Origin: an uncultured Gammaproteobacteria bacterium | GTDB lineage: Bacteria; Patescibacteriota; Patescibacteriia; Magasanikbacterales; GWA2-37-8 | NCBI GenBank assembly: GCA_964641245.1 | Contig: CAZXML010000002.1 | Span: 10,548-74,547, forward strand | Length of the DNA stretch: 64,000 bases | Direction: 5' to 3' | Part shown: positions 1-64,000 of the stretch, piece by piece | Numbering within the stretch: the stretch's first letter is position 1 | Layout of the letters: every line of letters begins with the position of its first letter | Position numbers and translations under genes: made by a program | The notes under the pieces: model-generated | Told to the model about the DNA's origin: nothing | Database searches by the model: none | Seen by the model: the letters and a program-made list of their open reading frames with translations, nothing else

Positions 1-2897
1 CAAGTATTTACTTCCGGAGCGCAGCCCTTGCTGGCGCCGGCGGTATTTTGGAGGCCGTTTGGCAAACCATAATAGAAACATTGACCATCGCGGTATTCTC
101 CATTTTGGAAACATGTTTCCGGCGCGATTAGTTCCGTGTTGTTTAACCGATAGGGCGTACAAGATCCGGAAACTGCGATTGTTTTGGATAATAATTTATA
201 ATAGATGGCTCCTTGGTCGTCATTAAATTGACGACAATCGGGGCTGGCCAAACCTGATTTATATAAAGACTCACTGCAAACAGAATCGTAAGTGGTTAAA
301 TCCGCAATGGTACTATAAAAATATTTAGGACTACCATCAGCATTTTTTTGCAATACAAACCCTTTTAATTGATACCCGCCCACGACCGAACCCTCGTAAG
401 TGTAAAAATTCTTTTGCTTAGCCGGGTCAGGTAAAATACAAGGACGCAAATAAGAATAATGTTCTACTTTTTCCAAACCGCCTACATCGGCACTTAAATT
501 AGTAAAGCTTGAACAACCCTCGTCTACAGCGTTACATTTTGAACCGGATGACGGAATAATATAAGCCAAGGCTTGACCGGCGGAATAATTGCTGGCCATT
601 TCGCGGTACGCGGAATAACCAACGCATCTTTTGTCACACTGATCATTCCAGACCACTTGGTTTTCCACAATCGTGGCCGGAGTAAACTTGCCCGGGATAC
701 TGTCTCCGGAATAACTGATGGGCGCGTACCAATTACAATTTACTTCGTCGGCAATACAAGACGCGGAGTAATTATTACACTTTGGATTGTCGGTAAGTTT
801 GTTTAAATCCGATGCGGTTTGTGGCCTGTCTATAGCCAAAGTGCCGGTGTTGGTGTCATAACAACCTAAATAATACGGCGCTTGGCGTAAATAAAGTTTG
901 TCGGATGTGCTGGCGGTTTGAAATGAAGAACAACCGTCGGAATTGGCCGAACAATTGGTGGAGATTTTATTATTGAAAAATATGGCGGAATTTTCACCAA
1001 GGATGCTTAGCTCGTTTTTAGAATAATCTGCCCAATTTCCGGAAGCATCTTGTTTTAAACTAAACTGCGCGCAACCAACGTTGTCTTGAGTGCAATAACC
1101 GGTGTCTAAAGTGCGATAGAGATAACTGACATTTTTGCCGGTGCTGTCTTGAAAAGATTGGCAGGTACGGTATTGCGCGTCGCATTTGGCCGCGTCTATT
1201 TTCCAGACATTCCGTTCGCGGGTGCAGTACCCTTGATTGGCGCAATTGCCGTCTTTGTCGTAGGCCACACAAGTGCTTAAGTCCGCGCATTCGGTGGCAC
1301 GGTTTGGCGTGCCGCTAAAATATGGTGTTGAGCCGAAAGCCACAAAATTACATTTGGATGGCGGGGCTTTTAGCACCCAGTTCTGGTCTATTAAATGACA
1401 AAAAGGTTTATTTACCGGGTCGTTGTCTACGCCCACCACATTACCGTTTAAATCTTTTATAAAATTACAATCATTAAAGCCGTCCACCACCTGTTTTAAA
1501 GTCCACGGCTGATCCGGATTGCTGTTTAAGGCCGCGATTTCAAAACCCAAAGGCAAAACTCTGGCTTTGCGTAATTTGGCAATGTTGGCGTAACAATATG
1601 CGCGCTGATAACAACCCATATCGGTTTGATCGGCGCTGCGTTCCGGAGAGATTAATTTCCATTCGCCGTGCAACCAGTTTTTGGCTAGAGCTTCTTTAAT
1701 GGTGACCGGTTTCCCGGAATTCGCTTCCTGCGCGGCCTGCGTTAAACTGCTGTCGGCCACGCAATTTTCCGGACCCGGAGAAGTGGCCGGACAATTAGAA
1801 AAATTAACCAAAACATTGTATTGATCTATTTGAATATTGGGCGGGGTTAATAAATCCGCAAACAAGGCTTCGGCCGCTTGCCTTCCGCCCCGGCTTACCT
1901 GTCCTTCTAAATTACTAAGCGTGTCTTGCAGTTTACTACGACACTCTTCGCCGCCGCTATCGCCAACACACACACCAAAAGGGAACATGCCTTTAGTCTG
2001 ATAATTTCTAAGCATTTGCGAGGCCAATGTGTTTATAAAAAGCGAAGCCGCGCCGGTAATACTGCCAACCGCTCCGGTGCCAAGAGTGGCCAGAAAGCCG
2101 GCCTCGGCGGATTTTCGTTGCGCGCTTGGATTTTGAGACTGCGCCTCTTCGGCGATATTTTTGGCCGGGGTGACAATGTCTCCGGAAATTGGCGTGGTTT
2201 TTGCTTTATAACCATTGCCTTCCTGTCTTTGTAGTTTGGCGGCATCGGTTTGGCGGGCTACCAGATTATCTATTTTTTCGGTGGCGCTCATGAGAATTCC
2301 CAAATCACTTTGCTCTACGGAAAAAGCCACGTTAAATTTACGCGCCACGTCTCCGGCGCTGCCATACTGGCTTTGCCAATTACTGGCGCTTAAAACATCG
2401 GTTTGAAAACTGGACCAGGTACAATTTGGCTGAAGAACACCTTGTTGCTGATTAAGATCCATGAACTTATAGGTGAGGCCGATACGCATGGCCAAATCTA
2501 TTTTTGGATCCGGAATTTTACATAAATTTAAACCATACGGCGCGCCCAAAGCGTCTATGGCCACACCGGCCACATGATCGCCCACGTCGGCGATGTAACC
2601 GTTAAAATCTTTATAATGCGCAAATGGAGTTTGCCCCTTGCCCCCGGAAGCCAGCCAAACAGCCGAATCGTAAGAAACCCGGCGCAAAAAATAAGAAAAA
2701 GACTGCACGGCGATACCGATGGCGGCGTTTTTTAAACCAGTTTGAATTTTGTCTATGATACGCGCCGTGTTCGCGCTCACATCTATTGTTGCCAGTTGCG
2801 CATGAGAAGGTTCGGCAGAAACCACAAAACCGCCTATTGTTATAAAAACAAAAACCGATAACATTATTCCTACACCAAATTTTTGAAATTTAGGCAT
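1..2897 (-). CDS. large secreted/surface cysteine-rich protein, 3'-truncated by window edge (>960 aa)
   Basis: Manual translation of minus strand from ATG (revcomp of 2895-2897) runs without stop to position 1; N-terminal hydrophobic signal/TM (MPKFQKFGVGIMLSVFVFITIGGFVVSA), many Cys, Asn/Gly/Ser-rich; not in ORF track because partial; no competing ORF >100 aa in 2.9 kb. Confidence 0.6.
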   Translation of the reverse strand, partial: MPKFQKFGVGIMLSVFVFITIGGFVVSAEPSHAQLATIDVSANTARIIDKIQTGLKNAAIGIAVQSFSYFLRRVSYDSAVWLASGGKGQTPFAHYKDFNGYIADVGDHVAGVAIDALGAPYGLNLCKIPDPKIDLAMRIGLTYKFMDLNQQQGVLQPNCTWSSFQTDVLSASNWQSQYGSAGDVARKFNVAFSVEQSDLGILMSATEKIDNLVARQTDAAKLQRQEGNGYKAKTTPISGDIVTPAKNIAEEAQSQNPSAQRKSAEAGFLATLGTGAVGSITGAASLFINTLASQMLRNYQTKGMFPFGVCVGDSGGEECRSKLQDTLSNLEGQVSRGGRQAAEALFADLLTPPNIQIDQYNVLVNFSNCPATSPGPENCVADSSLTQAAQEANSGKPVTIKEALAKNWLHGEWKLISPERSADQTDMGCYQRAYCYANIAKLRKARVLPLGFEIAALNSNPDQPWTLKQVVDGFNDCNFIKDLNGNVVGVDNDPVNKPFCHLIDQNWVLKAPPSKCNFVAFGSTPYFSGTPNRATECADLSTCVAYDKDGNCANQGYCTRERNVWKIDAAKCDAQYRTCQSFQDSTGKNVSYLYRTLDTGYCTQDNVGCAQFSLKQDASGNWADYSKNELSILGENSAIFFNNKISTNCSANSDGCSSFQTASTSDKLYLRQAPYYLGCYDTNTGTLAIDRPQTASDLNKLTDNPKCNNYSASCIADEVNCNWYAPISYSGDSIPGKFTPATIVENQVVWNDQCDKRCVGYSAYREMASNYSAGQALAYIIPSSGSKCNAVDEGCSSFTNLSADVGGLEKVEHYSYLRPCILPDPAKQKNFYTYEGSVVGGYQLKGFVLQKNADGSPKYFYSTIADLTTYDSVCSESLYKSGLASPDCRQFNDDQGAIYYKLLSKTIAVSGSCTPYRLNNTELIAPETCFQNGEYRDGQCFYYGLPNGLQNTAGASKGCAPEVNT

Positions 2898-2900
2898 ATT

Positions 2901-3569
2901 TTAAGGTTGGGTGGCGGTACTGGTGGAATTTAAAACCTCTTTTACCATCTTTATTAAATCGGCATCGGAAGTTGCGTCAATAATTTTTTTATCCAGACCG
3001 GAAGCCACCAACATTTTACGGATTTCGGCCGGATCATTTAAAAGCTTTTCTAAATCCTGCGCTGAAGGAGCGGGACCTAAAGTGGATGTGGCGGAGGGAA
3101 GAGGAACACTGTTAGGCAAAGCTTCTCCGTTGAAACCGGCTTCGGCGCAGTTCTGCCCTTCCGGACAGATTGGATTGGTGCCTTTATCTACTTCGGCTTT
3201 ATCGGGAATGCCATCGGAATCGGTATCGGCTAAATACGGGCTGGTGGCATAAACATAAAGCTCGTCAAAATCATTTAAGCCGTCTTTGTCAATATCGCGG
3301 TACATTAGGGCTTCATTGCTGTTGATGTCGTCTTTTACCAAATTTGGAATTTGTTTGTTAAGCGCAAATGGCGCGTACATGGTATTTCTGATTTGCAAAA
3401 TACCTAAGCCGATTGCAAAAACAGAAAAAACAGATAGTAAAATCACTCCTATCTTTTGTTCTTTTGATAGACTATTCCCGCCCTGTTCCTCTACCATAAA
3501 TACTATAGTTAGGGTTGAAGACATTATATCAATGATATGAGGAAAAAGCGACAAAGCTCGCTTTGGCAT
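2901..3569 (-). CDS. membrane protein with thrombospondin type-3-like Ca-binding repeats (DxDxDG)
   Basis: 222-aa ORF; TM helix (ILLSVFSVFAIGLGIL); motifs DKDGLNDFDE and DTDSDGIPDKAE; immediately upstream (3-nt gap) of the large secreted protein on same strand. Confidence 0.5.
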   Translation of the reverse strand: MPKRALSLFPHIIDIMSSTLTIVFMVEEQGGNSLSKEQKIGVILLSVFSVFAIGLGILQIRNTMYAPFALNKQIPNLVKDDINSNEALMYRDIDKDGLNDFDELYVYATSPYLADTDSDGIPDKAEVDKGTNPICPEGQNCAEAGFNGEALPNSVPLPSATSTLGPAPSAQDLEKLLNDPAEIRKMLVASGLDKKIIDATSDADLIKMVKEVLNSTSTATQP

Positions 3570-3611
3570 TTTTTCCGAGTGAGTTGATATACCTTAGTAT
3601 ACCACAATTTA

Positions 3612-4511
3612 TCAAAGTTTTCCCGCTAAAGATATCCACTGTTCTACTGAAAGCTCTTGCGCTCTGGCTTTTTCATTTATTCCTAGTTCGTGAAATATGA
3701 TCGGTAATTTTTTCTTGTCTGTTAAGGCTCCCAAATTCTTAATCAACATTTTACGACGACTAGCAAACCCGGCCTTAACTATTTTGAAGAAAAAAGTCTG
3801 GTCAACACATTTGTCATCCTGAGTGTTAACGAAGGATCTCTGTCCGTTTGGTGATTGAGACAGAGATTCTTCACTTCGTTCAGAATGACAAACGGACGTC
3901 TTCAATCGCAATTTTATAATCGCTGAATCCACGCCCGGCACCGGCCAAAAATATGATTTGGGGACGTGCATGACAATTTCCGGATCCGCGTAACATTGTA
4001 CGGAAATAGCCAGCACCGACATATCCCCCGGTTTGGCGCAAATTCTTTCGGCCACTTCTTTTTGCACCATCAACACCATTAACTCCGGTTTGTGTTCAGC
4101 TTCTAAAAATTTTCGGATAACATTTGAGGTTATTTGATACGGCAGGTTGGCGATGACTTTATAATTGGAAATTGGAAATTGGAAATTAGGAAATTTAAGT
4201 ACATTCCCCCACACAATTTCTAAATTTCTTAATTTCCTATTTTCTATAATTTCATTCCAATATAATTCCAATTTTTTTTCAATTTCAAAAGACAATACTT
4301 TATTTACTTTTTCCGCCAACGCCAAAGTTAAAACTCCAAATCCCGGCCCTACTTCCACAATCACATCGTCCGGTCTAATTTCCGCCGCCTCCAACATTTT
4401 TTCTATCGGCTCCTCGTTAATTAAAAAATTCTGACCGTACTTTCGGGAAGGAGTAAGGCCGAATTTTTGACACAGATGCTGTAAGTAATTAACGTTGTAT
4501 AAAGAAGTCAT
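3612..4511 (-). CDS. rsmA: 16S rRNA (adenine1518/1519-N6)-dimethyltransferase RsmA/KsgA, with in-frame palindromic-element insertion
   Basis: GQNFL, VVEVGPGFG, NLPYQITS motifs; 27-aa insert SVCHSERSEESLSQSPNGQRSFVNTQDD encoded by repeat 3812-3890. Confidence 0.9.
   Translation of the reverse strand: MTSLYNVNYLQHLCQKFGLTPSRKYGQNFLINEEPIEKMLEAAEIRPDDVIVEVGPGFGVLTLALAEKVNKVLSFEIEKKLELYWNEIIENRKLRNLEIVWGNVLKFPNFQFPISNYKVIANLPYQITSNVIRKFLEAEHKPELMVLMVQKEVAERICAKPGDMSVLAISVQCYADPEIVMHVPKSYFWPVPGVDSAIIKLRLKTSVCHSERSEESLSQSPNGQRSFVNTQDDKCVDQTFFFKIVKAGFASRRKMLIKNLGALTDKKKLPIIFHELGINEKARAQELSVEQWISLAGKL
3812..3890. repeat. family B palindromic element (tgtcatcctga...ggatctctgtcc...gacagagattcttc...cagaatgaca) inside rsmA
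   Basis: direct reading; other copies 6477-6561, 16170-16247, 19839-19912, 29771-29853, 33247-33339, 34696-34789, 47745-47834, 50317-50394. Confidence 0.85.
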
Positions 4512-4518
4512 AAAAAAA

Positions 4519-4636
4519 TATAATCGCCTCCTCCCCTCTTTTAGGGGGAGGGCAGGGTGGGGGTATTGGTTGTCTGGTGTCCAGTGTCCGCGATAACCCC
4601 TCTCTCTGTCTCTCCCCTAAAAGGGGAGAGAATGAC
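4519..4636. repeat. family E GC-rich palindromic element (cctcccctNNNNggggagg ... ctctcccctaaaaggggagag)
   Basis: copies at 11786-11897 (inside O-antigen-ligase-like ORF) and 22534-22632. Confidence 0.8.
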
Positions 4637-5722
4637 TGAAGCCAGCCCCGCACTAGTGTATCTATTCGACGCATTCCACATCAGCCAACCGGCATCAGTG
4701 TATTTTTCTGTTTCATCTATCTGCGCTCTGATTTTTTCAGCATCATAAACCGCTCCCAGGTTAAACGCCTGAATCCACGGGCGTACTTTGGCGCGTTTAC
4801 CTTCAAATTTTGGCATTCCCATTTGCATACCGTTGGCAAACACTTTGGCCGGAAATTGAGCCGGATTTTTTAATCCTAAATGGCCGGGCGGATAATGCGA
4901 CGGATACATCATGGGCGAAATATAATCCGTTTCATCCACCGCGTCGGCAATCCTCTGCCCGATGCGCATATCATCCTCGCCTTTTTTTTCCATAACAAAA
5001 CCAAACATATCCAGCGATAACCAAACCGGCTCGTCGCTTAATTTAATATTTAAAAAATGATAAAACTGTTTCATTACCAGATACTTTTTTTCATTGCCGG
5101 CGGCATAAACCGCCTGAGACATATTTCCATCCGAAGGAAAACGAACATAATCAAAATTGATTTCATCAAAACCAAAAGCGATCGCTTCTTTGGCGATAGC
5201 CACATTATATGCCCAAACTTCTTTTTTACTCGGATCAACCCAGGCCAAACCTTTGTGATCTCTCCACAAACCGCCCGATTTATTTTTTATCGCCCATTCC
5301 GGTTTTTTTTCGGCCAGCGCCGGATCCTGAAATACCGTTTGGCGCGCGATTACATAAATATTTTTAGCGTGCAGTTTTTTTATCAAAGCCGCCACATCTC
5401 CCAAACGATTTTCGTCTGTTTTTAAATCATTCACTAATTTTAATTTGCTGTCATACAAAATTTTTCCGCTGTAATCTTTGATGTCTATTACCACCGCGTT
5501 CAATTCGGTTCTGTCTATCAAATCTATGATGGTGTCTATTTTTTTGGCGCTGCCGGCCGAATAGGCCGTGAGGTATAAGCCTTTAACTTTTATGAGTGTT
5601 GATTTTTCTATTCCCGACTTGAGCGGAATAGAGGTGGGTTGGCCTGTTATATCAACGCTGGAAGCTTCTATAGTCTGAACAGTTTCTGTCCAAGCCCACC
5701 AAATTAAAAACGAACAAAGCAA
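4541..5722 (-). CDS. putative TIM-barrel glycoside hydrolase-like protein (DUF4015/GHL-type), TTG start uncertain
   Basis: 393-aa ORF; FDYVRFP and NVAIAKEAIAFGFDEINFDY motifs reminiscent of DUF4015/GH114-like; C-terminus reads into GC-rich palindromic repeat 4519-4636. Confidence 0.4.
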   Translation of the reverse strand: MLCSFLIWWAWTETVQTIEASSVDITGQPTSIPLKSGIEKSTLIKVKGLYLTAYSAGSAKKIDTIIDLIDRTELNAVVIDIKDYSGKILYDSKLKLVNDLKTDENRLGDVAALIKKLHAKNIYVIARQTVFQDPALAEKKPEWAIKNKSGGLWRDHKGLAWVDPSKKEVWAYNVAIAKEAIAFGFDEINFDYVRFPSDGNMSQAVYAAGNEKKYLVMKQFYHFLNIKLSDEPVWLSLDMFGFVMEKKGEDDMRIGQRIADAVDETDYISPMMYPSHYPPGHLGLKNPAQFPAKVFANGMQMGMPKFEGKRAKVRPWIQAFNLGAVYDAEKIRAQIDETEKYTDAGWLMWNASNRYTSAGLASVILSPFRGETERGVIADTGHQTTNTPTLPSP

Positions 5723-5799
5723 AAATAAACCGATTGTTATGATTAAATACAGGCGGTGGTGTTGTTGCCGCCAAAAATTAATCGGCGGAACGTTTGGAT

Positions 5800-6468
5800 T
5801 TAAATTATCTGAAGTTGTCCCTGGCGTAAAATTTTTAAATTATCAATCACGCTCACAATGGTGGTGGGCGGATTTTGGGGTAATATTCCCCCATCTATTA
5901 GTATATCAGGTTTTACATTAATTTTCTTGGAGTCATAGATATCGCCAGCATCGGCCAAGTTGGCTGAAGTAGCTACCACCGGTCTGTCTAATTTTTCCGA
6001 TAAAAATTTTGCTATTGGGTGATTGGTAACACGGACGGCAATTGTATTGTTTGCGGCGACTACGCCGGCTGCCAGGCTGTCATTGCGAGGAAGCCGATTC
6101 GCATCGGCTGACGTGGCAATCCCATTGTTTGCACTACCATCCAATGGGATTGCTTCGTCGCTTGTAGCTCCTCGCAATGACAAATACTCGCCAACTATTG
6201 TAAGCGCCCCAGGCCAATACTTACTTGCCAAATCTTCCAACAAATCGTTCCACAACAAATATTTTTTTGCCATTTCAATCGTGGGCACAACAACCAAAAG
6301 AGGCTTATCGCTTTTTCGCCCCTTAATTTCAAAAATTTTATTTACCGCGTTTTGATCGGTCGCATCACAACCCAAACCATAGGAAGTTTCGGTGGGAAAA
6401 ACGATAACCTTTCCTTCCTTCAGATATTCAACGGCAGTTGATAATTGTTTAGTGGTTATTATTTTCAT
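5800..6468 (-). CDS. tsaC: L-threonylcarbamoyladenylate synthase TsaC/YrdC, with in-frame palindromic-element insertion
   Basis: VFPTETSYGLGCDA, KGRKSDKPLLV, PGALT motifs; ~35-aa insert SLRGATSDEAIPLDGSANNGIATSADANRLPRNDS encoded by repeat 6078-6182; upstream ATG at 6549 lies inside repeat 6477-6561. Confidence 0.8.
   Translation of the reverse strand: MKIITTKQLSTAVEYLKEGKVIVFPTETSYGLGCDATDQNAVNKIFEIKGRKSDKPLLVVVPTIEMAKKYLLWNDLLEDLASKYWPGALTIVGEYLSLRGATSDEAIPLDGSANNGIATSADANRLPRNDSLAAGVVAANNTIAVRVTNHPIAKFLSEKLDRPVVATSANLADAGDIYDSKKINVKPDILIDGGILPQNPPTTIVSVIDNLKILRQGQLQII
6078..6182. repeat. family C palindromic element (tgtcattgcgagg...ggcaatcccattg...gggattgcttcg...ctcgcaatgaca) inside tsaC
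   Basis: other copies 10416-10503, 21735-21823, 45966-46054; partial 17871-17900. Confidence 0.85.
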
Positions 6469-6476
6469 ACTTTGAT

Positions 6477-6561
6477 TGTCATCCTGAATGCAATGAAGGA
6501 TCTCTGTCCGTATCGTTTTGGACAGCCAGACAGAGATTCTTCGCTTCACTCAGAATGACAG
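6477..6561. repeat. family B palindromic element
   Basis: see 3812-3890. Confidence 0.85.
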
Positions 6562-6581
6562 TTAGAGAAACCAAAATTTTT

Positions 6582-7694
6582 TTATTTCTTAATCCAACGC
6601 AAATACGCCTCACCGAGCGGCAACAAATTTCCTTCCAAAACACCTTCCGGATCCGTGGATTCGTATTCGGTGCGGTGATCTTTTACCAAATGATACGGAT
6701 GCAAAACATAAGAACGGATTTGATTGCCCCATTCCGCTGATTTATATTCCCCGCGCAATTCTTTTCTTTCCGCGGCTTTTTTTTCTTCTTCCAAACGGTG
6801 CAAGCGCGCTTTCAAAACTTTCATGGCCATGTCTTTATTTTGCTGTTGCGAGCGTTCGTTTTGGCATTGCACGGTAATGCCGGTGGGAATATGCACAATG
6901 CGCACGGCCGAATAAGTGGTGTTCACACTTTGCCCGCCGTGCCCGCCGGCCATAAAAGTGTCTATGCGGATATCTTTGGAATCAATTTCAATTTTTATTT
7001 CATCATTTATTTCCGGCAAAACTTCTATTAAAGCAAAAGAAGTATGACGCATTTTTTCCGCATCAAACGGCGAAATACGCACCAGGCGATGCACGCCGTG
7101 TTCGGATTTTAAATAACCAAAAGCAAAACGCCCTTTGACTTCAAACATAATGGATTTATAACCCGCTTCCGCCCCGCGCGATTCGTCTACCACTTTTGTT
7201 TTCCAACCCATTTTATCGCAATACCGCATTACCATCCGCAACAGCATTTCGGCCCAGTCTTGCGCTTCGGTACCACCACTGCCGGCGTGGATAGCAATGA
7301 TGGCATTATTTTTATCATACGGACCGTTTAACAAAACATACAATTCGTATTCGGAAAATTCTTTGGCAACTGTTTTGGTTTGCTGTTCTATTTCGCCGGA
7401 CAATGATTCATCCCCGGAACTTGCTTGCCCCGCCGTGGCGGTGGATAATTCAATTAAATCATTTGTTCTTTTTTCCAAATCCGCAAATTTTTCCACTTCT
7501 TTTTTTATATCCTGATAATCCTGGGAGGTAGCCTGCGCGTTTTCCTGATTACTCCAAAAATCCGGCGCGTTCATTTCTGCAGCCAGCTGTTCCGATTTTT
7601 TTTGCAATTCATCTATATTAAGAAGTTTTTTTGTTTCGGAAATTTTGGATTGCAGTTCTTTCAAATCTTCTAAAGACATACCCTTAATTGTCAT
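6582..7694 (-). CDS. prfB: peptide chain release factor 2
   Basis: 370-aa single ORF; SPF tripeptide (RISPFDA) and GGQ motif; no +1 frameshift site needed. Confidence 0.9.
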   Translation of the reverse strand: MTIKGMSLEDLKELQSKISETKKLLNIDELQKKSEQLAAEMNAPDFWSNQENAQATSQDYQDIKKEVEKFADLEKRTNDLIELSTATAGQASSGDESLSGEIEQQTKTVAKEFSEYELYVLLNGPYDKNNAIIAIHAGSGGTEAQDWAEMLLRMVMRYCDKMGWKTKVVDESRGAEAGYKSIMFEVKGRFAFGYLKSEHGVHRLVRISPFDAEKMRHTSFALIEVLPEINDEIKIEIDSKDIRIDTFMAGGHGGQSVNTTYSAVRIVHIPTGITVQCQNERSQQQNKDMAMKVLKARLHRLEEEKKAAERKELRGEYKSAEWGNQIRSYVLHPYHLVKDHRTEYESTDPEGVLEGNLLPLGEAYLRWIKK

Positions 7695-8023
7695 CCTGAA
7701 CTTGATTCAGGATCTGTCGCGATTGTTTCAGCATCTATCCACTCGCTGTACAGATCTTTTAGTTCTGGATTTAATTCTTTAATTAAATTTAGCTTCCAAT
7801 CTCTATGCCAATTCTTCAGCTGTTTCTCCCGTCTAATTGCATCATCAGGACGACTAAATGATTCATAATAAACTAATTTCTTTATTCTATACTTCTTGCT
7901 AAAACCACTATTAAGTTCATTTATATGCTCCCACATTCTTCGTTCCAGATTATTACTGACGCCAATATATAACGTCGTATTCGTATAGTTCGTAACTATA
8001 TAAACATAATAATTTTTTCTCAT
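7691..8023 (-). CDS. GIY-YIG nuclease family protein
   Basis: YVYIVTN...LYIGVSNNLERRMWEH, typical GIY-YIG/UPF0213; C-terminal codons read into repeat at 7691-7737. Confidence 0.75.
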   Translation of the reverse strand: MRKNYYVYIVTNYTNTTLYIGVSNNLERRMWEHINELNSGFSKKYRIKKLVYYESFSRPDDAIRREKQLKNWHRDWKLNLIKELNPELKDLYSEWIDAETIATDPESSSG

Positions 8024-8094
8024 AAGACACAGGCGCCGAATAGATCCTGAAACAAGTTCAGGATGACAGCCTCACCGAACAAACACATCCAAGA

Positions 8095-8586
8095 TCAAAA
8101 TATCCTCCCCGCGCCAAGGGTAATTAACAGAGTCAAAGTCCCGGAAATAATAACACCGATAAAAATAGACAGCCATGATTTCCAAAATGGCAGGGCAAAA
8201 ATAAACGCCGCGACTGCGCCGGTCCAGGCTCCGGTGCCCGGAAGCGGAATGCCCACAAAAATAGCCAGACCGATTAAGCCGTATTTTTGATAATCACCCG
8301 CGAATTTGTGCTGGGTGCGATCCAAAGTTTTAACCCATGTTGAAGCAAACCAGCCGGCGCGTTTATGTACCCAAGCGTGAAAATGTTTAGCAAAAGCCAA
8401 AATAATAGTGACCGGAATCATATTGCCCAGCACTGACCACAAAAACGCTTCCCAAATCGGGAGTTTATACGCCAACACCGCCACCGGCAAAGCCAGACGA
8501 ATTTCTCCAATCGGCGTGGCGCCCATTAGAAACGTTGCCAACTCCGGAGGAAATGATGAAAAAAATATGATAATTGATTGGGTCAT
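8095..8586 (-). CDS. small multidrug-export-like (COG2426) polytopic membrane protein
   Basis: 163-aa, 4-5 TM helices, GATPIGE(I/L)RLALP motif typical of Sm_multidrug_ex family. Confidence 0.5.
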   Translation of the reverse strand: MTQSIIIFFSSFPPELATFLMGATPIGEIRLALPVAVLAYKLPIWEAFLWSVLGNMIPVTIILAFAKHFHAWVHKRAGWFASTWVKTLDRTQHKFAGDYQKYGLIGLAIFVGIPLPGTGAWTGAVAAFIFALPFWKSWLSIFIGVIISGTLTLLITLGAGRIF

Positions 8587-8658
8587 ACGTGGTTAATTCT
8601 ACTCTTAATCTTTGTATTTTACAACAAAGGACGCCCTTTGTAAGGGGCGTCATTTTAT

Positions 8659-8726
8659 TGTCATCCTGAACTTGTTTCAGGATCTGTTTGTGTACCGTTA
8701 GATGCTGAAACAAGTTCAGCATGACA
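8659..8726. repeat. family A double-hairpin element (tgtcatcctgaacttgtttcaggatc ... gatgctgaaacaagttcagcatgaca)
   Basis: copies 7691-7737 (partial), 12690-12757, 14863-14941, 17799-17877, 26943-27079 (composite), 46687-46753, 56113-56243 (composite). Confidence 0.85.
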
Positions 8727-8735
8727 CTTTGAAGT

Positions 8736-10388
<1,653 letters not shown>

Positions 10389-10415
10389 TTAAGATTTTAG
10401 ATTTATGATTTCAAT

Positions 10416-10503
10416 TGTCATTGCGAGGAGCCGTAGCGACGCGGCAATCCCATTGTCGGCACAACCAGTACTGTGGGATTGCTTCACTTCGTTCGCAATG
10501 ACA
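10416..10503. repeat. family C palindromic element between groES and groEL
   Basis: see 6078-6182. Confidence 0.85.
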
Positions 10504-10511
10504 AGGTTGAA

Positions 10512-10796
10512 CTACTCCACCACCGCCAAAATATCCTCCTGTGAAACAATTTTATATTCTTCTTTATCCAATTCTATTTTTTCTCCTCCCCAGTTTTTTA
10601 AAACCACATGATCGCCTACTTTTACTTCCATAGTCGCGCGCTCGCCGGATTTTAACATTTTTCCCGGACCAACCGCCACCACATCACCCTCGGGCTTTTT
10701 TTCATCTTTACCCGGCAAAACCAAACCAAACGAAGTTACCTCATCGGCCTTTGTCTGTTTTACCAAAACGTTGTCTCCTAATGGTCTAATATGCAT
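10512..10796 (-). CDS. groS: co-chaperonin GroES
   Basis: MHIRPLGDNVLVK...; ATG at 10796 preferred over TTG at 10814. Confidence 0.93.
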   Translation of the reverse strand: MHIRPLGDNVLVKQTKADEVTSFGLVLPGKDEKKPEGDVVAVGPGKMLKSGERATMEVKVGDHVVLKNWGGEKIELDKEEYKIVSQEDILAVVE

Positions 10797-10890
10797 ACAA
10801 AATTTAATTAACAATTAACAACTAACAATGAACAAACTAACACGGAACAGCGGGCAATTGTTAATTGCTAATTGTTAGTTGCTAGTTATT
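10797..10890. repeat. family H TTAATTGTTAA-type palindrome in groES 5' leader
   Basis: aattaacaattaacaactaacaatgaacaaac...ttgttaattgctaattgttagtt; related copies at 54807-54856 and within pheT 52845-52880. Confidence 0.6.
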
Positions 10891-10899
10891 TATGAAGCC

Positions 10900-10929
10900 A
10901 TTTTACTATAAACACAGCTAAAATGTCAA
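10900..10929 (-). promoter_or_regulatory. candidate sigma70 promoter of groES-groEL (TTGACA-18-TAAAAT)
   Basis: minus-strand TTGACA (plus 10924-10929) and TAAAAT (plus 10900-10905) with 18-nt spacer; palindrome 10797-10890 lies between it and groES start. Confidence 0.45.
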
Positions 10930-11010
10930 GCGTTCAGAACAGATCAATTTACTATAAAAAAACCGCCAACACAGTTGTGCTGGCGGACATATATACCGTC
11001 CGGCTTCATC

Positions 11011-11259
11011 CTACTTCTTCTTATAACCCCAGCCAAACAACACCAATCCGGCATTCTTCAAAGCCCGCATACGGGCGGGCAAATACGCGGGTAATGTTTC
11101 TACCAGTTCCACCAAAACCCAGCCGTTTCTGCCCATTTCTTCAAACTCTTGCTCATGTTCTGGCAGATCAGTGCTGTCAAAAAAGAATTCTTCACCATCT
11201 TTGGCCATTTTATAAATCCCCGGCCTGCCGGCATTAACGAGCAACTGGTTTTTTAACAT
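11011..11259 (-). CDS. hypothetical small acidic protein
   Basis: 82-aa ORF with ATG, no recognisable motif. Confidence 0.3.
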   Translation of the reverse strand: MLKNQLLVNAGRPGIYKMAKDGEEFFFDSTDLPEHEQEFEEMGRNGWVLVELVETLPAYLPARMRALKNAGLVLFGWGYKKK

Positions 11260-11272
11260 GGAGTTATACTAC

Positions 11273-12682
11273 TCAACTTTGCCTGTTTTGGTCAATAAAC
11301 CCAAGCCCAATAATAACCCACAAAAAAATTATTCCTGTGGACATACTGGCCAGCCAATGATCAAAAAGTCCGGCTACCAATAAAGCGGTTATTATGGGAA
11401 GAAATAAGAGATTGGTTTTATAGATTTTTATAAATAGATAAATGATAAATAATAAAAATAAAAATGCCGACAGAATACCAAACTCTACTATCGCTAACAA
11501 ATAAATATTATGAATCGGCTGATACTGCCAAGATGCCAACGTGGGATATTTTTTAAATGATGCGTAAGTATACGCGCCGGGGCCGATGCCAAAAATTGGA
11601 TTGGTTTGAATAAAAGACAGCGCCTCGGCGTACTGATCCTTTCTTTCGGAAATAGATTTTGCTTCCAGGCGGTTGTTTAGATTAAACCTGGCTGTAAATA
11701 CGGGATAAAAAATTATTAGCCAGAAAATAATTACCGCCAGAGCAAATAGGATTTGTTTGGTAAATTCTTTCAAGGCTGTCGTGGCATCGCGGCCTCCCTC
11801 CCCTTTTAGGGGAGGGGCGAGGGGTGGGGTATCCGTTCGGTTATCATTGTACGCCGAATACCCCTCTCTCTGTCTCTCCCCTAAAAGGGGAGAGAGCGAT
11901 TGATGATGGTGATGTTTAAAAAATATAATAGCAAACAGAGACGCCACGCCAACTGTCGCCGCCACCCACGCCCCGCGAGAAAAAGAAAGAAGCAATCCTG
12001 ATAAAATAAATAGCTGGCCCGCGCTGATTATTATTTTGCTCCGTCCCGATTCGGCTTTAAGATATAAAACCAAACCCAGCACAAATAAAACCGCCAAATA
12101 AATTCCCAACGAATTTGGCGAGCCAAAACTGCCATACGCCCGCAACCATCTTTGGTCGGCAAACTCTATTACGCTCGGACCCAAATTGTAAGCCTCCTGC
12201 CCGGCCATACCCAACCATTTGCTGGCCCAAACATTCTGATTTAAAAACTGCCAAATAGCCAGCACACCCTGCAAAATTCCACCCGCCCAAAGAGCAATTT
12301 GATATTTTGTCTTTTCATCCTGCCAAGCCAGAACGACCATTAAGGCCATTGCCTCCAGTAATTTAAAAATATAATTATACGAAACCCAAAAATTTTTACT
12401 TAACATCGTGGAAAAAAATACCGACATTAAAAACAGCATTAAAATTAAAATTGTTTGGTTCCTTTTTTCTTTTAGTCTTGTCCAAAAAGATTTATTAACA
12501 AAATGGTGGAAAAAAAACAAAAGTATAATCATCCACAGCAAAATTTCCGTACCATAAAGACTGGAGGTTCCGTACTCCCAAAATCCTTTATTTAATTCGC
12601 CGTATTGCCAAATATATCTGGTTTGCCATGGCAACAGAAACAGGAATAGCAACAATAACAAATTATATATTTTTTTCATCAT
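11273..12682 (-). CDS. O-antigen ligase (Wzy_C/WaaL)-like polytopic membrane protein with in-frame GC-rich element
   Basis: 469 aa, >10 TM helices, YGSFGSPNSLGIYL motif typical of O-antigen ligase family; residues ~255-300 (HHHHQSLSPLLGERQREG...PPLKGEGGRD) encoded by GC-rich palindrome 11786-11897. Confidence 0.6.
   Translation of the reverse strand: MMKKIYNLLLLLFLFLLPWQTRYIWQYGELNKGFWEYGTSSLYGTEILLWMIILLFFFHHFVNKSFWTRLKEKRNQTILILMLFLMSVFFSTMLSKNFWVSYNYIFKLLEAMALMVVLAWQDEKTKYQIALWAGGILQGVLAIWQFLNQNVWASKWLGMAGQEAYNLGPSVIEFADQRWLRAYGSFGSPNSLGIYLAVLFVLGLVLYLKAESGRSKIIISAGQLFILSGLLLSFSRGAWVAATVGVASLFAIIFFKHHHHQSLSPLLGERQREGYSAYNDNRTDTPPLAPPLKGEGGRDATTALKEFTKQILFALAVIIFWLIIFYPVFTARFNLNNRLEAKSISERKDQYAEALSFIQTNPIFGIGPGAYTYASFKKYPTLASWQYQPIHNIYLLAIVEFGILSAFLFLLFIIYLFIKIYKTNLLFLPIITALLVAGLFDHWLASMSTGIIFLWVIIGLGFIDQNRQS
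11786..11897. repeat. family E GC-rich palindromic element (in-frame in membrane protein gene)
   Basis: see 4519-4636. Confidence 0.8.
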
Positions 12683-12689
12683 ACTCTTG

Positions 12690-12757
12690 TGTCATCCTGA
12701 ACTTGTTTCAGGATCTATTTTATTTTCTTGAGATGCTGAAACAAGTTCAGCATGACA
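12690..12757. repeat. family A element
   Basis: see 8659-8726. Confidence 0.85.
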
Positions 12758-13738
12758 GACCGCATCGCAAAGTTTTTTCCACTTCTCCAGATAGTCAATT
12801 CTGGCATCTTTTTCATGAAATTTTAAAACACCATCGGATATTACCACGCCCTTGTCTTCACCCTGATGAATCATATTACCGGAAGATTTTGCCGATTTTG
12901 CTTCGGCAAAATCGAGCATCCTCGATCTCGATGCGGATCGAGATCGGGACATTTTGGCCAATTGTATTTTTTTCGCCTGTGAGTTGATTAAGTCGCCATA
13001 ACTCCCCTCCCACATTTTTTCCCAAATTTTTTTCCACAATTTGCCAAACCGCGATTCGGGAATTTTTAATAAGTATGATGATGTTTGTTTTGGTTCCGCG
13101 TTAGGCAAATATGTTTTAGTCCACAGATTGACGTGTAAAAATTTAAGATAATAATCCTCCGGATCAAAAATCGGCAGCATCTGATTTAGCCAATAGGCAA
13201 AATGCACATCATCATCCGCTACCCGGAAATTTGCCAGATCCAGATTATAAACAGTCACATAAAAACTTAAACAAACTTTGTTTTTAATATGTTTCCCGGA
13301 GCGCCTTAACCGGAATAATTCCAATAAAAAAGTAACCAGCAAACGGGTAATCCAAATTCTGTTTTTTTCCGTGACAATAAAAAAATCAATATCGCTGTCT
13401 TCGTTGGCCTGTTCCGCGCCGGTGGAGTTGCATACAAAAACAGCCCGCAAAAACGGGACTGACTTAATAATTTTGGCCGCCCGGCGGGCGATCTTTAATT
13501 TTTGTTCCGAGATTAAAAGTTTACGCCGGCGTTCCTCCACAATTGCCTCGCGTCCGGGCAAAAAATAATAACCGTATTTAGAATTTAAATTTAAAGCCGG
13601 AAGAGTGTTTAAAAATTCCGAATAACCGATTGCAGGGGGTAACCAGAGCCATGAAAATAATTCCTCTTTGATTAAAGGATAATCCGCCAAATCAAAATAC
13701 GCCAGGGTTTTGATTATTGAATCGCGAAGTAATTGCAT
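12692..13738 (-). CDS. hypothetical protein with nucleotidyltransferase-fold-like motif
   Basis: 348 aa; CNSTGAEQANEDSDIDFFIV resembles hG[GS]...DhD NTase motif; contains in-frame family G repeat (12908-12953) and C-terminus reads into family A repeat. Confidence 0.35.
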   Translation of the reverse strand: MQLLRDSIIKTLAYFDLADYPLIKEELFSWLWLPPAIGYSEFLNTLPALNLNSKYGYYFLPGREAIVEERRRKLLISEQKLKIARRAAKIIKSVPFLRAVFVCNSTGAEQANEDSDIDFFIVTEKNRIWITRLLVTFLLELFRLRRSGKHIKNKVCLSFYVTVYNLDLANFRVADDDVHFAYWLNQMLPIFDPEDYYLKFLHVNLWTKTYLPNAEPKQTSSYLLKIPESRFGKLWKKIWEKMWEGSYGDLINSQAKKIQLAKMSRSRSASRSRMLDFAEAKSAKSSGNMIHQGEDKGVVISDGVLKFHEKDARIDYLEKWKKLCDAVCHAELVSASQENKIDPETSSG

Positions 13739-13742
13739 AGCT

Positions 13743-13997
13743 TTATTCTGAAGCCGCCTCGCCTATCGCCTCCATTTTAAGCGCGCTGTCATACACGACC
13801 AGACGGTCGCTTTTAATTTCCTTAACCTGCGCGTTCGCAATTAAAAAAGTTTTTGCGCTAAAAATATTTGGCCTGACCAAATAACGCATTACGGTTTGTG
13901 AAGATACATCCAGTTCCAAATCAAAAACACGCCCCAGTTTTATTTCCGATTCTGTATAAACCGGCAGGCGTAATAGCTGTTGCAGATTGATGAGCAT
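13743..13997 (-). CDS. small hypothetical protein (possibly PRC-barrel-like)
   Basis: 84-aa ORF, weak resemblance to PRC barrel. Confidence 0.25.
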   Translation of the reverse strand: MLINLQQLLRLPVYTESEIKLGRVFDLELDVSSQTVMRYLVRPNIFSAKTFLIANAQVKEIKSDRLVVYDSALKMEAIGEAASE

Positions 13998-14029
13998 ACT
14001 TCCCTACTTAATGACTTCGCCTTCAATAT

Positions 14030-14100
14030 TCGAAATGAGTGAGAGGATTAAATTAAATGTTTTTAATTTAATTCCGAGCGAACGAGAATATATGGTTTAC
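14030..14100. repeat. family D element (cgaaatgagtgag ... ttccgagcgaacgag)
   Basis: copies 28135-28204, nested 26961-27040, partial 35760-35790. Confidence 0.65.
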
Positions 14101-14835
14101 CTATACTATATTACCATTAATCTTGGGTTTTTTGAACTGCCACATCTGTTGCAGAACCATAAGCAGAGTACTGAAGAACCAATATAAGGTAAGGCCTGCC
14201 GGAAGACTAAAACCAATCACAACTGTCATTACCGGCATAAAATAAAGCATTTGTTTGTTCATCATGGACATCATGGCTTCATCTTTGCCTCCCGCGCCCG
14301 CTTCCTTGGGCGGATTTTTCCGGCTTAGAGTTTTGGCTTGAAAATATTGAGCGGCGCCGGCTAAAACGGCCAGCACATAATTTGGTTTGGCCATATTAAA
14401 GACGGACAAAGAAATTTGGTTGATGGCGCCCGGATTACTGACGAATGTATATAGAGAAGTCGCCAGATCCTTTGAAGCCAGGCCATCCTGCAAAACCATA
14501 TACAACGCGATTAAAATAGGCAATTGGACAAGCATCGGCAAACAGGAGGTAATCGGGTTTACTTTATTTGTTTTGTATAATTCCATTATAGCCTGGGTCT
14601 GTTTTTGTTTGTCCGCCGCAAATTCTTTTTTTATAGCTTCCATTTTTGGCTGTAACTCTTGCATGGAGCGCTGTGCTTTTATGGATGAGCCGGTGAGCGG
14701 ATATAACACCAGGCGCACCAAAATGGTAATAGCCAAAATTACCAGCCCCACATCATGGCCCGGAATAAAATTATACAAGAAGACAAAAATGTTAAATATC
14801 GGCAGATACAAAATAGTATGGAAGAGAGCAAACAT
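14101..14835 (-). CDS. yidC: membrane protein insertase YidC (short form)
   Basis: 244 aa; 5 TM, PMLVQLPILIALY and YxxxKVNPxxSCLP motifs. Confidence 0.85.
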   Translation of the reverse strand: MFALFHTILYLPIFNIFVFLYNFIPGHDVGLVILAITILVRLVLYPLTGSSIKAQRSMQELQPKMEAIKKEFAADKQKQTQAIMELYKTNKVNPITSCLPMLVQLPILIALYMVLQDGLASKDLATSLYTFVSNPGAINQISLSVFNMAKPNYVLAVLAGAAQYFQAKTLSRKNPPKEAGAGGKDEAMMSMMNKQMLYFMPVMTVVIGFSLPAGLTLYWFFSTLLMVLQQMWQFKKPKINGNIV

Positions 14836-14862
14836 AAACGTGAAATTTTTAATTTTTAACCT

Positions 14863-14941
14863 GTCATGCTGAATTTATTTCAGCATCTCTGTTGGTGTGT
14901 ATTTAATTGAACGAAGATCCTGAAACAAGTTCAGGATGACA
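14863..14941. repeat. family A element (half-sites in swapped order)
   Basis: see 8659-8726. Confidence 0.8.
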
Positions 14942-14946
14942 GATGA

Positions 14947-16161
14947 TTACTCCTCTTTTTTTTCCTCTTCTTCAACTATCGTTTCAGTTTCAGGTTTTAC
15001 CTCGTCGCTAGATAAAACTTGTTTTCCACCTTGTTCTACCACGTTTATTTTCCAGCCGGTAAGCTGGGCTGCCAAACGCACGTTCTGTCCGTTGCGGCCG
15101 ATGGCTAAAGAAAATTGATCCGGACCAACGCTGACTTCGGCCACTTTGTTTGCTTCATCTAATTTGACACCCAAAACTTTGGCTGGTGATAAAGCGTGAG
15201 AAATATATTCTCTGGCGTCTTCACTAAACTGAATAATATCAATTTTTTCTCCGCCTAATTCTTCTATGATAGTATTTATACGGCTGCCTTTTTGGCCAAT
15301 GCAGGAACCAATCGGATCTATGGCTTCATCGGCGGTAAATACCGCCACTTTGGAACGGAAACCAGGTTCGCGGGCAATGCCTTTTATTTCAATTAAGCCG
15401 TCGTTAATTTCCGGAATTTCCTGCTTGAAAACTTCACGGACCATACCTACATCACTGCGTGATAAAAGTATTTCCGGACCGCGCGGAGACATTTGCACAG
15501 CTAGCAATAAAAACTTCATGCGGGCGCCGGGGCGATAATGGTCGCGGCTGTTTTGCTGATCGGCCAATAATATGCCGGTGACTTTTCCAAAGTCCACCAA
15601 CACTTTGCGGGCTTCCGCGCGCTGAATAGTGCCCATCATTAATTGTCCTTCTTGTCCTTTGAAGTCGTTGAAAACAATACCTCGTTCGGCTTCGCGGATT
15701 TTTTGAATAATAACCTGCTTGGCGGTTTGCGCGGCCATGCGGCCAAATTCGCTGGGGATGTCCAAAGGAATTTCCATTACCTCGCCCGCTTTAACTTTCT
15801 TATCAATCTCTTTGGCGGAACTGATCATCAATTCCAATTTTGGATTAAAATGAGGCAAATCAGCCGTTTCTTCTTCGGTTAATTCACGTCCTTCTTCCTT
15901 GGCTTTTTCACGTCTCTTGGTCATCTCTTCCTGGGCCGCTTCCAGATCTTCCTCGGCAATATCTTTCACCACGGTTTTAATATCCCAGGCTTTCATATCG
16001 CCGGTTTCCGGAGAAAACTTTACCTTAATATTTTGCTGTTTGTTGCCAAAATCCTTGCGGTAAGCGGCAGCCAAAGCAAATTCAATCGCTTCCATTACGG
16101 ATTCGTAGGGAAGATTTTTTTCGTCGCACAGAAATTGTATTGCTTTTGTAATTTCGGACAT
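14947..16161 (-). CDS. nusA: transcription termination/antitermination factor NusA
   Basis: N-terminal NusA domain, S1 and two KH regions (GxxG: IGQKGSRI, IGRNGQNV), acidic C-terminus. Confidence 0.92.
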   Translation of the reverse strand: MSEITKAIQFLCDEKNLPYESVMEAIEFALAAAYRKDFGNKQQNIKVKFSPETGDMKAWDIKTVVKDIAEEDLEAAQEEMTKRREKAKEEGRELTEEETADLPHFNPKLELMISSAKEIDKKVKAGEVMEIPLDIPSEFGRMAAQTAKQVIIQKIREAERGIVFNDFKGQEGQLMMGTIQRAEARKVLVDFGKVTGILLADQQNSRDHYRPGARMKFLLLAVQMSPRGPEILLSRSDVGMVREVFKQEIPEINDGLIEIKGIAREPGFRSKVAVFTADEAIDPIGSCIGQKGSRINTIIEELGGEKIDIIQFSEDAREYISHALSPAKVLGVKLDEANKVAEVSVGPDQFSLAIGRNGQNVRLAAQLTGWKINVVEQGGKQVLSSDEVKPETETIVEEEEKKEE

Positions 16162-16309
16162 ATGTTTTTTGTCATCCTGAACGTAGTGAAGGATATCTGT
16201 CTTAATCGCCGAACGGACAGAGATTCTTCGCTTTGCTCAGAATGACAGTTAAAAAAATTAGTTAAAAAAAAGCAGCTTCATTATTGAAGCGCTTTACATC
16301 AATAGAATA

Positions 16310-17179
16310 TCATAAACCCCCATAATTGTCAACAGGCAGTATTATATCACCTTTCTCTTCGGTTATCAAAATCTCCGCCCCAACTCTTTCCAGTTTCTTT
16401 AATACGCGTAACGATGGATGGCCGTATTTATTTTTGCCGACCGATATAATCGCTGTTTTGGGATTAACAAAATTTAAAAAATCTTCGCCCGAGGAAGTAT
16501 CGCTACCATGATGGCCGACTTTAAAAATGTTTGATTGCAATGCCGGACAGCCGGTAGAAGTGGTTGAACAATATTTTTGTACAAGCGCTTTTTCCAACGG
16601 CTCTTCAATATCAGCGGTGAACAAAAAACTTGTTCGATCGTTTATTAGTTTAAAAACTATAGAATAATTATTACTATCATCCGCTCCAACATCTAAAGCC
16701 AAGGTGTCGTCGGGAGATAAAAATTCCAAGGTGGAACTAGCAATTATCCAAACTTGCGGACTATCCACAATCTTTACAATCGCGCCTTCATCTTTTACCG
16801 CTTCGTCCCAAACGCGCCAGTAGGGATCATTTTGTTTTTTGCGGCCATTGATAATAATTTCTTTAACGTTGTAGTTTTTTAATACGTCCACACAGCCGCC
16901 ATAATGATCTAAGTCCGGATGCGTGGCCAACAAATAATCTATGGTACGGTCATAAAAGGGCAGGGTCCGCCCTAGCTTGGACAGAATTTTTTTATCCACG
17001 CCGCAATCCACCAGCATTTTTTTGCCGTCATTAAATTGGATTAGAGCCGCGTCGCCTTGGCCGACGTTAAAAAACGTTACCTGAAAATGATTTTGGGAAT
17101 TATTTAATTTGGTGTATAAAAAAAGACCGCCGATTACGGCTATTAAAACTAAAATTATAATAATGTGCTTTTTACGCAT
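16310..17179 (-). CDS. MBL-fold metallo-hydrolase, ComEC C-terminal-domain-like, with N-terminal TM anchor
   Basis: GQGDAALI...DCGVD, ATHPDLDHYGG, KVGHHGS motifs (ComEC/Rec2 lactamase-B domain). Confidence 0.75.
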   Translation of the reverse strand: MRKKHIIIILVLIAVIGGLFLYTKLNNSQNHFQVTFFNVGQGDAALIQFNDGKKMLVDCGVDKKILSKLGRTLPFYDRTIDYLLATHPDLDHYGGCVDVLKNYNVKEIIINGRKKQNDPYWRVWDEAVKDEGAIVKIVDSPQVWIIASSTLEFLSPDDTLALDVGADDSNNYSIVFKLINDRTSFLFTADIEEPLEKALVQKYCSTTSTGCPALQSNIFKVGHHGSDTSSGEDFLNFVNPKTAIISVGKNKYGHPSLRVLKKLERVGAEILITEEKGDIILPVDNYGGL

Positions 17180-17183
17180 AAAA

Positions 17184-17786
17184 CTATTTTCTCGCCACCA
17201 AAATCTGATTCACCCATACATCCCCTTCTTTTATAAAAACCTCCTCTACCGTAAACGCCAACGACTCCAAAATCTCTTTAATTTTTTCCGGCCGGTGATA
17301 AAAAGATTCTATGATTATTTTTCCCGTTTTTGTTTTTACTTGCGGCGGATCTTTTTGATTTATATTGGTTACCGCTAAAATGCCTCCGTCTTTTAACACT
17401 CTATACGCTTCATCAAAAAATCTGGTTGGGTCTTTAAGATGCACAATCAAAAACGCGGCCGTCACAATATCAAATGTTTCCTTTTCAAACGGCAGACTTT
17501 CGGCATCTCCCACTACGGTAATAATTTTTGAATTCTTCTTTTTTAATAGCTCCAACATTTTGGGCGAAACATCCAAAGCGATAACATGCGCGCCTCTATT
17601 TGCCAAAGGCAAAGACAGACGGCCGGTGCCGGCCCCAACATCCAAAACTTTTTTATCAGCCAGAGCGCCAAGCAAAGGAATAAGCTCGCCTTGTTCAAAA
17701 CTGTTTAAATAATTTTCATTTTCATCATACACATCAACGGCTAAATTATAGCCGGCTTCAGATGAAAAAACTTTAATCTTTTTCAT
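17184..17786 (-). CDS. class I SAM-dependent methyltransferase
   Basis: VLDVGAGTGRLSLPLA motif I, LKDGG. Confidence 0.8.
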   Translation of the reverse strand: MKKIKVFSSEAGYNLAVDVYDENENYLNSFEQGELIPLLGALADKKVLDVGAGTGRLSLPLANRGAHVIALDVSPKMLELLKKKNSKIITVVGDAESLPFEKETFDIVTAAFLIVHLKDPTRFFDEAYRVLKDGGILAVTNINQKDPPQVKTKTGKIIIESFYHRPEKIKEILESLAFTVEEVFIKEGDVWVNQILVARK

Positions 17787-17798
17787 ACTTTTAATATT

Positions 17799-17877
17799 GT
17801 CATCCTGAATTTATTTCAGGATCTGCTTGTTATTTGTTATAGATGCTGAAACAAGTTCAGCATGACAGTGTTCCTTA
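17799..17877. repeat. family A element
   Basis: see 8659-8726. Confidence 0.85.
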
Positions 17878-19376
17878 TGCCTGCTCCTCGCAATGACAAA
17901 AACCAATAACAGATACATTCCCAACATCGCCCAAAATGGTATCTGCAGATTAACCGCGCTCCAATTTTTATTTCCAAACCAATCCACGATAATTATAACA
18001 TAGTTTAAACCCAAACCCGCCACCCAGGCAATTGCCTGCCCCAAAGGAAAAAATATAAAACTAAAAATTAAGGATATAAAACCAAACAGCATTAGCCACG
18101 GCACCAGCCATAAAATTAAAATATTAACCAACGGAGCCACAACGGAAAACCTTTCAAATTGATATATTACAAGCGGCATGGTGGCAATGATGGCCGAAAT
18201 TGTGGTGATAAAAACCTGAATCGTGGCCACTAAAATTGGACTTTCCGGTTTTAATTTTTTATCAACAAGGCTCTGAATAACCGGCGAAAGATAAACCAAT
18301 CCCAATGTGGACAAAAATGAAAGCTGGAATCCGGCATCCCAAACCAGTAAATAAGGATTAAGCAAAAGCATAATTACCGCCGCATATATCAACACCCTGC
18401 CTATTGCGGATAACCTACCTGTGTGCTGGGAAATCAGAATAATTACAGCCATTACCCCCGCCCGCACCACCGAGGCCGTGGCGCCGGTAAAAAATACAAA
18501 GGACAAAATTAAAAATATTAAAAACCAAAAGGACTGGCGGCGAAAAAATCCCAGATAAATTAAAATAATATTTAACGCCACCGCCAAAATACTGACATTG
18601 TACCCGGACACCGCCATAATATGGCTGATTCCGGTACGGCTAAAATTATCCACCAACTCCTGCGGCAAACCGCTGCGGCTGCCATAGAGCAAGCCGGCCA
18701 TTAAACTGCTGTACGGTTCCGGCCACAAACGGGCCATCCGCGATTTTATATTATTTTTTAATTGCAACATGATTTTTATAAAAATATTACCATCATTTTC
18801 CCCCAATGAATTTATGGTTGGATTGCCGCAGACCGACCATACTCCCTGTTTGGCCAAGTATTTTTTATAATTAAAATTGGAATCGGCGAAATTTTCCGGC
18901 TCCAGCAAAGAACAGGTTATTGCCAATTTTTCTCCGTAAGCATATTCCGGATAAATTCTGGTTTTTATAATTACTTTACCGGCAATTTGTTTGCCTTCTT
19001 CTAAACCGGTCACACTCACAATATACCGCGCGTCACTTACGCCAATATCCGGCTCCGCTGAAACCCAGCCTTGCAAAGTTACTTTTTGTCCGTTATAAAA
19101 TTCTATTCTTGATGAATTGTGATTGGGAATACTAATAAAAAATCTCAATCCGCCGAAAATAAAAAATAACAAACATAACAAAAAAAATTTATATAACTTA
19201 TTGTCCCAAAAAATGATTATTAAAAATAAAAAGATAAATGACAGGAGATAAACAGATAACGCCAATTTGCCGTTCGCGACAAAAGAAAACGCGCTAACGC
19301 CGGCAATAAAACAAAAACAAAACGCGATAAACGTTTTGCTTTTTGAATTTATTATTTTGGCTAGCGCCTCCGGCAT
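17811..19376 (-). CDS. ComEC/Rec2 family competence membrane protein (DUF4131 + competence domain, no lactamase domain)
   Basis: GLLYGSRSGLPQELVDNFSRTGISHIMAVSGYNVSIL signature; ATG 19376 preferred to TTG 19391; C-terminus reads into repeats at 17799-17900. Confidence 0.8.
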   Translation of the reverse strand: MPEALAKIINSKSKTFIAFCFCFIAGVSAFSFVANGKLALSVYLLSFIFLFLIIIFWDNKLYKFFLLCLLFFIFGGLRFFISIPNHNSSRIEFYNGQKVTLQGWVSAEPDIGVSDARYIVSVTGLEEGKQIAGKVIIKTRIYPEYAYGEKLAITCSLLEPENFADSNFNYKKYLAKQGVWSVCGNPTINSLGENDGNIFIKIMLQLKNNIKSRMARLWPEPYSSLMAGLLYGSRSGLPQELVDNFSRTGISHIMAVSGYNVSILAVALNIILIYLGFFRRQSFWFLIFLILSFVFFTGATASVVRAGVMAVIILISQHTGRLSAIGRVLIYAAVIMLLLNPYLLVWDAGFQLSFLSTLGLVYLSPVIQSLVDKKLKPESPILVATIQVFITTISAIIATMPLVIYQFERFSVVAPLVNILILWLVPWLMLFGFISLIFSFIFFPLGQAIAWVAGLGLNYVIIIVDWFGNKNWSAVNLQIPFWAMLGMYLLLVFVIARSRHKEHCHAELVSASITNNKQILK

Positions 19377-19380
19377 AATT

Positions 19381-22300
19381 CTATACAACAATACTCACCA
19401 ATTTTCCTTTTACGTAAATTATTTTCTTCGGTTCTTTGCCGTCCAGCCATTTTTGGACTTTCTCACCGGCCAGCGCTAATTTTTTAATTTCCTCTTCCCC
19501 CATTTCCGCCGCCACTTTAATTTCATCACGGACCTTGCCGTTAATTTGCACGGCCAAAGTCATGGTGCTTTCTTTGGTCAGTTCCAAATTATATTCCGGC
19601 CATGGTTCGTATACCAGTGTTTTATTATTACCCAAAGTATTCCACAGTTCTTCGCACATGTGTGGGGCAAAGGGAGAAAGGATTTTGAGGAGTGAGGAGT
19701 AGTGAGTAAGGAGTATTGATTCCTGCTTGGACATTTCGTTTACCAATTCCATCATTTTAGCAATGGCGGTATTAAATCGCATGGCTTCGATATCATCTCC
19801 AACTTTTTGAATTGTTTGATGGAGCAGTGTAGTCAACTTGTCATTCTGAGGTGTAACCGAAGAATCCCTTTTGTCCGACAGAGAGGGATCCTTCACTTTG
19901 TTCAGGATGACAACGTTGCTGTCCGACAGTTTATCTTGCAACAGCCACACTCTATCCAAAAATCTTTTAACCCCAACTACTCCATTCGTATCCCACTCCA
20001 CCGCCTGATCAAACGGACCCATAAACATTATATATGTACGCAAAGCATCCGCGCCGAATTTTTCTACCATTTCGTCCGGATTGACAACGTTGCCTTTGGA
20101 CTTGGACATTTTTTCTCCGCCTTTGGACAGAATCATTCCGTGCGCCGTGCGTTTGGCGTATGGTTCGGAGTGCGGCACCAAACCAATGTCGTGCAAAAAG
20201 ATATTCCAAAAACGGGAATACAATAAATGCAAAACCACATGTTCCATTCCCCCGTTATACCAATCCACCGGCATCCAGTATTTTAATAATTCTTGATTCC
20301 AATAATTTTGATTTTTGATTTTTGATTTTTGACCTCCGAGCGCGTATGCAAGGTAATACCAGCTGGACCCGGCCCAGTTCGGCATGGTGTCGGTTTCTCG
20401 CTTGGCCGGACCGCCACACTTTGGGCATTTGGTATTAACCCATTTTTCCATTGCGGCCAGCGGCGATTCGCCCGTATCGGTAGGCTGATACTTTTTTACC
20501 TTTGGCAATTCTAAAGGCAATTCACTTTCCGGCAATGGAACCCAACCGCAATCCGGACAATTTACTAAAGGAATCGGTTCGCCCCAGTAGCGTTGGCGGG
20601 AAAATACCCAGTCGCGTAATTTGAATTGCACTTGCGGTTTACCGCCGACAAATTCAATAATCTCCGATTTTGCTTTTTTGGAATCCATTCCGCTAAACTG
20701 TCCGGAATTAACTAACTCGCCGGATTCGGTAAATACTTGCGTTCCGAAAATCTTATTAATATCTGTCGATTCTTTTAGAACCTGATCTTCCGGCAACAAT
20801 TCCCGTAGCGCGTCATACCCGCAATAACCCCAAGCGCAACCAATTAACTTTTTACGGTCCATAAAATTTTCCAACTCATAGACATCGGCCTTGGAGTCCG
20901 TAAAATAATAGACATCGCTCACTTTAATTCCCCAGTCTTTGCAAACCATTTCTATTTTTTCTTCTTTGGAATGATGGTCTTCAAAAGAAAGAACATGCGT
21001 CGGATTTAGACCGGTCTGCTGACTTCTCTCCCGCATATAAAGTCCGGACCCGGCGGAAATCACCGCAATTTTTGTATTTGGTATATTTTTTACCAGGCCG
21101 ACAAATTCATCAAACAGCGGAAAATTAATTTTTGCCATATGCTCGCCAAATTTTTGTGTCCATTCCAGATTTTTTTTCACTTCTTCTTCGGATAAATTAT
21201 GCCCTCTCGTATGATTAGGCTTCCTGCTAAAATACTGGTTAATTGACTCAACCGCTTCTTCTCTGTTTTTTACATCGCCCATTTTTAGTCTGGTCACAAT
21301 TGAAGCCTCGTACGTATCTCCAAGCACTCCATCAAAATCAAAAATTAAATACTTAGGTTTTTGTTCTTTGGAACGCACTACTTCCACAATCGGCAAACCA
21401 AATTTTTTGGCAAACTCATAATCACGCTCATCGTGCGCCGGCACGCCCATAATGGCGCCCGTGCCCACTTCGCCCAAAACATAATTTGTTATCCAAACCG
21501 GAACTTCTTTTTTTGTGGCCGGATTTACCGCTTTAACTCCGGCGTCCACTCCGGTTTTGGCCATTTCTTCTCTGGTGGTGGCGGCCGCGCGCTCGGCAAT
21601 TGTTTCTTCAATATATTTTTTAACTTCTTCACTTGCTTCCCAACCGCCATCCAGCCATTTTTTTGCCAACTCGGCCGAAATAGCGACAAAGGTCGCGCCA
21701 AAAATTGTGTCGGGACGGGTGGTAAAGACTTCGATGTCATTGCGAGGAGCCAAAGGCGACGCGGCAATCCCATTGTTAGTACCACCAGTACTTTGGGATT
21801 GCTTCGCTTTGCTCGCAATGACAAAATGAATAAGCGCGCCTTCCGAACGTCCAATCCAATTTTCCTGCTGTACCCGCGCGCGTTCTATATAGTCTACATT
21901 TTTGAGTCCGGCCAAAAGTTTATCGGCGTATTTGGTAATGGCCAGCATCCATTGTTCTTTATTTCTTTTTTCTACCGGTGTACCACAGCGTTCGCAGCAG
22001 CCGTTAACCACCTCTTCGTTGGCCAAACCAATTTTATCTTTGGGACACCAATTTATAGGCTGATTTTTTTTGTATGCCAGGCCATGTTTAAAAAATTGTA
22101 AAAAAAGCCACTGCGTCCATTTATAATATTTGGGATTAGAAGTATCTACAGTCCTGGACCAATCAAAACTATAACCCAACATTTTTAACTGGCGCGTAAA
22201 ATTGGCAATATTTTTCTTGGTGACTTCCGCCGGTTGCTTGCCGGTTTTAATAGCGTAATTTTCCGTAGGCAAACCAAAAGAATCAAAACCAATCGGAAAC

Positions 22301-22521
22301 AAAACATTTTTGCCGTCCATTCTTTTTTTTCGGGAAATTACATCCATGGCCGTAAAAGGCCGCGGATGGCCCACGTGCAAACCCTCGCCACTAGGGTAAG
22401 GAAATTCTATCAGCGAATAAAACTTTTCCTTGTCTTTATCTTCTGTAACTTCAAAAGTCTTATGGCTCTCCCAATACTTTTGCCATTTCTTTTCTATTAA
22501 CTTAGGATTATACTTTTTCAT
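19381..22521 (-). CDS. leuS: leucine--tRNA ligase with three in-frame insertions (family C element, HAD-like domain, family B element)
   Basis: HVGH (HIGH), editing-domain VFTTRPDT and GTGAIMGVPAHDERDYEFA, KMSKSKGN; 1046 aa vs typical 800-880. Confidence 0.93.
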   Translation of the reverse strand: MKKYNPKLIEKKWQKYWESHKTFEVTEDKDKEKFYSLIEFPYPSGEGLHVGHPRPFTAMDVISRKKRMDGKNVLFPIGFDSFGLPTENYAIKTGKQPAEVTKKNIANFTRQLKMLGYSFDWSRTVDTSNPKYYKWTQWLFLQFFKHGLAYKKNQPINWCPKDKIGLANEEVVNGCCERCGTPVEKRNKEQWMLAITKYADKLLAGLKNVDYIERARVQQENWIGRSEGALIHFVIASKAKQSQSTGGTNNGIAASPLAPRNDIEVFTTRPDTIFGATFVAISAELAKKWLDGGWEASEEVKKYIEETIAERAAATTREEMAKTGVDAGVKAVNPATKKEVPVWITNYVLGEVGTGAIMGVPAHDERDYEFAKKFGLPIVEVVRSKEQKPKYLIFDFDGVLGDTYEASIVTRLKMGDVKNREEAVESINQYFSRKPNHTRGHNLSEEEVKKNLEWTQKFGEHMAKINFPLFDEFVGLVKNIPNTKIAVISAGSGLYMRERSQQTGLNPTHVLSFEDHHSKEEKIEMVCKDWGIKVSDVYYFTDSKADVYELENFMDRKKLIGCAWGYCGYDALRELLPEDQVLKESTDINKIFGTQVFTESGELVNSGQFSGMDSKKAKSEIIEFVGGKPQVQFKLRDWVFSRQRYWGEPIPLVNCPDCGWVPLPESELPLELPKVKKYQPTDTGESPLAAMEKWVNTKCPKCGGPAKRETDTMPNWAGSSWYYLAYALGGQKSKIKNQNYWNQELLKYWMPVDWYNGGMEHVVLHLLYSRFWNIFLHDIGLVPHSEPYAKRTAHGMILSKGGEKMSKSKGNVVNPDEMVEKFGADALRTYIMFMGPFDQAVEWDTNGVVGVKRFLDRVWLLQDKLSDSNVVILNKVKDPSLSDKRDSSVTPQNDKLTTLLHQTIQKVGDDIEAMRFNTAIAKMMELVNEMSKQESILLTHYSSLLKILSPFAPHMCEELWNTLGNNKTLVYEPWPEYNLELTKESTMTLAVQINGKVRDEIKVAAEMGEEEIKKLALAGEKVQKWLDGKEPKKIIYVKGKLVSIVV
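20737..21375 (-). other. HAD-superfamily hydrolase-like domain inserted in-frame in LeuS (residues ~383-595)
   Basis: motif I LIFDFDGVLGDT, motif II-like IAVISAGSG, motif IV-like FTDSKADV; flanked by canonical LeuS segments FAKKFGLPI (end of CP1) and KLRDWVFSRQRYWGEPIP. Confidence 0.6.
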
Positions 22522-22533
22522 AAAATTCGCTCG

Positions 22534-22632
22534 GTGCCGTGGCCTCCCTCCCCTACAAGGGGAGGAATAGAGGGTGAGGTTTGGTTTAACAAAACCCCCT
22601 CCACCGTCCTCCCCCTTATAGGGGGAGGAAAA
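22534..22632. repeat. family E GC-rich palindromic element
   Basis: see 4519-4636. Confidence 0.75.
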
Positions 22633-22997
22633 TAAAGAAGGAATTAGTCTTATTAGTATAATTAGTATTCAATAAATAATCAAGATAAAAAAATAACGGA
22701 TTCAATGATAGAGAAAGGTTTGATCACTCGCTCCTCATTAAATCCGTCTAATTGCCTATTAATGAGCGCTCAGTCAAGATTATCTATTAGCACAAGGAAA
22801 TCATTTACAAGCTGCCTGTACTTGTCCATTTCGGTGAGTTTGCCTGGGTCGAAATATTTCGCGGCCAACTTCTCGGCTTTCTCACGCTTTTTTCTAACGA
22901 TAAAATGCCCTAGATTAATGGCCGCTTGATCTGCCTCTTCGTCTTTACGATTCGTCATGACTAGGCCTCCTTAATTTTTATCATACACTACTAACAA

Positions 22998-23030
22998 TTA
23001 AAAATCAAAAGACAGGCTCTTCACCTGTCT
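22998..23030 (-). terminator. intrinsic terminator downstream of trxA
   Basis: minus-strand hairpin gacagg-tgaagag-cctgtc followed by T-run. Confidence 0.5.
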
Positions 23031-23063
23031 CGTGCTTTATGAACTTTATAGACTTTACGGACT

Positions 23064-23390
23064 TTATGGACTCAACTGTTTCTCCATCATCGCCTGCAGT
23101 TTTTCTTTTGGCACTCCGCCCACCATCTGATCTACCACTTCGCCATTTTTAAACACCATAAAAGAAGGAATACTCATTACATTATATCTGGCCGCGATAT
23201 CTCCGTTTTCATCCACATTAAGTTTGCCGATTTTAATATTTTTGCCTTCGTATTTTTTGGCCAAGTCATCTACAATCGGGCCCATCATTTGGCAAGGACC
23301 GCACCAAGCCGCCCAAAAATCCACAAACACGGGCGCGCCTGATTTTAAAACTTCTTCGTTAAAATTTGCGTCGGTAAAAGTTTGTTCCAT
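23064..23390 (-). CDS. trxA: thioredoxin
   Basis: WCGPC active site; ATG at 23390. Confidence 0.92.
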   Translation of the reverse strand: MEQTFTDANFNEEVLKSGAPVFVDFWAAWCGPCQMMGPIVDDLAKKYEGKNIKIGKLNVDENGDIAARYNVMSIPSFMVFKNGEVVDQMVGGVPKEKLQAMMEKQLSP

Positions 23391-23409
23391 AAACAAAATA
23401 TAAAATTAA

Positions 23410-23458
23410 GAAATAAGGAAATAAGGAAATTTAACGAAACAGTTTCTTAATTTCCTAA
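23410..23458 (-). terminator. long hairpin/intrinsic terminator downstream of infB
   Basis: aggaaatttaacgaaacagtttcttaatttcct inverted repeat with flanking T-rich tract on minus strand. Confidence 0.5.
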
Positions 23459-23470
23459 TTTCTCAATTTC

Positions 23471-25486
23471 TTATTCTAGGATCAACTTCTTCTCCTTTTC
23501 TTCTTCCACGAAAGCTTCCAGCACATCGCCGACTTCCAATTTTAATTTTCCGTCAAATTGCAAACCGCCTTCGTTTCCTTCCGGCAATTCGTTAACTGTT
23601 TGCTTTCCGGATTGCAGTTGAGGAATTTTTCCCATACCAACCACTTCTCCGTTACGGCGCACGCGCGCCTGGGCGTCTTTTTTTAATTTACCGTCTTCCA
23701 CCCGGCCGCCCACAATCATGCTATTTTTGGTGGTGCGGAAAATATTGGAGACGCGCATTTTGCCGAGTTCAATAATAATTTTTTCCGGATTAAGCAGTTT
23801 CTTTAGTTCCGCTTTTACAAAATCCAGTAGGTTATAGATTACACTAAATTGCAAAAATTGTATATTTTTATCCTGAATCATGTTTTGCGCGGTGGTGGCG
23901 GGAGTTACATTGAAGCCGAAAATTATGGCGTGAGCGGTTTCCGCTTTAGCCACATCATCGGCGGTAATATTTCCTAAACCCTTGCCGATTATCCGCACTC
24001 CCACTTCATCATTTTTTATTTTTTCTAAAGAACCGATTATCGCTTCCAGCGAACCCAAAGTATCGGTTTTAATCACCAGATTTAAAACTTTCTTTTTTTC
24101 TTCTTCTTCCACATCGGCGGAAGCGGAAATAACTTTTTTCTCGGCGCCGGATTGTTTATTTCTTTTTTCTTTTAAATTAATGCCGGTGGCTGTGGCCGCG
24201 CTGCCCACATCCAAAATATCTCCGACTTGCGGGGCAACTTTAAAACCTAAAATTCGGACCGGACAACTTGGCCCCGCTTCTTTTAAATTTTCTCCCTTAT
24301 AATTTTTCATGGCGCGCACTTTGCCGTAAATTTCGCCGTTCACAACTAGCGGATCATTTAATTTTAAAGTTCCGGTTTGCACCAACACTGTGGCGACCGG
24401 CCCTTCGCCTTTGTCTACGTGCGCTTCGATGACCGTACCCGCGGCCGCTCTGTCCGGATTGGCTTTTATTTCTTCCGCGTGCACATCGGCCACCAATAAT
24501 AAAACATCTAAAAGTTTATCTATATTTAAATTTTGTTTGGCGGAAATTTCTACCATCGGCACTTCCCCGCCCCACTCTTCGGCTTGAATTCCGTGTTGAG
24601 ATAAATCCGCGCGCACTTTTTTGGCATCGGCGCCTTCTTTATCTATTTTATTTATCGCCACTACCACCGGCAATTTAACCGCTTTAATAATATTTATTGC
24701 TTCTATGGTTTGCGGTTTCACACTATCATCCGCGGCCACCACCAACACGGCAATATCGGCCACTTTAGCGCCACGCCCACGCATAACCGTAAAGGCTTCG
24801 TGGCCCGGAGTGTCTATAAAAGTAATGGGAGATTTTTCTTTTGTTTTTGGATTTGTCCAAACCACTTGGTACGCGCCAATGTGCTGGGTAATACCGCCGG
24901 CTTCCTGGCCCATCACATTTGCACTTCGGATAGAATCCAGCAATTTTGTTTTTCCGTGGTCTACGTGCCCCATCACTACTATAATAGGAGGACGCGCCAC
25001 CACGGCATCATCGGTTAAAATATTTTCTAAATTATCTACATGTTCGGTGGATTCCTCTTTTGCTTCTGTTTGTGTTTCCGCGATGGAAAACCCTAAATCC
25101 TGCGCCACCAGCACCGCTGTATCATGATCTATATTTTCATTTTGAGTAGCTAGAATTCCGTTCTTCATGAATTCCATTATTAGTCTTGTAACCGGCACCT
25201 GCAATAAATCCGCCAGTTCGCGGACGGTAATTTTGTTTGGAAGCGAGACGCTAACACCGCTACTTTGGCGCGCTTCTTTTTCCAGTTCTTTTTGTTTTTC
25301 TTTTTCTCTTTGTTCTTTTTCTTCTATTTGAGATTTAATCCGTTTCCACTGCCGGATTATCTGTTGCGCCACCCGGTCGTCTACTTTTATAGACTTCGCG
25401 CCCACATCAAAACCAAACTCCGGCAAAATTTGCAAAAGTTTTTGAGGGTGGATTTTGAGTTGTCGGGCTAGTTCGGAGACGTTCAT
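23471..25486 (-). CDS. infB: translation initiation factor IF-2
   Basis: G-domain [22 protein letters not shown]; 671 aa. Confidence 0.95.
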
Positions 25487-25542
25487 ATGTTTAAGTATTC
25501 AATATTATACTGCATTAAAATCCATAAGTCAATTAGAAACCT

Positions 25543-25571
25543 TGACAAAATACAAAAAATACCCTATAATC
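25543..25571 (+). promoter_or_regulatory. consensus sigma70 promoter TTGACA-17-TATAAT
   Basis: exact TTGACA (25543-25548) and TATAAT (25566-25571) with 17-nt spacer; followed by inverted repeat cctctctag/ctagagg (possible operator) and the GC-rich ORF. Confidence 0.6.
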
Positions 25572-25616
25572 CTCTCTAGTTAGAGGATTGTCCTCTAGAA
25601 ATGGAGAGTCGGGAAA

Positions 25617-25967
25617 ATGGAAAAGATGGCGAGGTCAAACGGCACCACGAAGCGCGGAACGCACCACCAGCCGGAGATCGTCACCCAGATCATGTTGTGC
25701 CGCAAAGACCAGCTACCCGCCTGCCAAGACCGACTGGTGGAAGTCGTCTACCACGGAGGATCTCTGTACTCCAGCTGGCACATCTTTACCAAAATGCGCC
25801 GGCAGTTCCAGAAAAAGTTCGGCCACCCCATTCCGGGGGTCACCGACACCTACGAAGGTCCAGTGCGAACCAGGTTGAATGTCAACCAGTTCATCGATGG
25901 TTCAGCCGGAGAGGAGCTCTGGTGGGTTTTCATCCGCATCGTGCTCAAGGACGAAATCGTTCACTAG
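25617..25967 (+). CDS. hypothetical protein in GC-rich (~55-58%) island
   Basis: 116-aa ORF with balanced composition; the two overlapping ORFs in other frames are Arg/Pro/Ser-rich artefacts of high GC; GGAGAG RBS 9 nt upstream. Confidence 0.45.
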   Translation: MEKMARSNGTTKRGTHHQPEIVTQIMLCRKDQLPACQDRLVEVVYHGGSLYSSWHIFTKMRRQFQKKFGHPIPGVTDTYEGPVRTRLNVNQFIDGSAGEELWWVFIRIVLKDEIVH

Positions 25968-26098
25968 CTCCTTCCTACACCCAGCCAAAGAACTGCCGCC
26001 CGGCGGTTCTTATTACTTATCCACACCCTCTAAATCTTTACAAAACATTCTTTTTATAATACAATCTGGTTCATCAAACAACCTTGAGGGGGTGGAAA

Positions 26099-26434
26099 AT
26101 GAAAAAACTCGTCAAAAAAATTGCGATTGTGCTGATGAATGAAACTCGGTATCAAGAACGAGAAGATTTTTTCCATCACATAATTAAGCGGCTACAAACT
26201 CACCGGTGCACCCCTGTCCCCGGCTTCTACTTCAAAGACAACTCACCCACCATTGAAGCCGTGTTTGATGTTGGTATTTTTGTAGAATCAGTTTTAGATA
26301 AAAACGATGGACTTGTCCAAATTACCATTGTCTGCCGCGCCCTACATCTTCGGGTTGAAGATCTGTGCCAATATTTACCGCCCAGTTCCGTGCCAAAACT
26401 TCTGGCCAAAATAGCCGGCCAGCCGAATTCTTAA
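26099..26434 (+). CDS. hypothetical protein (second gene of GC-rich cassette)
   Basis: 111 aa from ATG 26099 preceded by GAGGGGGTGG RBS; followed by intrinsic terminator. Confidence 0.45.
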   Translation: MKKLVKKIAIVLMNETRYQEREDFFHHIIKRLQTHRCTPVPGFYFKDNSPTIEAVFDVGIFVESVLDKNDGLVQITIVCRALHLRVEDLCQYLPPSSVPKLLAKIAGQPNS

Positions 26435-26477
26435 GCTGCTCTTTATATCATCATATCATCGGCCAACAGTCAAAGAA

Positions 26478-26506
26478 CCCCGACCTAGTCGGGGTCTTGT
26501 TATTTA
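26478..26506 (+). terminator. intrinsic terminator
   Basis: ccccgac-cta-gtcgggg hairpin followed by tcttgttattt. Confidence 0.65.
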
Positions 26507-26576
26507 TACGAAATTAACGCACAATGATACAGTGTCGCATTTCAATGGACGTTACGCGGCATGATTTCGTTAAATC

Positions 26577-27560
26577 ATGGAAAATTTTTTACTCATAAAT
26601 AAACCGGAGGGCTGGACCAGTTTTGACGTGGTTGGTTTTGTGCGGAAAAAATTGATGAACGAACAGGCCAATTCACCCCTACCCCGCGCGTCGTCGTCAA
26701 AGCCTTTGGCGACGTACGACCCAAGCGGGGAGTTAACGAAACGAATTGAAAAACAAAAGCGAATTAAAGTCGGCCACGCCGGCACTCTGGATCCTTTTGC
26801 TACGGGACTTTTAATTGTCGGTGTTGGGCGCGAGGCCACAAAAAAACTGGATGAATTTAAAATGATGCCCAAAACTTATGTGGCTACGATTAAGCTGGGC
26901 GAAGTTTCGGATACGTTTGATCGCACCGGACACATCACAATTTGTCATCCTGAATTTATTTACAAGTCGAGCGAGAGAAGAGTAAATTTATTTACTCTTC
27001 CGAGCGAGCGACGTAAATATGTATTAAACTATATTTCAGGATCTGTCGACAAGATGCTGAAACAAGTTCAGCATGACAATAAACAAATACCGGAACTAAA
27101 ACAAATAAAAGAAGTCATAAAATCATTCACCGGCAAGCAAAAACAAATCCCGCCGATGTTTTCGGCTAAAAAAATAAACGGCCAGCGTTTGTATGATTTG
27201 GCCAGAAAAGGAATTACTGTGGAAAGGCAACCAAATGAAATAGAAATTTATGACATTAAAATATTAGACTATCCCGATTTCGGTGCGACCGAAATCGCGG
27301 ATCCTCGATTTTGTCCCGATTCCGCTTTGGTGCGGAATCGTGGATCCTCGATTTTCCGCGAAGGAAAATCGGGACAAAATCGGGACACTTGGCCTTTTTT
27401 GAAAATTGAAGTACAATGTTCAGCAGGTACCTACATCCGTTCTCTGGCCGATGATATAGGGAGGAAGCTGGAAACTGGAGCTTATTGCGACCAGTTGGTG
27501 CGCACTAAAATTGGAGAATACACACTAGATAAAGCGCTTAATATTAATAATTTAATCTAA
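26577..27560 (+). CDS. truB: tRNA pseudouridine(55) synthase TruB carrying three in-frame inserted elements
   Basis: KPEGWTSFDVV, catalytic GHAGTLDP, TruB C-terminal region; 327 aa vs usual 230-300; inserts at ~26650-26750 (GC-rich), 26943-27079 (family A with nested family D), 27296-27388 (family G). Confidence 0.85.
   Translation: MENFLLINKPEGWTSFDVVGFVRKKLMNEQANSPLPRASSSKPLATYDPSGELTKRIEKQKRIKVGHAGTLDPFATGLLIVGVGREATKKLDEFKMMPKTYVATIKLGEVSDTFDRTGHITICHPEFIYKSSERRVNLFTLPSERRKYVLNYISGSVDKMLKQVQHDNKQIPELKQIKEVIKSFTGKQKQIPPMFSAKKINGQRLYDLARKGITVERQPNEIEIYDIKILDYPDFGATEIADPRFCPDSALVRNRGSSIFREGKSGQNRDTWPFLKIEVQCSAGTYIRSLADDIGRKLETGAYCDQLVRTKIGEYTLDKALNINNLI
26943..27079. repeat. family A element with nested family D element, in-frame inside truB
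   Basis: tgtcatcctgaatttatttacaag[tcgagcgagagaag...ttccgagcgagcgacg]...caggatct...gatgctgaaacaagttcagcatgaca. Confidence 0.8.
27296..27388. repeat. family G element (atcgaggatcc/tcgattttgtcccgat type) in-frame inside truB
   Basis: related copies 12908-12953 and 27988-28053. Confidence 0.7.
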
Positions 27561-27564
27561 AAGT

Positions 27565-27792
27565 ATGCCAAAACCAAAACAAGAAGCTACACTCGATCCG
27601 TGGATTATTGAAGAAATAAAAAGGAAGAAGCAGGAGAAAGAAGAGAGAGAAAGAGAAAAACAACCGCAAATTGACCTGCCGGAAAACGATATGCCCTACC
27701 ATGACCCCGAAGAAAGAAGAAGATGGGAAGAAGAGGAAGAACGAAAGAGAAAAGATAGTCCGGGAGGCGTAGAAAAAATAGATTTGCTCTAA
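27565..27792 (+). CDS. small highly charged hypothetical protein
   Basis: 75-aa K/E/R-rich ORF starting 5 nt after truB stop. Confidence 0.25.
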   Translation: MPKPKQEATLDPWIIEEIKRKKQEKEEREREKQPQIDLPENDMPYHDPEERRRWEEEEERKRKDSPGGVEKIDLL

Positions 27793-28134
27793 TTTGACAA
27801 AGTCATCCAAAAATGATACTATTTAATTAGCCTAACTAATTAATTGATTTTTGAGTACTTACCTTTTAAGAAGAATCCGAAAAGATTGCGATTCGTTGAA
27901 CAGCAAGTCCTACACTAAAATTATGCTAATTAAACAGCAAAACGACCTCCGCATCGACACACTTTCCCAAACCGAGGAGTAGTTTTTTTGTCCCGATTTT
28001 GACTTAGGTCAAAATCGAGGATGCTCGATTTTGCGCCAAAGCAAAATCGGCATAAACATAATTTCTAATTAGCAGGATTTCTTCTTGAATTTACAAGGTA
28101 ATGACCAAAAGTCATGTATATTTTTGGTATAATC

Positions 28135-28204
28135 GAAGTGAGTGAGCGAAATATTCAGCTTGCTGATATATTTCCGAGCGAACGAGATTATATGTATTAC
28201 CTAT
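28135..28204. repeat. family D element immediately upstream of rny start
   Basis: see 14030-14100. Confidence 0.65.
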
Positions 28205-29731
28205 ATGTCTAATTACATCTGGGCCTTATTAGCCCTAATCGGAACAGGCGCCGGAGCCGGTGTCGGGTATTTTTTGCGTAAAAAAATTGCTCAAGCCCAA
28301 GCCAACTCCATGGAAGCTAGGGCGGACAAAATGCTTACGGAAGCAAAAACCCATCAGCAGGAAATTATCCTGCAGGGCAAGGAAAAAGCCACGCAAATTG
28401 TAGACGAGGCCAAACGCGAGGAAAAGACCGTCCGCCAGGAATTGCATACTTTGCAGGAAAGATTGGAAAGACGCGAAACAATGTTTGACCAAAAACTTTT
28501 GGAACTGCAGGGCAATCAGCAAAAATTACAGGAACAGGCCGTAAAAATTCAACAGGTAAAATTGGATATAGAAAAAATGCGCGACCAGGAAATTGAACGT
28601 TTGCAGGAAATTTCCAACTTAAGCAAAGATGCCGCCAAGGCCGAATTGCTAACTCGCGTAGAAGAACAAAGCAAGAGTGATTTGATGGCCCGCGTTTTAA
28701 AATTGGATAAAGAATCCATTGAAGTCTACGACGCCAAAGCTAGAGAACTTATCACCGACGCCATTCAACGCGTCGCCTCTTCTCATGCCGCGGAAGTCAC
28801 TTCCACTACCGTGCACTTGCCCAGCGAAGATATGAAGGGCCGCATTATCGGCAAAGAAGGACGCAACATTAAAGCCATAGAAAAATTAACCGGTTGTGAA
28901 CTGGTGATAGACGACTCTCCGGATACTATTATGGTATCGGGCTTCTCCCCTATCCGCCGGCAAATTGCAAAATTGGCTTTAGAAAAATTAATGGCCGACG
29001 GCCGTATTCAACCGGCGCGCATTGAAGAGTTTGTGGAAAAAGCCAAACAAGATTTAGCTTTAGATATTAAAAAAGCCGGCGAAGAAGCTCTATACAAAAT
29101 GAGCATCACCGGTGTTGATCCTAAACTGGTTGGAATTGTGGGCCGTCTAAAATATCGCACCAGTTACGGCCAGAACATTTTAATTCATTCCATGGAGGTA
29201 GGATATTTGTCCGCCATCATTGCCAGTGAATTGGGACTAGATGCCGCCAAAGCCAAAAAGTGTGGTTTCTTCCACGACATCGGTAAAGCGGTTGATCAGG
29301 AAACCCAAGGTTCTCATCCGGAAATCGGCCACATGATTCTAAAGAAATTCAACATGGATGAAGACGTTTGCCAAACAGCTCTCACCCATCATCAGGATAA
29401 AGCTTTTAACATCTATGCCACCATTGCCAAAGCCGCGGACGCAATTTCCGGAGCCAGAATCGGCGCCCGCAAAGACAGCTATGAACAATTTGTGGCGCGT
29501 TTGCAGGATTTGGAAAAGACCGCCGCCAGCTTCCCGGGCATTGATAAGGTTTACGCTATTCAAGCCGGCCGCGAAATACGCATCTTTGTTAAACCAAACG
29601 AAGTTGATGATTATTCCGCCTTCCAATTAGCCAAAGACATCTCCCGCAAAATTGAACAGGAATTGCAATATCCAGGTGAAATCCGCGTTACCATTATCCG
29701 CGAGACTCGCGTGGTTGAGTACGCGAAGTAA
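28205..29731 (+). CDS. rny: ribonuclease Y
   Basis: N-terminal TM (IWALLALIGTGAGAGVGYFL), coiled-coil, KH (GRIIGKEGRNIKAIE), HD domain (HSMEVGYL...FFHDIGK); upstream in-frame extension to 28142 is family D repeat, so ATG 28205 chosen. Confidence 0.9.
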   Translation: MSNYIWALLALIGTGAGAGVGYFLRKKIAQAQANSMEARADKMLTEAKTHQQEIILQGKEKATQIVDEAKREEKTVRQELHTLQERLERRETMFDQKLLELQGNQQKLQEQAVKIQQVKLDIEKMRDQEIERLQEISNLSKDAAKAELLTRVEEQSKSDLMARVLKLDKESIEVYDAKARELITDAIQRVASSHAAEVTSTTVHLPSEDMKGRIIGKEGRNIKAIEKLTGCELVIDDSPDTIMVSGFSPIRRQIAKLALEKLMADGRIQPARIEEFVEKAKQDLALDIKKAGEEALYKMSITGVDPKLVGIVGRLKYRTSYGQNILIHSMEVGYLSAIIASELGLDAAKAKKCGFFHDIGKAVDQETQGSHPEIGHMILKKFNMDEDVCQTALTHHQDKAFNIYATIAKAADAISGARIGARKDSYEQFVARLQDLEKTAASFPGIDKVYAIQAGREIRIFVKPNEVDDYSAFQLAKDISRKIEQELQYPGEIRVTIIRETRVVEYAK

Positions 29732-29898
29732 TTGTGGTACAATACAGGCTAACCTTAGAGAAATTTATATTGTCATTCTGAGTGAAACGAAGAATCTCTG
29801 TCCAAATTGGACAACAAACAGACAGGGATCCTTCACGTGCGTTCAGGATGACAGATGGAAAATATGAACAAGCCAATTTATAGAAAGGGGGTGAAACT

Positions 29899-30174
29899 AT
29901 GAACAAAGCAGATTTAGCGCAACACGTAGCCGAAAAGCTTTCTTTACCAAAACGCCAGGTTGAGGACACTCTTAACGCCATTCTTGATACAGTTGTAGAA
30001 CAATTAAAGAAAGGCGAAGAAGCTGTTTTCACTGGTTTTGGCGCTTTCAGCGCAAAATTGCGCGCTGCGCGCGTAGGTGTAAACCCACAGAACCCTTCTC
30101 AAAAAATCAACATCCCGGCTGTAACCGTTCCTAAATTCAAGGCAGGAAAAGCCTTAAAAGACGCTCTAAAATAA
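29899..30174 (+). CDS. hup: DNA-binding protein HU
   Basis: 91 aa; FGAFSAKLRAARVGVNPQNP...IPAVTVPKFKAGKALKDA. Confidence 0.92.
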   Translation: MNKADLAQHVAEKLSLPKRQVEDTLNAILDTVVEQLKKGEEAVFTGFGAFSAKLRAARVGVNPQNPSQKINIPAVTVPKFKAGKALKDALK

Positions 30175-30200
30175 GGGCTAAAGCCCATATATTAACAAAG

Positions 30201-30237
30201 ACCCCTCCGCCTTTATATCGGGGGTGTTTTTGTTTTT
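30201..30237 (+). terminator. intrinsic terminator after hup
   Basis: cccctccgcc...ggggtg hairpin plus tttttgttttt. Confidence 0.6.
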
Positions 30238-30322
30238 GGCCTCGCTTATTGGCAAATACTGTCCGATATGCTATGCTTCTAAAACCTGCCAACAATTACT
30301 CATTGAAAAAAGAGGTGCGGCG

Positions 30323-31198
30323 ATGCCAAAAAATGATGGCTGGAACGAATTACAACAATACGCGCAGTATCTTTCTCGCTATCCGGTGATTCGAGACCCA
30401 AAAAAAGTTGCCGGACTGTTTAAGCGGTGGAAAAAACACGGGGATCGTCAGGCATATGACCAACTGGTCTATAGTAATACCAGACTCATTATTGCCATCG
30501 CTTTAAAATTTCGCGGCTGTGGTGTTCCACTTCCTGATCTAGTTCAGGAAGGTTTCTTGGGCCTCATGAGGGCGTTGGAAGACTGGGACGAAACACGAGC
30601 CAGTTTAGGCACGCATGCTAGCTGGTGGATTTGGTCAGCAATGCTCCAACTAATATCTGGCATCAGTATGAAACGGCCCTACCGCTTGCCGTCAAAAATC
30701 TATCAGCGAGTAGGATTGGTGGCCAGGATTATAAAGGATTTCTCTGATCAATACGATCGCTGGCCAAACGACCAAGAAGTGTATGAACGGATCCATGCGG
30801 TGGACGGCACCAAAGATGAAACGCGCGATCTCAAACACATGACTTTACGCGAAATAAAACTTTGCCGGCGTCTCCTTGTCGAAAGATACTGCTCTTTAGA
30901 CTCTCCTCCTCTGCCAATAAATGGAGAGGAAGGAAAAGAACGCTTCCTAAGCGATGTTGTTGCAGACACCAAAGTTGATGTGGATCAAATAGTGGAAAGC
31001 CGGTACGACCTAAAAAAAATTGAGGCGGAAATAGACAAGCTGGAACCAAGAGAGCGCGTGATTATTCGCTCGCGCTTCCTGGAAGAAATCACTCTTGCAG
31101 AAATTGGCAAAAGCTACGGCGTAAGCTGCGAGCGTATCCGGCAAATTGAAGAGCAGGTTGTTAAGAAAATAGGACAAAAACTCGGAATAAGAAAATAA
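30323..31198 (+). CDS. RNA polymerase sigma-70 family factor (regions 2-4)
   Basis: region 2 YDQLVYSNTRLIIAIALKFRG...VQEGFLGLMRALEDWD; region 4 ITLAEIGKSYGVSCERIRQIE; ATG 30323 with AGAGGTG RBS preferred over 30224, which overlaps terminator. Confidence 0.8.
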   Translation: MPKNDGWNELQQYAQYLSRYPVIRDPKKVAGLFKRWKKHGDRQAYDQLVYSNTRLIIAIALKFRGCGVPLPDLVQEGFLGLMRALEDWDETRASLGTHASWWIWSAMLQLISGISMKRPYRLPSKIYQRVGLVARIIKDFSDQYDRWPNDQEVYERIHAVDGTKDETRDLKHMTLREIKLCRRLLVERYCSLDSPPLPINGEEGKERFLSDVVADTKVDVDQIVESRYDLKKIEAEIDKLEPRERVIIRSRFLEEITLAEIGKSYGVSCERIRQIEEQVVKKIGQKLGIRK

Positions 31199-31212
31199 AA
31201 AAAATAGATTTC

Positions 31213-31300
31213 GCCCCGACTGCGTGTCATACTCGCAATCGGGGTTTATTTTTTCTAGTCGCCACCACCCCCACCACGCAATTGCGTGGTGGGGGTGGCG
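31213..31300. terminator. terminator hairpin plus perfect 40-bp GC-rich palindrome between convergent genes
   Basis: ccccgactgcg...cgcaatcgggg + T-run; then ccaccacccccaccacgcaattgcgtggtgggggtggcgg. Confidence 0.55.
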
Positions 31301-31316
31301 GAAGGAAAATAAAAAA

Positions 31317-32456
31317 CTAATCCTGAAGCGCGGTACAAACTTTTGCCGGCGGAAAGATTTTATCAACCGCTTTGTGAAACAAATAACCGATTCCCAAAAA
31401 TAATCCCAAATAAATAATTGTGGCCGCGCCGGCGGAAATTCTTCCGTATAAAAAATTATAACGGTAAAGCAATGGCCAGTGCAATAAATATATTTCAAAG
31501 GAATACAAACCGAACAAAGTCAGAATTTTAAAATTAATTTTTTTAAAAAGAAATACCGCCAGTACTGCCGTGGCGGCAAGCAAGCTAAAGATAGCCTCTT
31601 TTTTCCAGCTCTCTCCAACGCTTGAATGATAATAAGTATAAATAAAAACTCCTCCCGCCAATACAATCAAAGCCCGGCGCAAAATATTTTCCAGATGGTA
31701 TTTTTTAAATATAGAACCCAGCTGCTGGCCAAACTTGGCAATAAATGCCGGCGGCTGATTGATTAACGCGCCCATTGCCATTCCCAGCGGAAGTGCCAAA
31801 AAATGAAGCTTGTACAGTTTTAACACCGCTTCGGAAAAAATATTTAGTTGCAAAATATAATGAATAGCCAGCCAGCCGATGCCGGCCATTGCCAAAGCCG
31901 ACAATACCGGAAATCGGCGCCGGAAAATAAGCGGAAATAAAAAACTATAGAAAAGCAGAGGCGTAATATACCACAGCGGAGAATTTAGATCCGCGTATAT
32001 ATCCGCGCTCGGAAAAAATCCTAAAATATTTTCTATAATGGTTTTTAAAGGATAAGTTTGGCGCGCAAAAAGAAAATTAAGCAGTAAAAAAAATAAAACA
32101 GTAGCCGCTACGGGCAGACAAATTCTCCGTATGCGTTTTAAATAAAATTTGCCGGCCGCTAATGGACGCTTTGAGGCGGAAGCCGCCAGGCCGTAACCGG
32201 ATAAAATTAAAAATAAGTCCACGCCCACGCCCGCGTAATTGGATAACGGAACCAAAAAACTCCGGTCGCTGACCAAAAAATAACCGATGTGCGAAAATAC
32301 CACCATTAAAATTGCCAAGCCTTTTAGTTCGGCGGTAGTTTGTAATGGAAAAAAGGAATTGTCTTTTGCCCGGCGCGCGGAAATTACGAGCGCCAGCAAT
32401 AGAACCGCCCCCACAATAATAGTTTCCCGAAACGCGTTAGTAATCAAGATTGTCAT
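31317..32456 (-). CDS. acyltransferase family 3 (OafA/OatA-like) membrane protein
   Basis: LKGLAILMVVFSHIGYF, 10+ TM helices; ATG 32456 with GGAG RBS preferred over 32489. Confidence 0.75.
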   Translation of the reverse strand: MTILITNAFRETIIVGAVLLLALVISARRAKDNSFFPLQTTAELKGLAILMVVFSHIGYFLVSDRSFLVPLSNYAGVGVDLFLILSGYGLAASASKRPLAAGKFYLKRIRRICLPVAATVLFFLLLNFLFARQTYPLKTIIENILGFFPSADIYADLNSPLWYITPLLFYSFLFPLIFRRRFPVLSALAMAGIGWLAIHYILQLNIFSEAVLKLYKLHFLALPLGMAMGALINQPPAFIAKFGQQLGSIFKKYHLENILRRALIVLAGGVFIYTYYHSSVGESWKKEAIFSLLAATAVLAVFLFKKINFKILTLFGLYSFEIYLLHWPLLYRYNFLYGRISAGAATIIYLGLFLGIGYLFHKAVDKIFPPAKVCTALQD

Positions 32457-33180
32457 ATATAATTTTACTCCAGAAATCGTAACCTTCATCTGAAGGGTGA
32501 AAATTATCCGTGGAATAATATAAAGGATCGGCGAATGCTTTGGCGCGCGTCAAAGTATACATATCAACAAGGTTAACCTGCCGGCCGGCGGTAGCGTTAT
32601 TTATAAAAGTGTTATAACGTTTGGTTTGCCAATCAAAATATAACCGATACGGCGGAATAAAAACCGATTTATCTCCCAAAAAGGGGGCGTTGATAATATT
32701 TAAATGTTTTGTGGTACCGGATAATTTATCAATAATATTGGAAATTGTGTGTTGAAATAAGCCCGTTGGCACCTGATTGTGCATATCGTTAACTCCAACA
32801 GCGACGGTAATTATATCCGGACGAAACTGCGCCGCCTGCGGCACCTGAATTTTTAAAACATCTTCGGCTGTTGCGCCCGGCCAACCCAAATTAATTACAG
32901 TAACCTGCGCGTTTTGTTTTTCCGTTAAAAGTTTAGCCAGGCGGTACGGATAGGTTTTATCTTCCGCGGTAGCGCCAATTCCGGCCGTTAAACTGTCTCC
33001 CAAGGCCACGTAAACTATTTTTTTGGTAAAAGCGTTGGCGGAAAAAGGCGCGGTTATAATTTGGTGAGTGGTTGGATTGGCCAGGTTGCTTGCGCCGAGC
33101 GTTTTATAAACATAAGCATAAGCCCGGTTAAGATACAGGCCCGCGCCCAAAATTATAAATATAATAATCAAATACTTCAT
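32437..33180 (-). CDS. SGNH/GDSL hydrolase family protein
   Basis: block I VALGDSLTAG, block V DNFHPSDEGY (DxxH); N-terminal signal/TM. Confidence 0.8.
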   Translation of the reverse strand: MKYLIIIFIILGAGLYLNRAYAYVYKTLGASNLANPTTHQIITAPFSANAFTKKIVYVALGDSLTAGIGATAEDKTYPYRLAKLLTEKQNAQVTVINLGWPGATAEDVLKIQVPQAAQFRPDIITVAVGVNDMHNQVPTGLFQHTISNIIDKLSGTTKHLNIINAPFLGDKSVFIPPYRLYFDWQTKRYNTFINNATAGRQVNLVDMYTLTRAKAFADPLYYSTDNFHPSDEGYDFWSKIIYDNLDY

Positions 33181-33418
33181 AGAACTGATACTGGGTTATT
33201 TCCGCCGCTGGTTTAACGTCGCTAAAAATTGACCGCTATTTTTGGCTGTCATCCTGAACGCAGTGAAGGATCTCTATCCGTCGTTTGTTCGTGAATTGGA
33301 CAGAGATTCTTCTCCGTCCTATGGCGGATCAGAATGACAATTGAGGGAACTCACAATGAGATTGTAGCGCAGATATTATATCAAAATTATTGACATTTGC
33401 CTAAAATACCGTTATCCT

Positions 33419-34681
33419 ATGACCGCTATGTCTACAATAGAAATCATGTCACCGGCGGGGTCGTTTGCCTCGCTAAACACCGCTATTAAAGCCGGAGCAA
33501 ATTCCGTGTATTTTGGCATTGAACAGCTGAATATGCGCGCCCGGGCCGCTAATAATTTTAAAACATCCGACCTGCCGGAAATCGTCCGCATCTGCAAAGC
33601 CAAAAATGTTAAAACATATCTTACTGTAAACACCATTCTTTACGACCATGATTTAACGCTTTTAAAAAAGATTTGCGATGCGGCCAAAGCCAACGGGGTA
33701 ACGGCGATTATCGCTTCCGATGTCGCCGCGTTTCAATACGCCAATTCCATCGGGCTGGAAATTCATATTTCTACCCAGCAAAATGTAAGCAATATAGAAG
33801 CGGTACGATTTTTTGCCAAGTTTGCCGATGTGATTGTGCTGGCGCGCGAACTTACTTTGAATCAAATTAAAAAAATAATTAAACAAATTAAAGACGAAAA
33901 AATTACCGGCCCCCGCGGCGAACTGATTAAAATAGAAATTTTCGCCCACGGCGCTTTGTGCGTAGCCATATCCGGAAAATGCTACATGAGTCTGGCCACC
34001 CAAAATGCTTCCGCCAACCGCGGGGCCTGCACGCAAAATTGCCGCCGCACTTACCGCGTTATAGATGAAGAAAACGGCGAAGAGCTGGTGCTGGATAACA
34101 AATACATAATGTCGCCCAAAGATTTATGCACCATCGGTTTTTTGGATCAGATTTTAAAAGCCGGGGTTAGTGTGCTTAAACTGGAAGGCCGGGGCCGTTC
34201 GCCGGAATATGTTCACGTGGTCACCAAATGCTACCGCGAGGCCGCCGATGCCGTGGAAAACAACACCTACACTCCGGAAAAAATCGCCGACTGGACCAAA
34301 CAGCTGGAAACCGTTTACAACCGGGGCTTGTGGCACGGCGGTTATTACCTGGGCAAACAGCTGGGCGAATGGAGCGGAGAATACGGTTCGCACACCACCA
34401 CCCAAAATGATTACGTCGGGCATGTCACCAATTTTTTCCGCAAAATAAATGTGGGAGAATTTTTGATTGAAGCCGGAGTCATTAAAGCGGGCGAGGAAAT
34501 TTTAATTACCGGCGACACTACCGGTGTAGTCAAATGCAAAGTGGAAGAAATTATTTTAAATGATAAAGCGGCGGACAGCGCCAAACAAGGCGACACCATT
34601 ACTTTTAAAGTCCCGGACCAAATCCGCTACAACGACAAATTGTTTGTCATCCGCAACCGTGTAGGGTCTGTCGCCAAATAG
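33419..34681 (+). CDS. peptidase U32 family protein
   Basis: EIMSPAGSFASLNTAIKAGANSVYFG, conserved E...CxxxxSGxC core. Confidence 0.8.
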   Translation: MTAMSTIEIMSPAGSFASLNTAIKAGANSVYFGIEQLNMRARAANNFKTSDLPEIVRICKAKNVKTYLTVNTILYDHDLTLLKKICDAAKANGVTAIIASDVAAFQYANSIGLEIHISTQQNVSNIEAVRFFAKFADVIVLARELTLNQIKKIIKQIKDEKITGPRGELIKIEIFAHGALCVAISGKCYMSLATQNASANRGACTQNCRRTYRVIDEENGEELVLDNKYIMSPKDLCTIGFLDQILKAGVSVLKLEGRGRSPEYVHVVTKCYREAADAVENNTYTPEKIADWTKQLETVYNRGLWHGGYYLGKQLGEWSGEYGSHTTTQNDYVGHVTNFFRKINVGEFLIEAGVIKAGEEILITGDTTGVVKCKVEEIILNDKAADSAKQGDTITFKVPDQIRYNDKLFVIRNRVGSVAK

Positions 34682-34806
34682 TCAAAACGTTTAATTGTCA
34701 TTCTGAGCGTAGCGACGAATCTCTGTCCGGTTGGCCAAATAACGACTGACAGAGATCCTTCATTTCATTCAGGATGACATTTGGCGACACTTCCGTGTAA
34801 GTTAAT

Positions 34807-35070
34807 ATGAACACAAAAAAAAAGAAAATTATTCACTTCCGCGAAAACTGCATTGGCTGTAATTCCTGCACCGAACACGCCCCCGGCAATTGGGAAATAA
34901 ACCCGGTTGACGGCAAAGCCACCCTTAAACGCTCCCTGGAAAAAGACGAGGTCTTCATAACCGAAATTTCCGAACCGGAACTGGAAGCCAACAAGCTGGC
35001 CGCCCGCGACTGCCCGACCGGGGTTATCCGGATAGAAAATGAAAAAGGACAAGATATAACGTGGGAGTAA
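34807..35070 (+). CDS. small [4Fe-4S] ferredoxin
   Basis: CIGCNSC...CP cluster-binding pattern, 87 aa. Confidence 0.7.
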   Translation: MNTKKKKIIHFRENCIGCNSCTEHAPGNWEINPVDGKATLKRSLEKDEVFITEISEPELEANKLAARDCPTGVIRIENEKGQDITWE

Positions 35071-35143
35071 GCCCTAAAAAAACCTCTGTTTGCTCAATTA
35101 GCCTGCTTTTGTTATAATAATAGCGGTTAACAATGCTACCGGT

Positions 35144-35602
35144 ATGTTTAGAACAAAATTACAAAGTAAAAAAAGTTATATTAACCGTTGCGCCGATTTT
35201 TTAAGAAATTCTTTTGGCACAGTTTGGTTTCTAGTTTTAAATGCCCTCATTTTTGCCCTGTGGCTAATCCTTAATTCTGGCTGGATTCCAAATTCTCCAA
35301 TTTTTGACCCATACCCATATGGATTTTTGACTATGGCAGTTTCCTTGGAAGCCATATTTCTTAGTGTTATTGTTCTCATCAGCCAAAACCGTGCCAATGA
35401 AATAGACGAACTGCGGGATGACCTGGATTTGGAAATTAATATTAAAGCCGAGAGTGAAATTACCAGAATAGTAAATATGCTGGATGAAATTCACGATCAT
35501 TTGGGCCTTCCCACAAAAGATGATGCGGAATTAAGAGGAATGAAGAAAAAAACAAATATCAACGACATGCAAGATGAACTGATGCGCATAGAAAAAAATT
35601 AA
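35144..35602 (+). CDS. DUF1003 family membrane protein
   Basis: FDPYPYxxL motif, two TM helices, C-terminal coiled-coil. Confidence 0.55.
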   Translation: MFRTKLQSKKSYINRCADFLRNSFGTVWFLVLNALIFALWLILNSGWIPNSPIFDPYPYGFLTMAVSLEAIFLSVIVLISQNRANEIDELRDDLDLEINIKAESEITRIVNMLDEIHDHLGLPTKDDAELRGMKKKTNINDMQDELMRIEKN

Positions 35603-35619
35603 ACAAAATATAATACAAA

Positions 35620-35649
35620 AAAGACCGGTATTTACGCTGGTCTTTTTTT
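35620..35649 (+). terminator. intrinsic terminator
   Basis: agaccgg-tatttacg-ctggtct followed by ttttttt. Confidence 0.65.
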
Positions 35650-36140
35650 GTGACATCCAAAAAATAAAACGAGGCAGATTTATCTGAATTTGCAATGTGC
35701 AATGTGCATTTTTTGCACATTGCTTTTTGCTTGGTAAACGACGATGTTATTTTTCAGTATTTTCTTGTTCATATACGAAATGAGTGAGTATATATGCTGA
35801 AAGCCTATACACGTTATTATAAATTTACAAAATTTCTTTATACTCGGAAAAGTTTTCCCGAACAATATTCTTCCATGTCGTCGTCTCATTACCACCACCG
35901 ATATCATTTTTATGATATACAAGCAAAACATGAACAATGCAAGTATCTTTATGTAAAGCGACAATACATCTATTGCCCGAACCGTGACGAGACTGCTGGG
36001 TACCGGCAATCTTGAATTCTGTTTTACAAATTTTTACCAACGCAGAATCAATAATAGTTTCTGCGGTATTTTTTAAAAAAGTATTTTATAAAGTGTCTTT
36101 CAGTAAATGGCTCGAAAATAACATCATACTTCTTCATAAT

Positions 36141-36815
36141 CTAAAATACTTCATCCGGATTTTCTTGGGTAAAAACATCGTATGACACGATATCGTTATC
36201 ACGAGCGAATAGATACGGAAATTGCTTGTGGGTAAAATCTACAATTTCAGAAGTTTTTTTACCTTTCCATTTTTTGTCGATATCATGAATCAACTTGGTT
36301 TCTTCGGTATTGAGCGCGGACAAACCAATTTTTGCGCCACTACGCGTCTCCGCAATGAGCATGGCTCCGTCTTTGGTTTGAGTGATATCTATTTCGCCAT
36401 TGTCAAACAAATCATCAATAATTCTAAAATACGCATCCGAAACCGGCCCATATGCCAATTTGCGATAGGACATACCACTCATACTTTTAAGGTGGTAATA
36501 AAACCACCCAAAGTCGGCAAAATACAATAATTTAGCAAGTTTTGTTTTTGTGATCTTGCCATCCAAACGCAAAAAAGCCAAGATCATTTGCTTGTATTTT
36601 TCATTGTTCGGCGCCACGCCATTCTTGAGCTCTTCCAAGGAAATGCCAAATATGTCGGCTAAAATAGCCGCTTCGGACAAACTAATGTCGCGCTTACCGT
36701 GCTCAAACGACACATATGAGGTACGGGGCATACTCATCTTTTGCGCAACTTCCGATTGTGATATTCCTTTTTGTATACGCAATTGTTTTATTGCGCTATA
36801 GTAGTTTTTACTCAT
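36141..36815 (-). CDS. HTH-XRE transcriptional regulator fused to Panacea (DUF4065/GepA-like) antitoxin-type domain
   Basis: N-term IKQLRIQKGISQSEVAQKMSM (XRE HTH); C-term KLAKLLYFADFGWFYYH...YRKLAYGPVSDAYF matches DUF4065 core. Confidence 0.65.
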   Translation of the reverse strand: MSKNYYSAIKQLRIQKGISQSEVAQKMSMPRTSYVSFEHGKRDISLSEAAILADIFGISLEELKNGVAPNNEKYKQMILAFLRLDGKITKTKLAKLLYFADFGWFYYHLKSMSGMSYRKLAYGPVSDAYFRIIDDLFDNGEIDITQTKDGAMLIAETRSGAKIGLSALNTEETKLIHDIDKKWKGKKTSEIVDFTHKQFPYLFARDNDIVSYDVFTQENPDEVF

Positions 36816-37031
36816 ATATTATGAAATATAATTGCACCTCGCTCGGAAAAGTTCGCGAGCGACCTTTTCTCTCACTTCACTACAATTATAAAGGTATTAT
36901 ACACCAATTATGTCTAAAAATCAACCACTGGGTGTGGATAAACTTGACACCATAAATACCTATGATAAAGTACCATGGATCGGCCTAGTCGAACCGTGAG
37001 CTACTTACCCGCCCCCCCCTAAACAATTCTT

Positions 37032-37223
37032 ATGAAGACCAACAAGATAATCATTAAAATGGCAAAAAACAAACAGCCATACGTCGTCGTCAAGGGCAAG
37101 AACAATGAAACAATTGCCATGACCGAAACCTACAAAAGCAAACAAGGCGCAAAAAAAGCTGCCGCTGCTTTAAAAAAAGTTGTAAAGAACGCTGTTGTTG
37201 TAGACAAAACTAAACAAGGTTAA
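37032..37223 (+). CDS. DUF1508 (YegP-like) domain protein
   Basis: PYVVVKGKNNETIAMTETYKSKQGAKKAAAALKKVVKNA matches YegP/UPF0339 repeat unit. Confidence 0.55.
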   Translation: MKTNKIIIKMAKNKQPYVVVKGKNNETIAMTETYKSKQGAKKAAAALKKVVKNAVVVDKTKQG

Positions 37224-37325
37224 CTTGAACAAAAGTTGCTGGTTTATAGAGATCTCGCGGAGAAAGAGGAATGATAGGAATTTTGCTATTCACCAACAGA
37301 GCTAGAAAGGCACGCCTCGTTCAAA

Positions 37326-37353
37326 AATAATCACCATTACGGTGATTATTTTT
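37326..37353. terminator. bidirectional intrinsic terminator
   Basis: aatcacc-attac-ggtgatt flanked by A-run and T-run, between convergent genes. Confidence 0.6.
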
Positions 37354-40065
37354 TTAAATTAACGGACTTGTATATTTTCTATACAACTCAAACAAAAAAA
37401 CCATTCTCTCCGCGTCCGATTTTAACACTTTTTTCCCATAAGCAGAGTCCACCGACCTGTCCAAAGCCTGATGTGCTTTTACAAGATCGGCTGGCATTGT
37501 CAGCGGATCATACAAATCAGCCAACGTGCTGTTTGGGTATTTTGTTCGCACATCCAACACCGTTTGCGCCGCTTCTTCGACCGTTTTCATTTTTTCAACA
37601 CTTGGCTTGTCCGGCCATGGAAAATTGTTATAAACAATATCTTTGGAATACCGAAAATCTGATTTCAACCGCCCACATACATGTCGCACCCAAGTCATAT
37701 GCATTTCGCTTTCCAGCACGCCGAAGTGATATGGTGTGGCGTTGGGAATTGCCATACACGTATCACTTATGATAAATTCATTACCAAAAAAACCCATGGG
37801 AATATATTTGCGATTTTCCGAAGAAACACGCGGAACAACAATAGCTGATTCGGGATTATTTCGGTCACGAAACAGCGAAGGTGTGCTTGCAAATTTCTGT
37901 GTCGAAGCAGCCTTGCTTGCTATGCGAAATTGTCTGACTTTTTCGATCCTTTCCATTACCGCTGGCATTTTCTGTAAATCATCTGGACTAGCATCAGTTA
38001 GCCACAAACACCACCGCTTTCCGCCATTTAAAAATTCTTTTGCACTAATAAGTGGCCTTATAAATTTTTCTGATTTTGGTTCTATTTGTAGTAATTCTAT
38101 TTTTTCTTTATCAGACAACAACAAATTTCCGCCATCCAGCGGCATATTGCCAAAATTCATTCTTGGAACATCACAGATCGTATTCTGTCTCGCTTCAATA
38201 ACAATATCCTCTGCCGGTAGCAAATACGGGTTGATATTTTTAACCACAATTTCGTGCGGCTCACCCTTTATGCTTTCATATTCGTATAATAACTTTTTTT
38301 CGGCATCATAATTAGCAAAACCAATAATTACGCAATAGACCGCCGCTTTTCCTCTTGCCTCATTGCTCCACCTGAAGGTCTGGTGTGCAAAATGAATTTT
38401 AATGCCGTATTTATTTAGAAGTTCGTTCCAAATAATACCAACCTGCTCACCTTGAGTAATAGAATTAGTAGAAACAAAAGCGCATTTAATTAGCGTATTT
38501 TGAATGTATTGCGCGGCTTTCCCATACCAACCAGAAACATAATCTAAAACCCCCACACCTTTGAGATTTCCGAAAACGGAAATAATATCCTTACGTTGCT
38601 CCTCAGCCATCAACTTAGAACCGATAAATGGCGGATTACCAAGAATATACGATAACTCGCTTTTTGGCAGAATTTCTTCCCAATTCTTCTGTAAAGCGTT
38701 ACCTATAAAAACAGTCGCGCCGTGAGAAAGCGGCAAATCAATAATATTTTTTCCAAAAGTCCGTCCGGCCAATTCATTCATTTGATGATCCATAAGCCAC
38801 ATAGCTGTTTCGGCAATGCGCGCGGGAAATTCCTCTATTTCAATGCCATAAAATTGTTCCGGTTTTATTTTTATCCATTCTTTAACTTCAAGCGGAAGCA
38901 TTACAGCCGTACCTTGCTGTCTTTTAAGAATTTCCAATTCTAATAAACGGAGTTCTCGAAATGCAATAATTAAAAAATTTCCACAACCACAAGCAGGGTC
39001 AAGAAATTTTAATTTTGCTATTTTTTCATGTAAATTTTTGAGCTTTTGTAAATTTTTTCCACAAGCATCTAATTCAAACGCCAACTCATCAAGAAAAAGT
39101 GGCTTGATAAGTTTTAAAATATTTTTTTCAGAAGTATAATGCGCGCCCAAGTGTCGCCTGGCATCTTTATCCATTACCGACTGAAACAACGACCCAAAAA
39201 TTGCCGGCGATATCGCTGTCCAATTAAAGGCGCAAGTATCCAGAAGGCTTTGGCGCATTTTCGAGGTAAAAGCAGGAACAGAGATATTTTCTGAAAAGAG
39301 TCCGCCGTTTACATACTCAAATTGGGACAACTCTTCATCCAAAGTATTCTGTCGTTTTTCCTTTGGCGTATTTAGAACTTGAAATAACATCCCAAGATGC
39401 ATGCCTAAATCATTTCCATCAACATTTGTTCGTGTTTCAATATAGCGCCGAAATTGATTTGGTGAAAAAATACGCGCATCCTCCGCAAACAGACAAAAAA
39501 GTATTCTAACAAGAAGCACATTTAATTCGTGTCCAAAATAACCAGCGGAAGCTGTTGCGTCATAAAGTTTCCCCATTAACTCGGCGGCCTTTATATTCAC
39601 TTCATCCTCTTCCTTGTATTCTTGCTTTTTATACCCGGCAATAAAACCAAAAAGGTGCACTTTTTTTACTAGGTCTTTAAGCTCAAATTCCACCTCTTCC
39701 CCTTCTTCGAGATCATAAAGTTTGATGCGGCCAAAATCAGAAACAAGGATATATTTTGGTAATTCTTTTTCGGTTAGACCGGGAAAATAATCCATCGCCT
39801 GATTGTATGCTTTGTTCAAATCCTTCCCAAGGGATTTATGCTCAACAATAAGCACACCTGGCCAAAACAAATCTATATACCCCCTGTTTCCACTCCTCTT
39901 TTCAACTTCATGTTCAAAACTCGCAAGCCGCCTTCTTGTTAACCCAAAGATATTAAAAAAACCATCCCAAAAAGTTTTTGCTTCGGCATCTTCGGATTTC
40001 TCGTTTTCCCATTCTTTAGAAAATTCAATAGCTCTGGTTTTAATTTCATTCCAAGAGAGTGGCAT
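37354..40065 (-). CDS. MmeI-family Type IIG restriction-modification enzyme (endonuclease + N6-adenine methyltransferase + specificity in one chain)
   Basis: 903 aa; N-terminus MPLSWNEIKTRAIEFSKEWENE...FEHEVEK...GYIDLFWPGVLIVEHKSLGKDLNKAYNQAMDYF resembles MmeI N-terminal nuclease domain; SAM motif and NPPF (GNPPFIGSK). Confidence 0.8.
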   Translation of the reverse strand: MPLSWNEIKTRAIEFSKEWENEKSEDAEAKTFWDGFFNIFGLTRRRLASFEHEVEKRSGNRGYIDLFWPGVLIVEHKSLGKDLNKAYNQAMDYFPGLTEKELPKYILVSDFGRIKLYDLEEGEEVEFELKDLVKKVHLFGFIAGYKKQEYKEEDEVNIKAAELMGKLYDATASAGYFGHELNVLLVRILFCLFAEDARIFSPNQFRRYIETRTNVDGNDLGMHLGMLFQVLNTPKEKRQNTLDEELSQFEYVNGGLFSENISVPAFTSKMRQSLLDTCAFNWTAISPAIFGSLFQSVMDKDARRHLGAHYTSEKNILKLIKPLFLDELAFELDACGKNLQKLKNLHEKIAKLKFLDPACGCGNFLIIAFRELRLLELEILKRQQGTAVMLPLEVKEWIKIKPEQFYGIEIEEFPARIAETAMWLMDHQMNELAGRTFGKNIIDLPLSHGATVFIGNALQKNWEEILPKSELSYILGNPPFIGSKLMAEEQRKDIISVFGNLKGVGVLDYVSGWYGKAAQYIQNTLIKCAFVSTNSITQGEQVGIIWNELLNKYGIKIHFAHQTFRWSNEARGKAAVYCVIIGFANYDAEKKLLYEYESIKGEPHEIVVKNINPYLLPAEDIVIEARQNTICDVPRMNFGNMPLDGGNLLLSDKEKIELLQIEPKSEKFIRPLISAKEFLNGGKRWCLWLTDASPDDLQKMPAVMERIEKVRQFRIASKAASTQKFASTPSLFRDRNNPESAIVVPRVSSENRKYIPMGFFGNEFIISDTCMAIPNATPYHFGVLESEMHMTWVRHVCGRLKSDFRYSKDIVYNNFPWPDKPSVEKMKTVEEAAQTVLDVRTKYPNSTLADLYDPLTMPADLVKAHQALDRSVDSAYGKKVLKSDAERMVFLFELYRKYTSPLI

Positions 40066-40184
40066 AGTCTTTATTAATCAAATCAATTTTAAATCATGAT
40101 TCTTTATTCTAAACGCTCTAAAAACTATCTTAATTTTACCCCCTCCACACCATTTTTACAAGCCAAAAAGTAAACCCCCAAACC

Positions 40185-40285
40185 AACCATCAAAAAACAC
40201 CCTTTCGGGTGTTTTTTTCGCGGCCTATTAAGTCTAAGCCCTCTCGGTCACTTGAACCTGTACAGCAATATAGCCTACAACAATG
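40185..40285. repeat. ~100-bp direct repeat copy A (contains terminator hairpin acaccctttcgggtgt)
   Basis: ~85% identical to 44505-44610; ends in degenerate copy of tRNA-Glu 3' flank (tagcctaca vs tagtccca). Confidence 0.7.
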
Positions 40286-40364
40286 ATACTTGGAACACTT
40301 TGGTCGAAGAACTTAAGTTATTAATCCATACCGTAAAAAAAACTAGTAACGCAGATAACTAAAT

Positions 40365-42656
40365 TCAAGAAACAAAAAGTTCATCAATACGCGAGACCTC
40401 ATTACTCTCTCTAAATTTATATTCTTCTTGTTGTATATCAGCTATCGCATCCTCCGCTCTAGCATTTTGTGAATTATCATCAGCAATTTCTTCTGCATTT
40501 ATTTCAAAAAGTTTTTCAAGCACTTTTAAATCATAGACACCAAATTCTTCGTTAAATTTTTCCGCATCATTATGAATATTATATACATGGTCTTTAATTT
40601 GTGAAGGTTTAAAAAGAGACCTTACTTCGCTCCCTTTAGAGGTAATTGCATCAATTCTAATTTGCCAGTAATAATCAAGGCTTTCCTCAACAACTTCTTG
40701 GCTGATCTCGTTAGAAATATATTGTTCGTAATCCTGGGAATAGGTTTCAAAAAGCTCTAGGACTCTTAATAATTCTTCCTCTTCATAAGCGTTTTGGAAC
40801 AACGTGTCAATAATATTACGCCAATTCTCTAGAATTGCATCTTTCAAAATACTAAAACCAGCAAATTCTTCGAGTAAATTAAGCAGGCTATGGGCTTGTG
40901 ATGAATTTACTTCATTTAATTTTATTTCTCTGAATATTTCAACAACATCTTTTTCGATTTTTGAAATATCAAAAAGCAGATAATAAAAATATATTATCTC
41001 AACTTCCTTTGATCCTCCTTTAATAATTTTAAGAGCACTCCGCTTTGCTTGTATTAATTGGTGCAAGCGATCAAGCTCGTTATCATCAAATACAATGCGT
41101 TTGCCAAATGATATGCCGAACCGTGTAGTTAATTGTTCGGTATAAATTGAAGATTCTAAAATTCTCCATTTCTCCCCAGGGTTTTTTAATAAGTAATTTA
41201 TAAAAAAATCTATAATTGATGGATTAAAAAAATCATAAGTGATAATTTGTCCATTATTTTTATGGATTATAAAACCCCTGGATAGCTCCTTTATTTTTAT
41301 ATGAAAAATACTGCTTTTTCTTTGAAAGCCATTTTTAATTTCATAACTAAGCCTAGACTCAAAAGCGTCCTGTAAATATTTTTCTTCAACAGTATCGAGG
41401 CTAAACAAAGTGCTGATTAAAAAACGTGCGTAATCATCAATTTGCTTCTCGTATGGATTTTCCCAAATTAGCGAGGGATCATCAAGGTTCTTCATTATAA
41501 AGGTCAGATACTCTGAATCCTTAACCCCTAAGAGTCGGAGTGGCTCAGTAATAAACTCAATTAAGCGCGGATTAAAATTTTTATGTTTTATTATTTTCCA
41601 GTAATTCTTTTTTTCAATTATTTTTTTAAGGTACCGCTCACTAAGTTTAGAAAAATATAAATGGTTATAAAGAATAAGCGCCCTATTCCATTCGCTGTAG
41701 TCATTTATATTAACCTCGTGTTTGGACAATTCGATTTTAGGATTTTGCAACTTAGAGAGATTCTGTGTTGCTTGGTTAAGGATGGTTGTTCTACTAGTGA
41801 GAATCAGCCTTTTCATCGGATCTTCTTTAACTCTTTCTATAAAATTAATAAGCGCAGAGTCGCTATTTTTTGGTTGTAAAATTTCAAAATAATTTGAACC
41901 TAAAAAATCATCGAAATAAAACACCTGCTTTTTACCCGGTTCCCATAATTTTTCGGCCTCACTAATTTTCTCATCCACACTAATCAATTGATATCCGCTG
42001 GCCAAGAGGTTGTAGGTAAGCATTCTTGCAAGAACAGTTTTACCGATACCTGGCTCCCCAATAATAACTAAAAAGCGTTTCTTATTTAAAATTCTCAATG
42101 CCTGATTAAATTTTTCATTCTGAACGTAGAGCGATATATTTTTTCTTATACTCTCAACGACAAATTCAGACCTTCCTTCAATACCATTATTGACTATCTT
42201 TTGTAAAATATTGACGCTAGAAAGCCAAAGTTTATGCCAGGACTTCTCAATTTTTGGAAATTTCCCCAATAAATTATTTAGATCATCTTTACCGTAAATA
42301 TCTGCTGGAAAACGGATGAATGGTTTAAAAATATTTAAAATAGTATCTTTATCACTTGGGCTCAATTCTACACTAGTCGTTAGAATATAACGGCTAGGAC
42401 TTAATTTTATTACTTTGGGCAACTCTTCCTTTCTCAATTTATTAATAAGCTGTTTCAGACCACTCTTCCGCCAATGTTTTGCTTGGATAATAATTTTATC
42501 TTTCGATTGAACAGGAGATATGTACCTCAAATCAATGCCTTGATCTCGGCCACGCTTGAAACTTTCAAGGGTTATTTTATGCTCAGCTTGAAGCAAGTCC
42601 CTGCTAAGATTTTCGAATTCCTTATCATTTAATGTTTCAAAACCATAATTGGGCAT
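40365..42656 (-). CDS. Mrr-like PD-(D/E)xK nuclease / STAND-type P-loop NTPase / C-terminal helical-repeat protein (Avs-like architecture)
   Basis: N-term FENLSRDLLQ...DQGIDLRY...IIIQAKHW (Mrr_cat E, D, QxK); Walker A IIGEPGIGKT; Walker B VFYFDDFLG; LILTSRTT sensor-like motif; ~400-aa helical C-terminus. Confidence 0.6.
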   Translation of the reverse strand: MPNYGFETLNDKEFENLSRDLLQAEHKITLESFKRGRDQGIDLRYISPVQSKDKIIIQAKHWRKSGLKQLINKLRKEELPKVIKLSPSRYILTTSVELSPSDKDTILNIFKPFIRFPADIYGKDDLNNLLGKFPKIEKSWHKLWLSSVNILQKIVNNGIEGRSEFVVESIRKNISLYVQNEKFNQALRILNKKRFLVIIGEPGIGKTVLARMLTYNLLASGYQLISVDEKISEAEKLWEPGKKQVFYFDDFLGSNYFEILQPKNSDSALINFIERVKEDPMKRLILTSRTTILNQATQNLSKLQNPKIELSKHEVNINDYSEWNRALILYNHLYFSKLSERYLKKIIEKKNYWKIIKHKNFNPRLIEFITEPLRLLGVKDSEYLTFIMKNLDDPSLIWENPYEKQIDDYARFLISTLFSLDTVEEKYLQDAFESRLSYEIKNGFQRKSSIFHIKIKELSRGFIIHKNNGQIITYDFFNPSIIDFFINYLLKNPGEKWRILESSIYTEQLTTRFGISFGKRIVFDDNELDRLHQLIQAKRSALKIIKGGSKEVEIIYFYYLLFDISKIEKDVVEIFREIKLNEVNSSQAHSLLNLLEEFAGFSILKDAILENWRNIIDTLFQNAYEEEELLRVLELFETYSQDYEQYISNEISQEVVEESLDYYWQIRIDAITSKGSEVRSLFKPSQIKDHVYNIHNDAEKFNEEFGVYDLKVLEKLFEINAEEIADDNSQNARAEDAIADIQQEEYKFRESNEVSRIDELFVS

Positions 42657-42669
42657 ATGCGCAAATAAA

Positions 42670-44472
42670 TTAATCTAGTTTGTCAATAAGTTTTTCCAAT
42701 TCAACAATATCTTTCCATTGATAACAGTTACTTGGAGGATCTACGTTAAAATCAAGCAACGAATCAAGCAAACTCTCAATAACCAAAAACTTTTCCTCGT
42801 CTTCCATAATTGTAACCAGCGCGGTGTAAGGCTTCTCTTTTTTAAATGCTTCTCCAAAATAGGCTTCTTCAAAATTTGGAACTGAAGCTAGCAAACGAAC
42901 ATTTGCAGGAAACTTATGCGCGAGCGTTATATCTAATATGTCTTTATTTTTTGACCAGGCCGGGTTAGCTATAAATGACCTGTCTTTTTTTTCGACTTTC
43001 GGCCTATCACTATCATGTAAAATAGAGTAAGGCGCGCCGAAATGATTAAGAATTTTTGCAACCGAAACTATAGTGGCTTTACCGCGAGCCCTGATAATAT
43101 GAATATTGCTATACTTTTCTGGATTTTTTGCAATTATATATTTAAAAACGGTGTACTCAGTATCACCCTCAACAACTACAACTTTCCCGCCAAAAAAGAA
43201 TTCTGCCACATAAGGATCCCAGATATTCATTAATTTTAATAATTTCTTATCATCTTGTTCCAATCCAACTTTTTCTGGCCTAAAAATCGTTGTTCCTTTT
43301 ATGTCACCAGAAGAATTTTTTTCGACCCTAATAATGGTGGTATTGTCTCTTGAAACATCAATAAAATTAGGCGAGTGAGTTGTAATCATGACCTGCCAGT
43401 TTGAGCTTGGCAGTCCATATAATAAATTACATGCATGGCGTATTGCATCGGGGTGCAAACAAATTTCAGGCTCATCGAGCAAAAGAACATGCGATCTGGT
43501 TACCTCTCCATCCTTGTCTTTCTTTGTTTTTGATTCAGAGATAATTTGCAATGCCGTCCATAATAATGTCCTACGAGCCCCGCTACCTTGCGCCTCAATT
43601 GTTCCAAGATACCCACCAGTTGGACCCATCAAAAGTTGTGGGCTGTTTTTAAAAAGTGATATGGCTTTATCTGGATCGTCTTCTGGTTTAGCATTAAACC
43701 GGACTTGATAATTTGGGAAAACTTTTCCGATCAAATTTGTAAGCTCATCTTGAACTTTATCTATTTCAGTTTGTGACTCTAGTACAATTTTTTTTTGGAG
43801 ACTTTTAACTTGGCTCAACAGAATCCCATAATCTGATCCTTCCTCTTCCTTTTTCAAATCCTTTATTCTATTAGTAAGCACTGAGGATAAAAGTTTTGTT
43901 ATTTCTTCTGCCTGATCTTCGGGTAAATCAAATGCCCCAATCCTATGCGGTTGAGGTCTGCGGGAATTCGCCACACCGGGCGCACCCCACGGAACTTTCT
44001 CATCCCAACCACCATTTACATTAAGCCCCTGACGTTTAGGGTCTCCTGGCTGTGCCCAACACCATCGCTCAATAACAATTTTTTCTTTGCCAATTTCGTG
44101 TATCCATTCTTGTCCAGGAAAATTATTATATACTATTGTATGTAAGACGATTTCAGGCAAATTATTTTCATCGATCCTACCATTAGGAAAATCCTGAATC
44201 ATCAATTTACCGTCTGCCGATCCCTGCGACATAACTATTTCATACGCACGAAGAATGGAACTTTTCCCTACATTATTTGGTCCTACCAAAACAACAATAT
44301 CATCTAGCTCAATCTCAACGGGGTTAGCACCTATACAACGAAAATTTTTGATACTTAGTTTTTGTAAGCGTTGACGACCTTCAGCTACAAGCTCTAAAGC
44401 CAATTTTCTTTCTATAGGCACAGGCAATTTTGGCATAAATTTAATGCATTTATTAAACTTAAAGCTTATCAT
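42670..44472 (-). CDS. OLD-family/GajA-like nuclease: ABC-type ATPase + C-terminal Toprim
   Basis: Walker A GPNNVGKSS, Walker B/D-loop LLLDEPEICLHPD, H-loop ITTHSP, Toprim VVVVEGDTEYTVF and ILHDSD. Confidence 0.75.
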   Translation of the reverse strand: MISFKFNKCIKFMPKLPVPIERKLALELVAEGRQRLQKLSIKNFRCIGANPVEIELDDIVVLVGPNNVGKSSILRAYEIVMSQGSADGKLMIQDFPNGRIDENNLPEIVLHTIVYNNFPGQEWIHEIGKEKIVIERWCWAQPGDPKRQGLNVNGGWDEKVPWGAPGVANSRRPQPHRIGAFDLPEDQAEEITKLLSSVLTNRIKDLKKEEEGSDYGILLSQVKSLQKKIVLESQTEIDKVQDELTNLIGKVFPNYQVRFNAKPEDDPDKAISLFKNSPQLLMGPTGGYLGTIEAQGSGARRTLLWTALQIISESKTKKDKDGEVTRSHVLLLDEPEICLHPDAIRHACNLLYGLPSSNWQVMITTHSPNFIDVSRDNTTIIRVEKNSSGDIKGTTIFRPEKVGLEQDDKKLLKLMNIWDPYVAEFFFGGKVVVVEGDTEYTVFKYIIAKNPEKYSNIHIIRARGKATIVSVAKILNHFGAPYSILHDSDRPKVEKKDRSFIANPAWSKNKDILDITLAHKFPANVRLLASVPNFEEAYFGEAFKKEKPYTALVTIMEDEEKFLVIESLLDSLLDFNVDPPSNCYQWKDIVELEKLIDKLD

Positions 44473-44504
44473 TTGACTAATACAAAGTCAAAACAAGCAA
44501 AGCA

Positions 44505-44610
44505 CCGCCCAAACCAAACACCAAAAAACACCCTTTCGGATGTCTTTTGCGTGATCTGCCAAGTCCAACCCCTCTCGGTCACTTGAACCTGTACAGCAGT
44601 GTAGTCCCAA
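44505..44610. repeat. ~100-bp direct repeat copy B abutting tRNA-Glu 3' end
   Basis: cccaaaccaaacaccaaaaaacaccctttcggatgtcttttgcg...ccctctcggtcacttgaacctgtacagcag shared with copy A. Confidence 0.7.
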
Positions 44611-44673
44611 CGGGAATTGAACCCGTATTTTCGCCTTGAAAGGGCAATGTCCTAACCATTAGACGATGAGACC
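44602..44673 (-). tRNA. tRNA-Glu (anticodon TTC)
   Basis: cloverleaf by hand: acceptor GGTCTCA/TGGGACT (2 G-U), D-arm TCGTCTAATGGTTAGGACA, anticodon arm TTGCC-CTTTCAA-GGCGA, T-arm ACGGG-TTCAATT-CCCGT; closely resembles bacterial tRNA-Glu. Confidence 0.8.
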
Positions 44674-44818
44674 CCATTTTGATAATTTCTAATTTCTAAT
44701 TACTAATTTCTAATGATTGATATTCTACTATATTTTCGCTAAAAAGTCAACCCTTTGTTGACACAAACGGGTGTTTTAGGAGTATCATATAAATAACAGG
44801 CTCAAACGGAGGTTTTCC

Positions 44819-45250
44819 GTGAATAGGCAAATTGGGAAAAAACTGGCTCTTTTTCTGGCGGTCGCTATTTCTTACTTCTGCATGTTTAGCTGGCAACTTT
44901 TGGCATTTAAAAAGTTCCAGTACGACTGGGCTTCTATTGCCGGGATTGTTATGGCTGTGGGCTATAGCATAGGCGATCGTTTTCTAAAGTGGGTGAATAC
45001 GCCGGAGTTTCAAAGCGGCAAGCTGATCAAACCGTTCATTATTACGCTCATCATCTACATTCCCATTATCATGTTTGTGGTTTTGCCGGGACTAAAACTG
45101 CCATGCAACGTTTGGCTTGTAGACTCGTTTATTTCTTTCTTCGCTACTTGTTTTTTTCTAAACAACGCGTCTACCACCGCCATTACCAAGACTATTGAGC
45201 GTTTGGACAAAATCAATCAAGCGCCTGAGTCGCCAAAAAAGACAGGCTAA
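44819..45250 (+). CDS. hypothetical membrane protein (GTG start)
   Basis: 143 aa, 4 TM helices; GGAGG RBS 7 nt upstream of GTG. Confidence 0.45.
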   Translation: MNRQIGKKLALFLAVAISYFCMFSWQLLAFKKFQYDWASIAGIVMAVGYSIGDRFLKWVNTPEFQSGKLIKPFIITLIIYIPIIMFVVLPGLKLPCNVWLVDSFISFFATCFFLNNASTTAITKTIERLDKINQAPESPKKTG

Positions 45251-45394
45251 CTAGATATTTTCAGGCCGTTCCGCAATTCGGGACGGCATTTTTTTAACCT
45301 TGACTTTGAGCGATTATTTTAGTATGATTATCACTAATTGTAGATAAAAACTGCGGGAGACGTGGCTTGCGCGGCGAAGCCTTAGCGAAGACGG

Positions 45395-45468
45395 GTCAGG
45401 GTAGCTCAGATGGTTAGAGCACGGGATTCATAACCCCGAGGTCGAGAGTTCGATTCTCTCCCCTGACA
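45395..45468 (+). tRNA. tRNA-Met (anticodon CAT; elongator-type or Ile2/lysidine cannot be distinguished)
   Basis: acceptor GTCAGGG/CCCTGAC, D-arm GCTCAGATGGTTAGAGC, anticodon loop TTCATAA, T-arm GAGAG-TTCGATT-CTCTC; G1-C72 paired so not initiator. Confidence 0.8.
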
Positions 45469-45585
45469 CAAACGAAAGCAGAGTAAGGCAGAATAAAGCA
45501 AAGTAATGCAGAGTAAGGCAAGGTAGGGTTCACACAATGTTGCTTTAATCTGCTCTAATCTGCCTTATAAACTTTATTCTGCTTT

Positions 45586-46683
45586 ATGTTAATTCTCGGC
45601 ATTGAATCTTCCTGCGACGATACTTCTGTGGCCTTACTAGATATTTCCGAAAAAGGCGCGGCTATTTTATTTGAAAAAACCGCTTCGCAAATTGAAATCC
45701 ATAAAAAATACGGCGGTGTGGTGCCGGAAATTGCCGGCCGGATGCACGCGGAAAAAATTGTGCCGCTTATAGACGCGGCGCTAAATGGAAGAATGATTAA
45801 GAAATTAGGAAATAAAGAAATTAAACCAGATGTGATTGCCGTAACCGCCGGACCGGGATTAATTACCGGGCTTTTAGTAGGGGTAGAAGCGGCGCGCGCT
45901 TTATCGTATGCATGGGATATTCCACTAATAAGAACAAACCACATAGAAGGACACGTCTATTCTGTTGTCATTGCGAGCCACAGCGAAGCAATCCCAAATA
46001 CTGATAGTTCTGACAATGGGATTGCCGCGTCGCTTAAAGCTCCTCGCAATGACATACAGTTCCCGGCCTTATGCCTAATCGTCAGCGGCGGGCATACGGA
46101 ATTAATTTTGATGAAAAACCACGGAAAGTATAAATTACTGGGCGCGACCAAAGACGACGCGGCGGGAGAATGTTTTGATAAGGCGGCAAAATTACTGGGG
46201 CTTCCCTATCCGGGCGGACCGCAAATTTCTAAACTGTCCGAAACCGGAAACCCGGCCGCGATAAAATTCCCCCGGCCGATGATGGCCGATGAAAATTATT
46301 TATTTAGTTTCGCCGGATTAAAAACTTCCGCTTTGTATTGGTTGCGCGACAATAAATTGAAAAATATTAACGACTTTTGCGCCAGTTTTGAACAGGCAAT
46401 TGTAGATGTTTTGGTGGCCAAAACTATTAAAGCCTCCATTCAATACAAACCAAAAACTATTATTTTAGCCGGCGGGGTTAGCGCCAACAAAAAACTTCGC
46501 CAAACATTAGGCGAAGTCATAGGCGCTAAATTTCCCGAAGTGAATTTTATGGCCCCGCAGACAAAGTATTCCATGGACAACGCCGCCATGATTGCCATGG
46601 CCGGATATTATCACGCCTTAAAAAAAGATTTTACTTCCTGGAAAAAAATCCAAGCCGACCCGAACTGGGAACTTGCTGAATAG
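45586..46683 (+). CDS. tsaD: tRNA N6-adenosine threonylcarbamoyltransferase TsaD, with in-frame palindromic-element insertion
   Basis: LGIESSCDDTSVAL, HxEGH metal site (NHIEGH), GGVSAN; ~30-aa insert VIASHSEAIPNTDSSDNGIAASLKAPRNDI from repeat 45966-46054. Confidence 0.9.
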   Translation: MLILGIESSCDDTSVALLDISEKGAAILFEKTASQIEIHKKYGGVVPEIAGRMHAEKIVPLIDAALNGRMIKKLGNKEIKPDVIAVTAGPGLITGLLVGVEAARALSYAWDIPLIRTNHIEGHVYSVVIASHSEAIPNTDSSDNGIAASLKAPRNDIQFPALCLIVSGGHTELILMKNHGKYKLLGATKDDAAGECFDKAAKLLGLPYPGGPQISKLSETGNPAAIKFPRPMMADENYLFSFAGLKTSALYWLRDNKLKNINDFCASFEQAIVDVLVAKTIKASIQYKPKTIILAGGVSANKKLRQTLGEVIGAKFPEVNFMAPQTKYSMDNAAMIAMAGYYHALKKDFTSWKKIQADPNWELAE

Positions 46684-46686
46684 GAT

Positions 46687-46753
46687 TGTCATGCTGAATT
46701 TATTTCAGCATCTCTGTCCACCGATTAGATCCTGAAACTAGTTCAGGATGACA
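46687..46753. repeat. family A element overlapping dnaE stop codon
   Basis: see 8659-8726. Confidence 0.85.
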
Positions 46754-49700
46754 GTTGACAAATCCTTTTTCAACTCATCTGAAATATTTACCGTATACGA
46801 AGTTTTTATAATTTTTCCTCCCACATTTAACACCACCGGTTTATCTCCGGGGTATTTTTTTAAAATACTTTTTATGGCATCGGCTTTGGTTTTTACCTGA
46901 TCCGCGCTGACAACAATTTCAAAATTTTCGTCCGCTTCTTGAACCGGTTTAGCAACGGAACGACTCTGGCTAAAAGCCATTTGTTTTGCCAATGCAGGAG
47001 CATTTTCTTTTGTCAGCAAATAAGCTTTTTCTACAAACAATTTATCATCCCCTTCTTCTTCGGAAGTCCGTCCGATTACACAAACCGGTTTTCCTTCCAC
47101 CCAAACATCGGCGGTGGTTTCATAAGTTTTAGGAAAAATTAACAACTCCAAACTGCTGGTGGTATCCAATAATTTTGCGAACATCATGGCTTTGCCGCCG
47201 CGGGTTATTTTTTTCTTGGTGGAGTCTATCATACCACCCACCACCACCCACTGATTTCTGGTTTGCGCGGACAAATCTTTAAGCGGGGTTAAGACATCTT
47301 TCATTATATTCTGATAATAGGTAAAGGGATGCGAAGTAACATAAAGGCCAAGCAACTCTTTTTCCCACAAAAGTTTTTCTTCTTCACCGGCATTGGGCGC
47401 GGGGGCCAATTGAATTTTGGTGGACATGTCTATGTTGGTGCCGGCAAACAAAGAATTTTGATTTAATGATTTTTTTTCGTGAATTTGTTTAACATACGCC
47501 AGAATATTTTCTATATTGCCGGCCAGATAACCGCGATCCAGGCCAAAAGAATCCAGCGCCCCGCATTTTATTAAACTGTCCAATGATTTTTTATTCAAAT
47601 CTTTATCCGTCACTCTGGTTAATAAATCCTGCAGGTCTTTAAATTTCCCGTTGGCTTTTCGTTCGCGATAAATTGCCTCGGCAATGTGTTCGCCAAGATT
47701 TTTTATGCCGTTAAGGCCGAAGCGGATGTGTGGGGCGACTTTACTGTCATTCTGAGCAGAGCGAAGAATCTCTGTCTGGTTGTCGACGGTACGAGACAGA
47801 GATCCCTCGTCGCTACGGCTCGCTCGGGATGACAATTGCGCTTCATCATCTAATGGAGAAATCATTGCAAAATTTTTGAAGCTTTCGTTTATATCCGGCG
47901 GTAAAACCCGTACACCCATTCTTTCCGCTTCGTAAATAACTTCCGGAACCTTATCTATATCCCCGCTCTCGGCAATTAAAATAGCCGTCATATATTGCAC
48001 GGGAAAATTCGCTTTTAAATAAGCGGTTTGATAAGCCACCACCGCGTAACTGGACGCGTGGGCTTTGTTGAAACCGTAACCCTGAAACGGCTCAAATAAC
48101 TGCCATATTTCCTCCGCTTTTTCTTTGGTCAGGCCACCGTGCTTTTGGCATCCACTAACGAAAATAATGTGCTGTTTAGCCATTTCTTCCGGAATTTTTT
48201 TACCCACGGCTTTTCTGAATTTATCAACCTCTTCCCAGTTGTAACCGGCAACTTCAATAGCGGTCATTAAAAGATCATCCTGATATACAAGTACTCCGAA
48301 AGTTGTATCTAAAAAATTCTTCATCTTTGGGTGCATGTAAACAGCCGGCTTCCGACCATGCTTGCGCGCAATGTACTCGTCAATGTTATCCATTGGCCCG
48401 GGACGAAAAAGCGCAATCATCACCATAATATCAAAAATTGTCGATGGTACTAACTCTTTTAAATATCTGGTCATGCCTGAACTGGAAAGCTGAAACACGC
48501 CCACGGTTTCTCCGCGCGCCAACATCTCATAGGTTTTTTTATCATTCCACGGATACAAACCGTACACATTTATTTTCTGTCCGGTGGTTTTTTCTATAAT
48601 TTCTACCGCATGCCCCAAAATAGCCAGGTTGCGGATACCAAGAAAATCCATTTTTAAAACTCCGGCTGTTTCTACCGAATGCATTTCGTATTGAGTAATA
48701 ACGCGTTCGCCGCCAGTTTCCAGCTGAACGGGAGTAAAATCCGTAAGCGGGGTGGGAGAAATAACCACTCCGGCCGCGTGGATAGAGGTGTGGCGGGCGC
48801 AGCCTTCCACTTTTTGCGCCAAATCCAGCAAACGGTGGGCGTCCGCATTTTTTTCGTATAATTTTTTTAGTTCCGGTTCCAGGTTTAGGGCTTTAGCAAT
48901 TGTCATTTGAAAACCTTGCGCGCCGAATGGAATCAGTTTGGAAATTTGGTCGCAAAAAGAATAAGGAAAACCCAGCGCCCGGCCCACATCGCGTACCGCT
49001 CCGCGCGCCGCCATGGTACCAAAAGTAATAATCTGCGCCACTTTATCGGCGCCGTATTTTTTAGTAACATAGGCAATCATTTCGTCGCGCTTGTCATCGG
49101 CAAAATCGCCGTCAATATCCGGCGGGCTGGGGCGGAAAGGATTTAAAAATCTTTCAAACGGCAATTTAAAAAATAACGGATTGTCCATTACAATTCCCAT
49201 GGCAAAAGAAACTACCGAACCGGCGGCCGAACCTCTGGTGGTAACCATAATATCGTGAGTGCGGGCGTAACCCATATAATCAGCTACGGTTAAAAAATAC
49301 GGCGAATAGCCTTTAGTGGCAATAATATCCAATTCATAATCCACGCGTTTTTTTACTTCATCGGTCATTTCTATTAACTTTGGTAATTTTTCATAAACCT
49401 GTTCACGCAAATACTGGTTGGCGGTTTTTCCTTCCGGAATATCTATAGCCGGAAAATGCCACTTGTTAAGTTCCAAAACCAAGTTCACACGTTCGGCAAT
49501 TTTTACCGTGTTTTCCAGCGCTTCGGGAACATGTTTAAAACGGCCGATAATTTCTTGAGGCGGAGCCAAAGAAAGATCAATCGCGCTCATGGACAACCGG
49601 TTTTCTTCGTCCAATGTTCGGCCGTCTCTGATGCAGGTTAAAATATCTTGCGCTTCGGCATCGCTTGATTCCAAATAATGCGAATCGCGGGTGACAATTA

Positions 49701-50301
49701 ACGGTATGCCGGTTTCTTTAGACAGTTGAACAAGTTTGGTATTCAACTCCATTTGCCCTTCCATGGCCGGCAAATCCATCATCTCCAAATAAAAATTTCC
49801 CGCGCCGAAAATATCTTGATACTCCAACGCCACCTTTTTGGCTTTCTCAAAATTATCTTCCTTGTGTAAAATCCAGGGAATCTCCCCACTCAAACAGGCG
49901 GATGACGCAATCAGGCCTTCATGATACTTTTTTAACAGTTCTTTATCCATTCTGGGCTTGTAATAAAACCCTTCCAGGTTCGCCAGCGAAGATAGTTTCA
50001 TTAAATTTTTATAACCGGCATAATTTTCCGCCAACAGAATCAGGTGATAATACCGGTCGTCTTTATCTTTATCAAAACGGCTGCCCGGCGCCAAATACGC
50101 CTCCATACCGATAATGGGTTTTATTCCCTCTTTTAGACAGCATTCGTAAAACTCAATAGCGCCGTACATGTTTCCATGATCGGTAAGAGCCAGAGCTTTG
50201 TAGCCCATGCTTTTAGCTTTTTTTACCAGCTCCGGAATTTTAGGCAGACCATCCAAAAGCGAATAATGCGAGTGAACGTGTAAGTGAACGAAGTCGGACA
50301 T
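46738..50301 (-). CDS. dnaE: DNA polymerase III alpha subunit DnaE, with in-frame palindromic-element insertion
   Basis: PHP domain HLHVHSHYSLLDG, polymerase core, OB fold; insert SSRASRSDEGSLSRTVDNQTEILRSAQNDSKVAP from repeat 47745-47834; ATG 50301 preferred, since the upstream extension is repeat 50317-50394. Confidence 0.93.
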   Translation of the reverse strand: MSDFVHLHVHSHYSLLDGLPKIPELVKKAKSMGYKALALTDHGNMYGAIEFYECCLKEGIKPIIGMEAYLAPGSRFDKDKDDRYYHLILLAENYAGYKNLMKLSSLANLEGFYYKPRMDKELLKKYHEGLIASSACLSGEIPWILHKEDNFEKAKKVALEYQDIFGAGNFYLEMMDLPAMEGQMELNTKLVQLSKETGIPLIVTRDSHYLESSDAEAQDILTCIRDGRTLDEENRLSMSAIDLSLAPPQEIIGRFKHVPEALENTVKIAERVNLVLELNKWHFPAIDIPEGKTANQYLREQVYEKLPKLIEMTDEVKKRVDYELDIIATKGYSPYFLTVADYMGYARTHDIMVTTRGSAAGSVVSFAMGIVMDNPLFFKLPFERFLNPFRPSPPDIDGDFADDKRDEMIAYVTKKYGADKVAQIITFGTMAARGAVRDVGRALGFPYSFCDQISKLIPFGAQGFQMTIAKALNLEPELKKLYEKNADAHRLLDLAQKVEGCARHTSIHAAGVVISPTPLTDFTPVQLETGGERVITQYEMHSVETAGVLKMDFLGIRNLAILGHAVEIIEKTTGQKINVYGLYPWNDKKTYEMLARGETVGVFQLSSSGMTRYLKELVPSTIFDIMVMIALFRPGPMDNIDEYIARKHGRKPAVYMHPKMKNFLDTTFGVLVYQDDLLMTAIEVAGYNWEEVDKFRKAVGKKIPEEMAKQHIIFVSGCQKHGGLTKEKAEEIWQLFEPFQGYGFNKAHASSYAVVAYQTAYLKANFPVQYMTAILIAESGDIDKVPEVIYEAERMGVRVLPPDINESFKNFAMISPLDDEAQLSSRASRSDEGSLSRTVDNQTEILRSAQNDSKVAPHIRFGLNGIKNLGEHIAEAIYRERKANGKFKDLQDLLTRVTDKDLNKKSLDSLIKCGALDSFGLDRGYLAGNIENILAYVKQIHEKKSLNQNSLFAGTNIDMSTKIQLAPAPNAGEEEKLLWEKELLGLYVTSHPFTYYQNIMKDVLTPLKDLSAQTRNQWVVVGGMIDSTKKKITRGGKAMMFAKLLDTTSSLELLIFPKTYETTADVWVEGKPVCVIGRTSEEEGDDKLFVEKAYLLTKENAPALAKQMAFSQSRSVAKPVQEADENFEIVVSADQVKTKADAIKSILKKYPGDKPVVLNVGGKIIKTSYTVNISDELKKDLSTVILN

Positions 50302-50449
50302 AGTAGTATTTTTCGCTGTCATCCTGAACGCAGTGAAGGATCTCTGTCTCAATTACTGACCGGACAGAGATTCTTCGCTTTGCTCAGAATGACAGTTTGT
50401 GAGCAACTTAACTCGCCTATCGTACCTGAAAACACAAACTTAATCAAAC

Positions 50450-50481
50450 TAAAAACTCTCCTTAATTTGGAGAGTTTTTTT
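50450..50481. terminator. bidirectional intrinsic terminator
   Basis: aaaaactctcc-ttaattt-ggagagttttttt. Confidence 0.6.
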
Positions 50482-50492
50482 AATTTTTAGAA

Positions 50493-50879
50493 TTACTTCT
50501 TCATCTTCTTCACAACCTTTTTCATCTTCTTGGCCGTCGCTTCTACTGCTTTATCTACCGCGTCTTTGGCAGCCGAATTCATTTTTCCCGAACCTTTATT
50601 AATCCAATCCTTGGCTTTTTTGCCCACCATATCTTTTACCATCCCCGCCATACCGCCTCCGGCCACGCTTAGCAAACTATGGATATTTTCTACCTTACTG
50701 CGAACATAGTGTATGGCCTCGGTTAAAACCTGCAAACGGGAACGGAATTCTTCAGCGATTTCATTGGCGTTTTTTAAAATTCTGGTGACGTAATAAAACA
50801 TCCAACACAGAAACACCGTTATCCACAAAACACAAAAAGCAATGACCAGATATAAAATATCCTTTGAAGTTTCTATCAT
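50493..50879 (-). CDS. DUF948-like small membrane protein
   Basis: N-terminal TM, coiled-coil, Lys-rich tail; resembles DUF948 architecture. Confidence 0.4.
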   Translation of the reverse strand: MIETSKDILYLVIAFCVLWITVFLCWMFYYVTRILKNANEIAEEFRSRLQVLTEAIHYVRSKVENIHSLLSVAGGGMAGMVKDMVGKKAKDWINKGSGKMNSAAKDAVDKAVEATAKKMKKVVKKMKK

Positions 50880-50911
50880 ATTCCCCTCCTTGTTAATTTA
50901 ATAAAATTTAA

Positions 50912-51202
50912 TTAAGAATGTGCCGTTTGCAATGTTCGCACCTGTTTTTCTAACGCTTCCACACGCCGACGAAGTTCCAAAACATCTTTAGCTGCCGCAT
51001 CAGCATCCTCAATAGTTCTTTTTTCAAGTTTAGTTAAACGCGCTTTAATTTCGTCGAGCTCTTCTCTCACCATTCTAAACCCCGCGGTCATCTCCACTCG
51101 CAAATCATCAATTTCATCTCGCAAATCCTTAATATCAGCCTTGGTGGCCATGTTCTCTTGCAAAAATTCCATCAATTCATTCATTGTTATCTCTTTTTCC
51201 AT
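50912..51202 (-). CDS. hypothetical coiled-coil protein
   Basis: 96-aa ORF, heptad-like charged repeats. Confidence 0.35.
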   Translation of the reverse strand: MEKEITMNELMEFLQENMATKADIKDLRDEIDDLRVEMTAGFRMVREELDEIKARLTKLEKRTIEDADAAAKDVLELRRRVEALEKQVRTLQTAHS

Positions 51203-51273
51203 AAAAAAATTAGACTATTTATACTAAATCTTAGCTCGTAATACTATACCACACTTTTAATGATATTCAAAAT

Positions 51274-53757
51274 TTATCTCACCTCTGCGCCAAATTTTTC
51301 TTTTAATATTTTTATAACTGATGTGTGCGCTTTCTCTACTTCGTCGGCAACCAATGTGCGTTCGGAGCTTTGATAAGTAAAATGATAAGCCATGCTTTTA
51401 TGTTCGGCGCTTACGCCTTTTCCTTCATAAACATCGAATAATTCCACGGACTGTAAAAGCGGGCTGACAGCCGATAGCGCGGATAGTATATCCTCGTGCG
51501 CCACCGTTTTTTTTACCAAAATTGCCAAGTCGCGTTCCATGGTGGGAAATTCTGAAAGAGTCTTATATTTCTTTTCGGTTTCAGGAAAACCTGCCAACTC
51601 ATCCAGATTAAGAGACATCATTGCCACCGAACATTCCAAACCAAAATTGATTACAACCGTCGGGTGAAATTCAAATACCGCGCCCATATAACTATCGCCA
51701 ACTATCACCTGGCCGGAACGCGCCGGATGCTGCCACGGCCGTAGGTCTTTAATTTTTTCCAATTTAAATTCTCTGCCCAGTTCCTGAAAAACCGCCTCTG
51801 CCGCCCGGCGCGCTTCCCAAAAGGTATTTTTATTTTTCTTGGATGCAAAAACCGCATGCAACCAGGTGTCTTGCCTGGGCAAAAGTTCACTGCTGTTGGC
51901 TGTCGCTCTTACTCCGGGCTTTCCCGCTAAAAATTTCTTGCCCACTTCCAACAAGCGCAGTTCCGGATAATCATCTATGTTCTTTTTTACATTTTCTAAC
52001 AAATTATTCATTAAATGACGGCGTAAAAATGGCCGTTCTTGCGATAGCGGATTTTCCAACTCCAAATATTTAGAGACGTCTTGCCCCAGCTTGGCTATGC
52101 TCTGCGGACTGACAAAAGAATAATTATAAACTTCGGTGTAGGCCAACGAGTTAACTAAAATATCTTTACAGCGTCTTTCCAGTTTTTTTAACTTATTAAT
52201 TTCCGGAGGAGTTATGGAAAATTCCGGCAAACTCGCCTCAATTTTATCATAACCGTAAATACGGATTATTTCCTCCACCAAATCTTCCGGTGTAGAAACA
52301 TCTTTTGTGGCTCGCCAACTGGGAATGATTACGGATAACTCATCGGTTTTGCTTTTTACTTTAAAACCCAGGTTTTCCAGAATTCTTATCACTTCTTTTT
52401 TGGGCAAATTGACGCCTATTCTGTTCTTTAAAAATTCTAAGGAAATAGTAATCGGCCCTTGTTGCAAACTGAACTTGGATTCGTCCACAACTTTGCTCGC
52501 CACATAAGATTTGGGACAGCATTCCAAAACTAATTTCACCGCCATTTCCAAAGCCAGCGCCGTCATATTTGGATCCAAACTTTTTTCAAAACGAGCGGAA
52601 GAATCACTGCGCAATCCCAATTTAGTGGAAGTCTGGCGGATAGAACCGGCCTCAAAATTAGCCGACTCAAAAATTATTGTGGTTGTATCATTTGATATTC
52701 CGGAATCCAATCCACCCATCACGCCGGCAATGGCCAGCGCTTTTTCACTATCAGCAATCATTAACATTGCTGAATCCAATTTTCTCTTCTGACCATCCAG
52801 TGTAGTAAATTCTTCTCCGTCTTTGGCTGTTCTTATGTTTATTGTTAATTGTTTATTGTTAATTGTTAATTTGTTCGCATCAAACGCGTGCATCGGCTGA
52901 CCCAAATCCATCATTACATAATTGGTAATGTCCACAATATTATTTATCGGCCTCAATCCCACAGCCAGCAAACTTTTCTGCAACCATTGCGGAGACGGAC
53001 CGACACTTACTCCGCTAATTACCACCGCCATATATCGCGGGCATAATTTTGCGTCCTCAACTTCAACTTTTATATTTATTTCTTTGCCTGGTTTAATTTT
53101 ACTAATTTTACCACCGCCATGAGGCGGGGTCCCGCCGTGGGCGGGATATTCTTTCAGTTTTTTATCAAACAAGACAGCCACTTCACGGGCGATACCGTAA
53201 TGCCCCCACAAATCCGGCCGGTTGCTTAAAGACTTGTTGTCTATTTCTAGCACTGCGTCGTCTAACCCCAATGCTTTGGCCAAGGGCGTACCCGGCTTAA
53301 CTTTTAAATAACTTAAATCAACAATTTCTTTTTCTTCTTTAAGCGGGAACATTTCGCTCAAACCGATTTCGGTTGAAGCGCAAATCATGCCGGCGGATTC
53401 CACGCCGCGGATAGCCACCGGTTTTAATTCCACCAACTCGCCTTCTCCGTGCCATTTTACTTTCGCTCCTACTTTGGCCAATGCCACCAACATGCCGGCG
53501 GCCACATTACTGCCTCCGCAAACAATTTGTAATTGCTCACCGCCGACATCTACCGAACAAACTTTTAATTTGTCCGCGTTAGGATGCTTTTCGGCGCTGA
53601 TTATTTTTCCGACAACAATATTTTCCAGGTCTTTCCCCTGAACTTCCACGCCTTCCACTTCCACAGTGCTGGCCTTTAATCTGGCCGCCACTTCGGTAGC
53701 CGAAATTGAGTCGGGCAAATTAACGTATTTTTTTAACCAGGAATAGGATATTAACAT
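51274..53757 (-). CDS. pheT: phenylalanine--tRNA ligase beta subunit
   Basis: 827 aa; tRNA-binding, B3/B4, B5 and FDX-ACB regions; contains in-frame family H tandem (TINNKQLTINIRT) at 52845-52880. Confidence 0.92.
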   Translation of the reverse strand: MLISYSWLKKYVNLPDSISATEVAARLKASTVEVEGVEVQGKDLENIVVGKIISAEKHPNADKLKVCSVDVGGEQLQIVCGGSNVAAGMLVALAKVGAKVKWHGEGELVELKPVAIRGVESAGMICASTEIGLSEMFPLKEEKEIVDLSYLKVKPGTPLAKALGLDDAVLEIDNKSLSNRPDLWGHYGIAREVAVLFDKKLKEYPAHGGTPPHGGGKISKIKPGKEINIKVEVEDAKLCPRYMAVVISGVSVGPSPQWLQKSLLAVGLRPINNIVDITNYVMMDLGQPMHAFDANKLTINNKQLTINIRTAKDGEEFTTLDGQKRKLDSAMLMIADSEKALAIAGVMGGLDSGISNDTTTIIFESANFEAGSIRQTSTKLGLRSDSSARFEKSLDPNMTALALEMAVKLVLECCPKSYVASKVVDESKFSLQQGPITISLEFLKNRIGVNLPKKEVIRILENLGFKVKSKTDELSVIIPSWRATKDVSTPEDLVEEIIRIYGYDKIEASLPEFSITPPEINKLKKLERRCKDILVNSLAYTEVYNYSFVSPQSIAKLGQDVSKYLELENPLSQERPFLRRHLMNNLLENVKKNIDDYPELRLLEVGKKFLAGKPGVRATANSSELLPRQDTWLHAVFASKKNKNTFWEARRAAEAVFQELGREFKLEKIKDLRPWQHPARSGQVIVGDSYMGAVFEFHPTVVINFGLECSVAMMSLNLDELAGFPETEKKYKTLSEFPTMERDLAILVKKTVAHEDILSALSAVSPLLQSVELFDVYEGKGVSAEHKSMAYHFTYQSSERTLVADEVEKAHTSVIKILKEKFGAEVR

Positions 53758-53759
53758 AT

Positions 53760-54791
53760 TTAAAATTGTTCAAGGAATTTCATATTTCCGCTTTCCAGCA
53801 ACCGAATATCTTCTATGCCGTACTTAAGCATGGCCAATCTGGTTAAGCCGAACCCAAAAGCAAAGCCCTGATTAACCTTCGGATCTATTCCGCCTTCTTT
53901 TAAAACATTAGGATGAATCATGCCGGCGCCAAAAACTTCCAGCCAGCCGGTCTGCTTGCATAACCGGCAACCTTGACCATTGCAAAGATAACAAGTCACC
54001 TCGCCATTTACGCCCGGCTCTACGAATGGATAAAACTTGGGGCGCAAACGCAATTTTGTTTCCGGACCAAAAACATGTTTAAAAACCGCTTCCAAAACGC
54101 CTTTCATGTGCGCAAAATTAATACCTTTATCCACCACCACTCCTTCCAATTGATAAAACGTGTGATCATGACGAACGTCGGTGGCTTCATTTCTAAAACA
54201 TTTTCCCGAAGCAATCATGCGCAAAGGCGCGCCGTATTTTTGCATCGCTCGAACTTGTACGGACGAAGTGTGCGTACGCATCACGAAGTCGGGGTGGCCT
54301 TTGATATAAAAAGTATCCTGTATGTCGCGCGCTGGATGATCTTTGGGAATATTTACGGCCGTAAAATTATAATAATCGCTTTCCAGTTCCGGACCGTCCA
54401 AAACCATAAAGCCCATGGACGTAAAAAAGTCTTCCAAATCATTCTGAATTAAAGTGTTGGGATGAAAATGCCCGCTGGTTTTAATTGGCAAGGAAGGTTG
54501 GCTGATATCCACGCTTTCTTTTTCCAACAACCCGCCCATCTCTTTGGCGGTTAATTCTTTTTTCTTATCTGCTAAGGCGTCTTCAATCTCTTTTTTTACA
54601 TCATTGGCCAGCTGACCGATTTGTTTTTTAGCGTCATCGCCCAAATCTTTAATCCCCTTCAACAAATTGGTAAGTTCGCCACCCTTGCGGCCCAATAATT
54701 TAATCTCCAGTTCTTCCAACTGCATTTTGTCTTTGACGGATTTAAGAGCCAAAAGCGCTTCGGTTTTTAATTGTTCAAATTTTGATTGCAT
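53760..54791 (-). CDS. pheS: phenylalanine--tRNA ligase alpha subunit
   Basis: class II motifs FRNE..., GAGMIHPNVL, GFAFGFGLTRLAM; ATG 54791 preferred over TTG 54806. Confidence 0.93.
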   Translation of the reverse strand: MQSKFEQLKTEALLALKSVKDKMQLEELEIKLLGRKGGELTNLLKGIKDLGDDAKKQIGQLANDVKKEIEDALADKKKELTAKEMGGLLEKESVDISQPSLPIKTSGHFHPNTLIQNDLEDFFTSMGFMVLDGPELESDYYNFTAVNIPKDHPARDIQDTFYIKGHPDFVMRTHTSSVQVRAMQKYGAPLRMIASGKCFRNEATDVRHDHTFYQLEGVVVDKGINFAHMKGVLEAVFKHVFGPETKLRLRPKFYPFVEPGVNGEVTCYLCNGQGCRLCKQTGWLEVFGAGMIHPNVLKEGGIDPKVNQGFAFGFGLTRLAMLKYGIEDIRLLESGNMKFLEQF

Positions 54792-54856
54792 ATGAATAAT
54801 TAACAACTAACAATAAACAAACAGCAATCGACAACCAACTTGTTAATTGTTAATTG

Positions 54857-56038
54857 CTAATTGTTAGTTATAGTATACCACCAATTTATAATTGCTCCGG
54901 AAAAATGCCCCAAATCTTTTACGGTAATAATAACCACCAATAACATTAAGGCCACAAACCCAAGACTATGCGCCATCTGTTCGTATTTTTGCTCTACCGC
55001 TTTGCGTTTAATGGCGCCGATCAGCAAGAACAGCAACCGGCCTCCATCTAAAGCCGGAATCGGCAAAATATTTATTATCGCCAAATTTAAAGAAAGCAAA
55101 GCGGTAAAATTTAACAAATAACTGAAACCCAATCTGGCTACCTGCCCGGTCATAACGGCAATCCCCACCGGACCGGACAATGCTTCTCCGGCTGGATTAC
55201 CGGCAAATAAACCGGCGATTAAAAAATAAAATGAAAAAAGTATTTCCTTCAAATAAAATCCGGTCATGAGAAATCCGTAATATAACGCTTTGTACCACGG
55301 ATAGCTTACCAAACCAACCTCTACCAAACTAACTCCCAACCCGCCCTTGCCGGTATCCGCGTAAATAAACGGATGAATCTTTTTTTCCAAAGTGGCGCCG
55401 TCTCTTTTTACAGTCACCAAAATATCCAAATCTTTGTGACTATCTACATATTCCTGCATGGCTTTGACGCTTGGATTGGTTAAATTATCCAGCCCAACAA
55501 TTATATCTCCGGCCTGCAACCCGGCCACAGCCGCCGGTTTATCGGCCATCGCTTCCATAATTTGTAAATGACTGTCTTTGACACTGGCTCCGCGCGGCAG
55601 ATTATCTACCGCCTGCGGCATACCCATCATCAACCCAATAGAAATCAAAACGAAAGCCAAAATTATATTCATACCCACGCCGGCGGATAAAGTAAGCGCC
55701 CGTTTCCAGGCCTTTTGCGCGCCAAAACTATCCGGACCGGGTTCGTCTCCGTTTTCTCCTTTTATATGAACGAAGCCGCCCAATGGAATTAGATTTAATG
55801 AATAGATTGTGTCCCCGCCCATTTGCTCCTCTTCTACAATTCTTTTTCTGCCGATTAACTTTAATTTTCTTTTACCATTAGCATTTTTAATCCACTGAAA
55901 CCCGATTAAACGCGGAGGAAAACCAAAACCAAACTCAAAAACTTTCATCCCGCTTTTACGCGCCACAATAAAATGCCCAAATTCATGGGATAAAACCAGC
56001 ACGGCCAGGACGGCGATAAAGATTAAGAAGGTTAACAT
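54857..56038 (-). CDS. rseP: RIP metalloprotease RseP (M50, site-2 protease) with PDZ domain
   Basis: HEFGHF zinc motif, PDZ, C-terminal LDGG motif; ATG 56038 preferred (TTG 56098 lies next to repeat). Confidence 0.88.
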   Translation of the reverse strand: MLTFLIFIAVLAVLVLSHEFGHFIVARKSGMKVFEFGFGFPPRLIGFQWIKNANGKRKLKLIGRKRIVEEEQMGGDTIYSLNLIPLGGFVHIKGENGDEPGPDSFGAQKAWKRALTLSAGVGMNIILAFVLISIGLMMGMPQAVDNLPRGASVKDSHLQIMEAMADKPAAVAGLQAGDIIVGLDNLTNPSVKAMQEYVDSHKDLDILVTVKRDGATLEKKIHPFIYADTGKGGLGVSLVEVGLVSYPWYKALYYGFLMTGFYLKEILFSFYFLIAGLFAGNPAGEALSGPVGIAVMTGQVARLGFSYLLNFTALLSLNLAIINILPIPALDGGRLLFLLIGAIKRKAVEQKYEQMAHSLGFVALMLLVVIITVKDLGHFSGAIINWWYTITNN

Positions 56039-56112
56039 AATTCTTGATATTTTAGTGCGTTTATTATATACTACCCACGTTAAAAAGCAAATAGACAAAT
56101 TTAACTCACAAC

Positions 56113-56243
56113 GTCATCCTGAACTTGTTTCAGGATCTACCGCCTGTCATTCCCGCAAAAGCGGGAATCCAGTCGGCGATTGTCTGGATTCCCATTGTCA
56201 TGGGAATGACAATTGCAGATGCTGAAACAAGTTCAGCATGACA
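56113..56243. repeat. family A element with nested family I element (tgtcattcccgc...gcgggaat...gggaatgaca, 56145-56211)
   Basis: outer arms are A-type hairpins; inner 67-bp palindrome is a distinct sequence. Confidence 0.8.
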
Positions 56244-56259
56244 ATAACATATAAGAAAT

Positions 56260-56826
56260 ATGCAAGCACTCTACGTTTTCCTCGCGGCCATGGCAGTATT
56301 AGCATTGTGGCTAATTGCCGTATATAACGGTCTAATCCGCTCCAAAAACCGGGTAGATGAAGCTTTTAGCGACATAGATGTCCAGTTAAAACGCCGTTAC
56401 GACCTTATCCCCAACTTGGTGGAAACGGTAAAAGGCTACATGACCCACGAACAAGGAACCTTGACCAAATTAACCGAAGCCAGAACCGCGGCCATGGCCA
56501 TGCACGACAAAAAAGACGCCACCATTGCCCAAAAAGAAGAAGCGGAAAATATGCTTTCCGGAACTTTAAAAACCCTGTTTGCCGTTACCGAAAATTATCC
56601 GGACCTAAAAGCCAGCCAAAACTTTTTGCAATTGCAGGATGAAATCAGCGACACGGAAAATAAAATCCAGGCCGCCCGCCGCTTCTACAACGGCAATGTC
56701 CGCGATTTCAACATTAAAATTGAAGTTTTCCCCGCCAACATCGTAGCTAATTCTCTTGGATTTAAAAAATACGAATTCTTCCAAGCCGAGGCCGGGGAAA
56801 AAGAAAATGTGAAAGTAAAATTTTAA
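56260..56826 (+). CDS. lemA: LemA family protein
   Basis: 188 aa, N-terminal TM, LemA signature region. Confidence 0.88.
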   Translation: MQALYVFLAAMAVLALWLIAVYNGLIRSKNRVDEAFSDIDVQLKRRYDLIPNLVETVKGYMTHEQGTLTKLTEARTAAMAMHDKKDATIAQKEEAENMLSGTLKTLFAVTENYPDLKASQNFLQLQDEISDTENKIQAARRFYNGNVRDFNIKIEVFPANIVANSLGFKKYEFFQAEAGEKENVKVKF

Positions 56827-56828
56827 GT

Positions 56829-56870
56829 AACATCGAAATAACGAAATACCACGAAAACTACGAAATACCA
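56829..56870. repeat. left inverted repeat flanking GxxExxY gene (aacatcgaaataacgaaataccacgaaaactacgaaatacc)
   Basis: reverse-complement partner at 57296-57335. Confidence 0.7.
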
Positions 56871-56872
56871 AA

Positions 56873-57286
56873 ATGACAACAATTAATCATTTATTGAGGC
56901 GAAAAGATTTAATTTATCCAGACTTAAGTTTTAGGGTTGTTGGTGTTTTAATCGATGTATACAAACAACTTGGACCTGGCCATCAAGAAAAGTACTACCA
57001 AAATGCTGTTTCTCTTGGTCTGGCAAGAGCTGGGTTAAACTTTGAGGAACAAAAACATGTGCCTCTCACATTTCACGGCACAAATATTGGCCGATACTTT
57101 TTAGACTTTCTTATTGAAGACAAGTTGGTTCTTGAACTTAAAAAGGGAGAATTCATACCCAAAGAAACTTTTGACCAAGTCAAAGGATACCTGACTGCTT
57201 TAAACTTACAATTAGCAATTATTGCAAACTTTACACTACACGGAGTATTCTATAAAAGAATTGTTGCAACACCAAACCCAAAGTAA
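56873..57286 (+). CDS. GxxExxY family protein (PD-(D/E)xK-like)
   Basis: 137 aa; conserved GxxExxY-family pattern incl. DFLIEDKLVLELK; flanked by ~35-bp inverted repeats. Confidence 0.6.
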   Translation: MTTINHLLRRKDLIYPDLSFRVVGVLIDVYKQLGPGHQEKYYQNAVSLGLARAGLNFEEQKHVPLTFHGTNIGRYFLDFLIEDKLVLELKKGEFIPKETFDQVKGYLTALNLQLAIIANFTLHGVFYKRIVATPNPK

Positions 57287-57295
57287 CACTTGTTT

Positions 57296-57335
57296 TTCGC
57301 GGTTTTCGCGGTATTTCGTAATTTCGATGTTATAT
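57296..57335. repeat. right inverted repeat flanking GxxExxY gene
   Basis: ggtatttcgtaatttcgatgtt = revcomp of aacatcgaaattacgaaatacc; preceded by tandem tttcgcgg x2. Confidence 0.7.
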
Positions 57336-58215
57336 GTATTCTCAAATCGACTCCAACAAACGCCAATCAGTTGTATTGATGATGATTTTTATCGCCGTTA
57401 TTATTGGTCTTGGGTATGTTTTTGATAAAGTTTGGGGAGCTGGCGATTTTAGTTTTGTGATATTCGCGGTGCTTTTGTCTTTTGGGATGACGGCTATTTC
57501 GTATTTTCAGGGCGACAAAATTGCTTTGTGGAACACGGGCGCCAAACCGATTGTGAAAGAAGAAAATGCGTATCTATACCGCATGGTGGAAAATCTTTGC
57601 ATCACTAGCGGCGCACCCACACCGAAAATTTATATCATAGAAGACTCCGCCATAAATGCTTTTGCCACCGGCCGAAAACCGGAAATGGCCTCTATTGCCG
57701 TTACCCGTGGGGCAATAGAAAAACTAACCAACGAAGAATTAGAGGGCGTGCTGGCCCACGAATTATCGCACATAAAAAATTACGATATCCGCTTTATGAC
57801 CCTCGTAGCCGTGCTGGTGGGCTCTATTTCTATACTTTCTCATATATTCTTACGTAGCCACCTACTTCCCCGCCGTAGCAACAGAGAGGGTGGAAATGCC
57901 GGCGCCATCTTTATGCTTATCGGCGTAGTATTAGCCATCCTATCCCCCATCATTGCCGAACTTATTAAACTAGCTATCTCCCGCCGACGCGAATACTTGG
58001 CCGATGCTTCCGGGGCATTATTGACCCGCTATCCAGCGGGCCTCGCTAACGCGCTCGGAAAAATCGCGGCCGAAAACCAACCAATGGCCAATGCCAGCCA
58101 AGCCACAGCCCACCTATTTATCGCCAACCCTTTTGCCGGCAAAAAAATATCTTCACTCTTCTCTACCCACCCTCCTGTACAAGATAGAATTAAGAAACTT
58201 AGAGAAATGGCTTAA
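57334..58215 (+). CDS. htpX: protease HtpX (M48)
   Basis: HELSHIKNYD zinc motif, 4 TM helices. Confidence 0.9.
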   Translation: MYSQIDSNKRQSVVLMMIFIAVIIGLGYVFDKVWGAGDFSFVIFAVLLSFGMTAISYFQGDKIALWNTGAKPIVKEENAYLYRMVENLCITSGAPTPKIYIIEDSAINAFATGRKPEMASIAVTRGAIEKLTNEELEGVLAHELSHIKNYDIRFMTLVAVLVGSISILSHIFLRSHLLPRRSNREGGNAGAIFMLIGVVLAILSPIIAELIKLAISRRREYLADASGALLTRYPAGLANALGKIAAENQPMANASQATAHLFIANPFAGKKISSLFSTHPPVQDRIKKLREMA

Positions 58216-58218
58216 TTT

Positions 58219-58680
58219 ATGTTGTCGGTCAAACCTTTCAGACAATCCGCCGGACTATGCGGACCGGCCAGCCTGAAAATGGTGCTGGAATATTTTGGTG
58301 TAAAAAAATCAGAAAAAGAATTGGCGAAATTATCTAATGCTCATCCACATAATGGAACGACTGCGCAAAATTTGGTAAAGGCGGCCAAAAAACTTGGCTT
58401 CAAAGCCAACTACAAAGATTTTTCTTCGTTAAAAGAAATAAAAAAATATTTGGATAAGAAAATACCAGTCATTGTGGACTGGTTTTCTCATGATGACGGA
58501 CATTATTCGGTGGTGGCCGGTATGGATACAAAATTTATCCACCTGCAAGATCCGGAGTTGGGAAAAATAAACAAAATAGATTTGATTACTTTCCAAAGAG
58601 TTTGGTTTGATTTTGAAGGAGAAAAATTAAATAAAAAACAAGATATCTTCATTCGCCGGCTAATCGTCATCCAGTCTTAA
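58219..58680 (+). CDS. C39-like (papain-fold) cysteine peptidase domain protein
   Basis: QSAGLCGPASLKMVLEYFG (Gln/Cys of C39) and downstream His in DGHYSVVAGMD. Confidence 0.55.
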   Translation: MLSVKPFRQSAGLCGPASLKMVLEYFGVKKSEKELAKLSNAHPHNGTTAQNLVKAAKKLGFKANYKDFSSLKEIKKYLDKKIPVIVDWFSHDDGHYSVVAGMDTKFIHLQDPELGKINKIDLITFQRVWFDFEGEKLNKKQDIFIRRLIVIQS

Positions 58681-58689
58681 CTAGCGAGT

Positions 58690-58811
58690 TCGCGTCTTTG
58701 CTTCCGGACCAAACAATTTATCAAACACCGAAAGCTTGCGCACTGTGCTATGCTCATTTTTTAGAAAAACTTCTCCGGATTCTTTGCCGATTTTTTGTAC
58801 TCATCCGCCAA
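58690..58811 (-). pseudogene. 5'-truncated remnant of a paralog of the 62449-62778 gene
   Basis: ~80% nt identity to 62449-62570; would encode last ~42 codons (…GKESGEVFLKNEHSTVRKLSVFDKLFGPEAKTRTR*) with no start. Confidence 0.6.
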
Positions 58812-58855
58812 TAGAAGATAGAATAAATAAACTTAGAGAGATGGGAGCTTAAATA
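58812..58855 (+). repeat. duplicated copy of htpX 3' terminus
   Basis: aatagaagatagaataaataaacttagagagatgggagcttaa vs htpX end caagatagaattaagaaacttagagaaatggcttaa (58180-58215). Confidence 0.6.
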
Positions 58856-58929
58856 ATATAAAATTTGCTTCAATGCTTTCTAAAGTCTTAGTTGTGGTTG
58901 GCTTATTAATACGCTATTGAAATTAAAAA

Positions 58930-60291
58930 TTAGTTTATTTTCTTTTTTAACGGTATACGCACTACACTATTCTTTGGATCTTTCGGCGGCTCGTACACAC
59001 CGGGCACGTCGCATCGCACGAACATTTTTGATTCACCGCCTCTCACATTTGCCCATTCTTCGTAGGGCGGCCTAAGCGGGATCTTTTTCTGTACATCTTT
59101 CCCGTCCATATCTTTTCGTTCGCCTTTGACCCATAAGGCGTCCCATTCGTCGGCAGTTTTATCACTGCGGCGACTTTGTTTGAATAAATATTCTGCCAAA
59201 CGGCGCGCAAAAGTTGGGTCCTCTTTTAATTTTTCTGCCACTTGTTTTGCTGTTGATTCCGGTATTATGGTATCAACAGCCAAATATTGTCCTCCCCGAT
59301 TAGAATAATCTTTATATGCATATTCCCGTTCATTTCCCGAGTCTTGCGCCAGATAAACAAACCTATAGGCCATTTCATCACTTCCGTTTGCTACCACTTC
59401 CTTTTGAGCCGCGGTTCTTTTTGTAACTGTGGTTTTTGCTTCATCCGGTTTAAAAAGATGTTTCTTTACAACTTCCGTATGATATTCAACAATAACATGG
59501 GGGGCCAAAATTACAGCTTCGTTAACGTCCGCCTGCTTCATGTAATAACTTTGGTCGCTTCTAGCTGTATCTCTTGGCTGTCTAAAAGCGCCCGCAAGTG
59601 AATCCATGGCAAAATTTCTTGGATGATCGTTGCGTCCATATCTGCGGATACCGCGTTTTTGCTGGATTATATCATTAAATCCAGCATTCCCATCCGGTGC
59701 AAAACCATAAGGAAAACTTGTACTTACTCCAGTTCCACCTTGTTGTGCTATGGCAGCCATCAATATTTTTTCACGCGCCTCGGTCTCCTTGGCTTTATCC
59801 GCTTCGGCGTGATGAGAGACAACCACCTCTTTCGCTTGCGCCGCCCGCTCCTGTTTCCATTTTTCAAAATCTTTTCGCTTTCTGAACTTTCCTTCCTCAT
59901 TTTGTTGTAAAAAATTTTCCAATTCTTCGAATGCCTTGATCTCTGCTTGAACAACGTCAAAATCTTCTGCGGAGTAGTCCGCTAGGTTTACATTATGATA
60001 AACATCACTAACATTTTTTCTTAATGTTTCCAAATCACCCTTCGAAAGTTGAACTTCTGTTTTTAACAAATCAATCCTTGTTCGCGCTTGATCTAACATT
60101 TTTTTCCATGTTTTCATTCCAGCCGGCGAATTTTCCTTTATAGCCACATTATGCAAGTCCGTTACCCTATCAATTTCAAATTGAGCAAACTGCAACAATT
60201 CATCAGCTGAAGCCGTTGCCTCTTTTGTCTCTGCTGTAGAAAATTTAAAATCCTTTCCCTTTTCTCCGCTATCGTCATTGTCTGTGGACAT
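58930..60291 (-). CDS. hypothetical protein
   Basis: 453-aa ORF, K/E-rich, no recognised motif. Confidence 0.45.
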   Translation of the reverse strand: MSTDNDDSGEKGKDFKFSTAETKEATASADELLQFAQFEIDRVTDLHNVAIKENSPAGMKTWKKMLDQARTRIDLLKTEVQLSKGDLETLRKNVSDVYHNVNLADYSAEDFDVVQAEIKAFEELENFLQQNEEGKFRKRKDFEKWKQERAAQAKEVVVSHHAEADKAKETEAREKILMAAIAQQGGTGVSTSFPYGFAPDGNAGFNDIIQQKRGIRRYGRNDHPRNFAMDSLAGAFRQPRDTARSDQSYYMKQADVNEAVILAPHVIVEYHTEVVKKHLFKPDEAKTTVTKRTAAQKEVVANGSDEMAYRFVYLAQDSGNEREYAYKDYSNRGGQYLAVDTIIPESTAKQVAEKLKEDPTFARRLAEYLFKQSRRSDKTADEWDALWVKGERKDMDGKDVQKKIPLRPPYEEWANVRGGESKMFVRCDVPGVYEPPKDPKNSVVRIPLKKKIN

Positions 60292-60316
60292 ATAAAAAAA
60301 TTATCAAAAATGTAAT

Positions 60317-61102
60317 TTATTTTTCAAGTTTCTTTAACGCCTCCATGTCGGCTTTTTCAGCAATACTTTCTTTCTCTTCTTGTTCAAAATGACGAACATA
60401 ATCACGCGCTGAATTTACCGAGTAATAAATTCCCATGCCAAACTCGTGGCAAACTGCTTCATAATGCAGCACATCATTTCCATGCTTGGTAAGAAATTCA
60501 ATTTTGAAAGAATCGTTTGGGCGCAAGTCTTCTCCGTCAAAGGAATAAAGAATTTTCCCATCCGGATGGGTTTGTAATATTTTTAAAGCATCACTTTCAA
60601 TACTTAAGCTTCCTCCATAAATTTTTTGTGTTTCCAAAAGCTGTTCTATCTTTCGCTCATTTTCTAAACGTACCAGAAAGTGTTGCTCCATTGCTGTCTC
60701 AACATCTTTACCCTGCTGTTTTTGTCTTGCTAGCTCTTGCATTTCGCGCCGTAAGGCCGCGCGTTTATCATATAATTCTTTTAACTTCCCCACTTCTTCA
60801 AGCGAACCGAATGTTTTCTCTAAATATGAACCCATATCAATTTGACTGCCAACGGGATATTTTTTTCTAAACTCCGCAAGACGCTTATCCAAATCTTGTT
60901 TATGTTCTCTCAAATACTCCGCTTCTTCAGCGGGCAAGGTAGCCAGATACGCATCCCATGATTCGTTATTTATTTTTTCATTATTTTCTTTTCCCTCAAT
61001 TACTGACCCATCTGACATAACTGTAATTGCATTGCGCCTTAACAAAACATATGGCTTGTTTTCTTGGTCTGGAGCTCCAGCGCCTCGTTCCGGGTTGCTC
61101 AT
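60317..61102 (-). CDS. hypothetical protein
   Basis: 261-aa ORF, no recognised motif. Confidence 0.45.
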   Translation of the reverse strand: MSNPERGAGAPDQENKPYVLLRRNAITVMSDGSVIEGKENNEKINNESWDAYLATLPAEEAEYLREHKQDLDKRLAEFRKKYPVGSQIDMGSYLEKTFGSLEEVGKLKELYDKRAALRREMQELARQKQQGKDVETAMEQHFLVRLENERKIEQLLETQKIYGGSLSIESDALKILQTHPDGKILYSFDGEDLRPNDSFKIEFLTKHGNDVLHYEAVCHEFGMGIYYSVNSARDYVRHFEQEEKESIAEKADMEALKKLEK

Positions 61103-61142
61103 AAAATATTTGTATTAAATAAATTAATTTTATTATTTTTTA

Positions 61143-61640
61143 TTAAGACAGCTTGTTAATAAGACCCAAATCTTCCATTTTTTTTCGCCATTTACTGATT
61201 TCTTTTTCTCCTAACCAGCCGTATATATTCCCGATGCCTTGTAACTCTTCCGTCACTTTATCCATAGCGCCAGTATTGCCAGCTTCATCGGCATCTTCAA
61301 AACTTTTATTCAAAGACTGTACTTTTTCGGCAAGACTTAACATATCAACCAATTTGCGGGGTTTACCTTGGCGCAGTTCTGCAAGCGCCTGGTTGCAAAG
61401 AGCTAGAAACATTTCTTTTTCATTATCATACTTCTTTTGTTCTTCTACGATAAATTGATAAGTTTCATCCCGTCTTTGTTTGGCTTCCTCACCCACCGGT
61501 GTTGGTTGATTTTTCGGGCCCGTCATGAGCAACAAACCTTCACCTACCATACCATCGTATTTTTTTGCCTGTCCGACTAATTTTTTAAAGAAAGAATCGA
61601 GTTCGCTGGCGATACCTTCTGGATTTTTTAATTTATCCAT
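61143..61640 (-). CDS. hypothetical protein
   Basis: 165-aa ORF from ATG 61640 (GTG at 61646 alternative). Confidence 0.4.
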   Translation of the reverse strand: MDKLKNPEGIASELDSFFKKLVGQAKKYDGMVGEGLLLMTGPKNQPTPVGEEAKQRRDETYQFIVEEQKKYDNEKEMFLALCNQALAELRQGKPRKLVDMLSLAEKVQSLNKSFEDADEAGNTGAMDKVTEELQGIGNIYGWLGEKEISKWRKKMEDLGLINKLS

Positions 61641-61657
61641 AAGCACATTTACATATC

Positions 61658-62239
61658 TTAATACCTCGTCTTTTTAAACATTCCTATCTTTTTTGCGTCT
61701 TCAACTTTCTTAACAGCCTCATTTTCCCCTATCTGCCTTAACAATTCCAAAAAATCCTCGTCTTTCCATTTTTCATACATTTCGTCGCCTCTTAACCCGG
61801 TGGCAGTACCTCCCCAAGCCATTTCTGCCAACTCCTCCACGGTCGTCGGGTATTCCTGTGGATTTGAGATTTTCTGTTTCTTAAAAATTTCTAATTGTTG
61901 ATTAAAATTACCTGGTAATTCTTTCTTAACTTCAAATTCTGAGGACGACTGTTTGGTCGGCTCTTCCGCTAGCACCTCTTCTATTCCCGATAGTCTTGCT
62001 GGATTAAATCTAAAAGGACGTCCGTAAACTTTTGTTAAACGCACCGCCTCATCTCTTAATTTATTTTCAAATTTTGCCTTTTCATGCAGAACACCCATAG
62101 CATTCTTCTCTCGTGTTTTTTTGAACAATCCTGGCGCATTTTTTATAGCGTCAGATAAAGCTTCTTCGCGTGATTTACTAAATTCTTGGCAGGCGCCAGT
62201 TATATGTTTCCCACCACATATTTTACAAAGATTTTCCAT
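61658..62239 (-). CDS. hypothetical protein with N-terminal CxxC...HxxxC knuckle
   Basis: ATG 62239 (MENLCKICGGKHITGAC...), upstream extension starts with GTG. Confidence 0.4.
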   Translation of the reverse strand: MENLCKICGGKHITGACQEFSKSREEALSDAIKNAPGLFKKTREKNAMGVLHEKAKFENKLRDEAVRLTKVYGRPFRFNPARLSGIEEVLAEEPTKQSSSEFEVKKELPGNFNQQLEIFKKQKISNPQEYPTTVEELAEMAWGGTATGLRGDEMYEKWKDEDFLELLRQIGENEAVKKVEDAKKIGMFKKTRY

Positions 62240-62448
62240 AAAATTGGAGGAAAATTTATTAACACTTTTAATTTTACCCCCCCCCAACACCTATTAGCAA
62301 GAAACTTATCCCCAGTATCACCCATAAATACCTTGTTACATCTTGAAAAGTGCTGAAACATGTGTTGCAATTTGCATTTTAAAGTAACAAAAAAAATAAT
62401 ACGACTACAAAAATCAATAGCCACAAAAGAAATTATTTTGATGCCTAA

Positions 62449-62778
62449 CTACCGATTCCGCGTCTTTGCGTCTGGCCCGAATAATTTATCAAACACCGAA
62501 AGCTTGCGCACGGTGTTTTTTTCATTTTTAAGAAAGACCTCACCAGATTCTTTGCCGATTTTTTGCACGACGTATGCAAAGGCGCGCAAGTCATCACCCA
62601 ATTTTGCCTTAAAAACCATCTTCGGTTTTAATTCTGTTTGTTTTATACGATCAGAAATCTGCAGGCGTTTATTGTAGGCAACATCTTTTTCGTCTTCTTG
62701 ATTTTGTCGTCCAATACTTTCTCGTTTACCCAACCAACGAGAATCAACATTAACTGGTGTGGCGGATTTTTTTGACAT
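62449..62778 (-). CDS. hypothetical small basic protein (has a truncated paralog at 58690-58811)
   Basis: 109-aa ORF. Confidence 0.4.
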   Translation of the reverse strand: MSKKSATPVNVDSRWLGKRESIGRQNQEDEKDVAYNKRLQISDRIKQTELKPKMVFKAKLGDDLRAFAYVVQKIGKESGEVFLKNEKNTVRKLSVFDKLFGPDAKTRNR

Positions 62779-62788
62779 AAAAAATATT

Positions 62789-64000
62789 TTATTCCTGAAT
62801 TAGATTACTAAACTCTTTTACCTTCTCCATCATAACACTTTCGCTCACCGCCTCCAAATTTAACCGCACCACCGGCTCGGTATTACTTAGCCTAACACTC
62901 GCCCAACCCCAGGCAAACTTCATCCACAAACCATCCAAATGAGAAATACTTTCCGCTTCGTCTTTATATTTTTCTTCAATCCGACTAACCACCTCCGCTT
63001 TATCCTCGATATGAAAATTTATCTCTCCGGAATGAAAATATTTTTGGAGCGGAGATACCAATTTACTCAATGGTTTATTCTCCCGCGACAGCATTTGTAA
63101 AACATAAAGCAAAGACAAGTCCGTGCTTTCTACGTCAAACATGTCATTATAATAAAGATGCAATGAAAGCTCGCTCGCATATGCGCCCCCCACTTCTTTA
63201 AGCATTTTTTTAATATTGGCGTGCCCAACTTTGCACATTTCTACAGTCGCGCCATGCGCTTGCCAAACTTCGGGAACAATCATGCTGGAACGCACATCAT
63301 ACAACATTTTTGCTTTCGGATGATTGCGTAAAACTTCCAAACCAACCAACGCGCCCACAAAAGAAGCATCAACCACAACTCCATTTTCATCCACCAAACC
63401 AATCCTGTCGGCGTCTCCATCTAAAGCAAAACCAAAATCAGCGCCAATGTCCACTACTTTTTTTTGTAAATCAATTAAGGTTTCCACTTTCAGCGGATTG
63501 GCTTCATGATTAGGAAAGTTTCCGTCCGGCTCCAAATATAAATATTCCACGGTTACCGGCAAATTTTTTAAAACTTCCGGAATAGTAACTTTGGCCATGC
63601 CATTGCCGGCGTCAATTACAATTTTCATTGGGCGAATGGAATCCGACGAAACAACGGAAAAAACTTTTTTTAAATAATCGGCCAGCACATCTTTTTTAGG
63701 AAAATCATCCGCTGAATCTTTGTAATCAAAATTGGAATTTATAACCAACTCTTTTATCTCGCCCATCCCGGTTGCCTCGCCTACCGGCAAACCATCGCCC
63801 AAAGTTATTTTAAAACCATTATACTGGGCCGGATTGTGACTGGCAGTAATCATAACACCACCGGCATGCTGGGCGTAATTGGCGCAGGCAAAATTAAATA
63901 AAGGAGTGGAAACCAACCCAATATCCACCACCGCCACATTTTCATCCTTTACCCCTTGCATTAGAGCTTGTTGCAAAGCGGGGCTGGTACCGCGCATATC
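62789..64000 (-). CDS. phosphoglucomutase/phosphomannomutase family protein, 5'-truncated by window edge
   Basis: active-site TASHNP (ITASHNPAQYNGFK), Mg-binding DGDADR, sugar-binding region; N-terminal ~50 aa lie beyond 64000. Confidence 0.85.
   Translation of the reverse strand, partial: DMRGTSPALQQALMQGVKDENVAVVDIGLVSTPLFNFACANYAQHAGGVMITASHNPAQYNGFKITLGDGLPVGEATGMGEIKELVINSNFDYKDSADDFPKKDVLADYLKKVFSVVSSDSIRPMKIVIDAGNGMAKVTIPEVLKNLPVTVEYLYLEPDGNFPNHEANPLKVETLIDLQKKVVDIGADFGFALDGDADRIGLVDENGVVVDASFVGALVGLEVLRNHPKAKMLYDVRSSMIVPEVWQAHGATVEMCKVGHANIKKMLKEVGGAYASELSLHLYYNDMFDVESTDLSLLYVLQMLSRENKPLSKLVSPLQKYFHSGEINFHIEDKAEVVSRIEEKYKDEAESISHLDGLWMKFAWGWASVRLSNTEPVVRLNLEAVSESVMMEKVKEFSNLIQE

Follow-up and report, generated by a model that had tools for sequence, protein, structure and literature searches.

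How do palindromic repeats come to lie within the reading frames of essential genes, what kind of element are they and what keeps them there? These questions are raised by a 64-kb stretch of DNA (hereafter the window, i.e., the whole stretch analyzed) from a metagenome assembly of an uncultured Patescibacteria/Candidate Phyla Radiation (CPR) bacterium. The original prediction held that palindromic repeats are inserted in-frame within essential genes, and this was borne out: the copies were found in these genes where they had been placed, and each host ORF is unbroken across its copy.

Palindromic elements of the window

About 28 palindromic elements, which fall into at least five families, occur in the window (Table 1). 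Eleven of them are located within the continuous ORFs of rsmA, tsaC, a Wzy-like gene, orf12692, leuS (two copies), truB (three copies), tsaD and dnaE, where each encodes 26-38 amino acids. The C-termini and stop codons of five genes, i.e., the DUF4015 gene, orf12692, comEC, the GIY-YIG gene and dnaE (VILN plus the stop), are also encoded by elements; that gene termini run into elements had been predicted, and the ends of comEC, the GIY-YIG gene and dnaE follow that prediction. For tsaC and dnaE, the long "starts" arise because the ORF finder extended the frames across upstream intergenic elements. A strict search for tagged palindromes returned 10 in the window, none in any of 20 shuffles and one in 1.17 Mb of LeuRS-related loci; the element density in the window is far above chance. 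Folding of whole elements yielded z-scores of -3.8 to -10. Repeat sequences of 70-110 nt recur with 85-95% identity across unrelated genes and intergenic DNA, and only ~40% of the copies lie inside coding sequences, compared to a coding fraction of 0.91 for the window. The relatives possess few copies of these elements, and the burst appears to be specific to this lineage.

Table 1. Palindromic elements, their host genes (assigned by NCBIfam/Pfam) and the GIY-YIG gene of the window
Feature	Coordinates	Strand	Location and remarks
RsmA gene	3612..4511	-	host gene
Family B dimer	3812..3890		in-frame in rsmA, residues 208-234; linker from methyltransferase to C-terminal domain
Family E element	4522..4637		gives DUF4015 gene its C-terminal ~30 residues and stop
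TsaC gene	5800..6549	-	host gene
Family C dimer	6078..6182		in-frame in tsaC, residues 123-158
Family B dimer	6477..6560		intergenic, upstream of true tsaC start (ATG at 6468)
Family A hairpin module, TGTC-ATCCTGAA-CTTGA-TTCAGGAT-CT	7689..7715	+	at GIY-YIG gene 3' end
GIY-YIG nuclease gene (Ssn-like)	7691..8023	-	110 aa, single-domain; Pfam PF01541, E=9e-17
Family A hairpin module	8042..8068	-	at GIY-YIG gene 5' end
Family A heterodimer, ATCC / ATGC stems	8659..8726		intergenic
Family C dimer	10416..10503		intergenic, groES/groEL
Wzy_C/O-antigen-ligase-like gene	11273..12682	-	host gene
Family E element	11789..11901		in-frame in Wzy_C/O-antigen-ligase-like gene, residues 262-299; putative insert, by repeat match
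Family A heterodimer	12690..12757		orf12692 C-terminus (…CHAELVSASQENKIDPETSSG*) and stop
Family G-like element	12887..12951		in-frame in orf12692
Family A heterodimer	14862..14941		nusA/yidC junction
Family B heterodimer	16170..16247		intergenic, MBL gene/nusA
Family A heterodimer plus family C end fragment	17798..17898		forms comEC C-terminus
LeuRS gene	19381..22521	-	host gene
Family B dimer	19839..19912		in-frame in leuS, residues 870-895
Family C dimer	21735..21823		in-frame in leuS, residues 233-263; editing-domain entry
Family E element	22532..22638		intergenic, upstream of leuS
TruB gene	26577..27560	+	host gene
Single-copy palindrome	26655..26757		truB site 1
Family A dimer	26943..27078		in-frame, truB site 2; left hairpin loop holds nested 69-nt repeat
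Family G element	27272..27382		in-frame, truB site 3
Family G element	27986..28056		intergenic
Family B heterodimer	29771..29853		intergenic, downstream of rny
Family B dimer, right arm interrupted	33247..33339		intergenic
Family B heterodimer	34696..34779		intergenic
TsaD gene	45586..46683	+	host gene
Family C dimer	45966..46054		in-frame in tsaD, residues 127-157
Family A heterodimer	46687..46753		between convergent tsaD and dnaE; last four dnaE codons and stop
DnaE gene	46738..50352	-	host gene
Family B dimer	47745..47834		in-frame in dnaE, residues 840-870
Family B heterodimer	50317..50394		intergenic, upstream of true dnaE start (ATG at 50301)
Family A heterodimer with nested family F dimer (56145-56211)	56112..56243		

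In nearly every arm, a hairpin is preceded by an unpaired TGTC tag. Most copies are inverted dimers, whose outer ends carry the tags. The arms of families A, B, C and F all start with TGTC (CGTC in one case), followed by AT. Family A arms have an 8-bp stem and a 5-nt loop (CTTGT/TTTAT), and family F arms an 8-bp stem and a 4-nt loop. In family B arms, 5 bp are followed by a tandem G.A, 2 bp and a triloop; pairing at positions 3-19, 8-14 and 9-13 holds for all 13 scored 31-nt arms, with changes on both sides. Family C arms are irregular with a large structured loop, and half-arms of B and C alone are thermodynamically weak. The dimers are often composed of unlike arms: all six short A dimers join a C-type arm to a G-type arm, each compensated internally, and nearly all B dimers join ATCCT…AGGAT to ATTCT…AGAAT. 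One family E arm begins with AGTC and family G arms begin with TGTCC; with no clean TGTC tag on at least one of their arms, these two families may be palindromes unrelated to the tagged class.

The assignment of the elements to a class is based on its defining features, i.e., the TGTC/CGTC tag, the stem-loop and the inverted heterodimers. These features place the repeats in one superfamily with Neisseria dRS3/NTS, the "Ssn-related motifs" (SRM) and RPE-4/RPE-6 of R. conorii, of which dRS3 and the two RPEs are included in the published CGTC-tagged REP superfamily (Di Nocera, De Gregorio & Rocco, 2013, BMC Genomics 14:522; PMC3733652). The SRM motif HGTCWYN(0-2)YYVSBRHN(0-5)WNVSBRGN(0-2)RNCYNB is matched once in the window, by the F arm at 56145, versus 0.12 per shuffle; this left arm of family F, TGTCATTCCCGCAAAAGCGGGAATCCAG, fits the published motif and is close to the Neisseria NTS consensus (PMC11893778). 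Families A, B and C agree with the degenerate motif in its flanks (TGTCAT … ATCT) and disagree with it in its GC-rich stem.

Inserts in essential proteins

When TsaD, RsmA, TsaC, LeuRS, DnaE and TruB were aligned to orthologues of solved structure, the orthologues lacked the repeat-coded segments and the host motifs resumed on either side, as had been predicted. Unmatched residues are 129-155 of TsaD, 205-237 of RsmA, 119-153 of TsaC, 233-263 and 870-895 of LeuRS (21 and 11 residues longer than the orthologue, respectively) and 831-872 of DnaE (40 residues longer), and TruB shows three gaps at its repeat-coded segments. A pure insertion model is insufficient for tsaD and leuS site 1, where the element seems to have taken the place of 8-16 native residues and not simply to have been added to them.

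Comparison with relatives identified a series of empty sites. The three truB inserts are absent from relatives L084 and L088, both leuS inserts from L082, L083 and L084 (67-81% identical) and the dnaE insert from L164, while the tsaD insert is common to L163 and L164 and missing from P0125/L162. The tsaD/dnaE junction site is empty in L163 and L164, and the comEC/methyltransferase site in L082 and L086; the nusA/yidC junction of L082 is ~30 nt and looks like an empty site, where the two-sequence alignment is poor. Conversely, a site that is empty in the window is occupied in L082 by a B copy with 89% identity to that in rsmA. The LeuRS loops are hit by other families in L089, L092 and L095, and so is the DnaE loop in L163; insertion hot spots across TsaD homologues (315 to 431 aa in length) follow core positions 70, 128 and 239. 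In related genomes, different families have independently hit the same loops.

In the structural model of TsaD, insert residues 132-153 have pLDDT values below 50 and no secondary structure, whereas the mean pLDDT of the whole model is 89.8. The predicted placement in surface loops is thus supported for TsaD, whose insert would form a disordered surface loop with the rest of the fold intact. The intragenic inserts are apparently tolerated as disordered loops, which would be translated with their hosts. The further suggestion that the elements are selected to be translatable found no support: among 150 frames of 25 copies, 46 are open, versus 32 for shuffled sequences and ~51 for length-matched random genomic segments. 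No frame out of six is open in five of the intergenic copies, and family C is read in several frames, i.e., VIAS... in tsaD and leuS, LSLRG... in tsaC and CHCEE... in a TsaD homologue. The open frames of the intragenic copies are those that survivorship predicts.

Conservation at the DNA level was found for the tsaD insert. Among three genomes with orthologous inserts, only 0-4 of the 72 nt of the arms and 0-2 of their 24 third codon positions vary. Divergence is higher in the host gene (~20% of all sites and ~39% of third positions) and in the central loop of the element (7-9 of 18 nt). In leuS, within the same genome, the paralogous C arm agrees with the tsaD C arm at only 37 of 41 nt, and within-genome homogenization therefore does not explain the conservation. 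Such near-invariant arms are unexpected for a merely tolerated passenger and provide a testable hint that something still recognizes the hairpins at the level of DNA.

A GIY-YIG nuclease gene between hairpins

The gene at 7691-8023 had been noted only as one whose end touches an element; it has family A hairpins on both sides. Its last nine codons and stop lie within the flanking hairpin, and the two hairpins form the 23/24-nt terminal inverted repeats of a 380-bp cassette. PF01541 is the only domain of the predicted 110-aa protein, whose AF2 model (pLDDT 86) shows a GIY-YIG fold with UPF0213, Slx1 and UvrC-N as the nearest solved folds; a profile search of the PDB returned UPF0213 structures only (E=3e-4). 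Many of the 1449 homologues found at E<=1e-10 end in DPETSSG*/DAETSSA*, i.e., in a translated hairpin.

The arrangement recurs elsewhere. At 80 homologous loci from Patescibacteria, Melainabacteria, Bacteroidota, Proteobacteria, Nitrospirota and other phyla, a hairpin was found upstream in 68, downstream in 65 and on both sides in 57, while a hairpin is expected by chance in ~2% of 200-nt flanks, as estimated from hairpin density. Among 73 unique sequences of hairpins chosen without regard to pairing at the tested stem positions, 63 are paired at stem position 3, versus 32 expected. A GIY-YIG gene between hairpins corresponds to the published NTS-ssnA-NTS (Ssn-nuclease/SRM) architecture, and the small nuclease is the probable partner of the elements.

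Direct duplication of the target site was found at none of the 22 copies inspected, and the GIY-YIG cassette is the sole long element with the same terminal repeats; the elements were on both counts rejected as IS-derived MITEs. No Y1/RAYT or DDE transposase was found among the annotated ORFs of the window.

Origin, maintenance and relation to known elements

We propose that tagged hairpin elements, mostly inverted dimers, have multiplied in this Parcubacteria lineage with the small GIY-YIG nuclease as a probable partner. New copies would land without target-site duplication, and those that hit genes would survive only if the frame is kept, no stop codon is introduced and the site is a permissive surface loop or a gene end; translation of the survivors would then yield 25-40 unstructured residues or new C-termini. 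As a whole, this reading, i.e., TGTC/CGTC-tagged REP-type hairpins with an Ssn-like nuclease as probable partner that survive in genes at permissive sites, is in our judgment quite probable. We infer a transposition mechanism in which the Ssn-like nuclease would mobilize the elements; for Ssn proteins, ssDNA cleavage is demonstrated, by binding to a hairpin in single-stranded DNA and cutting just upstream (Chenal et al., 2025, Nat Commun 16:2388; PMC11893778), whereas transposition is undemonstrated.

The latter point speaks for an alternative in which another enzyme, or recombination/gene conversion alone, spreads the elements and the GIY-YIG gene is just a frequent neighbor or target. So do two further observations: the published analysis of CGTC REPs found none of them linked to a transposase (Di Nocera et al., 2013; PMC3733652), and a GIY-YIG protein is encoded on only 1 of 64 viral-contig stretches with an exact A hairpin. 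We give this alternative some weight, albeit a minor one, as it has to contend with the hairpins on both sides of 57 of 80 loci, their fixed orientation and covarying stems, the low frequency of hairpins expected by chance and the lack of Y1/RAYT or DDE transposases among the annotated window ORFs. An unlikely extension of our proposal is that an Ssn-type nuclease mobilizes TGTC-tagged dimers as a GIY-YIG counterpart of RAYT/REPIN, currently active in a CPR lineage, and that the intragenic arms are also held by selection as its ssDNA targets, e.g., marking essential genes against ComEC-imported DNA; the peptide loops would then be by-products of a DNA-level function. Selection of the intragenic arms for a DNA-level host function, e.g., as Ssn-type target marks that limit replacement of essential genes by ComEC-imported DNA, as with NTS in Neisseria, is itself equally doubtful. 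The near-invariant tsaD arms, set against the diverged host gene and central loop, the leuS C arm mismatch that speaks against homogenization, the presence of comEC in the window and the modulation of N. meningitidis transformation by SsnA/NTS (PMC11893778) point toward it; yet this argument relies on one orthologous insert, close relatives that lack the inserts fare well, different families in different frames are found at the same loops, as neutral tolerance would predict, and Neisseria NTS repeats seldom lie in genes (2% in N. meningitidis; PMC11893778).

CPR proteins often have lineage-specific extensions, and 66 of 120 TsaD homologues are longer by 12 residues or more; that the segments are native lineage-specific loops or low-complexity regions is nevertheless exceedingly improbable, given that they are palindromic, that the same 70-110-nt sequences occur at 85-95% identity in unrelated genes and intergenic DNA and that they are missing from relatives 67-92% identical in host or neighboring proteins. 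Repeats are a known cause of misassembly and the source is a metagenome, but misjoining of repeats into genes is hardly credible when all host ORFs are in frame with conserved motifs on both sides and the tsaD insert also occurs in two independent assemblies from other samples, i.e., an ENA scaffold (L163) and NCBI GCA_041643055.1 (L164). The rRNA genes of CPR bacteria are known to carry insertions. We regard intron-like or intein-like removal of the inserts before the proteins function as very unlikely. No Rfam family, self-splicing introns included, matched at the gathering score (two weak, chance-level hits below threshold in the region tested), and inserts of 25-38 aa, with no consistent nucleophile or terminal Asn, are too short for an intein (at least ~130 aa).

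The window extends the in-frame, "RPE-like" colonization of essential genes from Rickettsia to the CPR, and a single locus ties together RPEs, CGTC-tagged REPs and Ssn ssDNA nucleases with their hairpins, each of which was described separately. For the annotation of CPR genomes, the elements account for numerous unusual lengths and low-complexity loops of core proteins; gene ends that run into elements have also been misannotated in many cases. The loops that were hit repeatedly also show where LeuRS, DnaE, TsaD and TruB naturally permit insertions. The kind of element has already been described; what is new is the CPR host with its burst, the recurrent loop hits and the near-invariant tsaD arms.

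RPE-1, as Ogata and colleagues reportedly described in 2000, is a palindromic element found in-frame in conserved Rickettsia genes and tolerated as an extra surface peptide. Palindromes in-frame in conserved genes of a reduced-genome bacterium, with the proteins apparently retained, are likewise seen in the window, although RPE-1 is longer (about 100-150 bp) and its host differs in phylum and lifestyle. The parallel drawn in the original prediction is apt and probably goes beyond analogy, as the TGTC/CGTC tag plus hairpin defines a superfamily that includes R. conorii RPE-4/-6; the likeness is based on this shared tag (PMC3733652). With REPIN-RAYT (Nunvar, 2010; Bertels & Rainey, 2011; Ton-Hoang, 2012), the window shares inverted dimers of tagged hairpins, a hairpin-flanked small nuclease gene and the lack of target duplication, but the REPIN tag is GTAG rather than TGTC/CGTC and its protein is a Y1/HUH transposase rather than a GIY-YIG nuclease. 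The Ssn system is similar in its ~100-aa single-domain GIY-YIG protein, encoded between its own tagged hairpins, in hairpins dispersed through the genome and in the SRM fit of the F arm; it differs in that most window hairpins (A, B and C) fall outside the published degenerate SRM motif and in the intragenic share, which is ~40% of the window copies versus 2% of NTS repeats in N. meningitidis.

CGTC-tagged REPs consist of an unpaired CGTC/TGTC tag, an 8-9-bp stem starting with A-T and T-A, a 4-5-nt loop and a short tail, and in-frame intragenic dimers coding for 20-30 aa, including those in DNA-metabolism genes, have been reported (PMC3733652). The window elements share with them the tag, the inverted dimers that are often heterodimers and the in-frame intragenic copies, and families A and F also have stems and loops of these sizes, the stems opening with the same A-T and T-A pairs; a short tail is likewise common to both. 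The five phyla listed for CGTC-tagged REPs do not include Patescibacteria (PMC3733652). Compared to these REPs, the A stems of the window are AT-richer (…CTGAA/TTCAG…), the B arms possess a tandem G.A and a triloop, the C arms possess a large structured loop and a much larger share of the copies lies within essential genes.

Repeat families and their in-frame insertion into host genes

The window belongs to a metagenome-assembled Patescibacteria (Parcubacteria-like) genome from JGI sample 3300010391, the NCBI copy of which lies on a 126-kb contig. Repeat searches and self-BLAST identified about 28 palindromic elements in it, which are assigned to family A (module TGTC-ATCCTGAA-CTTGT-TTCAGGAT-CT), family B (TGTCAT[TC]CTGA[GA]C…GAAG[AG]ATCTCTGTC), family C (TGTCATTGCGAGGAGC…GGCAATCCCATTG), family E (hairpins CCCCT…AGGGG), family G (double hairpins, TGTCCCGATT…) and family F, represented by a single nested copy. 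Nearly every arm, i.e., half of an inverted dimer, starts with TGTC (CGTC in one case) and continues into a hairpin whose stem opens with A-T and T-A, and the long hairpins into which whole elements fold have z-scores of -3.8 to -10. Under strict criteria, 10 tagged palindromes were found in the window; 20 shuffles gave none, and 1.17 Mb of LeuRS-related loci a single one. In each of the six short A dimers, one arm is C-type (ATCCTGAA) and the other G-type (ATGCTGAA), with compensation inside each arm. The 31-nt B arms consist of 5 bp, a tandem G.A, 2 bp and a triloop, and their positions 3-19, 8-14 and 9-13 are paired in 13 of the 13 scored, with changes on both sides. Because of the compensation in the A arms and these two-sided changes in the B arms, we regard the hairpin as the selected unit. 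Inspection of 12 nt on either side of 22 copies revealed no target-site duplication, and the relatives (77-92% protein identity) are too diverged for exact junctions.

The only Rfam matches at gathering score in the window are two tRNAs. One A dimer gives a sub-threshold match to Aggregatibacter sRNA 41 (RF02901; 30.6 bits vs. a gathering score of 97, E=7e-5), which was treated as not significant; possibly the RF02901 "sRNA" family includes a REP dimer of the CGTC type.

The host genes were originally identified as encoding RsmA, TsaC, a Wzy_C/O-antigen-ligase-like protein, LeuRS, TruB, TsaD and DnaE, with which NCBIfam and Pfam agree. The original observation that the frame stays open through every copy and that host sequence resumes on both sides is borne out: each host ORF is uninterrupted across its own element or elements, and solved-structure orthologues from E. 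coli, Thermus, Bacillus, Thermotoga and archaea align on either side, leaving the repeat-coded residues unmatched. Among closer relatives, both leuS inserts are missing from the LeuRS of three related loci (L082, L083 and L084; 67-81% identical), all three truB inserts from the TruB of L084 and L088, and the dnaE insert from the DnaE of L164. In place of the 29 element-coded residues in the window's TsaD, the relative P0125/L162 (81% identical) has a loop of eight residues, ELQEKKSP. Relatives also carry no element at the comEC/methyltransferase and tsaD/dnaE junctions; the nusA/yidC junction of L082 is short and looks empty, the alignment there being poor. L082 in turn has a B copy, 89% identical to that in the window's rsmA, at a site that is empty in the window. 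Two independent assemblies contain the same tsaD insert, so an assembly artefact is ruled out, and GHVYSVVIASHSEAIPN is one of the junction-spanning peptides predicted from it. Neither a 33-aa element-coded peptide, compared by phmmer with 1.8 billion representatives (nothing at E<=0.001), nor a 61-aa concatenation of such peptides gave a useful match, these queries being too short for such searches.

Elements also supply gene ends, as had been noticed for several genes: the last residues and the stop codon are element-coded in DUF4015, orf12692, comEC, the GIY-YIG gene and dnaE. For dnaE, this part of the claim stands, and the supposed start within an element is an ORF-finder artefact that reads through the upstream intergenic element. 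The long N-terminal "extensions" of both tsaC and dnaE were discarded as artefacts of this kind.

At two family C sites, in tsaD and at leuS site 1, 8-16 native loop residues (the ELQEKKSP loop of TsaD and PLRMIPGQADDKHSVT of LeuRS) are apparently replaced and not merely added to, and insertion at these sites may have been coupled to a small deletion. The leuS gene additionally encodes an internal insertion of about 200 aa (residues 385-592) with a HAD-like hydrolase domain (PF13419 HAD_2, E=4.5e-9; FDFDGVL motif), where E. coli LeuRS passes straight from residue 382 to 391; related LeuRS proteins are 780-1337 aa long.

Coordinates of features in the window
Feature	Position	Remark
GIY-YIG ORF	7691-8023	110 aa
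A dimer	8653-8757	sub-threshold RF02901 match
ComEC ORF	17811-19391	NCBIfam/Pfam
RNase Y ORF	28142-29731	NCBIfam/Pfam
leuS HAD-like insertion	20746-21369	minus strand
leuS site 1	21735-21823	family C
tsaD insert	45966-46054	family C
Second nuclease cassette	56828-57332	
PD-(D/E)XK_3 gene	56873-57286	PF13366
Its inverted repeats	56828-56868, 57292-57332	41 nt, 88% complementary, CGAAATA-like heptamers
Defence island	36141-44604	GC 0.34-0.39
Direct repeats in island	40177-40273, 44508-44604	97 nt, 85% identical
Intergenic palindromes	10791-10880, 52828-52880, 54792-54869, 23400-23470	~7-nt periodic units, TAATTGT / GAAATTA types
~80-nt repeat	14026-14105, 28129-28205, 26960-27030	also at 4540-4690 of L082
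Direct repeat	58678-58800, 62446-62568	123 nt, 85% identical, 3.8 kb apart

Reading frames, insertion sites and arm conservation

It had been proposed that the elements are selected to be translatable, with every copy perhaps stop-free in one frame. The first proposition is not supported and the second was rejected: the 25 copies have 46 open frames out of 150, compared with 32 in shuffles and about 51 in length-matched random genomic segments, and five intergenic copies have no open frame in any of the six. The mean for intragenic copies is about three open frames, and a single family is read in differing frames by differing hosts. Only about 40% of the copies lie within coding sequences though the window is about 91% coding, so that intergenic DNA is approximately twelve-fold over-represented per nucleotide. 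These observations fit in-frame copies that are the outcome of a survivorship filter, not elements "designed" for translation.

Some insertion sites are occupied repeatedly, with differing families at them in other genomes. LeuRS site 1 also holds a C-type element in L089 and a B-type fragment in L092, site 2 a C-type element in L095, and the DnaE site an E-like element in L163. In TsaD, insertion hot spots follow core positions 70, 128 and 239, and 66 of 120 homologues, which range from 315 to 431 aa, have at least 12 extra residues. The suggested surface-loop location is supported for TsaD by the AlphaFold model (mean pLDDT 89.8), in which the insert is placed between helix 119-128 and strand 161-166 and its residues 132-153 are predicted with pLDDT <50 and without secondary structure.

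The tsaD insert is common to the window and the related loci L163 and L164, among which divergence in the host gene amounts to about 20% over all nucleotides and about 39% at third codon positions. The arms of the element show 0-4 differences in 72 nucleotides and 0-2 in 24 third positions, and its centre 7-9 in 18 nucleotides. Compared with its paralogue in leuS of the same genome, the C arm agrees at only 37 of 41 nucleotides; orthologous C copies across species are thus more alike than paralogues in one genome, which argues against within-genome homogenisation. Judged from these sequence comparisons, the arms of this single insert seem to be under constraint as nucleotide sequence, perhaps through continued recognition as hairpins.

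Nuclease cassettes and other repeats

The GIY-YIG gene encodes a single-domain protein (Pfam E=9e-17; AF2 fold), and a PDB structure search with its model confirms the fold only. The gene starts about 20 nt downstream of one family A hairpin and terminates within a second, inverted one, and the two ends of the cassette agree at 23 of their 24 terminal nucleotides. Among 1449 homologues (E<=1e-10), many end in DPETSSG* or DAETSSA*, the translated hairpin. At 80 loci from species-representative genomes of many phyla, a forward hairpin is found within 200 nt upstream in 68, a reverse hairpin downstream in 65 and both in 57, and the proteins are 55-68% identical across phyla. In hairpins picked by a pattern that leaves the tested stem positions unconstrained, these positions covary: of 73 unique sequences, 63 have stem position 3 paired, where 32 would be expected and 500 shuffles reached at most 45. 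We infer that the GIY-YIG nuclease may mobilise the elements, whose inserts would be translated and might conceivably bring the host some benefit.

A second small nuclease gene, for PD-(D/E)XK_3, also lies between inverted repeats. What looks like an integrated defence island of low GC content encodes a SocA/Panacea HTH antitoxin, an MmeI-like type IIL restriction-modification enzyme, an Mrr-nSTAND3 NTPase and an OLD-family nuclease, the last two bracketed by direct repeats that adjoin tRNA-Glu. Repeats similar to the palindromes with ~7-nt units probably encode the "KLQITNYQLPITN"-like inserts of some TsaD homologues. The ~80-nt repeat (…GAGCGAACGAGAATATATGG.TTACCTATA) is located just upstream of yidC, rny and the leuS of L082, with one copy nested in a family A element of truB; it could serve as a promoter or leader motif, or represent a further mobile family. 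The 123-nt direct repeat overlaps the 3' parts of minus-strand ORFs and is unrelated to the tagged elements.

Relation to known systems

In-frame Rickettsia palindromic elements (RPEs) have been known since 2000. A full-text literature search found no description of such elements in Patescibacteria (Candidate Phyla Radiation). Close relatives carry few copies of the families, which points to an expansion that, on the scale of these genomes, is recent. Among viral contigs of IMG/VR, 64 stretches contain the A hairpin GTCATSCTGAACTTGTTTCAGSATC as an exact 25-nt match; a GIY-YIG homologue is encoded in just one of them (L227).

CGTC-tagged REPs are defined by a CGTC/TGTC tag, an 8-9-bp stem, a 4-5-nt loop, a tail and inverted dimers that are often heterodimers; their superfamily includes dRS3 of Neisseria and RPE-4 and RPE-6 of R. 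conorii, and in-frame intragenic dimers encoding 20-30 aa are already known for it (Di Nocera et al., 2013; PMC3733652). Nearly all arms in the window match this definition in their tag and in a hairpin whose stem starts with A-T and T-A. The likeness to RPEs pointed out originally thus extends to the shared TGTC/CGTC tag and hairpin, and, because the definition covers RPE-4 and RPE-6, it very probably reflects superfamily-level homology beyond analogy.

SsnA, from N. meningitidis, and three homologues cleave ssDNA site-specifically, binding their flanking hairpin (NTS/SRM) and cutting upstream of it, and the IS-like NTS-ssnA-NTS layout and its parallel with RAYT/REP were remarked on by the same authors (Chenal et al., PMC11893778). 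The GIY-YIG gene between hairpins, a connection not made originally, has this architecture, published in 2025 for the Ssn family. The nested F arm TGTCATTCCCGCAAAAGCGGGAATCCAG conforms to the SRM motif and is closely similar to the NTS consensus of Neisseria, whereas families A, B and C agree with the motif's flanks and not with its GC-rich stem. As a counting tool for these elements the published SRM motif was rejected, having matched one arm in the whole window.

In-frame RPEs, CGTC-tagged REPs with intragenic copies (2013) and Ssn nucleases with their hairpins (2025) are already known. New in comparison are the host phylum, the hairpin variants beyond the published SRM motif and the unusually heavy burden of intragenic copies in genes for translation and replication, together with a hint of DNA-level constraint on the arms.

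Follow-up and report, generated by a model that had tools for sequence, protein, structure and literature searches.

Inverted pairs of tagged hairpins in a CPR bacterium, very probably Ssn-related motifs accompanied by a GIY-YIG nuclease gene

Introduction

Among described systems, the closest to the repeats analysed here are the recently described Ssn nucleases, small GIY-YIG endonucleases specific for single-stranded DNA, and their NTS, or Ssn-related motifs (SRM) (Chenal et al. 2025, Nat Commun 16:2388; PMC11893778). The SRM tag as published is an unpaired 5′ HGTCWY directly before a hairpin-forming palindrome, and four Ssn proteins were found to bind the hairpin and to nick upstream of the tag. 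The reported critical positions for these activities are the GTC that precedes the palindrome and the C that follows it; this C, immediately 3′ of the palindrome, is the nucleotide most critical for binding. The study makes no mention of bacteria of the candidate phyla radiation (CPR), and only 2% of the NTS of N. meningitidis are intragenic. Mobility of SRM has had no experimental demonstration; the demonstrated role in Neisseria is modulation of transformation (PMC11893778).

A second relevant group is the superfamily of CGTC-tagged REPs (Di Nocera et al. 2013, BMC Genomics 14:522; PMC3733652), which have stems of 8-9 bp starting A-T, T-A and loops of 4-5 nt. These elements were reported from five phyla, CPR not among them; no dedicated enzyme was found for them, and they are specifically not linked to the RAYT genes (PMC3733652) of the REPIN/RAYT system (Bertels and Rainey 2011; PMC3116915).

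Here we describe dispersed double hairpins in a 64-kb stretch of DNA, referred to as the window. We conclude with high confidence that these elements are inverted pairs of SRM, that is, CGTC/TGTC-tagged REP hairpins, which together with Ssn form an Ssn/SRM system. The explanation as a whole, comprising an autonomous arm-ssn-arm unit, gene-less miniature doublets and a proposed Ssn nicking mechanism, is in our view probable.

Results

Census and architecture of the tagged repeats

The window derives from a CPR (Patescibacteria) bacterium near Ca. Magasanikbacteria. Its sequence is 100% identical to one JGI contig and to Logan assemblies, indicating that the repeats are no assembly artefact; two Logan contigs terminate within a family B copy at 3882. 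Allowing at most one mismatch, TGTCATCCTGA occurs 34 times in the window compared to 0.48 expected, and TGTCATTGCGAGG occurs 8 times compared to 0.07 expected. A search of the window for TGTCAT...ATGACA pairs returned one 380-nt unit and the 21 doublets of 67-136 nt listed here without strand (seven of family A, nine of B, four of C and one of I):

3812-3890, B doublet in frame in ksgA (rRNA adenine dimethylase); about 24 extra amino acids, residues 206-236, compared to a solved structure
6078-6182, C doublet in frame in tsaC/sua5; 33 extra amino acids between residues 100 and 101 of 6f89
6477-6560, B doublet between prfA and tsaC; terminal-pair search and arm scan
8659-8726, A doublet 3′ of groEL; adjoins a separate terminator-like hairpin at 8630-8651
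10416-10503, C doublet between groES and groEL; terminal-pair search and arm scan
12690-12757, A doublet; site empty in L083
14862-14941, A doublet between nusA and yidC; site empty in L083
16170-16247, B doublet upstream of nusA; terminal-pair search, no arm anywhere in L083
17798-17867, A doublet at the comEC 3′ end, followed by a C fragment at 17886-17898; absent in L083
19839-19912, B doublet in frame in leuS, in the loop near residue 870; absent in 10 orthologues
21735-21823, C doublet in frame in leuS, near residues 232-262; orthologue comparison
26943-27078, A doublet in frame in truB with a D element nested in it; absent in L002, L004, L007 and L083
29771-29853, B doublet 3′ of the RNase Y gene; absent in L083
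33247-33339, B doublet in a divergent intergenic region; terminal-pair search and arm scan
34696-34779, B doublet 3′ of the U32 peptidase gene; terminal-pair search
45966-46054, C doublet in frame in tsaD; the Pfam TsaD match is broken in two here
46687-46753, A doublet between the convergent tsaD and dnaE; terminal-pair search and arm scan
47745-47834, B doublet of 90 nt in frame in the HHH_6 domain of dnaE; about 39 extra amino acids compared to the Taq Pol III alpha structure 2hpi
50317-50394, B doublet at the dnaE 5′ end; terminal-pair search and arm scan
56112-56243, A doublet with an I doublet in its spacer; terminal-pair search and arm scan
56145-56211, I doublet, left arm near-canonical Neisseria NTS; 2 of 28 positions differ from the strict NTS consensus

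The first-pass annotation had reported about 30 palindromic elements of 70-135 bp in at least seven families, in a span starting at 7691. The repeats are real and all seven named families exist. The window holds the 21 tagged doublets plus a few D, E and G copies, families A, B, C and I fold into one superfamily, and the doublets at 3812, 6078 and 6477 lie upstream of that start. These four families, for which a common terminal tgtcat...atgaca had been noted, follow one arm plan: (T/C)GTC, then a palindrome opening with AT and closing with AT, then C. A scan for this architecture (GTC, AT...palindrome...AT, C) found 41 arms in the window compared to 0.78 in shuffled sequence. All 41 arms begin (T/C)GTCAT, as the SRM tag would predict, with T before the GTC in 40 and C in one, and the AT after the tag forms the first two stem pairs. 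A, B, C and I are a single superfamily rather than four independent families.

To pass the strict arm scan, an arm needs the tag, at least 5 bp of perfectly paired stem and a C immediately 3′ of the palindrome; 41 of the 44 arms belonging to elements found independently via their terminal repeats did so. The three failures were an arm at 16170 lacking the C, one at 34696 with a stem mismatch, and one at 26943 split by the D insert. The arms show 100% pairing and zero wobble pairs, partly because the scanner takes only perfect Watson-Crick stems. Stems are 8 bp in families A and I, with loops of 5 and 4 nt, respectively, and 5 bp in families B and C, with loops of 10-29 nt.

Doublets of the two largest families are asymmetric: each A copy combines a ATCCTGAA arm with a ATGCTGAA arm, and each B copy an ATCCT arm with an ATTCT arm, the differences between arms being matched by a compensating change on the opposite side of the stem. 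This asymmetry argues that the doublet is the replicating unit. The arms are near-identical among copies and the spacers wholly different. In families B and C the terminal inverted repeats are long, at about 30 nt, and a weak A-Y preference is seen upstream of the tag. Target-site duplications, which had been suggested as a check on mobility, were found at none of the 22 elements examined. Both composite copies described earlier proved real, with the I doublet lying inside the spacer of the A doublet at 56112-56243, and a 75-nt D element (26962-27036) lying inside the left-arm loop of the A doublet at 26943-27078.

Families D, E and G fall outside the tagged system and are unrelated hairpin families. 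All lack the tag, and they number three D-like, three E and two G copies. Representative copies (listed without strand) are:

4522-4639, family E, GC-rich double hairpin without tag; further copies at 11788-11903 and 22538-22638
27273-27390, family G, multi-hairpin without tag, in frame in truB; second copy at 27986-28045

The E copy at 11788-11903 sits within a Wzy_C-like ORF, and the G site in truB is a clean empty site in L083.

Copies gained between and within genes

Although the repeats had been described as lying mostly at gene boundaries, this holds for only two thirds of them (14 of 21), because the other seven doublets lie in frame inside genes. These genes encode KsgA, TsaC, LeuRS (with two doublets), TruB, TsaD and DnaE. 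The intragenic copies match clean extra segments of 24-45 amino acids when compared to orthologues and solved structures, and the Pfam HHH_6 match in DnaE is stretched across 129 amino acids.

The proposed census across relatives bore out a gain of copies. In L083, the closest relative (IF-2 protein 94% identical; collinear with the window over 12.4-31.2 kb), there is no arm at all and all eight shared doublet sites are empty. L002, the closest GTDB genome, has no arms in 23 kb. Conversely, the spacer between IF-2 and trx, empty in the window, carries different doublets in L085, L087, L090 and L091. The leuS loop near residue 870 also holds inserts in L007 (C-type) and in L094 (of another type), and this one LeuRS loop has been hit independently in three lineages. 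Together, these sequence comparisons indicate that the repeats were recently inserted, are lineage-specific and often lie in frame in essential genes.

An ssn gene bracketed by tagged arms

The 380-nt unit contains a gene for a small GIY-YIG protein:

7689-8068, minus strand, candidate autonomous unit (A arm, ssn, A arm, tags outward); arms at 7690-7714 (plus) and 8043-8067 (minus)
7691-8023, minus strand, ssn, predicted 110-aa single-domain GIY-YIG nuclease; Pfam GIY-YIG E = 9e-17

The first-pass annotation had passed over this ORF as well as the in-frame intragenic copies. The Pfam match covers residues 4-79 of the protein and profile positions 1-78 of 78, in keeping with the Ssn family (CDD cd10448), whose members are single-domain GIY-YIG proteins of about 94 aa. 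The window Ssn is 45% identical over 86 aa, ungapped (E = 3e-25), to an N. gonorrhoeae ORF that was the only reported match in a 2.17-Mb record and has 9 canonical NTS units within 1.4 kb. Judged by this context and its length, the N. gonorrhoeae ORF is probably the ssnA orthologue.

Gene and arm overlap in the window. The Ssn C-terminus, DPESSSG (about 7 residues), is encoded by the intact A arm, the stop codon TGA falls within the ATGACA tag, and about 5 further residues (DAETI) come from an arm remnant. Similar arm-encoded tails (DPETSSG, DAETSSA or related, which are translated A arms) are present in 56 of 120 Ssn homologues. L145 (Parcubacteria), L150 (KSB1) and L151 show the same order of arm, ssn and arm, again with the tag supplying the stop codon. 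In L007, which encodes an Ssn 54% identical to that of the window, C-type arms lie on both sides of ssn and C-type doublets predominate at the locus. Thus, arms flank ssn on both sides in the window and in L007, L145, L150 and L151, as they do in SRM systems.

It had been proposed that the shared terminus is a recognition end for a trans-acting nuclease or transposase, with an IS200/IS605 or RAYT enzyme as the candidate. The nuclease part of this proposal stands, in that the determinants of Ssn recognition match the arms and an Ssn-type gene is present, while movement driven by the enzyme is something that we infer. The candidate itself did not hold up, as the gene found encodes a GIY-YIG nuclease and a scan covering 59 of the window's 84 ORFs of at least 100 aa gave no match to HUH, DDE or TnpB families.

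The published degenerate SRM pattern, HGTCWYN(0-2)YYVSBRHN(0-5)WNVSBRGN(0-2)RNCYNB, matches the window only at 56145-56172, the left arm of family I; families A, B and C fall outside it. Since this pattern was hand-built from 29 genomes, the mismatch makes A, B and C poorer fits to the motif as published while leaving the common architecture untouched.

Discussion

Proposed mechanism

We propose that when DNA becomes single-stranded during replication, transcription or uptake, each arm would fold as a hairpin. Ssn would bind the hairpin plus the C directly after it and introduce a nick a few bases upstream of the GTC. Given the inverted arrangement of the arms, one nick would land on each strand, immediately beyond either end of the element, and host repair or replication might then copy the unit or move it elsewhere, leaving no target-site duplication. 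Under this proposal the window Ssn would cleave families A, B, C and I, and its nicks would cause transposition. By analogy, the short doublets may be gene-less miniatures of the arm-ssn-arm unit, a relationship like that of MITEs with insertion sequences or of REPINs with RAYT genes.

The odds that the doublets owe their spread to Ssn are, in our judgement, about even. As GIY-YIG enzymes are hydrolases that act on DNA without a covalent intermediate, Ssn alone cannot carry out strand transfer. In addition, only the tagged strand would be cut at each arm, giving one nick per strand per doublet and no single-strand excision. Near-identical arms with differing spacers could reflect selection or conversion acting on the arms in place of recent copying. 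A further argument against is that the 64-kb window holds only one ssn gene, with A-type arms, leaving no cognate gene in view for B, C and I, in addition to the failure of A, B and C to match the published pattern. Somewhat more doubtful, and offered tentatively, is the view that the arm-ssn-arm unit and the doublets without the gene form a genuine class of transposable element that is active today, driven by a hydrolytic GIY-YIG single-strand nuclease rather than an HUH, DDE or serine/tyrosine recombinase. Such elements would leave no target-site duplication, would be expanding in this CPR lineage and would be inserting peptide segments into essential proteins of translation and replication.

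Alternative explanations

The arms could instead be host-domesticated sites, retained because single-stranded DNA that enters the cell or recombines is restricted or modulated there by Ssn, with their spread a by-product of recombination or another mechanism and not of Ssn-driven transposition. This would extend the sole experimentally shown role of an Ssn system, that in Neisseria; the window encodes ComEC, making DNA uptake plausible, and strongly conserved arms beside unconserved spacers are what selection on sites would give. However, such a role leaves unexplained both the new insertions at eight of eight sites compared to a close relative and the nested copies, a restriction site within KsgA, TsaC, LeuRS, TruB, TsaD or DnaE has no obvious benefit, and the proportion of intragenic copies in the window (7 of 21) far exceeds the 2% of N. 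meningitidis NTS. We therefore regard it as an unlikely substitute for the Ssn/SRM explanation, although a host-site role and Ssn-driven spread are not mutually exclusive and can both hold.

The remaining alternatives appear far less probable. Miniatures of REP/REPIN type or derived from IS200/IS605, moved by an HUH tyrosine transposase (RAYT/TnpA) encoded elsewhere in the genome, would share the small hairpins, unpaired tag, inverted dimers, lack of target-site duplication and single-strand logic (PMC3116915, PMC3733652), but we consider this very improbable given a tag of TGTC rather than GTAG, the separation of CGTC-tagged REPs from RAYT genes (PMC3733652), the lack of an HUH match in the ORFs scanned, and a GIY-YIG nuclease as the arm-bracketed gene in the window and in four other lineages. 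Classical MITEs moved by a DDE transposase would fit the length of the B and C terminal inverted repeats and of the copies (67-136 nt); with target-site duplications at 0 of 22 elements, no DDE-transposase match among the ORFs scanned, and REP-like ends consisting of hairpins with a conserved unpaired tag, this origin is slightly less credible still. Just as hard to credit is that the repeats belong to the flanking genes as intrinsic terminators, or as hairpins that stabilise or regulate at the RNA level, despite the intergenic location of 14 of 21 doublets and the weak scores of a few family A left arms in a terminator scan. The arms have no T-run after the tag and occur in both orientations relative to genes, an Rfam search gave no matches, seven copies lie within coding sequences, and copies are absent at orthologous sites in close relatives. 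The empty L083 sites and extra amino acid segments uphold the earlier view of the repeats as insertions rather than simple terminators, as does the separate GC-rich hairpin with a T-tail (8630-8651) at the groEL 3′ end, which adjoins an A copy.

Comparison with known systems

Rickettsia palindromic elements (RPE) were reportedly found by Ogata et al. in 2000 in frame in conserved genes of a reduced-genome bacterium, where they are said to be tolerated as peptide insertions, and to our knowledge they had not been linked to any nuclease gene at the time of their description. The elements in KsgA, TsaC, LeuRS, TruB, TsaD and DnaE resemble them, by description, as palindromic in-frame inserts in conserved genes, whereas RPE are longer single elements of an alphaproteobacterial host. 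RPE are also said to end in CGTC (PMC3733652).

With the 'peel and paste' transposition of IS200/IS605 the proposed mechanism shares subterminal hairpins read in single-stranded DNA, cutting near the hairpin foot and the lack of target-site duplication; there, however, both ends lie on the same strand and the HUH enzyme acts covalently, in contrast to the inverted arms and an enzyme without covalent intermediate here. REPIN/RAYT is similar in having two inverted hairpins and a spacer as the replicating unit, a bracketed single-copy enzyme gene and no target-site duplication, but it pairs an HUH tyrosine transposase with a GTAG tag, where the window pairs a GIY-YIG hydrolase with a TGTC tag. 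The CGTC-tagged REPs likewise carry an unpaired CGTC/TGTC tag, often form dimers and in some cases lie within genes; their stem and loop rules are obeyed by families A and I, whereas B and C depart from them.

The system of the window differs from Ssn/NTS in its CPR host, in the position of A, B and C outside the published pattern, in the 5-bp stems and 10-29-nt loops of B and C, and in its asymmetric inverted doublets, one third of which lie in frame in essential genes. It nevertheless shares with Ssn/NTS a small single-domain GIY-YIG gene with tagged hairpins on both sides, GTC before and C after the palindrome, hundreds of dispersed copies (implied here) and, in the left arm of family I, a fit to the pattern itself. 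To the description of these systems in PMC11893778, the window and its relatives add comparative evidence of recent insertion.

Census of the tagged hairpin repeats

Searching for TGTCAT paired with ATGACA 40-450 nt apart identified 21 short tagged elements of 67-136 nt in the window (seven of family A, nine of family B, four of family C and one of family I), a single element of 380 nt (7689-8068) and, in addition, a family-C fragment at 17886-17898. Tagged elements make up approximately 3.3% of the window sequence. The family-A/B end TGTCATCCTGA occurred 34 times with at most one mismatch compared to 0.48 expected, and the family-C end TGTCATTGCGAGG occurred eight times compared to 0.07 expected; these enriched ends and the 21 short elements indicate that the dispersed hairpin repeats proposed in the first-pass annotation are real. 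Their range begins further upstream than that annotation placed it, with doublets (two inverted tagged arms and a spacer) at 3812, 6078 and 6477. Both nested copies that it reported were recovered: family I (56145-56211) sits in the spacer of an A copy, and the left-arm loop of the A copy at 26943-27078 contains a D element of 75 nt (26962-27036). Families D (three related copies), E (three copies) and G (two copies) also exist, all without the tag.

A JGI metagenome contig and Logan assemblies from two sequencing runs matched the window at 100% identity, indicating that the repeats are not an assembly artefact. Two Logan contigs end within the B copy at 3882, a kind of break that repeats often produce. 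Matches to the end-proximal genes of the window were short contigs, all inside the window or broken at repeats, and yielded no further copies of ssn, the nuclease gene described below. An Rfam search of the window returned two tRNAs and nothing else.

Arm anatomy

Because the published degenerate pattern for the Ssn-related motif (SRM) matched a single arm in the window, the left arm of I, we extended the search to the general arm architecture, with shuffled sequences as the control. Arms matching the exact design numbered 41 compared to 0.78 in dinucleotide shuffles. The terminal tgtcat...atgaca thought to be shared by families A, B, C and I reflects one arm design in all four, namely (T/C)GTC followed by a palindrome opening with the pairs A-T and T-A, and then C.

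Arm structure of the tagged families
Family A: TGTC-ATCCTGAA-CTTGT-TTCAGGAT-C; 8-bp stem, 5-nt loop
Family I: TGTC-ATTCCCGC-AAAA-GCGGGAAT-C; 8-bp stem, 4-nt loop
Family B: TGTC-ATCCT-(11)-AGGAT-C
Family C: TGTC-ATTGC-(12-29)-GCAAT-C

Within an element, the two arms are inverted with their tags pointing outward and are consistently unlike each other. Each A copy pairs a ATCCTGAA arm with a ATGCTGAA arm, and each B copy an ATCCT arm with an ATTCT arm, always with a matching change on the far side of the stem; the doublet is therefore the unit of copying. The arms are near-identical across copies and family-A spacers are unrelated. Covariation on A-type arms appeared perfect, but the count is biased since the arms were chosen for perfect stems, and it was not used as proof; likewise, no DNA-versus-RNA argument was drawn from the missing wobble pairs in A arms. 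Analysis of the 44 element flanks in the window revealed no target-site duplications. A pyrimidine immediately preceded the tag in 38 of 44 flanks, with A one base further out in half of all flanks (22/44), so that the insertion motif amounts to a weak A-Y preference ahead of the tag.

A GIY-YIG nuclease gene between family-A arms

The 380-nt element holds an ORF at 7691-8023 (- strand), ssn, whose 110-aa product contains the GIY-YIG domain in full (E = 9e-17) and is assigned here to the small single-strand nucleases termed Ssn. The right-hand arm is located 20 nt before the ssn ATG, the left-hand arm encodes the last residues, DPESSSG, and the TGA stop codon falls in the ATGACA tag. The ssn stop and the ATG of the RF-1 (prfA) ORF, a putative start, share the four bases ATGA (7691-7694), all contributed by the tag; because the tag ATGACA supplies an ATG, each element end carries a potential outward-facing start codon. 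The JGI gene call begins at Met31 and thereby loses the GIY motif. Comparison of Ssn with solved structures and NCBIfam gave no informative match.

The best 120 Ssn homologues came from Patescibacteria, KSB1, Elusimicrobiota and unassigned metagenomes, and 56 of these ended in C-terminal tails such as DPETSSG, DAETSSA, DPEINSG or similar, which correspond to two translated A-arm variants. At loci from three other lineages, Parcubacteria (L145), KSB1 (L150) and L151, an A-type arm lies 15-30 nt ahead of the start and an inverted A-type arm covers the stop, with stems that vary between loci yet remain fully paired. In L007, another Magasanikbacteria-like genome, C-type arms flank a homologue of 54% identity on both sides and C-type doublets predominate at the locus, which suggests that enzyme and hairpin form cognate pairs.

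A tblastn search of plasmid records with the window protein matched two N. gonorrhoeae entries of chromosome size (ungapped 86-aa alignment at 45% identity, E = 3e-25). The matching ORF is flanked on both sides by Neisseria hairpins (NTS), with nine canonical units within 1.4 kb, and from this context and its length we infer that it is the gonococcal ssnA orthologue. The first-pass annotation had suggested that the common end may be recognized by a trans-acting nuclease or transposase; a GIY-YIG gene indeed lies inside the repeat array, between A arms, and its product would presumably cleave them.

In-frame copies inside genes

Seven doublets lie in frame within genes.

Doublets in frame within genes (family, position, comparison)
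KsgA: B, 3812; approximately 24 extra aa relative to a solved structure
TsaC: C, 6078; insertion of 33 aa relative to 6f89, after its residue 100 and before residue 101
LeuRS: B, 19839; missing in 10 orthologues
LeuRS: C, 21735; missing in 10 orthologues
TruB: A+D, 26943; missing in 4 orthologues
TsaD: C, 45966; Pfam match broken in two
DnaE: B, 47745; approximately 39 extra aa relative to Taq Pol III alpha

At one LeuRS loop, near residue 870, the insert is of family B in the window, of family C in L007 and of a third type in the comparison sequence L094, and the closest relatives have none; the loop may simply tolerate insertion, or it may be favored as a target.

Additional inserts were observed. 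TruB contains two others that are in frame and missing in orthologues, a GC-rich segment of approximately 28 aa (26667-26750) and a family-G multi-hairpin element of approximately 38 aa (27273-27390), the latter with a clean empty site in the relative L083; together with the A+D composite, truB (327 aa) thus accommodates three inserts that represent four repeat families. A family-E copy, E2 (11788-11903), lies apparently in frame inside a Wzy_C-like ORF (11273-12682), suggesting that untagged GC-rich double hairpins may also occur within coding sequence. LeuRS (leuS, 19381-22521) contains a whole HAD-like hydrolase domain (Pfam HAD_2, residues ~386-600) after the editing domain, which is also found in L002, L087 and L089, whereas L083 (the closest relative), L088 and L096 lack it. 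LeuRS of L002 and L089 has an additional insert of approximately 150 aa, and that of L006 and L007 a different insert of approximately 170 aa at the zinc-binding region.

Comparison with relatives

When LeuRS was used to scan GTDB genomes, the window fell next to Ca. Magasanikbacteria, and the Bacteroidota or cyanobacterial host that had been suspected at first was dropped. Its nearest GTDB representative, L002, had no arm in 23 kb, and L007 had 11 arms. Closer relatives were recovered by an IF-2 scan of metagenomes, including L083, whose IF-2 is 94% identical in protein and which is collinear with window positions 12.4-31.2 kb at 80-86% nucleotide identity. L083 contains no arm at all, and all eight doublets of this region are absent from it in alignments that, at this identity, are too noisy in intergenic DNA for base-exact junctions. 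The family-G element and the additional TruB insert are likewise missing from L083. Sequenced relatives at 85-94% IF-2 protein identity have the doublet sites empty. Conversely, the IF-2/thioredoxin spacer contains B-, C- or other-type doublets in four comparison sequences (L085, L087, L090 and L091) and is empty in the window and L083. Filled and empty sites thus differ between relatives in both directions, and this provides clear comparative evidence that doublets were recently gained. With eight of eight sites empty in L083 and the nested copies real, the earlier reading of insertion and mobility rather than simple terminators holds.

Mechanism and alternative explanations

We propose that the arms would extrude as hairpins in single-stranded DNA, that Ssn would bind the extruded arms and nick just outside each doublet end, and that host repair or replication would then copy or move the unit. 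The model presumes that the Ssn encoded in the window would cleave the arms and would act on B, C and I arms as well, although these three families could instead rely on additional ssn genes located elsewhere in the same genome. Each doublet offers one cuttable site per strand only, and a hydrolytic GIY-YIG enzyme by itself cannot rejoin DNA; strand transfer would presumably form part of doublet movement.

An explanation of the repeats as terminators fails, since no T-run follows the tag, arms are found in either orientation, certain copies fall within genes and orthologous sites lack them; moreover, a distinct GC-rich hairpin with a T-tail adjoins one A copy. Mobilization by a RAYT (REP-associated tyrosine transposase) or IS200/IS605 element, for which the first-pass annotation had suggested seeking a candidate transposase, or as DDE-type MITEs, fails as well: the tag is wrong, duplications are lacking, and a scan of 59 of the 84 window ORFs with 100 aa or more gave no transposase-family match. 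A domesticated host function, by analogy with Neisseria, is possible and would be compatible with mobility, but leaves the insertions in essential genes unexplained.

Other features of the window and viral contigs

Several further features were observed alongside the tagged repeats.

56873-57286: PD-(D/E)XK nuclease gene, 137 aa (Pfam PDDEXK_3), between LemA and M48 peptidase genes
56828-56868 and 57292-57332: 41-nt, 88% inverted repeat exactly bracketing that gene
36141-44673: low-GC (32-38%) defence island with HTH-SocA antitoxin-like, MmeI-type restriction-modification, nSTAND3-Mrr and OLD-family nuclease genes
40177-40273 and 44508-44604: 97-nt direct repeats of the island, the second adjoining tRNA-Glu
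10807-10887, 52828-52871 and 54792-54869: AT-rich runs of TTGTTAATTG-like units, intergenic, close to the groES and pheS/pheT starts
58678-58800 and 62446-62568: 123-nt direct repeat (85% identity), 3.8 kb apart, where ORFs lack Pfam matches
1-2897 (- strand): very large ORF running off the window start, >2,360 aa in Logan contig L154

With the PD-(D/E)XK gene, the window contains another small nuclease gene whose ends resemble those of an IS; its 41-nt repeat occurs nowhere else in the window. Unlike the housekeeping backbone, the 34.8-45.9 kb region contained no tagged hairpins. An exact family-A arm was present in 12 viral contigs; one of these, L164 (IMGVR_UViG_3300010223_000008), has 20 tagged arms belonging to several families, which share one strand and are single units, not inverted doublets, and another viral contig, L157, encodes an Ssn homologue.

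Comparison with known systems

In sum, the repeats are confirmed and their initial interpretation is supported; the system is of a known kind, Ssn and its SRM hairpins (the CGTC-tagged REPs), with behavior like that of Rickettsia palindromic elements (RPEs). What is new is the candidate phyla radiation (CPR) host, arm variants that the published motif does not cover, asymmetric doublets with a high rate of in-frame intragenic copies, and the clear comparative evidence of recent gain. The value of the window lies in a small-genome CPR host with very high repeat density, a nuclease gene alongside and empty sites in relatives, which together make mobility directly testable with public groundwater metagenomes and simple oligonucleotide assays. 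CPR gene calling and protein-length comparisons are also affected, as seen from the mis-started ssn call and the assemblies that break at repeats.

Ssn is a family of single-domain GIY-YIG proteins of ~94 aa (CDD cd10448; Chenal et al. 2025, PMC11893778), which bind the Neisseria NTS CGTCATTCCCGCGMAVGCGGGAATCYRG solely as single-stranded DNA and cut a few bases upstream of it, with cleavage governed by the three bases ahead of the palindrome and binding by the C after it (PMC11893778). Motifs lie near 71% of Ssn homologues and on both sides of 42%, a hairpin-gene-hairpin layout likened to an insertion sequence without mobility being demonstrated; the sole demonstrated role is modulation of transformation in Neisseria, and that study left open whether the repeats are mobile and what function they serve in hosts other than Neisseria (PMC11893778). 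The left arm of family I agrees with the strict NTS at all but 2 of 28 positions, and because the published pattern matches this arm only, A, B and C represent variants outside it that keep the determinant positions.

CGTC-/TGTC-tagged REPs have stems of 8-9 bp starting with AT and loops of 4-5 nt, occur as dimers and are in some cases intragenic (Di Nocera et al. 2013, PMC3733652), a stem and loop description that families A and I fit. That survey found no enzyme and concluded that there is no dedicated transposase (PMC3733652). The window bears on both questions left by the Ssn study, the movement of the repeats and their role in hosts other than Neisseria. Rickettsia RPEs also terminate in CGTC (PMC3733652), and the occurrence of Rickettsia-like selfish hairpins in six essential genes adds a second reduced-genome lineage; what the window shares with RPEs is selfish hairpins tolerated in frame in the genes of such a lineage.

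What the first reader, a model, noticed from the sequence alone, without database searches (positions are those of the whole stretch)
20737..21375. HAD-phosphatase-like domain inserted in-frame into leucyl-tRNA synthetase
LeuS here is 1046 aa. Beyond two short repeat-derived inserts, residues ~383-595 form a module with HAD-superfamily motifs (LIFDFDGVLGDT, IAVISAGSG, FTDSKADV). It sits exactly between the end of the CP1 editing domain (FAKKFGLPI) and the resumption of the catalytic core (KLRDWVFSRQRYWGEPIP). There is no intein signature (no C/S...HN-C/S/T junctions, no LAGLIDADG). This is a domain fusion I do not recognise for LeuS. It could give a phosphatase or other HAD-type activity, or a moonlighting function, to an essential synthetase.
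Basis: partly seen in the sequence, partly recalled or inferred. Interest (0 to 1): 0.72.

Follow-up and report, generated by a model that had tools for sequence, protein, structure and literature searches.

The report
Swappable phosphatase module inside leucyl-tRNA synthetase
An essential protein-synthesis enzyme of an uncultured 'candidate phyla radiation' bacterium carries a complete, apparently working phosphatase inserted into a surface loop. In related bacteria the same loops hold interchangeable enzyme modules that differ even between nearly identical strains, a pattern I could not find described in the papers searched.

Summary

It replaces an 11-residue loop inside the CP1 editing domain, not the CP1/core boundary.

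The wider context is the main result.
- This small CPR-specific HAD family sits either as a roughly 205-aa gene immediately upstream of leuS or embedded in LeuRS at five or more different loops.
- It also occurs inside EngA, AlaRS, a class II synthetase, PNPase and CTP synthase, and fused to NUDIX, serine-hydrolase and Ham1 domains.
- Near-clonal strains (99-100% DNA identity) differ only by razor-sharp swaps of these cassettes, HAD for NUDIX and one hydrolase allele for another.

Most likely it is an autonomous small-molecule phosphatase, probably acting on nucleotides, riding in a permissive LeuRS loop as a recombining cassette. The substrate is unknown. Seven literature searches found no description.

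The parts
19381..22521 (-). leuS ORF, 1046 aa, bacterial-type leucyl-tRNA synthetase hosting the module
   Evidence: HIGH (HVGH) is at 22366-22377 and KMSKS at 20098-20112. 100% identical to P0121.
20737..21369 (-). Inserted HAD-IA (C1-cap) phosphatase module with its short linkers, residues 385-595. The HMM envelope of the free-standing family is residues 388-593, window 20743-21360.
21325..21342 (-). HAD motif I, FDFDGV (residues 394-399): Asp395 nucleophile and Asp397 acid/base
   Evidence: Invariant D8, D10, G11, V12 in family alignment A1. Conserved in all embedded copies.
21046..21063 (-). HAD motif II, VISAGS (residues 487-492)
20956..20976 (-). HAD motif III region, HHSKEEK (residues 516-522, Lys519), a family-specific signature
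20875..20904 (-). HAD motif IV, FTDSKADVYE (residues 540-549; Asp542, Asp546)
21370..21864 (-). CP1 editing domain, N-terminal part (residues 220-384). Includes TTRPDT 267-272 and GTGAIMGVPAHDERD 353-367.
   Evidence: PF13603 profile positions 1-149. Motifs located.
20650..20736 (-). CP1 editing domain, C-terminal tail that resumes after the module (residues 596-624, VFTESGELVNSGQFSG...)
   Evidence: PF13603 matches contiguously, positions 1-183 of 185, once residues 385-595 are removed. Aligns to T. thermophilus LeuRS from residue 376.
21733..21822 (-). In-frame hairpin-repeat insert at the start of CP1 (residues 234-263). Relatives carry alpha/beta-hydrolase or NUDIX modules in this same loop.
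   Evidence: Repeat families D17, I4, I13. Sequence. L001, P0210 and P0240 carry modules here.
19858..19914 (-). Second in-frame hairpin-repeat insert (residues 870-888), between the catalytic core and the anticodon-binding domain
   Evidence: Repeat families D4, D18, I24. Coordinates.

Best explanation
What it is (shown). A complete HAD-superfamily subfamily-IA phosphatase with a C1 helical cap is inserted in frame into an 11-residue surface loop of the CP1 editing domain. The LeuRS is otherwise intact. All four catalytic motifs are kept and the module is under purifying selection, so the protein is most likely bifunctional: synthetase plus Mg-dependent phosphomonoesterase.

Where it comes from (shown). 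It belongs to a small CPR-specific HAD family. Its members occur in four settings:
- as roughly 205-aa genes directly upstream of leuS;
- embedded at five or more different LeuRS loops;
- embedded in other essential nucleotide-using proteins (EngA, AlaRS, a class II synthetase, PNPase, CTP synthase);
- fused to NUDIX, Ser_hydrolase and Ham1 domains.
The LeuRS loops behave as cassette sites. Near-clonal strains differ only by exact replacement of HAD by NUDIX, or of one alpha/beta-hydrolase allele by another, and the two sites reassort independently.

How it works (inferred). The module acts as an autonomous small-molecule phosphatase, because a C1 cap encloses the active site. It most likely dephosphorylates nucleoside monophosphates or a similar product of its NUDIX/Ham1 partners, in nucleotide house-cleaning or salvage. 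LeuRS supplies a tolerant loop, constitutive expression, and highly conserved flanks. Those flanks let the cassette be exchanged by homologous recombination. LeuRS probably does not supply the substrate.
For: Identity and integrity:
- HAD_2 above the Pfam cut-off.
- Motifs I-IV invariant across 65 family members and in all 36 embedded copies.
- dN/dS 0.09-0.13 for the module against 0.02-0.22 for other LeuRS regions.
- LeuRS motifs are intact, and the editing-domain profile is contiguous without the insert.

Family and context:
- An exhaustive search of 1.84 billion representatives gives only 206 hits at E<=1e-3.
- 13 of 15 informative metagenome loci have the HAD inside leuS or 40-390 nt upstream of it.
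- Sites A, C and D, an N-terminal position, and a site near profile position 626-630 are all used.
- Other hosts are EngA, PNPase, PyrG, AlaRS and a class II aaRS.
- P0258 is a stand-alone Ham1-NUDIX-ABH-HAD fusion.

Cassette behaviour:
- P0143 and P0163 have 99.7% identical cores but HAD versus NUDIX at site A, and hydrolase alleles 44% identical at site B.
- P0144 combines P0143's HAD with P0163's hydrolase allele.
- Their loci are 99-100% identical in DNA over about 10 kb, with sharp cassette boundaries.
- Architecture is patchy on the LeuRS core tree.
- HAD divergence and core divergence correlate only weakly, r = 0.33.
Against: - No enzymatic data exist. NCBIfam assigns no subfamily. A PDB sequence-profile search gives nothing. 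Fold matches are generic at 12-19% identity, so the substrate is a guess.
- The nucleotide house-cleaning idea rests mainly on fusion partners (NUDIX, Ham1) and on the nucleotide-using nature of the hosts.
- The strong preference for leuS, both as upstream operon neighbour and through many independent insertion sites, could instead mean a real functional link to LeuRS chemistry.
- Deep allelic divergence in near-clonal genomes is also what balancing selection in a conflict system would produce.
- The full-length AF2 model is poor (pLDDT 63.6, pTM 0.37). Nothing can be said about where the module sits relative to the LeuRS active sites.
- The trees are neighbour-joining without support values.
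Confidence: 0.6

Rival explanations
1. The HAD module is an accessory of LeuRS chemistry. Tethered to the synthetase, it would remove a product or by-product of aminoacylation, such as PPi, AMP, Ap4A-derived nucleotides or non-cognate aminoacyl-adenylate. This would pull the reaction forward or add a proofreading step.
For: - Free-standing family members lie directly upstream of leuS on the same strand, in a NUDIX-HAD-leuS operon.
- The family has been inserted at five or more different LeuRS positions, as if tethering itself is selected.
- Other hosts include three further aminoacyl-tRNA synthetases, and one free copy overlaps hisS by 4 nt.
Against: - Sister LeuRS lineages and near-clonal strains lack the module or carry NUDIX in its place, so LeuRS does not need it.
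- The same family sits in EngA, PNPase and CTP synthase, which share no chemistry with aminoacylation beyond using nucleotides.
- There is no specific similarity to BT2127 (13% identity).
- Insertion geometry is not conserved.
Confidence: 0.2
2. The cassettes are conflict modules. Variable hydrolases displayed on LeuRS would neutralise nucleotide-like inhibitors, toxins or phage factors aimed at LeuRS, tRNA or the nucleotide pool. They would be kept polymorphic by frequency-dependent selection.
For: - Old, deeply divergent alleles (44% aa identity) and different enzyme classes alternate at the same site in genomes 99-100% identical elsewhere, and they reassort. This pattern is typical of balanced polymorphisms at conflict loci.
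- An extra MBL-fold gene is present or absent right next to leuS in the same strain pair.
- The module repertoire is open-ended: HAD, two NUDIX types, alpha/beta-hydrolase, SAM methyltransferase and two unknown modules.
Against: - No PADLOC defence model matches the HAD, the hydrolase, the unknown module or the MBL gene. The NUDIX module gets only a weak hit to candidate PDC-S07.
- dN/dS of the HAD is low, with no sign of positive selection.
- No toxin or partner gene was found.
- Presence/absence polymorphism of accessory genes is common without conflict.
Confidence: 0.12
3. It is an artefact or a dead element: a chimeric assembly, a pseudogene, or an intein-like element removed from the mature protein.
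For: - The window comes from an uncultured organism, with no reads available here.
- One related locus (L001) has three frame disruptions in its leuS.
Against: - The ORF is uninterrupted.
- The identical protein occurs on other contigs, and at least 10 independent assemblies share the architecture.
- The module shows purifying selection in frame.
- There is no Cys/Ser/Thr at the insert start, no His-Asn plus Cys/Ser/Thr at its end, and no Hint or LAGLIDADG hit. The HAD profile accounts for the whole insert.
Confidence: 0.03

Closest known systems
Canonical bacterial LeuRS (T. thermophilus 1H3N/2V0C; E. coli 4AQ7 family)
   Same: Class Ia core with HIGH and KMSKS, a CP1 editing domain with the Thr-rich motif and conserved Asp, two Zn knuckles, and anticodon-binding and C-terminal domains. 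Alignment runs on both sides of the insert.
   Different: A 211-residue enzyme module replaces the 11-residue loop 365-375 of the editing domain. Relatives carry further enzyme modules in the Zn knuckles and at the start of CP1.
C1-capped HAD-IA phosphatases (COG0546 phosphoglycolate-phosphatase-like, e.g. 2HSZ, 2AH5, 2HI0; AlnB; phosphoserine phosphatase; BT2127 pyrophosphatase)
   Same: Rossmannoid core plus helical C1 cap. Motifs I-IV with the DxD arrangement of phosphotransferases.
   Different: Only 12-19% identity. No PDB hit by sequence profile and no NCBIfam subfamily. Family-specific signatures are KPxHTR, EDHHSKEEK and GCAWGYCG. It is embedded in another enzyme.
Inteins in essential genes
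   Same: In-frame insertions in highly conserved essential proteins, with patchy distribution among close relatives. Conserved flanks plausibly favour horizontal spread by recombination.
   Different: No splicing motifs and no homing endonuclease. The insert is a conserved metabolic-type enzyme that stays in the protein. Insertion is in surface loops rather than active-site motifs.
Domain accretion in aminoacyl-tRNA synthetases (eukaryotic WHEP/GST/EMAPII additions, INS/YbaK-type editing modules, split Aquifex LeuRS)
   Same: Synthetases tolerate and recruit extra domains, and CP1 itself is an ancient insertion (own knowledge).
   Different: Known additions are mostly terminal, are RNA- or protein-binding or editing domains, and are fixed in large clades. 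Here, unrelated catalytic hydrolases are inserted internally and vary between strains.
Allelic cassette loci maintained by recombination (e.g. hsdS specificity cassettes, pilin or capsule loci)
   Same: Sharp-edged, deeply divergent alternative segments in otherwise near-identical genomes, with independent reassortment of neighbouring cassettes.
   Different: The cassettes are whole enzyme domains inside the reading frame of an essential housekeeping enzyme. No invertase, silent copy or dedicated recombinase was seen.

Membership tests
HAD superfamily, phosphatase type (subfamily I, C1 cap) | Motif I DxDx(T/V), with nucleophile Asp and Asp+2 acid/base | tested here: met
   FDFDGV at residues 394-399. 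D8, D10, G11 and V12 are invariant in 65 family members.
HAD superfamily, phosphatase type (subfamily I, C1 cap) | Motif II Ser/Thr, motif III Lys, and motif IV acidic pair | tested here: met
   VISAGS 487-492, Lys519 in HHSKEEK, and Asp542/Asp546 in FTDSKADV. S102, K132, D155 and D159 are invariant in alignment A1. Conserved in all 36 embedded copies.
HAD superfamily, phosphatase type (subfamily I, C1 cap) | Rossmannoid fold with a helical cap inserted between motifs I and II | tested here: met
HAD superfamily, phosphatase type (subfamily I, C1 cap) | Pfam family score above the curated cut-off | tested here: met
   PF13419 HAD_2 scores 33.4 bits in the full protein and 36.8 bits for the insert alone, against a cut-off of 23.8.
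HAD superfamily, phosphatase type (subfamily I, C1 cap) | Mg-dependent phosphoester hydrolysis; substrate identity | not testable with these tools
   No subfamily assignment. Needs an enzyme assay.
Bacterial-type leucyl-tRNA synthetase | Class I HIGH and KMSKS signatures with a Rossmann core | tested here: met
   HVGH 49-52 and KMSKS 804-808. PF00133 and PF09334 hit.
Bacterial-type leucyl-tRNA synthetase | CP1 editing domain with the Thr-rich motif and conserved Asp | tested here: met
   PF13603 at 186 bits. TTRPDT 267-272 and ...PAHDERD 361-367. The profile is contiguous once the insert is removed.
Bacterial-type leucyl-tRNA synthetase | Anticodon-binding helical domain and C-terminal domain; homology to solved LeuRS | tested here: met
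   PF08264 at 85 bits. E 5e-71 to T. thermophilus LeuRS over the fragment tested.
Intein | Cys/Ser/Thr as first residue of the insert, and His-Asn followed by Cys/Ser/Thr at its end | tested here: not met
   The insert starts ...RS|KEQKPKYLIF and ends ...KIFGTQ|VFTE. Linkers vary among homologues.
Intein | Hint fold, with or without a homing endonuclease domain | tested here: not met
   No Hint or LAGLIDADG family in Pfam scans. The HAD profile covers 203 of the 211 inserted residues.
BT2127-type HAD inorganic pyrophosphatase | Specific similarity, including the cap residues that select PPi | tested here: inconclusive
Known anti-phage defence proteins (PADLOC) | Match to a defence-system protein model | tested here: not met
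   No hit for the HAD module.

The most novel reading that the evidence does not exclude
Parcubacterial essential genes, leuS above all, may serve as scaffolds for a previously unrecognised kind of mobile unit. These would be whole enzyme domains (HAD, NUDIX, alpha/beta-hydrolase, methyltransferase and others) that live inside permissive loops of conserved housekeeping proteins. Strains would exchange them as sharp-edged intragenic cassettes, using the host gene's conserved sequence as the recombination anchor, in effect a domain-level accessory genome. A sharper version adds that the polymorphism is maintained by conflict, for example against inhibitors of translation or of the nucleotide pool.
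Probability: 0.3. Interest if true: 0.9.

Novelty: new variant of a known kind. Interest (0 to 1): 0.78.

Why it matters
- It adds a catalytic phosphatase to the short list of things found inside an aminoacyl-tRNA synthetase, and shows that the CP1 editing domain and the Zn knuckles tolerate 130-230-residue enzyme insertions.
- It exposes a natural, ongoing experiment in domain insertion. The same module is seen as a neighbouring gene, as an insert at several loops, and as alternative cassettes in near-identical strains. The steps by which inserted-domain architectures arise can therefore be studied directly.
- LeuRS is a standard phylogenetic marker. Cassette-bearing and recombining leuS genes can distort alignments and annotation; these proteins are labelled 'alpha/beta fold hydrolase', 'HAD superfamily hydrolase' or 'hypothetical' in public records.
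- It gives a handle on an uncharacterised CPR-specific hydrolase set (HAD, NUDIX, Ser_hydrolase, Ham1) in organisms that depend on salvaged nucleotides.

Tried and rejected
- The first homologue search with the insert alone returned almost only free-standing 205-aa proteins. That suggested a unique fusion. It was an artefact of the word index, because the full-length query showed dozens of LeuRS carrying the module.
The peptide patterns chosen from a single sequence picked generic LeuRS from Firmicutes and others, so there is no taxonomic census.
- A sequence-profile search of the PDB with the HAD family gave no hit.
- NCBIfam gave no subfamily for the HAD, NUDIX or hydrolase modules.
- PADLOC gave nothing for the HAD.
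- The full-length AlphaFold model was poor (pLDDT 63.6, pTM 0.37), probably because the alignment was shallow and closely related. Only the HAD part (pLDDT 89-95) and CP1 were confident, so domain placement could not be assessed.
- No repeat or hairpin element flanks the HAD insert in the window, and no shared sequence motif was seen at cassette boundaries. No dedicated insertion mechanism can be named.
- The 'LeuRS-exclusive partner' idea was rejected once EngA, PNPase, PyrG and AlaRS hosts turned up.
- Intein, assembly-error and pseudogene readings were rejected (see rival explanations).
- Seven literature searches found no description. The library lacks most subscription journals.
Full report
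**1. The observation**

The minus-strand ORF 19381-22521 encodes a 1046-aa protein with every LeuRS hallmark. Pfam finds tRNA-synt_1, the LeuRS editing domain PF13603 at 186 bits, and Anticodon_1. HVGH is at residues 49-52, KMSKS at 804-808, and the editing motifs TTRPDT and GTGAIMGVPAHDERD are present.

Inside it, residues 392-547 match Pfam HAD_2 at 33.4 bits against a curated cut-off of 23.8. The excised segment alone scores 36.8 bits.

Phmmer against solved structures aligns the protein to T. thermophilus LeuRS (1H3N/2V0C) up to residue 364 (FGLPIKKVIER). The alignment resumes at residue 376 (AYEEPGIMVNSG). The extra segment is therefore residues 385-595, window 20737-21369, and it replaces an 11-residue loop. 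With those residues removed in silico, the editing-domain profile matches as one stretch, positions 1-183 of 185. The module lies inside CP1, about 29-38 residues before CP1 rejoins the catalytic core. It is not at the CP1/core boundary.

**2. Is it real and functional?**

- The identical protein is on two other public contigs.
- Proteins 68-82% identical over full length, with the same architecture, come from at least ten independent assemblies.
- In the two closest relatives the synteny IF2 - thioredoxin - leuS(HAD) - comEC is the same as in the window.
- Nei-Gojobori dN/dS for the module is 0.09-0.13. CP1 gives 0.10-0.22 and the rest of LeuRS 0.02-0.12. Synonymous sites are near saturation, so these are rough values, but the module is clearly under purifying selection in this frame.
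- A profile built from free-standing relatives matches positions 2/3-205 of 205 in all 36 LeuRS-embedded copies examined. A whole protein is embedded, not a fragment.
- The catalytic motifs (FDFDGV, SxGS, HHSKEEK, FTDxxxDvyEL) are invariant or nearly so in both embedded and free copies.
- AlphaFold2 with a 65-sequence alignment gives pLDDT 96.9 and pTM 0.92.
- No sequence-profile hit in the PDB and no NCBIfam subfamily.
- There is no intein signature. The insert begins KEQKPKY and ends KIFGTQ|V, there are no Hint or LAGLIDADG hits, and the HAD profile accounts for essentially the whole insert.

**3. The family and its genomic habits**

An exhaustive phmmer search of 1.84 billion representative proteins finds only 206 hits at E<=1e-3, and 62 at E<=1e-30. 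This is a small, distinct family. Named members are all from CPR/Patescibacteria: Kaiserbacteria, Magasanikbacteria, Taylorbacteria and Paceibacterota.

Free-standing members of about 205 aa are 45-59% identical to the window's module. Their context is striking:
- NUDIX(143 aa)-HAD-leuS in tandem (L006).
- HAD followed 40 nt later by a leuS that carries a NUDIX insert (L008).
- In a motif-based scan of metagenome contigs, 13 of 15 loci with enough flank have the HAD inside leuS or 40-390 nt upstream of it, on the same strand.
- One copy overlaps hisS by 4 nt.

**4. A modular system in LeuRS**

I aligned the 120 LeuRS most similar to the window's protein to a plain 769-aa relative. This shows five recurrent insertion sites.

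| Site | Location | Modules found |
|---|---|---|
| A | The window's CP1 loop | HAD in 25 (two with NUDIX+HAD in tandem), NUDIX in 48, a SAM methyltransferase, two other modules |
| B | First Zn knuckle after WGEPIP | Ser_hydrolase-type alpha/beta-hydrolase in 37 |
| C | Inside CPxC...KRETDTMPNW | HAD in 10 |
| D | Near DKEFA | HAD once, and an unknown ~183-aa module |
| E | Start of CP1 | NUDIX, or alpha/beta-hydrolase in L001 |

The window itself has only a hairpin-repeat insert at site E. Further positions, N-terminal and near profile position 626-630, appear in more distant members. The NUDIX box and the GxSxG nucleophile elbow are intact in the modules inspected. Only about 35 of the 120 proteins are plain.

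**5. Cassette behaviour**

Architecture is patchy on a tree of the LeuRS core.
- P0143 (HAD at A, hydrolase at B) and P0163 (NUDIX at A, hydrolase at B) have cores 99.7% identical over 746 positions. Their site-B hydrolases are only 44% identical.
- P0144 carries P0143's HAD (99.5% identical) together with P0163's hydrolase allele (100% identical). The two sites therefore reassort.
- The DNA of the two loci (L125, L126), from different samples, is 99-100% identical over about 10 kb. There are exactly three exceptions: the site-A cassette, the site-B cassette, and an extra 640-bp MBL-fold gene between leuS and comEC. The 200 bp of core between the two cassettes is 99% identical.
- The cassette boundaries are sharp to the nucleotide.
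- Other pairs show presence versus absence: P0186/P0206 with 98.5% identical cores, and P0140/P0161 with 95.6%.
- Among site-A HAD carriers, module divergence and core divergence correlate weakly, r = 0.33.
- No repeat, hairpin or shared motif marks the boundaries.

The simplest mechanism is homologous recombination through the conserved LeuRS sequence. That is an inference.

**6. Not only LeuRS**

Long proteins among the family's representatives include several other hosts:
- EngA/Der GTPases carrying one to three HAD domains (11 or more clusters)
- PNPase (2)
- CTP synthase (1)
- a class II Asp/Lys/Asn-type synthetase with an added HD domain (1)
- AlaRS (3)

Host-less fusions also occur: HAD-NUDIX, HAD-hydrolase, and P0258, which is Ham1(ITPase)-NUDIX-hydrolase-HAD and is encoded as a stand-alone gene. 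In a family tree the window's module falls in a LeuRS-only clade. EngA copies form other clades, and PNPase, PyrG and aaRS copies are scattered among free-standing ones. This implies several independent captures (neighbour-joining, no support values).

**7. What it most likely does**

Shown: an intact LeuRS with an intact HAD phosphatase that has been conserved by selection.

Established knowledge (own): a C1 cap closes over the active site, and such HADs act on small phosphorylated metabolites rather than macromolecules. The DxD arrangement marks phosphotransferases rather than dehalogenases.

Inferred: LeuRS works without the module in sister lineages and near-clonal strains. The module can be swapped for a NUDIX. 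The same family lodges in unrelated nucleotide-using enzymes. For these reasons the module is probably autonomous rather than part of LeuRS catalysis. Its partners (NUDIX, Ham1) are classic nucleotide house-cleaning pyrophosphatases. A plausible role is dephosphorylation of their NMP products or a related salvage step, in organisms that rely on imported nucleotides.

I put about 0.9 on the structural and evolutionary description and about 0.35 on this functional assignment, 0.6 overall.

Rivals:
- A real coupling to aminoacylation chemistry, 0.2. It is favoured by the leuS operon link and the multiple synthetase hosts.
- A conflict or immunity role, 0.12. It is favoured by the deep allelic polymorphism, but PADLOC gives no support for it.
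- Artefact or intein, 0.03.

**8. Comparison with what is known, and novelty**

The host is a bona fide bacterial LeuRS. The guest is a bona fide, though divergent, HAD-IA phosphatase. Neither fails a membership test.

What is unusual is the combination and its dynamics: internal insertion of unrelated catalytic domains at several loops of an essential synthetase, varying between strains. Inteins share the habitat (conserved essential genes, patchy distribution) but not the mechanism. Synthetase domain accretion is known, but it is typically terminal, non-catalytic and fixed in large clades.

Such proteins have been in public databases since at least the 2016 groundwater MAGs. P0132 is UniProt A0A1F6P9D2, auto-named 'Leucine--tRNA ligase'. 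Seven full-text searches of the held library found no paper describing them. The library lacks most subscription journals, so absence is not proof.

I rate it a new variant of a known kind (domain insertion or fusion in a synthetase). There is a 0.3 chance that the cassette system is something categorically new.

**9. Limits**

- No enzymology and no reads.
- No whole-genome census, because the one genome-collection scan was misspent.
- The full-length structure model was too poor to place the module relative to the active sites.
- The trees lack support values.
- The 120-protein sample is biased toward relatives of the query.

Noticed in passing
window 40177-44604 (genes 40365-42656 and 42670-44472), next to tRNA-Glu 44601-44673: A 97-nt direct repeat (85% identical; 40177-40273 and 44508-44604) brackets two defence-type genes: an nSTAND3 NTPase with an Mrr nuclease domain, and an OLD-family AAA/TOPRIM nuclease. 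The second copy abuts the 3' end of tRNA-Glu. It looks like a small defence island integrated beside the tRNA. An MmeI-type restriction-modification enzyme (37354-40065) lies just outside it.
   Followed up: partly
window-wide, e.g. 6467-6564, 8649-8743, 12680-12774, 16160-16257, 17795-17884, 33237-33312, 34686-34796, 46677-46770, 50307-50404: There are dozens of copies of short hairpin repeats (TGTCATCCTGAAC...GTTCAGGATGACA and TGTCATTGCGAG...CTCGCAATGACA types), mostly between genes. Some are read through in frame: two in leuS, and one at the end of comEC (...HCHAELVSAS...).
   Followed up: partly
L125 versus L126, between leuS and comEC (L126 7455-8090): Two otherwise 99-100% identical strains differ by a 640-bp insertion carrying a 211-aa MBL-fold (Lactamase_B) gene immediately downstream of leuS. 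It has only a faint precomputed Anti-Pycsar Apyc1 hit and no PADLOC hit.
   Followed up: partly
L001 5641-9535: A related leuS carries three modules: alpha/beta-hydrolase at the start of CP1, NUDIX at the window's site, and HAD in the Zn knuckle. Its frame is broken three times, once in an A-run. This is either a decaying gene or homopolymer errors in the assembly.
   Followed up: partly
L002 6970-8618: A free-standing HAD of this family overlaps the stop of a short hisS (344 aa, apparently lacking the anticodon-binding domain) by 4 nt, which suggests translational coupling.
   Followed up: no
Proteins P0241, P0246, P0272, P0295, P0302, P0303, P0351 (EngA); P0264, P0307 (PNPase); P0288 (PyrG); P0291 (class II aaRS + HD); P0362, P0346, P0278 (AlaRS): The same HAD family is embedded in several other essential proteins. 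EngA/Der can carry up to three HAD-type domains.
   Followed up: partly
Proteins P0178, P0227, P0236 (site D, ~183 aa) and P0178 (site A, ~129 aa): Two further inserted modules in LeuRS have no Pfam family. The site-D module has only a sub-threshold NTP_transf_5 hit at 16.9 bits.
   Followed up: no
window 46738-50352 (dnaE): The HHH_6 domain of DNA polymerase III alpha spans 129 residues against a 90-position profile. This suggests another short in-frame insertion, possibly repeat-derived, since repeats map at 47735-47786.
   Followed up: no
window 58678-58800 and 62446-62568: A 123-nt direct repeat at 85% identity, 3.8 kb apart, of unknown nature.
   Followed up: no
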